IMG/VR virus record: IMGVR_UViG_3300027571_000061
Location: 1-26,821 of that record
Reading direction: 5' to 3' (one strand)
Source of the DNA: a virus
Taxonomy: Duplodnaviria; Caudoviricetes
Length of the DNA: 26,821 bases
A program made the position numbers and the translations under genes. Positions 1 to 26,821 of the stretch are shown here, piece after piece (position 1 is the stretch's first letter; the number at the start of each line of letters is the position of its first letter). The notes under the pieces are model-generated. The model ran no database searches. It was not told the DNA's origin and saw nothing but the letters and a program-made list of their open reading frames with translations.

Positions 1-1839
1 GCTCTTAAAGTATTAAACTTTGGCACTCAAAAAGTCCCAACCTTCAAGGAGGCAAGGGGCAAAGATTGGATTCTATTCGGAGACGAAGGCGAATACAAGA
101 ACCGCTATCCTGAATACTTGCTTGACCTTTACAGAAGGAGCGCAAAGAACCACGCTATAATCAACTCTAAAAAAGATTATGTAGTCGGGCAAGGTTGGGC
201 GGTTAACGCTGAAGGATTGGACACTATGGGACTTGCGAAGTTGCAAGAGTTTATCAACCATCCGAACCAATACGAGTCTTTAAACGACATCTTAGAGAAG
301 GTTGCGCTTGACTACGAACTATATAACGGCTTTGCTCTTGAAATAGTTTACAACCAACTTAACGACAAGATAGCGGCAGTTTATCACGCTGACTTTGCAA
401 GGTATCGAAGCAATGATGACGGCTCTTGCTATTACTACTCGGAGGACTGGAGCAAACACAACCCAGTAGTTGAGAAGATAGAAGCGTTTAACTGGAAAGA
501 GCCAAGTGGCAAACAGTTACTTTACGTTAAAGGTTATTCACCTGACTGCAAGTATTACCCACTACCGACTTATTTAGGGTCTACTTCTTACATTGAACTC
601 GATACTGAAATTGCGAATTTTCATCTCAATAGTTGCAAATCGGGATTTGTTGGCGGGACTATCGTATCTTTTCACAATGGCGAACCCACCGTTGAGGAGC
701 AAGAACAGATTGAAAATCAGATAGTTAGCAAATTTTCGGGTACTGATAATGCTAATTCAATCGTCTTAAACTTCGCAGATTCTAAGGAACGAGGAGTTGA
801 GATTCAGCAACTAAACGGAAACGACTTCGATAAGCGTTTCGACATTCTAAACAAGACGGTACAAAGAGAAATCTACGCTGGACACCAAGTAACCGACCCA
901 GCTTTATTTGGCATCAAGGAGGACGGAATCTTCACTTCAAGAAATCAATTAGTTGATTCGTTTGAGTTGTTCCAAAACACCTACATAAACAACCGTCAAC
1001 AGTTTATTGAAAGGGTGTTTAACGAGTTAGCTTCTTTGCAAGGGCTTTCAAATCGTCTTTATATCCAAGATACCGAACCGATAAGCGTTCAGTTCTCAGA
1101 GGCTACCGTTACGTCTGTAATGACTCAAGAAGAGATTCGCGAGAAGGTCGGACTTCCAAAACTTGAAAAACCACTTGAAGCGGCTAAGACTTCAAAAGAC
1201 GAGGACGACTTATTAATTGAACACTTCAAGAATTGCGGCTCAACGTATTACGAAGCAGTAGGAAACGGTAAGGCTTTGAACTTTGAAAGCGAGACATCCG
1301 CAAGTCTACACGAAGAACTTAACCGAAAGTATTGGTTCGCTGAAGTTAACCCGATTGACACGGCTATTCTTGACATCTTAAAGAAGAATCCAGCCACTCC
1401 ATTCTTAGCAATTGCGGAGCAGTTACAACTATCTATTGAAAGAGTTATGGCTGGGCTTCAGGTATTGAATGAATCGAACGCTATTGTGTTGGAGATTGGC
1501 GAAGTGCTAGACTCTAGCCAACGAGTCGTGAATATTACCAAAGAAGGCGAAAGATTACTTAAAGAAATACCACCAGTAGAGGAAGAGTTCGTTATTAGAT
1601 ACACTTACGAAAAAAGACCCGGAGTAAGTGGCGATTCTATTATTCCAACGACTCGCGACTTTTGTAGGAAGCTGGTTAAATTGGTGGAGGAAGAAAATAA
1701 GTCTTGGCAACTTGACGAAATACAAGACATAGGAGTAAGTCAAAATAGAAATGTATGGATGCGAGGCGGTGGCTTTTGGGGTAGTAGTTACCATTGCCGC
1801 CACTACTGGAAACAGAAACTAATGCGTATAAAGAAGTAA
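1..1839 (+). CDS. Phage portal protein (5'-truncated) with C-terminal wHTH-like and Cys/His (MuF-like) extension
   Basis: Frame is open from base 1 (ALKVLNFGTQKVPTFKEARGKDWILFG...), so the true start is upstream. Portal-like motifs: YRRSAKNHAII, DYELYNGFALEI, YYPLPTY, FSGTDNAN, AGHQVTDPALFGI. Followed by head-tail connector genes. Confidence 0.85.
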   Translation, partial: ALKVLNFGTQKVPTFKEARGKDWILFGDEGEYKNRYPEYLLDLYRRSAKNHAIINSKKDYVVGQGWAVNAEGLDTMGLAKLQEFINHPNQYESLNDILEKVALDYELYNGFALEIVYNQLNDKIAAVYHADFARYRSNDDGSCYYYSEDWSKHNPVVEKIEAFNWKEPSGKQLLYVKGYSPDCKYYPLPTYLGSTSYIELDTEIANFHLNSCKSGFVGGTIVSFHNGEPTVEEQEQIENQIVSKFSGTDNANSIVLNFADSKERGVEIQQLNGNDFDKRFDILNKTVQREIYAGHQVTDPALFGIKEDGIFTSRNQLVDSFELFQNTYINNRQQFIERVFNELASLQGLSNRLYIQDTEPISVQFSEATVTSVMTQEEIREKVGLPKLEKPLEAAKTSKDEDDLLIEHFKNCGSTYYEAVGNGKALNFESETSASLHEELNRKYWFAEVNPIDTAILDILKKNPATPFLAIAEQLQLSIERVMAGLQVLNESNAIVLEIGEVLDSSQRVVNITKEGERLLKEIPPVEEEFVIRYTYEKRPGVSGDSIIPTTRDFCRKLVKLVEEENKSWQLDEIQDIGVSQNRNVWMRGGGFWGSSYHCRHYWKQKLMRIKK

Positions 1840-1840
1840 G

Positions 1841-2404
1841 ATGGCTAACGTATTATTTATATCCGAAACTTTCCTAAAGGACAATACTCTCCTTCACGAG
1901 AATATTGACTTTAAATACTTGCGCCCCGTTGTTCTAATGTGTCAGGACATACACATCCAACACAAGATTGGAACTACTCTTTACGATGAACTAAAAACTC
2001 AGATAACCGCTTCAAGTTTAACTGCCGCAAACCTTACGCTTTTAGAAAACTACATTCAACCTTCTTTATTGTATTGGGTACAAGCTGAAGCACCTACGGC
2101 TATTTCTTACAAGTTCCTAAACAAAGGACTGCACCAACAAAGTTCTGAGAACAGTTCTAACGCTTCGCTTGATGAGATTAATTTTATACAACATAAGTAC
2201 CGAGATAAAGCGGAATGGTACACGGAAAGGTTAGTAAATTTCTTACTAGAAAACAGTACGAACTATCCAGCTTACGCCAACCCGAATAGCGGACTTGATA
2301 CAATACAGCCCGACACTAGAACTTACACAACTGGTATGTTTCTAGGAAACAGAAGAAGAAACATAAGTTTAGAAGATAAATATGAGCGTAAACGTAAATC
2401 GTAA
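1841..2404 (+). CDS. Head-tail adaptor/connector (DUF6712-like)
   Basis: Directly after portal. Motifs QDIHIQHKIGTTLYDELK and YRDKAEWYTERLVNFL are typical of Bacteroidota phage adaptors. Confidence 0.6.
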   Translation: MANVLFISETFLKDNTLLHENIDFKYLRPVVLMCQDIHIQHKIGTTLYDELKTQITASSLTAANLTLLENYIQPSLLYWVQAEAPTAISYKFLNKGLHQQSSENSSNASLDEINFIQHKYRDKAEWYTERLVNFLLENSTNYPAYANPNSGLDTIQPDTRTYTTGMFLGNRRRNISLEDKYERKRKS

Positions 2405-2427
2405 GAACTTAGACAAGCTAAAGAAAT

Positions 2428-2856
2428 ATGTACACGCTCAACGAAATACTAACCTTAATCGAAAACGAGGCGACTGCACACCTTCAGGTGAACCAGTACG
2501 GACACGGGGACGTTTGGGAAATCAACCCGAAGGAACTTGACTACCTTGTTCTTTGGGCTATTGAAGAGAGCGTTGTATTAAGCGAGAGAACTTTAACTTA
2601 TAACATTCGACTTTTGGCGATGGATAGAGTCTTACCGGGCGAAGAGAACGAGCAAGAAGTAATGTCGGACACGATTCAAGTTTTGCTTGACTTTGTAGCT
2701 TACTTCCGACAGTTGCATACAACCGATTTAAGCATACAACCGAGCGTAACACTTGAACCATTCACCGAACGCTTTGATGACAAGGTAAGCGGACACGCTT
2801 GTGTTCTTTCGATTACTCAACCATACGACTATAACAAGTGCCAAATACCAATTTAA
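2428..2856 (+). CDS. Putative tail terminator / head-tail joining protein
   Basis: 142 aa, acidic, motif EPFTERFDDKVSGH; position after the adaptor. Confidence 0.5.
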   Translation: MYTLNEILTLIENEATAHLQVNQYGHGDVWEINPKELDYLVLWAIEESVVLSERTLTYNIRLLAMDRVLPGEENEQEVMSDTIQVLLDFVAYFRQLHTTDLSIQPSVTLEPFTERFDDKVSGHACVLSITQPYDYNKCQIPI

Positions 2857-2859
2857 AAA

Positions 2860-3120
2860 ATGACTGATTCACAAAAATTACTCGGAGGCAGAGGATGCAA
2901 AGTTCTCGGTGCTGCCGCACACACTTCACTAACGGGCTACGCTTTTATCGCTCAGGAGGACACGGTTGTTACCGTTTTTACCGTAGGCTCAACTGACTCT
3001 TTAGCCGCTTACGGGTTAAGTACTCCGCTCAAAGCTGGGGCTTACATCGTTGTTCCAAGTGGCGAAGCTATTACTGCCATTACTTTGACAAGCGGAAGCG
3101 TTATCGTTTATAACCAATGA
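2860..3120 (+). CDS. Small beta-rich virion protein (hypothetical)
   Basis: 86 aa, rich in Ala/Thr/Gly/Val, ends ITLTSGSVIVY; ATGA-coupled to the next gene. Confidence 0.55.
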   Translation: MTDSQKLLGGRGCKVLGAAAHTSLTGYAFIAQEDTVVTVFTVGSTDSLAAYGLSTPLKAGAYIVVPSGEAITAITLTSGSVIVYNQ

Positions 3121-4088
3121 TAGCTAGTTCTAAAATAGGACTTCGACCAATTCGCGGAGGAGGAGGAGGTGCTGCACCTAATCCCGATTTTGTTTCAACG
3201 TGGGACACTACGCAAGCTGGGTCGGCTTCTGATACTATTGTCTTACCTATGACTGCGGGTAATACTGTTGATTGGGGAGATGGAACTATCAATACTTTAA
3301 ACACACATACTTACGCAGTTGGTGGTATATACATAGTTACCATATCTGGTGCAATAACTACATTTAGATTTGCTGGTGCTGGTGATTACAGAAAAATTAT
3401 AGACATCAGCAATTGGGGGTCTTTTGACATTGCAAGCGATAGAATATTCCAAAATTGCGCTAACTTAAATGTTACCGCAACAGATAAACCTTTGTTATCA
3501 AGTGTAAACTCAGCAGTCGCCACATTTAGAAATGCTAATTTAATAAATGTAGATTTCTCTGGTTGGGATTTTTCTATATGTACTAACTTCACTTTTTTCG
3601 TTAATAATGGAATGAGTGGTGGTAGCATAAGTGGTATCATTCACGCTGGCGTTACAACTTTGAGTCAATCTTTCAAAGGTTCAATTTTAGGTGACCAAGA
3701 CCTTTCAACTTGGGTAGTGACTAATATTACCAATTGGAACGAAACATTCCAAAATGCGAATCTTGGTGCTAATACTGATGTATCTAATTGGATTGTCCAA
3801 GGGGGCTTAGTTAGAACATTTCAGGGTAATACTTTATTTGAAGGGAATGGTTTACCAACTTGGAATATTGTTGGAATAACTTCAACTAACAATCCATTCT
3901 CCAATACTAATATCACGACAGTAAACTACGATGCTTTATTAGTAGCTTGGGAAGCACAAGCACCACCTAACGCTATAGGTATAAACTTCGGTTCTGCTCA
4001 ATACACGATAGGCTCAGCAGCAGACACGGCAAGAACTAGTCTTATCACAACTTACGGTTGGACGATAACAGATGGTGGTGGAATTTAA
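3117..4088 (+). CDS. Virion surface adhesin: PKD-like domain plus DUF285/BspA-like repeats
   Basis: Poly-Gly linker, then FVSTWDT and VDWGDG...THTYAVGGIYIVTISG (PKD-like), then repeats (DFSGWDFS, DLSTWVVTNIT, DVSNWIV, GLPTWNIV), NYDALLVAW and C-terminal GWTITDGG. Confidence 0.7.
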   Translation: MIASSKIGLRPIRGGGGGAAPNPDFVSTWDTTQAGSASDTIVLPMTAGNTVDWGDGTINTLNTHTYAVGGIYIVTISGAITTFRFAGAGDYRKIIDISNWGSFDIASDRIFQNCANLNVTATDKPLLSSVNSAVATFRNANLINVDFSGWDFSICTNFTFFVNNGMSGGSISGIIHAGVTTLSQSFKGSILGDQDLSTWVVTNITNWNETFQNANLGANTDVSNWIVQGGLVRTFQGNTLFEGNGLPTWNIVGITSTNNPFSNTNITTVNYDALLVAWEAQAPPNAIGINFGSAQYTIGSAADTARTSLITTYGWTITDGGGI

Positions 4089-4098
4089 AATTTAGAAA

Positions 4099-4317
4099 AT
4101 GAACAGTATTATAAACCCACCAGTTAGGACTTATTGGATTACATTCGATGGCGATGACAAAGAATCTGTATTAGGTTACGGATGGACAGACCCGAACCAA
4201 AGAACTGACACTATTCAGGTTTGGGAAACAACAATAGACGAAGAAGTTTGGATTGCGAGACTGCTAGAATATGGAATCATTCCAGAAATTGATGAACAAG
4301 GTAACTTAGTTTTATAA
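4099..4317 (+). CDS. Hypothetical acidic protein (possible adhesin partner/chaperone)
   Basis: 72-aa ORF with A-rich start, TAATG-coupled to the holin. Confidence 0.55.
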   Translation: MNSIINPPVRTYWITFDGDDKESVLGYGWTDPNQRTDTIQVWETTIDEEVWIARLLEYGIIPEIDEQGNLVL

Positions 4318-4544
4318 TGGAAATTTTACTAGAAGCGTTTACGCAGTATGGCATAGCTGGGGTCTTTTTAGGTGTGCTTATCTTTTATCTTAATAAGTTA
4401 ACCGACATCCATAGAGACGAACGGAAGGACTGGCAAGAGGCGAACGACAAGCACGTAGACAAGTTCAGCGATGTAATAGCGGATAACACAAAGGCGTTAG
4501 TTGAGATGCGCGGAGAACTAAAAGAAAACCGTTGCAAAATGTAA
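4317..4544 (+). CDS. Putative holin (single N-terminal TMD plus coiled coil)
   Basis: Hydrophobic segment YGIAGVFLGVLIFYL, charged C-terminus, immediately upstream of the endolysin. Confidence 0.6.
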   Translation: MEILLEAFTQYGIAGVFLGVLIFYLNKLTDIHRDERKDWQEANDKHVDKFSDVIADNTKALVEMRGELKENRCKM

Positions 4545-4580
4545 AGTGGTGCGCTTGGCGACCAGTAGAATGTAACTGTA

Positions 4581-5072
4581 ATGGAAACTGCAAAGAAGAA
4601 ATCACCAAGACCAAGCGCGGCAAAGATAGCCGCAGAGGTCATAAAAGAGTTTGAAGGCTACTCCTCAGAGCCTTATCTCTGCCCGGCTAACATTCCGACC
4701 ATAGGTTACGGAAATACAATGTATGCCAACGGTGAAAGGGTTACAATGGACGACAAAGAGATAGATAATAAGGAAGCGGATAAGATGCTGCTAGACACTA
4801 TTAAGTCGGTCGAGAAGCAAGTAAAGAATGTCGTGGAGGTGAAACTTCCAGCCCACAAATTAGCGGCTTTAATTTCGTTTACATATAATGTAGGAATCGG
4901 CAACTTCTCAAAGTCTACTTTATTAGCTTGGTTAAATTCAAACCCTAACTATTCAGAAATACCTAGCCAGTTCAGGCGTTGGAACAAAGGCGGAGGAAGA
5001 GTTCTTAAAGGATTAATTCGCAGACGAGAAGCTGAGATTGAGATTTGGGAAGGGACATCGCAATACGTTTAG
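4581..5072 (+). CDS. Endolysin, GH24 phage lysozyme
   Basis: Catalytic E-x8-C-x5-T (EGYSSEPYLCPANIPTIGYG), ALISFTYNVGIGNF, RWNKGGGRVLKGLIRRREAE. Confidence 0.93.
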   Translation: METAKKKSPRPSAAKIAAEVIKEFEGYSSEPYLCPANIPTIGYGNTMYANGERVTMDDKEIDNKEADKMLLDTIKSVEKQVKNVVEVKLPAHKLAALISFTYNVGIGNFSKSTLLAWLNSNPNYSEIPSQFRRWNKGGGRVLKGLIRRREAEIEIWEGTSQYV

Positions 5073-5632
5073 TTAAGGAGTTTCTTCCTTACATTCTTGC
5101 TTTCTTGCTGGGTCTTATCGTGGCTTGGCAAGGGTGCAACTCAGAAGCTAAAACCATAACAAAGGTAATAGAGCGACCAGTTCCGACTATTAAATACGTT
5201 GATAGATGGCGAACCGATACCGTTAGGTTTGTTTCTAAAGAACTTGTTACTCGTTACGATACAATCTACTCGGATAAGATAGTTATTCGCTTAGATACAA
5301 TGTTATTGATAGACACTTTTAAGATAGTGGAAACGTGGCTTACTGAAGTAGCTAATTATGACACGACAGTAAACGACATTAGATTAACTTGGTCTAACTA
5401 TCAGAACAGAACCGAGAACTTGAAAGTGCAATTGAGGAAGAAACCTTTGGGCTGGGCGTTAGGTGTTCACGGATTGGTCGGGCTTCAAAGCGATTTTGTC
5501 GAAAGTTACACGCCTTTGTTTGGGGTTGGCTTACAAGCAACTATAAAAAGAACTTACATTAGCGCAAACTATGGCTTTAACGGTCAACACTTTGTAGGTG
5601 TTGGCATTGGTCGAAACATTATAAGCAGATGA
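5045..5632 (+). CDS. Membrane-anchored lysis accessory protein (spanin-like candidate)
   Basis: N-terminal hydrophobic helix ending in QGC, repeated xDTx linker motifs, C-terminal amphipathic Gly-rich beta strands; overlaps the endolysin end. Confidence 0.5.
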   Translation: MGRDIAIRLVKEFLPYILAFLLGLIVAWQGCNSEAKTITKVIERPVPTIKYVDRWRTDTVRFVSKELVTRYDTIYSDKIVIRLDTMLLIDTFKIVETWLTEVANYDTTVNDIRLTWSNYQNRTENLKVQLRKKPLGWALGVHGLVGLQSDFVESYTPLFGVGLQATIKRTYISANYGFNGQHFVGVGIGRNIISR

Positions 5633-5823
5633 CATACCACACAAACCCGATTACAAGAGAAGCAATCGACAAACTACTCCAAAAGAACGCTTCAAATCAA
5701 GCTAATTTAGGTACTGAGTCGACTGATTTAGAACGATTTGAGACAAAGATTAAGTGGGCGGAGTTACTTCGGGAAATTCGTTCGCTAGATGCTGAGTTTG
5801 CAGACATAGTTCAGGCACAATGA
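5629..5823 (+). CDS. Hypothetical protein
   Basis: 64 aa, ATGA overlaps at both ends. Confidence 0.65.
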   Translation: MTYHTNPITREAIDKLLQKNASNQANLGTESTDLERFETKIKWAELLREIRSLDAEFADIVQAQ

Positions 5824-6533
5824 AGGAAGTTCGACCTCGAATAAAGGGGCAAATGCTGGATGCTTGGAATAACCTAACCCGAAAGGAGCGTAGGATTCTA
5901 GTAATAGGCGACTTGCACGAACCATTCTGTTTAGACGGCTACCTTGACTTCTGCAAAGAGACATACCGAAAGCACAATTGCAACCAAGTTATATTTATTG
6001 GCGACTGCATTGATTCGCATTACTCCAGTTTTCACGAAACCGACCCGGACGGTTTAGGCGGAGGGCAAGAACTTGAGTTAGCAATAAATAGATTGGCGAG
6101 ATGGGTGGAGGCTTTCCCAGTTGCTGACGTAACTATAGGAAACCACGACCGTATAATCTCAAGAAAGGCTTTCTCAGGCGGTATTCCGAAGGCTTGGATT
6201 AAGTCCTTTAACGAAGTGCTTAACGCTCCAACTTGGCGATTTGTTGACCGAGTTGCTTACGATGGGGTTCAGTATGTTCACGGAGAAGCTGGTACGGCTC
6301 GGACTAAATGCCGCGCAGATATGCAAAGCACGGTTCAAGGACATCTTCACACGCAATGCTATTCAGAGTGGTACGTTGGTCAGAACTTTAAAGTCTTTGG
6401 CACTCAGGTCGGTTGTGGAATTGACTTCGATAAGTACGCTTTCGCTTACGCTAAACGAGGCAAGAAACCAGCGATAGGATGTGCCGTTGTAATAGGTGGA
6501 AAGACAGTTATAAACGAACTAATGGACTTATGA
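5820..6533 (+). CDS. Calcineurin-like metallophosphoesterase
   Basis: Motifs GDLH, GDCID, GNHD, HG and GHLH in canonical order. Confidence 0.9.
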   Translation: MKEVRPRIKGQMLDAWNNLTRKERRILVIGDLHEPFCLDGYLDFCKETYRKHNCNQVIFIGDCIDSHYSSFHETDPDGLGGGQELELAINRLARWVEAFPVADVTIGNHDRIISRKAFSGGIPKAWIKSFNEVLNAPTWRFVDRVAYDGVQYVHGEAGTARTKCRADMQSTVQGHLHTQCYSEWYVGQNFKVFGTQVGCGIDFDKYAFAYAKRGKKPAIGCAVVIGGKTVINELMDL

Positions 6534-6730
6534 TTATATTCTTACTAACCGTTTCCGTTTGTCTCCTTTTACTGGTTGTCGGGATGCTCTTATATATAGG
6601 TTATAAGGTTCGCCAATTTGAAGATACTCAAGACGTTATCTTTGATGCCGCAGTCAGCGCAGAGGAGCGTAACCGGGAGATAGAACTAAACCAAGAGGCA
6701 ATTCTTAACGCCTATTCTCGACAGAATTAA
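6530..6730 (+). CDS. Small membrane protein
   Basis: ATG at 6530 overlaps the upstream stop (ATGA), preferred over 6479. Long hydrophobic N-terminus IIFLLTVSVCLLLLVVGMLLYIGY. Confidence 0.6.
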   Translation: MIIFLLTVSVCLLLLVVGMLLYIGYKVRQFEDTQDVIFDAAVSAEERNREIELNQEAILNAYSRQN

Positions 6731-6769
6731 GTTCAAAATAAAAATAATTTAAAAAAACTTTGCTTATTG

Positions 6770-6820
6770 TAGTGATTATTCAAAAGGTTATTTATATATT
6801 TGGGGTGTCATTAAAAAACA
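6770..6820 (+). promoter_or_regulatory. Bacteroidota-type housekeeping promoter with putative operator (repeat copy 1)
   Basis: TATATTTG (TAnnTTTG -7 element) at 6795-6802, preceded by near-palindrome TGATTATTCA; 51-bp repeat shared with 7193-7243. Confidence 0.75.
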
Positions 6821-6828
6821 GACACGCC

Positions 6829-7020
6829 ATGAATGCTTTTCTTATCACATCGCCAAAAGGAGTTTCAGAATGGAAATCTACATTTGTAGAAACTCAAGAA
6901 GAAATGAACAGACTTGAAAAAGTTGGTGTTGTTTCAAACGTCACAGTTCAACAGTTTGTGAACGGAGTTCTTGCAAAGTCTTTTACTTACAACTGGAACG
7001 GTGTACAATGGGAAAAGTAG
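6829..7020 (+). CDS. Hypothetical early protein
   Basis: ATG at 6829 just downstream of the promoter (MNAFLITSPKG...); the TTG start at 6760 would span the promoter. Confidence 0.65.
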   Translation: MNAFLITSPKGVSEWKSTFVETQEEMNRLEKVGVVSNVTVQQFVNGVLAKSFTYNWNGVQWEK

Positions 7021-7190
7021 ACGAAAGAGGTCAGTTATACGAGGCTCACACTTTGCGAAGTGGTGAGGTCGTTTGGTTCTACTCTGACCAGCTCCACAAG
7101 GTTTTTCAATTAGCAGAGTTGTATAAAATAGACGTTTATACATTGAGCGGAATGATGGAGGCAAAAAAACTTCTAAAAAAAACGCATTGA
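7008..7190 (+). CDS. Hypothetical early protein
   Basis: 60-aa ORF overlapping the previous stop and ending just before promoter copy 2. Confidence 0.5.
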   Translation: MGKVDERGQLYEAHTLRSGEVVWFYSDQLHKVFQLAELYKIDVYTLSGMMEAKKLLKKTH

Positions 7191-7192
7191 TA

Positions 7193-7243
7193 TAGTGATT
7201 ATTCAAAAGGTTATTTATATATTTGACGTGTCATTAAAAAACA
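7193..7243 (+). promoter_or_regulatory. Promoter/operator repeat copy 2
   Basis: 49/51 identical to 6770-6820; TATATTTG at 7218-7225. Confidence 0.75.
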
Positions 7244-7250
7244 CAACAAA

Positions 7251-7397
7251 ATGAAAAACGAAACGCTAACACTTGAAGACATCTTAAACAGCGAACTAAT
7301 CACGGGAATGATTGAGCAAGAAGACAAAGACCTTGCCGAAGCTGGATGGACTTACAAAGAAGTAAAGAGCCTAGCCGACTCAATCGCTAAGAAATAA
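7251..7397 (+). CDS. Small acidic early protein (48 aa, absent from ORF track)
   Basis: MKNETLTLEDILNSELITGMIEQEDKDLAEAGWTYKEVKSLADSIAKK*, with A-rich start right after promoter copy 2. Confidence 0.65.
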   Translation: MKNETLTLEDILNSELITGMIEQEDKDLAEAGWTYKEVKSLADSIAKK

Positions 7398-7440
7398 AAC
7401 CAACGGGGCAACCATAAGAACGCCCCACAATAACAGAACA

Positions 7441-7689
7441 ATGAACTACTTAACATTTCAAGAGCGACTTTCCGATTTGCAGATACCAGCATTCGTAAGA
7501 AGAACCGCCAACCGAGCCTTAGACTATTTGCAATCTTCCGAGAGTGTAACAATGCGAGTAGAGCCTTTTGCATTTTGGCAGATGGTAAGGTACTCAAGAG
7601 CGGAGCCTATCAAGTCCGGGCTTTATACTTTCATCCGTATTTATGACGACCAGCAGAACGCGGTTGATATTCAAACTTTAAATTCTTAA
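7441..7689 (+). CDS. Hypothetical protein
   Basis: 82-aa ORF; start context AACAGAACAATGAAC nearly identical to that of 7721. Confidence 0.65.
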   Translation: MNYLTFQERLSDLQIPAFVRRTANRALDYLQSSESVTMRVEPFAFWQMVRYSRAEPIKSGLYTFIRIYDDQQNAVDIQTLNS

Positions 7690-7720
7690 CTTTAATTAAT
7701 AATCATCAAAAAACAGAACG

Positions 7721-8125
7721 ATGAACGAAACGCAGAAAGAGAGGCTTACGCTTCTCGCAAAAGAAAACGGTCTAAACAAAGACCACTTTTTTAAAAGTCC
7801 TCAAGGCTTTGTAATTATAACCCGACAAGGAATTGAGCGCATCCAAGCGCACAAGTGCATCCGAGTTAGCTACAATGTAGTCAGCTTATCGGACGACCTT
7901 AAACACGTAGTTATCAAAGCTACTGGCGAGATGTCTAACGGTAACGGTTTACCTATTCAAATGGAAACATTCGGAGAGTCTGCACCTGACAACACGCGGC
8001 AAAAGTACCCGGTTGCTATGGCAGAGAAACGAGCCTTATCAAGAGTAGTTTTAAAACTCTCAGGACTGTACGAAGTAGGCGTATTTGGAGAAGATGAATC
8101 GGACGACTTTAAAAGAGCAAAATAA
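7721..8125 (+). CDS. Putative single-strand annealing protein (Rad52/Sak-like)
   Basis: Motifs ETFGES and AMAEKRALSRVVLKLSG...GEDESDDF; lies upstream of YqaJ exonuclease and SSB. Function is inferred from context. Confidence 0.5.
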   Translation: MNETQKERLTLLAKENGLNKDHFFKSPQGFVIITRQGIERIQAHKCIRVSYNVVSLSDDLKHVVIKATGEMSNGNGLPIQMETFGESAPDNTRQKYPVAMAEKRALSRVVLKLSGLYEVGVFGEDESDDFKRAK

Positions 8126-8364
8126 TGGACTGGATAAAAATAAAAGGGGGTAAAGCACCAACGCCATTTGATGAGGTATTGCTTTGTGTTGATGGATTTG
8201 ACGTGCCAATACAAGGTTGTTATAACGATATAACCGAAACCTTTCATACAAGTTCAGAAGTTATTTGCGCGAACGGAGACAGACCGCGTGTAGGGCTAAC
8301 AAATTATATACCTTACTACGTAACTCATTGGATGCCATTACCTAAACTACCAAAAAAACAATAA
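8125..8364 (+). CDS. DUF551-domain protein
   Basis: N-terminal MDWIKI and C-terminal VTHWMPLPKLP signature. Confidence 0.75.
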   Translation: MDWIKIKGGKAPTPFDEVLLCVDGFDVPIQGCYNDITETFHTSSEVICANGDRPRVGLTNYIPYYVTHWMPLPKLPKKQ

Positions 8365-8365
8365 G

Positions 8366-8983
8366 ATGCTGGAAGAACTATTCACAGAACAACGGACTGA
8401 CGAATGGCACAAGCAACGAATGGGGAAGTTTACGGCTTCCCGATTTGGTGAACTTATGACCAATGCACGGAAGAAAGACGAAGTGCTAGGAGCAACCGCA
8501 GTAAGCTACATTTATGAGAAGGCGGCAGAACTCTTGACGGAAGAGCGCAAAGAAATCTTCGGAGCGGCTTTGGATTGGGGAACTGAAAACGAACCAATAT
8601 GCAAGGCTTACTTCCAAGAGACTACTGGCTTAACGATTGAAGAGATGCCGTTCGTTCCGATTAACGAATACTCAGGCGCAAGTCCTGACGGAATGGTCAA
8701 CGGAGAACTTATCGAAATCAAGTGCCCGTACAATACCAGCAACCACTTAAAGACTGCATTCGAGGGTTATATTGACCCTAAGTATATGTGGCAAATGCAA
8801 GGTCAAATGTTAGCAACTGGTGCGGTGGCTTGTAGGTTCGTTAGCTTCGACCCACGCATTAAAGACGAACGCTTTAAACTGATTGAGATTAGAGTAGAGC
8901 AAGACCTTGAAATGCAAGAGCAACTCCGGGAGAGATTGGAGTTTGCAAATGATTACCTTCGTAACTTAATAAACCCAAAATAA
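8366..8983 (+). CDS. YqaJ-like (lambda exonuclease family) viral recombinase/exonuclease
   Basis: EWHKQRMGKFTASRF, WGTENE, GASPDG, IEIKCP, YMWQMQGQM. Confidence 0.92.
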   Translation: MLEELFTEQRTDEWHKQRMGKFTASRFGELMTNARKKDEVLGATAVSYIYEKAAELLTEERKEIFGAALDWGTENEPICKAYFQETTGLTIEEMPFVPINEYSGASPDGMVNGELIEIKCPYNTSNHLKTAFEGYIDPKYMWQMQGQMLATGAVACRFVSFDPRIKDERFKLIEIRVEQDLEMQEQLRERLEFANDYLRNLINPK

Positions 8984-8984
8984 A

Positions 8985-9260
8985 ATGGAAAACAAAGTAG
9001 TATTTATAGACGGTGTGAACGTCTTTACACCGAATGAGAAAGCACCCGACTTTGTGAAAGCGAGTCTTGTGATTAACCCGACTAAGCTAATCGCTTGGTT
9101 GAAGGAAAACGAACAGCATTTAACTGAAGGAAAAGAAGGTCTTGAACTTCGGACTCAGATAAAGGAAAGTAAGCAAGGGAAACTTTACGCTTCAGTCGAT
9201 ACCTTTAAGCCTAAACCACAAGCGGCTACCCTTGAAGCAACTGACGACCTTCCATTTTGA
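8985..9260 (+). CDS. Putative single-stranded DNA-binding protein
   Basis: Acidic SSB-type C-terminal tip DDLPF; PDF motif; position in the recombination module. Confidence 0.65.
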   Translation: MENKVVFIDGVNVFTPNEKAPDFVKASLVINPTKLIAWLKENEQHLTEGKEGLELRTQIKESKQGKLYASVDTFKPKPQAATLEATDDLPF

Positions 9261-9643
9261 AGAAGAGTAGAAGTAAAATAGTCAAAGAGTTAGATGCCGC
9301 CTTCAGTCGATTCATTCGGTTGAGGGCGGTTAACCTTGACGGCTTTGTAGAGTGCTACACTTGCGGACGCAGCTATGAAGTAAAGAAGATTCAGAACGGT
9401 CATTTTATGAGCCGAGCAAGATACGCGACAAGGTGGCACGAAGATAACTGCCGACCACAATGCTACGGATGTAACGTAATGCAGCAAGGACGACAATACG
9501 ACTTCGGCTTAAACCTTGACCGGGAACGTGAAGGACTGGCGGACGAGATGCACCAGCTTAGTTTAACCACCGTGAAGCTGGCCACTTGGGAACTGGAGGA
9601 GATGCTGAAGCACTACTGTGAGAAGGTTAAGGAACTAGAATAA
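9257..9643 (+). CDS. ninG: NinG/Rap-like recombination endonuclease
   Basis: LDAAFSRFIRLR, CYTCG, GHFMSR, TRWHEDNCRPQCYGCN. Confidence 0.85.
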   Translation: MKKSRSKIVKELDAAFSRFIRLRAVNLDGFVECYTCGRSYEVKKIQNGHFMSRARYATRWHEDNCRPQCYGCNVMQQGRQYDFGLNLDREREGLADEMHQLSLTTVKLATWELEEMLKHYCEKVKELE

Positions 9644-9660
9644 AAAAATTTATTTTAATA

Positions 9661-9692
9661 TAGTGAATATTCAAAAGATATATATATATTTG
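9661..9692 (+). promoter_or_regulatory. Promoter/operator repeat copy 3 (diverged)
   Basis: TAGTGAATATTCAAAAGATATATATATATTTG: perfect palindrome TGAATATTCA and TATATTTG at 9685-9692. Confidence 0.7.
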
Positions 9693-9714
9693 TTGAAACA
9701 AAAACAAAGAAACC

Positions 9715-9945
9715 ATGACAACCTCAACAATCACAAAGACAATAAACAAGCTAAACGTATTAATTAATACTTCTGAATACAGTTTAGGATTCAATAGATT
9801 GAGTGTATTGCCTTCAAGAGTACGCAGAGCCTTAGATTTAGCTATCTATTTAAAAACAGAAAGCATAAACACTCATTCATTCAAAGTTGATTTTTTCCAA
9901 AAGATGAACGAACAAGAGTACATTAACTATTTAAAAACAGCTTAA
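9715..9945 (+). CDS. Hypothetical protein
   Basis: First ORF after promoter copy 3, A-rich start. Confidence 0.6.
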   Translation: MTTSTITKTINKLNVLINTSEYSLGFNRLSVLPSRVRRALDLAIYLKTESINTHSFKVDFFQKMNEQEYINYLKTA

Positions 9946-9948
9946 ACA

Positions 9949-10164
9949 ATGAAAGCATTAACACACAAAGACTTTAGACGATTAGGCTTCGAGTTAGTTC
10001 AGGATGAAGCGTATAGACTTGGAAATATCAGAATAGACTGCTACGAAGGTAAAAATGGCATTGGTCAAGACTTCATCATAACGATAGACGATATTGTCTA
10101 TTGCTGGGTCGAAACATTTGAAGAATTAGAAACAATAATCGAAAACAACTTAATAAAAGACTAA
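9949..10164 (+). CDS. Hypothetical protein
   Basis: 71 aa, tightly packed; LxxxDFRRLGFE motif common in small phage proteins. Confidence 0.6.
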   Translation: MKALTHKDFRRLGFELVQDEAYRLGNIRIDCYEGKNGIGQDFIITIDDIVYCWVETFEELETIIENNLIKD

Positions 10165-10165
10165 C

Positions 10166-10441
10166 ATGGAATTTGAATTTACAACAGAAATCGAAGAAGC
10201 AGACGTTACAATCAGATTTGATTACCAACCCGAAGAGTCAACGGTACTATATTACTCTGATGGCTCAGGTTATCCGGGTTGTGCAGCATCAGTTGATAAC
10301 ATCGAAGTATATTGGCATACTCAAAAATTCAACTCTACAATCTTAAAGCACGATGATGTAAAGATTGATGTTACTGATTTTCTTCGAGAATTAGGTCAAG
10401 ACCTAGAAAAACTTTGCTTTAACTTTTTAGCTGACCAATAA
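10166..10441 (+). CDS. Hypothetical acidic protein
   Basis: 91 aa with YSDGSGYPGC; tightly packed. Confidence 0.65.
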   Translation: MEFEFTTEIEEADVTIRFDYQPEESTVLYYSDGSGYPGCAASVDNIEVYWHTQKFNSTILKHDDVKIDVTDFLRELGQDLEKLCFNFLADQ

Positions 10442-10590
10442 TGATTGTAAAATTAACCACCGAGCAGAGCGTTTACATTGAGATAGACGGCTACACTTAC
10501 TACATCGACCACTCGTTAGACGAGCCGATTGTCGAACGCTGGACAGAAGAAACAGAACCAATAACCCTTTTACCTGAAGACAATGATTAA
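10441..10590 (+). CDS. Small acidic protein (49 aa, absent from ORF track)
   Basis: MIVKLTTEQSVYIEIDGYTYYIDHSLDEPIVERWTEETEPITLLPEDND*, TAATG-coupled to the upstream gene. Confidence 0.65.
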   Translation: MIVKLTTEQSVYIEIDGYTYYIDHSLDEPIVERWTEETEPITLLPEDND

Positions 10591-10762
10591 AATACCCAAA
10601 ATCGAAGAGGTAACTCAAGAGGCTAACGCCAAGAAGATAACCGCTTACCGAATAGCTAAAGATACAAGGCTTTCAACGCAAACCGTTTACGCCTATTTCA
10701 AAGGCGAACGAGTAAGCGTGAGAACTCAAGAAGTAATAATCAACTACATTAACAAATACTAA
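10583..10762 (+). CDS. Cro/XRE-like HTH regulator (59 aa, absent from ORF track)
   Basis: MIKIPKIEEVTQEANAKKITAYRIAKDTRLSTQTVYAYFKGERVSVRTQEVIINYINKY*: classic HTH pattern, TAATG-coupled to the next gene. Confidence 0.75.
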   Translation: MIKIPKIEEVTQEANAKKITAYRIAKDTRLSTQTVYAYFKGERVSVRTQEVIINYINKY

Positions 10763-11067
10763 TGTTTTACAACACGAACGAAGAAAAAGGAACGACTCTC
10801 AAAGAGTCCCGGAAGAAATCCAAAACTCAAGACGAACTTGTACTGGAATACTTTAAGAACTACGATAACTTAGGCGCAACGCCTGAGCGAGTTTTAAGGC
10901 ACTTTAAGATAATGGAAACACTATCGGAAAGCAAGTGGCACAACACGCCCATAACGTCCGTTAGAAGGTCATTCAGCAACCTTAAAAACAAAGGGTTGAT
11001 TAAGAAAACAGAAGTATTAATTGAGGGCGACTTCGGTAAAAACATCCACGTATGGAAACTAGTCTAA
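10762..11067 (+). CDS. Winged-HTH DNA-binding protein (hypothetical)
   Basis: TPITSVRRSFSNLKNKGLIKKT...GDFGKNIHVWKL resembles a wHTH recognition helix plus wing. Confidence 0.6.
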   Translation: MFYNTNEEKGTTLKESRKKSKTQDELVLEYFKNYDNLGATPERVLRHFKIMETLSESKWHNTPITSVRRSFSNLKNKGLIKKTEVLIEGDFGKNIHVWKLV

Positions 11068-11507
11068 TGGTTCGGATAACACCCGAAATAAAACAAGAGT
11101 TAAACGAGATTCTCACGTTGGCTGGTGGTTACTTCAATTACAAAACCCAACACTTGATTGATTTATTAAACGGAGACCTTGCTTACGCTGATGTTCATCG
11201 TGAGACTCAGGAGATAATTCGCAGAGTTGTTCTTGCAACTGGACACAGTTACGATATAATCAAGTCAAAGACGAGAGAAAGGAGGATAGTTTGCGCTCGT
11301 CAGTTTGCTATTTGGAAGGTCTACACAGAACTATATTCGCACGGCTATACGCTACATATGATTGCGGACGTTTTCAACCGAGACCACGCTACAATTCTTT
11401 ACTCGGTGAAAGTAGTGAAGGGAATGTTGAAATTTAACGACCCAATATTTGCTAAGATAAATTATAATTATAATCAAATTGAAGAAGATGAACGAGCAAC
11501 ATCTTAA
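11067..11507 (+). CDS. DnaA C-terminal (domain IV)-like HTH protein
   Basis: SKTRERRIVCARQFAIW...TLHMIADVFNRDHATILYS matches the DnaA domain IV pattern. Start at 11067 (TAATG) or 11052. Confidence 0.8.
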   Translation: MVRITPEIKQELNEILTLAGGYFNYKTQHLIDLLNGDLAYADVHRETQEIIRRVVLATGHSYDIIKSKTRERRIVCARQFAIWKVYTELYSHGYTLHMIADVFNRDHATILYSVKVVKGMLKFNDPIFAKINYNYNQIEEDERATS

Positions 11508-11748
11508 AGCGTTAAAGTGTATGGTATTTGCCCAGTCTTTTGTAGAGGCGTTAGACGACTTCGGAGGGTCAAGCGCATTCAAGCACCAGTTAAAGAACAA
11601 AGGGAACTCATTCGCTAAAGAGGTGGACAAGTTTCTAAACAGTACCTATTCAAAAGGCAGCACCGACACGTCCATAGTTAACCTAATCGAAGGTTGTCAA
11701 GATGCTATCGACAAGCTGGTAGAGCAGAGCGTAACGGTAACCGAGTAA
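11488..11748 (+). CDS. Hypothetical protein
   Basis: ATG at 11488 (MNEQHLKALK...) preferred over TTG at 11479. Confidence 0.6.
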   Translation: MNEQHLKALKCMVFAQSFVEALDDFGGSSAFKHQLKNKGNSFAKEVDKFLNSTYSKGSTDTSIVNLIEGCQDAIDKLVEQSVTVTE

Positions 11749-11881
11749 TAAGATTGTGAGTAACAAAAATGTGAGTTGTAAACTGATTGGTTTACATAAC
11801 ACGCAATAAAGTAAACATAACGGTTGCTTTTTGTATAGAGTATTAAGCATTACAAGTGATTTAGTAGATACAAATAGTAAT

Positions 11882-12195
11882 TAAACCAAAACAAAGATGA
11901 GTAAAAAAGAACAACATGATATATTCTTAAGTAGTTACTTTTTAGGTATGGGGTCTGGAATACTATTGGGTATAACAATAGGTTTTTATTTTATGTAAAC
12001 CAAAACAAAGAAGATGAATAAAGAAGGAATTGAAAAACATAGGTGGGGTTATTACTCAAAGACAGAACCTAATAAACTTATAGCCACTTGTATTGCAAGT
12101 ACGCTTTATGAAGCAGAATCTTATTTTGAAGATATAGGATTAGTTGTTGATTCTTATGTGGAAATTAAAATCATAAACCAAAACAAAGAAGATGA
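11882..12195 (+). repeat. Three dispersed copies of TAAACCAAAACAAAG(AAG)ATGA bounding micro-ORF cassettes
   Basis: Copies at 11882-11900, 11996-12017 and 12174-12195; each supplies the ATG of the following ORF. Confidence 0.85.
11897..11998 (+). CDS. Small membrane peptide (33 aa)
   Basis: MSKKEQHDIFLSSYFLGMGSGILLGITIGFYFM*; ATG in repeat 1, stop is the TAA of repeat 2. Confidence 0.55.
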   Translation: MSKKEQHDIFLSSYFLGMGSGILLGITIGFYFM

Positions 12196-12211
12196 AACGA
12201 TACCAAGTTAA
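12014..12211 (+). CDS. Hypothetical protein (cassette)
   Basis: ATG in repeat 2; reads through repeat 3 (INQNKEDE). Confidence 0.6.
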   Translation: MNKEGIEKHRWGYYSKTEPNKLIATCIASTLYEAESYFEDIGLVVDSYVEIKIINQNKEDETIPS

Positions 12212-12314
12212 AAGATGGGACAAGCGGAATACTCTTCGCTTTTGGAAGTATGCCACTCCAGCAATAACCTTAATTTGGTTATTTATTGTTGGTATTGTGG
12301 GAAGTATTTTGTAG
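12192..12314 (+). CDS. Small membrane peptide (40 aa)
   Basis: MKRYQVKRWDKRNTLRFWKYATPAITLIWLFIVGIVGSIL*; ATG in repeat 3. Confidence 0.55.
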   Translation: MKRYQVKRWDKRNTLRFWKYATPAITLIWLFIVGIVGSIL

Positions 12315-12445
12315 ATTTGTAATGTCTATGCACACGGGCGATTCTTAAAATCCTAACAAATGAAAAATAATCTTATAGGGGATAAAACCGACCACCGACT
12401 TGTTAGGTTCTGTGGGTTGGGGTGCGTCAACACCTCCCCTTTTTT
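12312..12445 (+). promoter_or_regulatory. Promoter (TAGATTTG) plus structured 5' leader ending in a U-tract
   Basis: TAnnTTTG at 12312-12319; several complementary segments; AGGGGA/TCCCCT helix followed by TTTTT. Confidence 0.5.
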
Positions 12446-12449
12446 CAAA

Positions 12450-12908
12450 ATGTCAAGAACTAGAGAAGATATACTTGATGATATATTAAAAATCAAGTGG
12501 GAGATACACCCTTCTTTTGGACAGTCATATCTGACTTACGAGAACCAAGCTAAGTATGATGCGCTTATTTCAGAAGGTAGAACGTTACAAGTTTTTACTG
12601 ACAATGAACACATTGTGTTAATGACAATATTTAATAGCGGTGTTCGTCATCTATCAGAACTTAAAGCACATCTAAGAAACCAACCCAGACGAGATGCTCA
12701 GGCGTTCATTGGTAAAAATAACATTAGAGTATGGCTATTTAAAAGAGACCGCTGGAGGTGTTTGTGTTGTGGCTCTAGTAAGCAACTAACTGTTGACCAT
12801 ATTGTGCCAGTAAATAAGGGTGGAAATAACACATTAAGCAATCTTCAAACACTATGTAGAAGCTGCAATTCAAGAAAGAGTGATTCATTTAAAGATTACA
12901 GAATATGA
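12450..12908 (+). CDS. HNH endonuclease
   Basis: RDRWRCLCCG...LTVDHIVPVNKGGNNTLSNLQTLCRSCNSRK. Start at 12450 after the leader; an in-frame ATG at 12360 is an alternative. Confidence 0.88.
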   Translation: MSRTREDILDDILKIKWEIHPSFGQSYLTYENQAKYDALISEGRTLQVFTDNEHIVLMTIFNSGVRHLSELKAHLRNQPRRDAQAFIGKNNIRVWLFKRDRWRCLCCGSSKQLTVDHIVPVNKGGNNTLSNLQTLCRSCNSRKSDSFKDYRI

Positions 12909-13561
12909 ACGGCTACGAACTAAGTAGAAATTTTTGGAACTTTGCGTTTGATAATCCTGAAAAGGTTAGACCGTATCATATAGCTATTTACTTTTTTTCA
13001 ATAGAGCATTGCAATAGGTTGGGATGGAAAAAGAAGTTTGGTTTTCCAACTAGTATGGTAATGGAAGCAACTGGCATTAAGTCATACAATAGCTACAAGA
13101 AATATTTTGACGATATAGTAGATTGGGGCTTTTTCGATGTGATAGAATACTCTAAAAATCAATACTCATCTAACATTATCGCTCTATCATTAAAGGAGAA
13201 AGCACTTGATAAAGCACTTGATAAAGCATTGATAAAGCACGGGACAAAGCAAAGTGAAAGCACTTGTAGTATAGATAAACAAGAAACAAGTAAACAAATA
13301 AACAAGGAACAAGCACCACCATCGCTTGAAGAAGTTATTTTGTACTTTGACGAAAACGGCTATACTAAGGAATCAGCTACTAAGATGTTTGAATACTATG
13401 AAGAAAGCAGAAAGCCACGCGGCAGAGTTTGGAAAGATGGAAGGGGCAACACCGTTAAGAACTGGAAACAAAAGGCTCGTAGCGTTTGGTTTAAAACTGA
13501 TAACCTGAAGAGTAACCAAGAGTATGATTTTAAAAACTTTGACAACGTAATTTATCCGTAA
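12905..13561 (+). CDS. Phage replication initiator / replisome organiser
   Basis: N-terminal wHTH-like region (IEHCNRLGWKKKFGFPTSMVMEATGIKSY), repeat-encoded linker, C-terminal PPSLEEVILYF...WKDGRGNTVKNWKQK; upstream of the DnaC-like ATPase. Confidence 0.75.
   Translation: MNGYELSRNFWNFAFDNPEKVRPYHIAIYFFSIEHCNRLGWKKKFGFPTSMVMEATGIKSYNSYKKYFDDIVDWGFFDVIEYSKNQYSSNIIALSLKEKALDKALDKALIKHGTKQSESTCSIDKQETSKQINKEQAPPSLEEVILYFDENGYTKESATKMFEYYEESRKPRGRVWKDGRGNTVKNWKQKARSVWFKTDNLKSNQEYDFKNFDNVIYP
13199..13312 (+). repeat. Iteron-like repeats plus A-rich tract: putative replication origin
   Basis: AAAGCACTTGAT x2 (13199-13222), AAAGCATTGAT, AAAGCACGGG, AAAGCAAAGT, AAAGCACTTG (13257), then AACAAG-type repeats. 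Confidence 0.7.
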
Positions 13562-14217
13562 TGAAAGTATTGAATTTATATGCTTGTCTTGGAGGCAACC
13601 GATACAAGTGGGACGAAGTGGCTCAAGAAGCTGGAATCAAATTAGAAGTAACTGCCGTTGAGTTAGACCCTGAACTAGCTATAATGTACCAAGAGCGATT
13701 CCCTAACGACACGGTTATCGTTGCAGATGCACACCAGTATCTACTTGACCACTACAAAGAGTTTGATTTTATTTGGAGTTCACCGCCTTGTCCAAGCCAT
13801 TCAAGGGCAAGATTTGCGGGTTATGGGGATGCATACCCAGTTTATCCCGATATGAAACTCTACCAAGAAATTATATTATTAGATAATTCTTTTAAAGGTA
13901 AATATGTAGTTGAAAATGTAATTCCATATTACGAGCCGTTAATACCAGCAAAGAAAAGAGGAAGGCATTTATATTGGACTAACTTTAATATACCCACTGT
14001 TTTAAGTGAAAGAAAATCGGTAGGGATGGAAAGCAAAGGGGAAATAAATCAATGGTGCGAGTTTCACGATTATGATTTTTGGAGTTACAAAGGAAAGCAG
14101 AGGACTGATAAAATCGCTCGCAACCTAGTAGACTACGAAGCTGGCAAAACAATACTTGAAACGGCTCTTGGTATTATACGCAAGAAAGACATAACCCAAA
14201 CAGAACTATTCAAATGA
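13561..14217 (+). CDS. DNA cytosine-C5 methyltransferase (compact)
   Basis: Motif I (LNLYACLGG), catalytic SPPC (IV), ENV (VI), RGRH (VIII), C-terminal RNLV (X-like). Confidence 0.85.
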   Translation: MKVLNLYACLGGNRYKWDEVAQEAGIKLEVTAVELDPELAIMYQERFPNDTVIVADAHQYLLDHYKEFDFIWSSPPCPSHSRARFAGYGDAYPVYPDMKLYQEIILLDNSFKGKYVVENVIPYYEPLIPAKKRGRHLYWTNFNIPTVLSERKSVGMESKGEINQWCEFHDYDFWSYKGKQRTDKIARNLVDYEAGKTILETALGIIRKKDITQTELFK

Positions 14218-14864
14218 TACAAGACTATTTAAACCACCTGAACAACGGCTCAACAGTTTATAAGCTAAAGCCATACGGTGAAGAGAAATTTAACGGGGCA
14301 AGGTTAGCTTTTATTGAGTGCTGTAAGTCTATCGTTCCTAACTGGAGAGACGTAAGCCCAGCAACTACTGACCAGCTTGTAAGGTATTGCATTCAATCTG
14401 AAAAGTTCAAAGGCGACCTTTCCAAAGGCATTATCTTAATGGGAAACACGGGGGTAGGAAAGACAGTTTACTTGAAGGCACTTAGTTTGATGATGGGATA
14501 TACTAACAAGTTTAAGTTTAACATTTTTACGGGCTTTGAAATGGAACGACTTTACCAACTGGACTCGAACCACTCAGACGTTTATCCGTTAGAGTCTGCA
14601 CTTCAAAGTAAGATGTTTGGAATAGACGACTTAGGCGAAGAGCATTCTTCCATAAAGAGATACGGAACAGAAATAAACGTAGGTATTGATACGCTTACCC
14701 AACGCCACCAGCTATACACTAACAAAGGCTACCTAACGTTTGCCACGAGTAACCTTAACGCTGAGATGATGGCGAAGAAATACGGCAAGAGAATCGAAAG
14801 CCGAATGCACGAAATGTTTAATATTATTGGCGTAACTGGAAACGATTTAAGAAAAACGAAATGA
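14214..14864 (+). CDS. DnaC/IstB-like AAA+ ATPase (helicase loader)
   Basis: Walker A GNTGVGKT, Walker B IDDLG, ATSNL, YGKRIESRMHEM. Confidence 0.85.
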   Translation: MIQDYLNHLNNGSTVYKLKPYGEEKFNGARLAFIECCKSIVPNWRDVSPATTDQLVRYCIQSEKFKGDLSKGIILMGNTGVGKTVYLKALSLMMGYTNKFKFNIFTGFEMERLYQLDSNHSDVYPLESALQSKMFGIDDLGEEHSSIKRYGTEINVGIDTLTQRHQLYTNKGYLTFATSNLNAEMMAKKYGKRIESRMHEMFNIIGVTGNDLRKTK

Positions 14865-15043
14865 AAGAGAATGAGATATACAAAGAGGTTAATTTGAGAA
14901 TTAGAATAGCAATATCTAAGTTTGAAAATAACATGAACACCTCAGAACCTTGGACGCATAAGCACACAAACTCAGAGATTAGAAGAAGAAATTTAATCAA
15001 GGCTAGGGATACGCTTCTTAATGAGGGAATAATTAAAGACTAA
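14861..15043 (+). CDS. Hypothetical protein
   Basis: 60 aa, ATGA-coupled. Confidence 0.55.
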   Translation: MKENEIYKEVNLRIRIAISKFENNMNTSEPWTHKHTNSEIRRRNLIKARDTLLNEGIIKD

Positions 15044-15047
15044 CTAA

Positions 15048-15200
15048 ATGAAAACCTACGAAATCTTTACCGAGACATTTTCCAAACTAATCAAGGCAAT
15101 GGATAAGGATTCAGCTAAGATTGCATTTGAGCAGATGTTTAAAGATGCTGAGATAATTCAAATTAAGGAATACGACTTTATGGGGCAACGTGACGACTAA
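15048..15200 (+). CDS. Small protein (50 aa, absent from ORF track)
   Basis: MKTYEIFTETFSKLIKAMDKDSAKIAFEQMFKDAEIIQIKEYDFMGQRDD*, fills the gap exactly. Confidence 0.6.
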   Translation: MKTYEIFTETFSKLIKAMDKDSAKIAFEQMFKDAEIIQIKEYDFMGQRDD

Positions 15201-15223
15201 ATAAAAAATACTATCTTGGTCGC

Positions 15224-15805
15224 GTGAGAGACAAAGCGGTAATTGATTTAATCGGAGACGAAGAACTTCGGGAACTGGCTAATAAAATTTGCTCAGTCCC
15301 GGACGACCTTATCCAAGAAGTCGCACTTGTTCTAATGGAACTATCCGAAGAGAAGTGGCAACAAATAAATGAGGGCGGTTATCTTCGGTATTACGTTGTT
15401 CGGACGATGCTTAATATGGCTACCAGTCCACGTTCCAGCTTCTCCAAACTTTACAACCTACACAACTACGAGCAAATAGATTACGACCGAGAAGATTACG
15501 ACCAAGAAAAAGAGGACGACATCCAAATGCTGGAGATGCTTATGGAAGAGTTGTATTGGTATGACCGTAAGATTTTAGAAATGTGGCTGGACGAAGGTTC
15601 TTACAGAAAGGTTTCGGCAAAGGTCGGCATACCTTTTAAGTCGATAGGTAACTCAGTCAAAAGAGCATTAGAAACACTTAAGCAAAATTACTATGGAATA
15701 CATTTGGAACGCCTTGTCCGGGGCAACATTGGCTTACATTTGGATAGAGGTTATCGGAGTAGACATTCTAATCAAGAAGTGGATAAACATTCACGAACTC
15801 ACTAG
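15224..15805 (+). CDS. Phage RNA polymerase sigma factor (ECF-like)
   Basis: Region-2-like DDLIQEVAL...LRYYVVRTMLN; region-4 HTH LYWYDRKILEMWLDEGSYRKVSAKVGIPFKSIGNSVKRA. Confidence 0.75.
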   Translation: MRDKAVIDLIGDEELRELANKICSVPDDLIQEVALVLMELSEEKWQQINEGGYLRYYVVRTMLNMATSPRSSFSKLYNLHNYEQIDYDREDYDQEKEDDIQMLEMLMEELYWYDRKILEMWLDEGSYRKVSAKVGIPFKSIGNSVKRALETLKQNYYGIHLERLVRGNIGLHLDRGYRSRHSNQEVDKHSRTH

Positions 15806-15944
15806 GATTAAACCGTTTGACTGTCGGTTATGTTTGTCGTTTTGGTTTGGCGTGATGTTTGGAGCAGTTGACCCGTTAACGGCTTTGCAGACTGGACTTA
15901 TTGCGGTATTGGTTGAGCGGTTAATGTATCGGCTTGAGATATGA
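15693..15944 (+). CDS. Membrane protein with CxxC (DUF1360-like)
   Basis: KPFDCRLCLSFWFG motif and hydrophobic helices. Confidence 0.65.
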   Translation: MEYIWNALSGATLAYIWIEVIGVDILIKKWINIHELTRIKPFDCRLCLSFWFGVMFGAVDPLTALQTGLIAVLVERLMYRLEI

Positions 15945-16060
15945 GTAGCAAGATAGTTAAGTTAAACGGACACAAGCTAAAAGCTGAGAAGGTAGCTAAG
16001 AAGATTGACTCAATAGTGAGGTCTATTGAACGACTTGAAAAAATAAAGAGATGCTCATAA
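15941..16060 (+). CDS. Small basic protein (39 aa)
   Basis: MSSKIVKLNGHKLKAEKVAKKIDSIVRSIERLEKIKRCS*, ATGA-coupled. Confidence 0.45.
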   Translation: MSSKIVKLNGHKLKAEKVAKKIDSIVRSIERLEKIKRCS

Positions 16061-16122
16061 CATTGATACTTTTAATCGTGATTGCTTACCCAGTTATTCG
16101 GTACGTTAAAGAAAGAAGATAA
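16051..16122 (+). CDS. Micro membrane peptide (23 aa)
   Basis: MLITLILLIVIAYPVIRYVKERR*, TAATG-coupled to 16122. Confidence 0.4.
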   Translation: MLITLILLIVIAYPVIRYVKERR

Positions 16123-16364
16123 TGCACAAAAAAGACGTTTTGCTATTTATTAAACAGAGGATAGAGGCACTCAGTAAAATGAAGGCTTCTCAATTCGCTG
16201 GAAGAATAACACGAGAAGAGCAGAAACTGTATCAAGAGGCTTGGTCTTACATCGACCCAAAGGCTAAGGTTTGCTTTAGTTGCGGAAGGAGTCCGCAGAT
16301 TATGAGCGTTGCACTTCTGAACTATTACGAAGCTAACAAACCAAAGAGAAGAAAGAAGAAATGA
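16122..16364 (+). CDS. Hypothetical protein with CxxC
   Basis: CFSCG motif, basic C-terminus. Confidence 0.65.
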   Translation: MHKKDVLLFIKQRIEALSKMKASQFAGRITREEQKLYQEAWSYIDPKAKVCFSCGRSPQIMSVALLNYYEANKPKRRKKK

Positions 16365-16552
16365 AACAGAACGAGCAGCACGAGAACTACGGGCTTTATA
16401 TAACCCAAAACACTTACACGATGGACTTTTATTGTTTCAGTAGAGACGTAGCAGATTTGTACTGGAGCGGAGAGCCTTGCAAGAAAGCATCGGGCAAGAC
16501 ATCACAAGAAGCACTAAGCAATTATAAGAATGGAGTTTATAGCAATAAGTAA
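16361..16552 (+). CDS. Hypothetical protein
   Basis: 63 aa, ATGA-coupled. Confidence 0.6.
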   Translation: MKQNEQHENYGLYITQNTYTMDFYCFSRDVADLYWSGEPCKKASGKTSQEALSNYKNGVYSNK

Positions 16553-17147
16553 AGTTATACCCAACTCGGACAACCCGAGATACATTAAAGAGGAGAAGTT
16601 CAAGAAGCTAGTTCAAAGCCTGAAGGACTTCCCCGAGATGGCTAACGCTCGTCCTATTGTAGTCAATCAAGAGATGGTTGCGCTCGGTGGCAATATGAGG
16701 CTCAAGGCAATGCAAGAAGCGGGATGGACTGAAGTGCCCGTTAAGGTTGTGGACTGGTCAGAAGAGAAGCAAAGGGAGTTTATCATAAAAGATAACGTAG
16801 GCTTCGGAGACTGGGATTGGGACGAACTCGCGAACACTTGGGATGCTGAAGAGTTAAACGATTGGGGGTTAGATGTGCCTAACCTTGACGAGTTAGATAA
16901 CTTAGAAGATGGAGAAGAAATGGAACTTCCTCAAAGCGTTCAGCTTGAGCCGCCAATGGAATATATTATGGTTATGGCAGAACCTAACTCGGTAGAATGG
17001 GAGGAGCTAAAAGAAACCTTAAAACTAAGAATGGTAAGAAGGGGAGGATATAAAAAGGGTTCGGCATTTGATGCAATAGCATTAGAAAGAGTTTTAAAGT
17101 GGAATGACTTAAAAGAAAGACTAAATGCTGATAGCAGTACCAAGTAA
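16530..17147 (+). CDS. ParB/Sulfiredoxin-like N-terminal domain protein
   Basis: PNSDNPRYI, RPIVVN, LGGNMRLKA, REFIIKDNVGFGDWDWDEL, followed by a distinct C-terminal domain. Confidence 0.85.
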   Translation: MEFIAISKVIPNSDNPRYIKEEKFKKLVQSLKDFPEMANARPIVVNQEMVALGGNMRLKAMQEAGWTEVPVKVVDWSEEKQREFIIKDNVGFGDWDWDELANTWDAEELNDWGLDVPNLDELDNLEDGEEMELPQSVQLEPPMEYIMVMAEPNSVEWEELKETLKLRMVRRGGYKKGSAFDAIALERVLKWNDLKERLNADSSTK

Positions 17148-17844
17148 GGGAAGGGCTGGATTAACCACAACTGACAAGATTCTTCCGAATACTTGCACGT
17201 TTTTCATTCCCGAAAGCGAGTACCATCAATACAAGGGGCTTGTTAAAAACATAGTTTGCGTACCAAAAGAGATTAGAGGAATAACACCTACAAGGAACTG
17301 GATTCTAAAAAACACAGATGAGAAATGGGTGGTAATGCTTGATGACGATGCCAAATCAACTGGATATGTTAAAATGCACGAGCGTAATGCTCAAAACATC
17401 AAAATTAAAGACGAAGGATTTTGGAATGAGGAGTTTTTAAAATACTTTGACATTACCGAGCAATTGAAATACAAGATATGGGGGGCAAAGACAGAGGATG
17501 CCCCTCGTTCGGTATATCCATACAAACCAATACTTCTAAAAACATACGTCACAGCATCTTTAATGGGAATTGTAAATGATGGAGAGTATTATTTTAATGA
17601 GGAATTTCCAGTAAAGGAAGACTACGAGATTTGTCTAAGACACATAAAAGACAAAGGTGGTATTCTTGGCATTCGTTATTTACATTGGGAGAATGACCAC
17701 TGGACAAAAGATGGAGGATGCAAAGATTACAGAACCGTTGAAATGGAAAGGGAAGCAATAAAGAAGCTAATTAAACTTTATCCGGGCACGGTTCGTTCAG
17801 CCAAAAGAAAAGCAAACGAGTTTACTATTCAGCTAAACCTTTAA
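17125..17844 (+). CDS. GT-A glycosyltransferase, TET-associated (TAGT/GREB1-like) type
   Basis: IAVPSKGRA, GITPTRNWIL, VMLDDD (DxD), KEDYEICLRHI, C-terminal GGC. Confidence 0.72.
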   Translation: MLIAVPSKGRAGLTTTDKILPNTCTFFIPESEYHQYKGLVKNIVCVPKEIRGITPTRNWILKNTDEKWVVMLDDDAKSTGYVKMHERNAQNIKIKDEGFWNEEFLKYFDITEQLKYKIWGAKTEDAPRSVYPYKPILLKTYVTASLMGIVNDGEYYFNEEFPVKEDYEICLRHIKDKGGILGIRYLHWENDHWTKDGGCKDYRTVEMEREAIKKLIKLYPGTVRSAKRKANEFTIQLNL

Positions 17845-17857
17845 CAGAGAATAAACA

Positions 17858-18259
17858 ATGAACGAAGGCGGAACACCTGACAACCTTAAACCCTTCAAGA
17901 AAGGCGAAAGCGGCAACCCTAGCGGCAGACCGAAGAAGATTGAGACGGTTCTAAAGGAACACTTCTTAGAAGAACATAACCTTAAACTATCCAAGTCTCA
18001 GACTCAGGACATCATAAAGAATATTTTAGGCAAAACACGCAGTGAACTGATTGAATTGTCTAAAAATGACGAGCTGCCTTTTTGGATTGCGCTAATTGCG
18101 AACAAGGCACAACGAGACTTCACGAAGGGTTCGATTCATATACTCGATGTTTTGTTTGACCGGGTTTACGGTAAGCCAAAAGAGGAGGTTGAGCAGACCG
18201 TGAACGGTGGGAAGCCTGAGAAGATAGAAGTAGTAATCCGCAGACCGAATGAAAATTGA
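17858..18259 (+). CDS. terS: Terminase small subunit (DUF5681-type N-terminus)
   Basis: NLKPFKKGESGNPSGRPKK and LFDRVYGKP; directly upstream of TerL. Confidence 0.8.
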   Translation: MNEGGTPDNLKPFKKGESGNPSGRPKKIETVLKEHFLEEHNLKLSKSQTQDIIKNILGKTRSELIELSKNDELPFWIALIANKAQRDFTKGSIHILDVLFDRVYGKPKEEVEQTVNGGKPEKIEVVIRRPNEN

Positions 18260-19433
18260 GGGAACTGGCGTATTTGATGACCTCTGGAAAGCACTTAATG
18301 ATAAATCCATTCGGGGAATTGTGTTGGAGGGTGGAAGCCGCTCCAGTAAAACGTGGTCTATCTGCCAAGCACTCCTCTTACTTGGTACGCAAGAGCCGAA
18401 GAGGTTCGCTATTGCAAGGTGGAGACGGACGTGGATTAAACCGACAGTCCTTGACACGTTTAAGAAGGTCTTTGCAAGTGTTGAAAGCTGGAACGAGGAC
18501 TCGTTTAACAAGAGCGAATTAACATACCAGCATTACGGTTCTTCCTTTGAGTTCTACGGCTTAGATTCACCGCAGAAGCTACACGGTATCGAGACGGACT
18601 TCTTTTGGCTTAATGAAGCAATCGAAACAAGCAAGGACGACTTCGACCAATTGGAGCAAAGGTGCAAGGGCAAGTGGATTCTAGACTACAACCCGTCAAC
18701 GGACGAGCATTGGATTTATGATAATGTTCTGAAACGGGATGACGTGGTTTTGATTCATTCCACGATGTTGGACAATACCTTCCTTGACCAGCATATAAGA
18801 GACAAGATAAACAGTTACCAGCCAACGCCTGAGAACATATCAAGAGGAACGGCAGACGAATACAAGTGGAAGGTCTACGGATTAGGAGAAAGGTCAAGAA
18901 GAGAAGGCGCCATCTACGAGAACTGGACAGAGACTAAAGACTTCCCAACGGGTTACAAGTGGAAGGCTTACGGACTCGATTTTGGATTCACTAACGACCC
19001 GACTGCACTCGTTGAGGTTGTATACCAAGAAGGCAAACTTTGGGTTCGGGAGTTACTTTACGAAACGGGGCTAACGAATGCAGACATAGCGAGAAGGTGC
19101 GGACTGCAAAGGTCGGACGAGATTATAGCGGATAGCGCAGAGCCAAAGAGCATTGAGGAGATAAGACGGTCCGGGTTTAGAATTAGACCAGTAACCAAAG
19201 GAGCGGATTCGATTCGGTCAGGCATTGACAAGCTGAAGTCGGTTCAGATAATGGTACACCAAGACTCAGTAAATGTTATCCGCGAACTAAGGAACTACGC
19301 TTGGAAGAGGGACTACAAAACCAACCAAGTAACCAACCAAGCGGAGGACGATAACAACCACGCACTCGATGCCTTGCGCTACGTGGCTATGGAGAAACTA
19401 AAAACTAACTCAGGGAAATATTTAATAAGATGA
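18249..19433 (+). CDS. terL: Terminase large subunit (PBSX-like)
   Basis: GGSRSSKT (Walker A), WLNEA (Walker B), DYNP, GLDFGFTNDPTA, ADSAEPKSI, NHALDALRY. Confidence 0.95.
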   Translation: MKIEGTGVFDDLWKALNDKSIRGIVLEGGSRSSKTWSICQALLLLGTQEPKRFAIARWRRTWIKPTVLDTFKKVFASVESWNEDSFNKSELTYQHYGSSFEFYGLDSPQKLHGIETDFFWLNEAIETSKDDFDQLEQRCKGKWILDYNPSTDEHWIYDNVLKRDDVVLIHSTMLDNTFLDQHIRDKINSYQPTPENISRGTADEYKWKVYGLGERSRREGAIYENWTETKDFPTGYKWKAYGLDFGFTNDPTALVEVVYQEGKLWVRELLYETGLTNADIARRCGLQRSDEIIADSAEPKSIEEIRRSGFRIRPVTKGADSIRSGIDKLKSVQIMVHQDSVNVIRELRNYAWKRDYKTNQVTNQAEDDNNHALDALRYVAMEKLKTNSGKYLIR

Positions 19434-20017
19434 AATTTTTAAGAAAAACAAAATACTACGAAGGAATTGTTTACGAATGGAATCTGCCAAGTGGTTTCAC
19501 TTGCCCGTTTGCGCTTGAATGTTTAGTCAAGGTTGATAGGCATACGGGAAAGTTTGATAACAAGAGCAAAGCGTACCGATGCTATTCCGCGATGCAAGAA
19601 CGTTTCCCCGCTGTAAGAAACTATAGGTGGAGTAACTTTGATTATGTTCGAGACGGTGGTGTTCCATTACTACCGAAGAAAGCGGAGTCTATAAGAATAC
19701 ATATGAGCGGAGACTTTTATTCTCAGAAGTATTTCGATATGTGGTTAAAGATATGCAAGGACAACCCAACTGTTGAATTTTGGGCTTACACTAAAAGCCT
19801 AAACTATTGGGTAAACCGATTGAATGAAATACCCTACAATCTTATTTTAACGGCAAGTATGGGCGGGAAACACGACCGTCTAATTGAATTGCACGGATTA
19901 AAGAATGTTGAAATAATTAAGAAAAAAGAACAAGCAAAAGGCAGACCTATTGATACTTGCGATGACCAAGCTAGAAAGCCAAAAGTAAACTTCTGCTTAT
20001 TAGACAACTTTGCTTAG
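19430..20017 (+). CDS. GP88-family protein (Fe-S / radical-SAM-like)
   Basis: WNLPSGFTCPFALEC...CYS, IRIHMSGDF, FWAYTKS, NLILTAS. Confidence 0.7.
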   Translation: MKFLRKTKYYEGIVYEWNLPSGFTCPFALECLVKVDRHTGKFDNKSKAYRCYSAMQERFPAVRNYRWSNFDYVRDGGVPLLPKKAESIRIHMSGDFYSQKYFDMWLKICKDNPTVEFWAYTKSLNYWVNRLNEIPYNLILTASMGGKHDRLIELHGLKNVEIIKKKEQAKGRPIDTCDDQARKPKVNFCLLDNFA

Positions 20018-20050
20018 ACACAAAATAACCAATTCGCTATTTATAAGAAG

Positions 20051-20671
20051 ATGAAGATTGAATTACCTAACAGTTGGGAAGGCGTAACGATTGAGCAGTT
20101 CCAAGCCTTGCAGAAGATACTCGCGGAAAAAGGGGACGAGTACGCAACGAATGTAGCTATCATTTCTATAATGTCAGGCGTTCCAGTCGATGAGATTGAA
20201 ACATACGCTCTAAAGACTTACGCTAAGTGTATGCGGACACTATCCTTTCTATCTGAGCAACTGCTAGGACAAGTACAGAAGGTCGTAGAATTTGGAGGGC
20301 TTAGATACGATGTTATTACGGACGTTTATAAGTTGAACGGAGGGCAGTACATCACGCTTATGCACCTAATGAAAGACCCGGACAAGGTTATCGACCACCT
20401 TAACGAGATTATGGCGGTGTTCTTAGTGCCTAAAAAGAAGACTTGGTACGGTTGGAAGAAACAACCTTACGATTCAGAGAAGCACAAGGAGGTAGCGGAG
20501 GCAATGCTTCAAGCACCTATGACAATCGTACAACCTTTGTCGGCTTTTTTTTTGAGCAGTTATCTCAAGTACGCAGAACATATACTGGAATCTTCGGTGC
20601 GGAAAGCGGAGAAGATAAAGAAACAAGCGGAACGAAAGTTGAAACGTTTGAAACAAAATACGGATGGCTAA
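20051..20671 (+). CDS. Putative tail assembly chaperone (0-frame product)
   Basis: MKIELPNSWEGVTIEQFQ, MAVFLVP, ...SAFFL; contains a slippery T9 run. Confidence 0.6.
   Translation: MKIELPNSWEGVTIEQFQALQKILAEKGDEYATNVAIISIMSGVPVDEIETYALKTYAKCMRTLSFLSEQLLGQVQKVVEFGGLRYDVITDVYKLNGGQYITLMHLMKDPDKVIDHLNEIMAVFLVPKKKTWYGWKKQPYDSEKHKEVAEAMLQAPMTIVQPLSAFFLSSYLKYAEHILESSVRKAEKIKKQAERKLKRLKQNTDG
20545..20553 (+). other. Programmed -1 ribosomal frameshift site (T TTT TTT)
   Basis: T9 run phased as GCT TTT TTT TTG in the 20051 frame; the -1 frame is open to 20820. Confidence 0.7.
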
Positions 20672-20820
20672 ACGTGGTTAACAACTTGTCAAATAACGAT
20701 GCGACTAAGTGGGGTTATTTCTTCGCACTTCCTTTACGGGAGTTCTTAAACCTTATCTCATTCCAAAAGGCTAAGCAATCTCACGAATACCACCAACAGA
20801 AACAAAATGGCATTCGATAA
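20551..20820 (+). CDS. -1 frame extension of the tail chaperone (G-T-like fusion, about 256 aa total)
   Basis: FEQLSQVRRTYTGIFG...KYGWLNVVNNLSNNDATKWGYFFALPLREFLNLISFQKAK; fills the gap to 20807. Confidence 0.65.
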   Translation, partial: FEQLSQVRRTYTGIFGAESGEDKETSGTKVETFETKYGWLNVVNNLSNNDATKWGYFFALPLREFLNLISFQKAKQSHEYHQQKQNGIR

Positions 20821-21337
20821 ACTGATAGATGCGCTAAACGACTTCCGGGAGGAGTACACGAAAGCGTTAACAACATCTTTGCAAGGTGGTTCTACTTTAG
20901 GTAGTGGAGAAGGTCAGGGCTATGTAGCTTCAGGTAAATTAGGAACGTCTATAAAATTACCAGCGCAACCAAAGGTTAAGCTATTCGGTAAGATTTACAG
21001 TATGAAGATAACGATGCTTGACTACGGCATAACGCTTGACGAAGGTCGGGGTGCTGGAGAAGATGCGCCTTCAGTTGGAGACATTAAAAAGTGGTTGACT
21101 TACCCTAACGTACTGGCAAGACTTGGAGGAGACGACAAGCAATGGACTGACAAAAAAAGAACTAGCTGGGCGGAGTGGATTGTTTACAAGAAACTCAACT
21201 ATCCAACAAAGGGCAAGAACTGGATAAAACCAGCTTTTGACAAGGTAACGCCTAAGATTGCTGGAGTGGTCGAAGCGGCAATTGCTGAAGACATAGAACT
21301 AACATTTGCAGAAATCAAAAGAATAATAGAAGGATAA
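20807..21337 (+). CDS. Putative neck / tail-completion protein
   Basis: ASGKLGTSI, DYGITLDEGR, WIKPAF resemble HK97-gp10-like neck proteins. Confidence 0.5.
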   Translation: MAFDKLIDALNDFREEYTKALTTSLQGGSTLGSGEGQGYVASGKLGTSIKLPAQPKVKLFGKIYSMKITMLDYGITLDEGRGAGEDAPSVGDIKKWLTYPNVLARLGGDDKQWTDKKRTSWAEWIVYKKLNYPTKGKNWIKPAFDKVTPKIAGVVEAAIAEDIELTFAEIKRIIEG

Positions 21338-22638
21338 TGGCTATTTATTTAACGCAAGAGCCTGAGCAATACGGGTTAGCTTTTAACGATAACGCTTACG
21401 TTATTAAGACTACAAACTTAACTCCGACAGTACGGTTCAAGATTGACATTCTGCCCGAAACTTACCCATCAGAGCCGAAGATTGGAACGGTTAGAGTTTA
21501 CCCAGTTCAAGGCGAAAGCGGTTCACTTCTTCCAACCTTTGCGGTTAGTGCTTTCTTCGACCCATCGAGATTTTTGCAGTCGTATCTTGAGGGGGTTGTG
21601 GACATAGGCGCAACAAGTACGGAAGGATTCTTTTACGATAACACAAACCACAAGGAATACTACCTTAAAATAACTGAGGAGGACAAAGATGCACAAGGGG
21701 TTTACCACGAGAACGAGTCTATCTTTACTGATATTAAAAGCGTTTGGAATGGAGTTAGAAACGAGATAGATTGGCTGGACTTTGATTATACTGATTACCA
21801 AATAGACGGCTTCTCAACTGCTCATAAGTTCCTAACTGATTCACCGAGAACGATTAAGATAGATTCGTCTCAGCACTACGCTCTTTCGTTTATATTGACA
21901 GAAAGGTTCAGCGCAAACAGTTACGCAATAAAAGCCTATTCGGGTTACAACGCTTCAGGTTCTCTTTTAAACTCAGCTTTAGTAACTAACGACCTATCAA
22001 CAGACCCGACTTGGGACAAGAGGTACTTCCGTATTCCAGTCGGAACGCTTGACATTGTAACGCTTGACGCGGCTAATATGTTACCACTTGCCCCGACCGT
22101 ATCGATAACACCTTCGACTATTCTAGTAGGTGCTTCTAGTTACACTATCCAATTGAGAGATAACACCAATGCGTTAACGAGCGAGAAGTTCACATTTAAC
22201 ATAGAACAAGAATGCTCAAAGTACGCTCCAGTCCGGGTAGCTTGGCTCAACCGTTTAGGCGGCTTTGATTCGCACAACTTTAATATGAAGTCGATTGAGA
22301 AGATAGACGTAAAAAAGGACAATTACGACCAGCAAACAAACACGCTTGGAATCAATTCTTACGACTATCAAAAGAAGTCAAGGGGAACGACTACTTACAA
22401 CGTGGAACTAATGGAGAAGGTTACAATCAACTCTAACTACCTAACCGAAGAGGAAAGCGAATGGATGGAAGACCTAGTTACTTCGCCAAATATCTACATT
22501 GAAAACGATAGCAACGAGTTCATAGCGGCTAATCTAAACCAACGGAACATCGTTAAAAAGACAAGCCTAAACGATAAGCTAATGCAGTACACTTTTGAAT
22601 TAAGCTATTCAATTAAAAATAGGAGACAACGTGGTTGA
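21337..22638 (+). CDS. Tail structural protein (distal tail/baseplate-like)
   Basis: C-terminal WLNRLGGFDSHNF...SNYLTEEESEWMEDLVTSPNIY typical of Bacteroidota phage tail proteins. Confidence 0.6.
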   Translation: MAIYLTQEPEQYGLAFNDNAYVIKTTNLTPTVRFKIDILPETYPSEPKIGTVRVYPVQGESGSLLPTFAVSAFFDPSRFLQSYLEGVVDIGATSTEGFFYDNTNHKEYYLKITEEDKDAQGVYHENESIFTDIKSVWNGVRNEIDWLDFDYTDYQIDGFSTAHKFLTDSPRTIKIDSSQHYALSFILTERFSANSYAIKAYSGYNASGSLLNSALVTNDLSTDPTWDKRYFRIPVGTLDIVTLDAANMLPLAPTVSITPSTILVGASSYTIQLRDNTNALTSEKFTFNIEQECSKYAPVRVAWLNRLGGFDSHNFNMKSIEKIDVKKDNYDQQTNTLGINSYDYQKKSRGTTTYNVELMEKVTINSNYLTEEESEWMEDLVTSPNIYIENDSNEFIAANLNQRNIVKKTSLNDKLMQYTFELSYSIKNRRQRG

Positions 22639-25609
22639 GGTTAGGATTGAGGGCAAAAGGTTAGACGTATTTGAGGGGTTCGACTTCTCATTTAATTATG
22701 GAGTCGCTGACATTCGCAACCCGGAGAAGAGAAGCACGGAATATTCCAAGACGATAAAGTGCCCAGCAACAAAGTCTAACGATGCGCTCTTCGGACACAT
22801 CTATGATTTTAATATAAGCAACCCATACGATGCTAACACTTCTAATATCGATGTTAATTTTAACCCGAATAAGAAAGCGGAGGCGAGAGTAATAGCGGAC
22901 GGGGTGGAGGTTATGGCTGGAGTTGTTCAGCTTCGTAAGATAGTCCAAAACGGACACTCATACACTTACGAGGTGGTGTTTATCGGTAAGTTGCTGAACA
23001 TCTTCTCGGTACTTGGAGACAAGAAGCTAAACGATGTAGACGAGAATGCACTTCCGTTAATAGACTTCAGCGACCTGAACCACGAATACAATTATCAGAA
23101 TATTGTAGACTCTTGGAACTTCAACGAGGACTACGTTTACCCAATGGTTGACACGGCTACAAACTTTGAATACTTCTCAGATGGCGGCAGAGTTTACCGG
23201 GTGGAGGACTTTAGACCTTTCTTTAAACTAAAAAATATAATCGATAGAATCTTTGCATTCGCTGGGTTTACTTACACAAGTAGCTTCTTGAGCGGTTCGG
23301 TGTTTAGTCGGTTAATTACGGGCGACATAAAAGAAAGCACCTTATCGGATGCTCAGGTTGACCTTAGAAAAGCAATGGTCAATATAGGCGGTTCTTACGA
23401 TTTGCTTTCAGCTTCAGAGTCTACGCTTGGAAGTGGTGGTTGGACACATCGTTTTGATTATGGCTCAATTGTTTATGATGCTGGAAACAACTTTATACCA
23501 GCAAACGAAATTTACTTGAGTGGTTACCAAACAATTGCAACAGTCTCAAGCGTTGTAGATTATGTCGTAACAAGAACAAAGAGGACTTTTTATAGCATAA
23601 CGGGAATCGAGAGCCAACGGAGATTTTGGAAATACGATATTCTCTTTACTGGGCTCTGTAATGTGTACGAAAGAATCAACGGAGTGTGGACTTTAAGTTC
23701 ATCTAACGAATCAACAAGCCAAACTCTATACGACCTTACTGGAGATATTGAACAAGCGATTAGCAACATCACTCTTTCAGGAATAATCCTTAACGCAACA
23801 ACTGACGAGGACTACAGAGACTTGGCTGGGGTTTGGTTTATGGGGTTCGATTTAATGTATGGAAATATACAAGCACCTACATTCAATCATAACATTCGGA
23901 TGTTCAGCGACCAAAACGGATACGAAACTTTGTCAGAATTTGACTTTGTGTTATATCCTAATATGCCGCTCGGTCAAAGTATTAACCAGTCGTCAACTTC
24001 AAGCGTAGAAAGCGTTCAAGTTTACAACTCAAACTATTTATTTACCGAGTTAGTTATACCTAGAGAATTATCTCCGAGTTTATATTCTTATTGGAATGAA
24101 ATATTATTCGAAAACATTCTTGACGAGTATTCAATAACTCCTTCGGGCTTCTTTAAAATAGACGTTGAAAATAACGCGCTTTTGGAGCAGATGGAATTAG
24201 ATTTCAATTCAATTATTCCAACCGTTGGAATGAGCGAATTACTAACTTCTGTCTTTAAGATGTTTAACCTTTACGTTGAGGTAGACCCGAATAACGAGAA
24301 CAATCTTCTTATTGAAACAAGAGACGACTTTTACGCGGCTGGAGGAGTAAAGGATTGGACTTATAAACTTGCAAGAGATAGAGACATATCACTCGAACCT
24401 TTAGGCGTTCTAACCGATAGGGAATATATCTACACCTACTCGGAAGATGGCGACTATCTTAACGAGCGATACCAAAAGAATAGAGGACACGTTTACGGAA
24501 GGGCAAGGGTTGAGGTAGATAACGATTTTGTTCAGAGTTCAAAAGAGGTTGAGGTTGTATTCTCGGCAACTCCTCTAGCAAATGACAACCCAAGCAATAG
24601 AATAATTCCGCAGATTTACGACTCCGACACGGAAGAGGGGTACAAGCCAACTGAGGCAAATATTCGAGTGCTTTACTACGGTGGTCTTTTGCCGAGCAAT
24701 CCTTCTTGGGACTTCATAGGGCTTCAACCAGCACCACTAAACCAACCGAGTAATGCTATTTGGATTGCGCAAAACAATTATCCTTACGCTGGACATTGGG
24801 ACAACCCAATAACGCCAACCTTAGATATAAACTTCGGGCTACCTTATGAACTCTATTATCAAGCTAACGGATTCACGGGAACGCTTCAGGTAACGAACGC
24901 TGGGCTCTTTAATGTTTACCACCGTAATTACATCAACGAGGTAACGGACAAAGACAGTAAGGTAATGACTGCGCTCTTTTACCTTGAGCCGACCGATATT
25001 AACACGCTTGACTTCCGCGACCAAATAGTAATAGACAACGCTTACTGGAGGCTTAATAAGGTTATGAATTACAACCCGTTCAAAGAAGGACTAACTAAGG
25101 TCGAGTTGATTAAAGTAAAGGACGTTGTAACATTTAATCATAAAAACAAAGACTTGAACTCAGGCGGATTCTTAGGCAAAGAAAGAATGCCGAATCCATC
25201 AACTGAGATAAAGACCAACGGCAACAGATACCCAGCATTTCAAGGCAAGGTAAGCGGACGAGAGAATAGCGTAGGACATAGCGTAACGGCATTTAAAATA
25301 GTCGGAAGCAATAACACCATCTCAGAAGGCTCAAAGAACATTACAATCTTCGGAGACAATAACGAAGTAGCTGGAGGACTTCACAACGTCCAGTTAATTA
25401 ACTCTAACGGCTTACGAATAACTGACTCAAACGTAACCTTTGTAAACGGTAAGGAGCAAGAGAACCGAGATGTTTTAGATGGCGGAGAGAACACGGTAAG
25501 AGCGTTAAACGGAGGTACAAACATCTTCACGGTTGACGGTGGAGAGGACATAGTTCAGACACAATTTAGCGATAGTGCTATTTATACAATAGAAGGCGGA
25601 ATAGATTAA
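22631..25609 (+). CDS. Large tail tip/hub protein
   Basis: 992 aa; YSKTIKCPAT, YVYPMVD, KMFNLY...LIETRDDFY, WRLNKVMNYNP; C-terminal Asn/Gly beta-helix-like repeats and DGG motifs. Confidence 0.7.
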   Translation: MVEVRIEGKRLDVFEGFDFSFNYGVADIRNPEKRSTEYSKTIKCPATKSNDALFGHIYDFNISNPYDANTSNIDVNFNPNKKAEARVIADGVEVMAGVVQLRKIVQNGHSYTYEVVFIGKLLNIFSVLGDKKLNDVDENALPLIDFSDLNHEYNYQNIVDSWNFNEDYVYPMVDTATNFEYFSDGGRVYRVEDFRPFFKLKNIIDRIFAFAGFTYTSSFLSGSVFSRLITGDIKESTLSDAQVDLRKAMVNIGGSYDLLSASESTLGSGGWTHRFDYGSIVYDAGNNFIPANEIYLSGYQTIATVSSVVDYVVTRTKRTFYSITGIESQRRFWKYDILFTGLCNVYERINGVWTLSSSNESTSQTLYDLTGDIEQAISNITLSGIILNATTDEDYRDLAGVWFMGFDLMYGNIQAPTFNHNIRMFSDQNGYETLSEFDFVLYPNMPLGQSINQSSTSSVESVQVYNSNYLFTELVIPRELSPSLYSYWNEILFENILDEYSITPSGFFKIDVENNALLEQMELDFNSIIPTVGMSELLTSVFKMFNLYVEVDPNNENNLLIETRDDFYAAGGVKDWTYKLARDRDISLEPLGVLTDREYIYTYSEDGDYLNERYQKNRGHVYGRARVEVDNDFVQSSKEVEVVFSATPLANDNPSNRIIPQIYDSDTEEGYKPTEANIRVLYYGGLLPSNPSWDFIGLQPAPLNQPSNAIWIAQNNYPYAGHWDNPITPTLDINFGLPYELYYQANGFTGTLQVTNAGLFNVYHRNYINEVTDKDSKVMTALFYLEPTDINTLDFRDQIVIDNAYWRLNKVMNYNPFKEGLTKVELIKVKDVVTFNHKNKDLNSGGFLGKERMPNPSTEIKTNGNRYPAFQGKVSGRENSVGHSVTAFKIVGSNNTISEGSKNITIFGDNNEVAGGLHNVQLINSNGLRITDSNVTFVNGKEQENRDVLDGGENTVRALNGGTNIFTVDGGEDIVQTQFSDSAIYTIEGGID

Positions 25610-26184
25610 TGGCAACACAAGACTCACGAATAAAATTAAAGCGGTCAACGGTAAATTCTACCGTTCCAACCGTACCAAGTTCTAATGACCACACCGATGG
25701 CACTTGGATAGCTACGGACATTTACAAAGGAGAACTCTTTTACAACCAAGCGGACGGGGTTCTGTGGACACGAGGAGACTCAGGCATCGAATGCATTCAA
25801 GGTACTGCAAAACTGACCATTGCAACGGCAGACGTTCTACACTTAAACACTACACCGATTGAGATAGTTGCCGCTCCGGGGGCTGGTTATGCAATTGAGG
25901 TAATAAGCGCATCAATGAAGATGGTTTACAATTCGGCTACTTACGCGACTAATACAAGCCTTGAGTTAATAACTGCTGGAGCAACCAACTCACAAGCATC
26001 AACGGTTATAAAAAACTCAGCATCAACAATAAGACGTTTTGCGGATGCCACTACTTTAGCTTCTGCAACGGCAACTCAGTTAGTTGAAAATGCCGCACTA
26101 AATGTAACCGTAGCAAGTGGCGACCCAACGGCTGGAGATAGCGACATAACTGTTTACGTTACTTACCGAATTATAACGCTATAA
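25609..26184 (+). CDS. Putative tail fibre/spike with Mtd-N/hyaluronidase-like N-terminal module
   Basis: IKLKRST...GELFYNQADGVLW N-terminus and Thr/Ala-rich beta C-terminal domain. Confidence 0.5.
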   Translation: MATQDSRIKLKRSTVNSTVPTVPSSNDHTDGTWIATDIYKGELFYNQADGVLWTRGDSGIECIQGTAKLTIATADVLHLNTTPIEIVAAPGAGYAIEVISASMKMVYNSATYATNTSLELITAGATNSQASTVIKNSASTIRRFADATTLASATATQLVENAALNVTVASGDPTAGDSDITVYVTYRIITL

Positions 26185-26185
26185 G

Positions 26186-26821
26186 ATGGCTACAAAAGTT
26201 GCGATAGAAGTAGATGTTAAAGTAGGAGATGCTGGCGAGAACCTGAGCAATGTAAAGAACGAACTCAAAGGCGTTGAGAAACAAGCAAAGAAGTCTACCG
26301 ACCAAATGAAAACTGGATTCGGGGCGGCAAGCAAACAAGCAGCAACATTACCCGGCCCGATAGGGATGGCGGCTTCTTCAATGAATATGTTAAGGGCATC
26401 AACATTGAAATTTGTAACCGCTTTAAAAAGCGTCAAGGTAGCAATTGCCGCGACTGGAATAGGTTTGCTATTGATTGCGGTAACTTCGTTGTTTCAATTC
26501 TTTAATAAAACAGAACGAGGAGCGCAAGCGTTAAGAATAGCTTCAGCGGCACTTGGTGCTACAATGGACACTCTTATTGATGTGGTCATAAAAGTAGGAG
26601 AAACAATATTTAGGGCTTTTACAGAACCTCAAAAAGTATTTAAAGAGTTTTCTGCTTCAATCAAAACGTATGTAGTTGACCAAATAACTAACATCTTTGA
26701 CGGTCTTGGCTTGTTAGGTAGTGCAATTCAGAAAGTGTTTAGCCGTGACTTTGCTGGTGCGTTAAAAGACGCGGAAAAAGGCACGAAGAAGTTAGGCGAA
26801 GGACTTTTAAAACTTAACCCG
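26186..26821 (+). CDS. Tape measure protein (3'-truncated; absent from ORF track)
   Basis: Open from ATG 26186 to the window end: MATKVAIEVDVK...LKSVKVAIAATGIGLLLIAVTSL..., Ala/Gly-rich and helical. Confidence 0.8.
   Translation, partial: MATKVAIEVDVKVGDAGENLSNVKNELKGVEKQAKKSTDQMKTGFGAASKQAATLPGPIGMAASSMNMLRASTLKFVTALKSVKVAIAATGIGLLLIAVTSLFQFFNKTERGAQALRIASAALGATMDTLIDVVIKVGETIFRAFTEPQKVFKEFSASIKTYVVDQITNIFDGLGLLGSAIQKVFSRDFAGALKDAEKGTKKLGEGLLKLNP

Follow-up and report, generated by a model that had tools for sequence, protein, structure and literature searches.

CCGG retention in the window

The locus raises the question of why a tailed phage genome would lose CCGG everywhere except inside CCSGG, and which enzyme could be responsible. 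The window is the whole 26,821-nucleotide stretch analysed here (IMG/VR record IMGVR_UViG_3300027571_000061). The initial annotation had listed 23 CCGG sites, all within CCSGG, with no DCCGGH and no CCWGG, and the exact count agreed at the same coordinates (1618 ... 26351): 9 sites occur as CCCGG and 14 as CCGGG, while DCCGGH, CCCGGG and CCWGG are all at zero. Its estimate that about a third of CCGG would be CCSGG by chance was also close, since base composition predicts 36.5%, against 23/23 observed (P about 9e-11). The surviving sites are as follows, with no strand assigned to any of them.

1618..1622, CCCGG, surviving CCGG in the portal gene
2635..2639, CCGGG, surviving CCGG
4682..4686, CCCGG, surviving CCGG in the endolysin gene
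6044..6048, CCCGG, surviving CCGG
6673..6677, CCGGG, surviving CCGG
7616..7620, CCGGG, surviving CCGG
8008..8012, CCCGG, surviving CCGG
8926..8930, CCGGG, surviving CCGG in the exonuclease gene
9520..9524, CCGGG, surviving CCGG
10274..10278, CCGGG, surviving CCGG
10808..10812, CCCGG, surviving CCGG
15298..15302, CCCGG, surviving CCGG
15718..15722, CCGGG, surviving CCGG
17782..17786, CCGGG, surviving CCGG in the TAGT gene
18160..18164, CCGGG, surviving CCGG
19168..19175, sole GGWCC of the window (19168-19172) overlapping CCGGG (19171-19175)
20377..20381, CCCGG, surviving CCGG
20845..20849, CCGGG, surviving CCGG
22233..22237, CCGGG, surviving CCGG
22720..22724, CCCGG, surviving CCGG
23197..23201, CCGGG, surviving CCGG
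25876..25880, CCGGG, surviving CCGG
26351..26358, CCCGG overlapping the sole GGSCC of the window (at 26354), in a Pro-Gly-Pro protein sequence

In 500 shuffles of synonymous codons within the annotated genes, DCCGGH averaged 23.7 and never fell below 12, against 0 in the real window. A constrained null that preserves protein and codons and forbids the other avoided sites (64 samples per chain) predicted 30.8 +/- 5.2 DCCGGH, again against 0. Codon or amino-acid bias is ruled out as the cause of the loss by these two nulls. When DCCGGH was forbidden as well, the constrained null predicted 20.7 +/- 3.5 CCSGG, against 23 seen, indicating that CCSGG is neutral and not enriched; its two-fold excess in the plain shuffle disappeared, and CCSGG was rejected as a positively selected word. 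CCGG is spared only inside CCSGG and at the neutral level, as cross-protection would have it. The absence of CCCGGG is covered by the avoidance of CCNNGG.

Many other words are depleted in the window, so that CCGG is one among numerous purged sites. Compared with synonymous shuffles, GATC (0 vs 64), CGNCG (0 vs 54) and CCTGY (0 vs 55) are missing, and CATG, GGCC, GGWCC, CCNNGG and GGNNCC are missing or nearly so. Many six-base palindromes are avoided. Short words of restriction type are thus strongly depleted relative to nulls that take codons and protein into account, which is the signature of restriction-site avoidance. TAnnTTTG was not in excess across the window (23 vs 29). As a separate observation, CCTG is kept only as CCTGG in four unrelated loci.

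The rule across the clade

The same rule was found in 165 related loci (1.30 Mb), where 444 of the 468 distinct CCGG contexts obey it: 442 are CCSGG-only and 2 are CCCGGG, leaving 24 DCCGGH. The CCGG sites of the window are mostly absent at the aligned positions of relatives; individual sites turn over while the rule persists, indicating that it is maintained and not frozen. In the portal tree the rule falls on one well-supported branch (support 99, 29 rows), which points to a single evolutionary origin. The sister branch follows the mirror rule, with 1 CCSGG and 45 DCCGGH, as expected after a change of host.

The phage C5-methyltransferase

The initial annotation had named a phage gene as first candidate for the writer of a protective CCSGG mark:

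13561..14217, + strand, compact C5-cytosine DNA methyltransferase, 218 aa (Pfam DNA_methylase, E 2.5e-7; PHROG 363)

This accessory gene sits between the replication initiator and a DnaC-like loader. Its predicted product carries the SAM-binding motif I, the catalytic PC, ENV and RxR motifs (in the usual motif numbering) and a C5-methyltransferase fold, and SPPCP, ENV, RGR-type and N-terminal LYACLGG blocks are invariant across 53 homologues. The structural model has a pLDDT of 60, with low confidence at residues 75-157, and its best fold matches are DNMT2/C5-methyltransferases (E 9e-5). The enzyme looks intact, as judged from sequence and model.

Presence of the gene does not follow CCSGG retention. 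Relatives with a 98-99% identical DnaC have the initiator joined straight to DnaC, with the methyltransferase cleanly missing (the joint corresponds to window 13559 to 14213 in 3/4 runs), and relatives without the gene share the CCSGG-only pattern, the comparison that the initial annotation had suggested. A contig of 30,777 bases without the C5-methyltransferase, which has an N6/N4 methyltransferase and a Mom gene, follows the rule at 29/29 CCGG; another locus (L166) has 15/15 CCGG in CCSGG and no methyltransferase within 15.3 kb spanning both cassette slots. CCSGG density is equal in loci with the gene (127 in 195 kb) and in those without it (149 in 212 kb). Among 66 carriers outside the clade the pattern is the opposite, with 18 CCSGG and 146 DCCGGH, and the cultured Flavobacterium phage stinky9-1, whose copy is 64% identical, has 0/15 CCGG in CCSGG. 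The clade copies fall in at least three places of a quick methyltransferase tree, and the gene appears to have entered the clade several times. Word counts in carriers and non-carriers gave no clear motif for its target.

On these sequence comparisons the phage enzyme is unlikely to have written the pattern. That it methylates CCSGG and is the protector would agree with its intact appearance, with its being common in the clade and with the slightly lower DCCGGH count of carriers (1 vs 9, Fisher P 0.026, kinship not corrected), but the gene-free relatives that keep the rule, the several tree placements and the opposite pattern in unrelated carriers make this explanation very improbable.

GGWCC as a second spared site

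A second avoided site, unrelated to CCGG, was spared in a register that contains the candidate marked cytosine. In the clade loci, GGWCC followed by GGG occurs 21 times against 0.8 expected, and these co-survivors represent 12 separate homologous positions. In the window, the last C of the GGWCC at 19168-19172 is the inner C of CCSGG, in an Arg-Ser-Gly frame where the protein does not force the overlap. Outside the Gly-Pro frame, 10/29 GGWCC positions overlap CCNGG, against 5.4% in the null (P 1.6e-6), and a stricter count, with every member overlapping, still gave 6/29 (P 0.004). Overlaps within the Gly-Pro frame were rejected as evidence of protection since amino-acid constraint accounts for them (3/8, the null level), and the GGSCC/CCCGG overlap at 26351..26358 was likewise dropped because Pro-Gly-Pro forces it. 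The CCNGG overlap is missing at 25/38 GGWCC positions, about two thirds.

The marked word could be CCNGG or CCSGG, with at most a slight lean towards CCNGG. GGWCC lies beside CCWGG at 5/48 CCWGG strand-positions against 0.08 expected, of which about 1-3 are independent of CCSGG or protein constraint: one of the five cases also has CCSGG on the other side, one is forced by Gly-Pro-Gly, and in two or three the homologous site is GGWCCGGG. A CCC-type mark was rejected, as it would place no methyl inside GGWCC-GGG, and GGWCC followed by C is not enriched (8 vs 19).

Other purged sites were not rescued. GGCC followed by SGG occurs twice against a neutral expectation of about 36, which, given the usual enzyme sensitivities, fits a mark on the second and not the first C. 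GGNNCC was not rescued in the register with the same C (2 vs about 24 neutral), nor were CGSCG, CCNNGG and GRGCYC in registers that include it. AvaII is blocked by overlapping Dcm methylation, and NlaIV (GGNNCC) is likewise blocked by overlapping Dcm; the lack of GGNNCC rescue would therefore mean that the mark is not 5mC or that the cutter differs. This result lowers the 5mC/NlaIV reading specifically and leaves the overlap logic untouched. The available parts of PMC3459991, PMC8112702, PMC12707154 and PMC13734947 contain no direct statement on blocking of AvaII, HaeIII or NlaIV by an overlapping inner-C mark.

Proposed mechanism and search for the host

We propose that the clade purged CCGG and GGWCC except where CCSGG overlaps them, and that a methyltransferase common to the host strains would mark progeny DNA at the second, inner C of CCSGG and perhaps of every CCNGG. 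This mark would block strain-variable cutters of CCGG (HpaII/MspI-like) and of GGWCC (AvaII-like); in a CCCGG/CCGGG duplex one strand of CCGG would then be methylated at its outer C and the other at its inner C. Under a CCNGG mark, the loss of CCWGG could be due to a nuclease of the MvaI/BstNI type, which 5mC does not stop, or to CCAGA and RCAGG, two words that overlap it and are themselves purged. Such cross-protection by a host inner-cytosine mark is the probable explanation of the pattern. The overlap protection put forward in the initial annotation thus keeps its logic and gains GGWCC as a second site, although the marked word may be CCNGG and not CCSGG.

A host methyltransferase, the second candidate of the initial annotation, is a likelier writer than the phage enzyme, although its gene was not found. 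Among named genomes there was no close terminase relative (best 49% identity). CCCGGA/GCCGGA counts, compared by eye across one Bacteroidota order (401 genomes), showed no phage-like extreme; the genome with the highest value (G019, 52 vs 22) was rejected as host, since it encodes HpaII and HaeII systems of its own and avoids neither CATG nor CCTG. Comparison of 20 kb of the window with the same 401 genomes gave five weak matches, of which the two short ones were not CRISPR spacers. Neither a host nor a host CCSGG/CCNGG methyltransferase was found by these terminase, word-count and window-match searches. HpaII-family genes are patchy in one Bacteroidota order (5/201 genomes, 3 of them full-length).

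Alternative explanations

A single host nuclease reading the degenerate hexamer DCCGGH directly would make a methyl mark superfluous. It would fit the CCGG table exactly and dispense with a protective enzyme, and CCSGG fails to rescue most of the other purged sites; Bsp1286I/SduI, which recognise GDGCHC, are a precedent for degenerate sites, although we know of no enzyme with a DCCGGH site. It leaves the survival of GGWCC specifically as GGWCC-NGG without a reason, and we consider it unlikely. About equally unlikely is that a core gene of the phage, unrecognised as such and acquired on this branch, modifies or shields CCSGG/CCNGG against the same cutters. The restriction of the rule to one well-supported branch and the several core genes without a family match would suit it, but across 142 protein clusters in 95 clade loci the recognisable DNA-modification genes are all patchy, and no methyltransferase match was found among the conserved genes scanned (part of the core ORFs; clustered ORFs of at least 90 aa).

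The initial annotation had itself named separate avoidance of RCCGGY and WCCGGW as a rival. Six-base cutters of these types are widespread, the window avoids numerous six-base palindromes, and RCCGGY is avoided on the mirror branch, where WCCGGA is kept, so that several such enzymes (WCCGGW, RCCGGY and others) might jointly remove DCCGGH. This fails on the GCCGGA/TCCGGC class, which lies outside both words and is equally purged (0 vs 6.1 in the window, 0/64 null samples; 5 vs 203 CCCGGA-class contexts in the clade pool), and it does not account for the GGWCC register; it is largely refuted unless the host has a further GCCGGA-type enzyme, and is decidedly improbable. Mutation could also replace restriction as the force, if methylated CCGG deaminates unless another mark occupies the site. 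C5 methylation is mutagenic and total CCGG is under expectation, but all six DCCGGH classes are at zero and dozens of other restriction-type words are purged too. In relatives, variants at the second C are T at 0.38 and A at 0.47, with no C-to-T excess. No deamination signature was found at the inner C, a result that also counts against the proposed mark there. Mutation is the least probable of the explanations considered.

Comparison with known systems

Like the phages analysed by Rusinov et al. (2018; PMC6286503), this clade purges short palindromic type II targets, here GATC, CATG, GGCC, CCGG, GGWCC, CCWGG, CGNCG, CCNNGG and GGNNCC. It differs in that avoidance is context-dependent: within one longer word the site persists at its neutral level. 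The main text of that source does not contain the word 'overlap'. Overlap blocking, where a methyl of another specificity inside a site stops cutting (as in the Dcm/AvaII case), is known from test-tube digests, and Table 1 of PMC3890580 lists MspI and HpaII as not cutting the inner-C/outer-C form of CCGG. Here the rescued registers are those of an inner-C CCNGG-type mark, and the effect would be an evolutionary footprint in uncultured genomes; the Dcm case concerns CCWGG, whereas here the word is CCSGG/CCNGG and GGNNCC is not rescued. MvaI cuts CCWGG despite C5-methylation (PMC3001055).

In Flavobacterium psychrophilum no systems are more prevalent than the HpaII-like (CCGG) and the ScrFI-like (CCNGG) one, and its M.ScrFI-like M.FpsJVI and HpaII-like FpsJI offer a Bacteroidota precedent for the two specificities together (PMC11837570). 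Marine metagenomes contain M.DsaV-, M.NciI- and M1.BcnI-like genes with CCNGG/CCSGG methylation at position 2 (PMC8919816). These enzymes have the same words and methylated position as proposed here, where the host gene was not located. That source also gives CCNGG methylation on four marine viral genomes, three of which are 131-248 kb, have their own methyltransferases and lie outside this clade.

The window resembles phages with orphan methyltransferases in having an orphan C5-methyltransferase, which belongs to the replication module and occupies a slot where modification genes are exchanged. Lactococcal 936-type phages reportedly use such enzymes for protection against host restriction. 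Unlike those protective enzymes, the gene here does not track the pattern and is thus unlikely to be its cause. No printed precedent for overlap survivors in phage genomes was found in the openly searchable literature; avoidance of sites and blocking by overlap are familiar separately, and these searches gave no paper that combines them in this way.

Biological meaning

Plain phage sequence from a common marine clade here yields a testable statement on the methylation and restriction enzymes of its host. It is possible, if still tentative, that an uncultured phage genome records a host lineage-wide methyl mark on the inner C of CCNGG, under which alone several unrelated restriction targets survive. 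If so, overlap survivors would be a general readout of host methylomes from phage contigs alone, including 5mC invisible to SMRT sequencing; host switches, such as that of the mirror-image sister branch, would be readable, and phages could be matched to hosts. The nearest phage methyltransferase should not be credited for such patterns, and the same logic may extend to other contigs. Cross-protection between unrelated restriction-modification systems could then shape genome evolution.

Retention of CCGG within CCSGG

The exact count gave 23 CCGG sites in the window, nine as CCCGG and 14 as CCGGG, with no CCCGGG, no CCWGG and no DCCGGH (CCGG outside either word). This agrees with the initial annotation, which had placed all 23 in CCSGG (CCCGG or CCGGG) and reported no CCWGG. 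By base composition, the chance of 23/23 is 9e-11. The lowest DCCGGH count in 500 synonymous-codon shuffles was 12, and 30.8 were expected with the other avoided words forbidden, whereas CCSGG (23 observed) was near its expectation of 20.7 +/- 3.5 when DCCGGH was also forbidden. The pattern is therefore real: DCCGGH, one among many purged restriction-type words in the window, has been purged, and CCSGG is neutral.

Searching with the MTase, terminase, DnaC, portal and exonuclease identified 177 loci in or near the clade, counting the window itself. Twelve were excluded (seven with a mirror pattern, L098, L215, L225 and two unrelated loci that carry a DnaC relative), leaving 165 overlapping and partly duplicate loci (1.30 Mb). 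Their 468 distinct CCGG contexts comprised 442 CCSGG-only, 2 CCCGGG and 24 DCCGGH. Separate WCCGGW and RCCGGY avoidance, which had been named as an outcome that would refute the idea, does not account for this, because the GCCGGA/TCCGGC class, which escapes both cutters, was also purged (0 observed vs 6.1 expected in the window; 5 contexts vs 203 for CCCGGA/TCCGGG in the 165 loci).

Other words occupy most of the window's CCSGG positions in most aligned relatives, so the rule has been maintained despite site turnover. In the portal tree it was confined to one branch (support 99, 29 rows), indicating one evolutionary origin rather than many. The sister group (L210, L212, L213, L214, L216, L218 and L219) follows the mirror rule, with 1 CCSGG vs 45 DCCGGH; RCCGGY is avoided there, and GATC/GGCC avoidance is much weaker. 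Loci L225 and L098 have all CCGG purged. The rule may have arisen in other lineages too, since distant phage loci (L139, L141, L145, L155, L157, L241 and L247) show a partial version, with 67-85% of CCGG in CCSGG vs about 36%.

Other words and elements

CCTG in the window is exclusively CCTGA (45/45, e.g. 109, 541 and 7985); CCTGC, CCTGG and CCTGT are all absent, vs about 55 CCTGY expected, as is CCTGAT. This is strict just in the closest relatives, CCTGT being common among more distant clade members. Unrelated phage loci L008, L039, L120 and L136 have CCTG only as CCTGG (6, 4, 6 and 6 strand counts, where 12-45 CCTG are expected); a Dcm-like mark may account for this as a further case of overlap rescue. 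CGNCG is absent from the window (54 expected, CGWCG and CGSCG halves alike) and from the mirror branch. CATG occurs five times (6828, 9714, 10165, 11915 and 14932), at least two at start codons (9715, 10166) and one alone within an annotated reading frame. Three similar AT-rich intergenic elements were found, resembling the Bacteroidota TAnnTTTG promoter:

6760-6814, AT-rich element ending in TATATTTG
7183-7237, similar copy
9650-9704, similar copy

The phage C5-MTase and the modification cassettes

The phage C5-MTase (13561-14217, + strand) is compact, with catalytic blocks invariant across 53 homologues and a low-confidence structure model matching DNMT2/C5 folds. Its proposed role as CCSGG protector was not supported, as its presence does not track the rule. 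The 15 clade loci with the gene contain 127 CCSGG and 1 DCCGGH in 195 kb, and the 16 without it 149 and 9 in 212 kb, a DCCGGH difference that favours the enzyme and is nominally significant (P 0.026, kinship uncorrected); two of those nine sit within a foreign methyltransferase gene. Relatives lacking the MTase were indeed found to share the pattern: a 30,777-base clade contig carrying an N6/N4 MTase and Mom has 29/29 CCGG in CCSGG, and L166, with no methyltransferase in either cassette slot, 15/15. The gene is cleanly absent from close relatives that keep the rule, the initiator being joined directly to a DnaC 98-99% identical to the window's, and 3/4 public runs showed a 653-base skip at this locus, as in gene-less relatives. 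A quick tree of 78 homologues requires four changes to place the clade copies, and strong branches force at least three of them. Outside the clade, 66 carriers show the opposite (18 CCSGG vs 146 DCCGGH), and phage stinky9-1 has 0/15. Marking and protection of CCSGG by the phage's own C5-MTase is thus very improbable.

Among the clade ORFs scanned, which covered part of the core set, all recognisable DNA-modification genes are patchy cassettes. In the window, L179, L099, L163, L177, L097, L176, L002 and L166, cassettes swap in a slot flanked by the ParB-like gene and the small terminase (window 16530-17844): TAGT glycosyltransferase alone (window), TAGT with Tet/JBP, Mom, C5-MTase, a ParB-N6/N4 MTase fusion, 7-deazaguanine genes, and ABC-ATPase with GNAT. 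The contig contains no Tet/JBP partner for the window's TAGT.

A second rescued site, GGWCC

If CCSGG is marked, the mark should also spare those copies of other purged sites that include its base. GGWCC was scanned in 155 loci (10 more were left out for weak GGWCC avoidance), where it is at 8% of expectation, and GGWCC-GGG occurred 21 times vs 0.8 expected, at 12 separate homologous positions. Sites were split by frame, because every Gly-Pro codon pair contains GGNCC and Gly-Pro-Gly makes the overlap unavoidable. Within the Gly-Pro frame, 3/8 positions overlapped, as in the null; outside it, 10/29 did vs 5.4% (P 1.6e-6), or 6/29 when overlap was required in every member (P 0.004). Overlap is also seen at both of the GGWCC positions shared most widely (7 and 6 variants), and the sole GGWCC in the window (19168) is an overlapping site outside the Gly-Pro frame.

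GGCC, GATC, CGSCG, GGNNCC, CCNNGG and GRGCYC were not rescued in the 155-locus scan. A mark on the first C would be the cognate HaeIII mark in GGCC, so the lack of GGCC rescue argues for the second C. NlaIV-like (GGNNCC) cutters are sensitive to overlapping Dcm-like 5mC; if the cutter is of this type, unrescued GGNNCC would count against plain Dcm-like 5mC. GGWCC adjoins CCWGG at 5/48 strand-positions vs 0.08 expected, few of the five being independent, a tentative pointer to CCNGG as the marked word; in one GGWCC family some members have a downstream GGG and another an upstream CCT.

Host setting and proposed mechanism

The window, a contig of 26,821 bases that makes up the whole record, has its genes for portal, lysis, recombination, replication, terminase and tail functions on a single strand, and was found in marine/seawater metagenomes (24/24 among runs listed). 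A Bacteroidota host is suggested because the nearest cultured MTase homologues are from Flavobacterium phages (64%) and the nearest terminases from Bacteroides phages and Bacteroidota genomes (37-49%). Neither a search for terminase relatives in named genomes nor a comparison of word counts and 20 kb of the window with 401 genomes of one Bacteroidota order identified the host. The otherwise unrelated phage L168 has a DnaC-like gene 97-98% and an MTase 73% identical to the window's, indicating recent module exchange.

The pattern is probably explained by a methyltransferase common to host strains, which would act on all progeny DNA and mark the inner C of CCSGG or CCNGG, together with CCGG and GGWCC nucleases that would differ from strain to strain. 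In a phage entering a new strain, unmarked sites would then be cut and those overlapping the mark would escape. Protection by an overlapping CCSGG mark, as first proposed, is thus supported by purged DCCGGH, neutral CCSGG and the GGWCC site, with the phage C5-MTase an unlikely writer. Marked CCGG would have the methyl on the inner C of one strand and the outer C of the other, a form listed in PMC3890580 as cut by neither MspI nor HpaII. MvaI is described as cutting 5mC-marked CCWGG (PMC3001055), so CCWGG could be purged even under a CCNGG mark. As a proxy for 5mC, C-to-T change by deamination showed no excess at the second C (0.38 T vs 0.47 A variants). In 201 genomes of one Bacteroidota order, MvaI/BcnI-family genes above the cut-off were found in 8 and HpaII-family genes in 5. 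PMC8919816 describes marine SMRT data with CCNGG on 4 viral genomes, from viruses other than this clade, and reports CCSGG/CCNGG methyltransferases from bacteria of marine origin. Two main rivals to a host mark are a single host nuclease specific for DCCGGH and an unrecognised core phage gene marking or shielding CCSGG/CCNGG, both of them unlikely.

G019 (L397-L419), a 1.5-Mb Bacteroidota genome, avoids sites to an extreme degree (12 vs 2326 strand counts for GGCC). It carries systems of the HpaII and HaeII families, and 60/85 of its sampled CCGG lie within CCSGG.

That restriction enzymes can be blocked by overlapping methylation is textbook knowledge. Restriction-site avoidance in phages is well documented (PMC6286503). 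Searches of open-access papers turned up none that infers a host mark from sites whose survival in phage genomes depends on their context. New here are the presence/absence test removing the phage enzyme as cause, the second rescued site, GGWCC, which would indicate the marked base, and a sister branch with the mirror-image rule.
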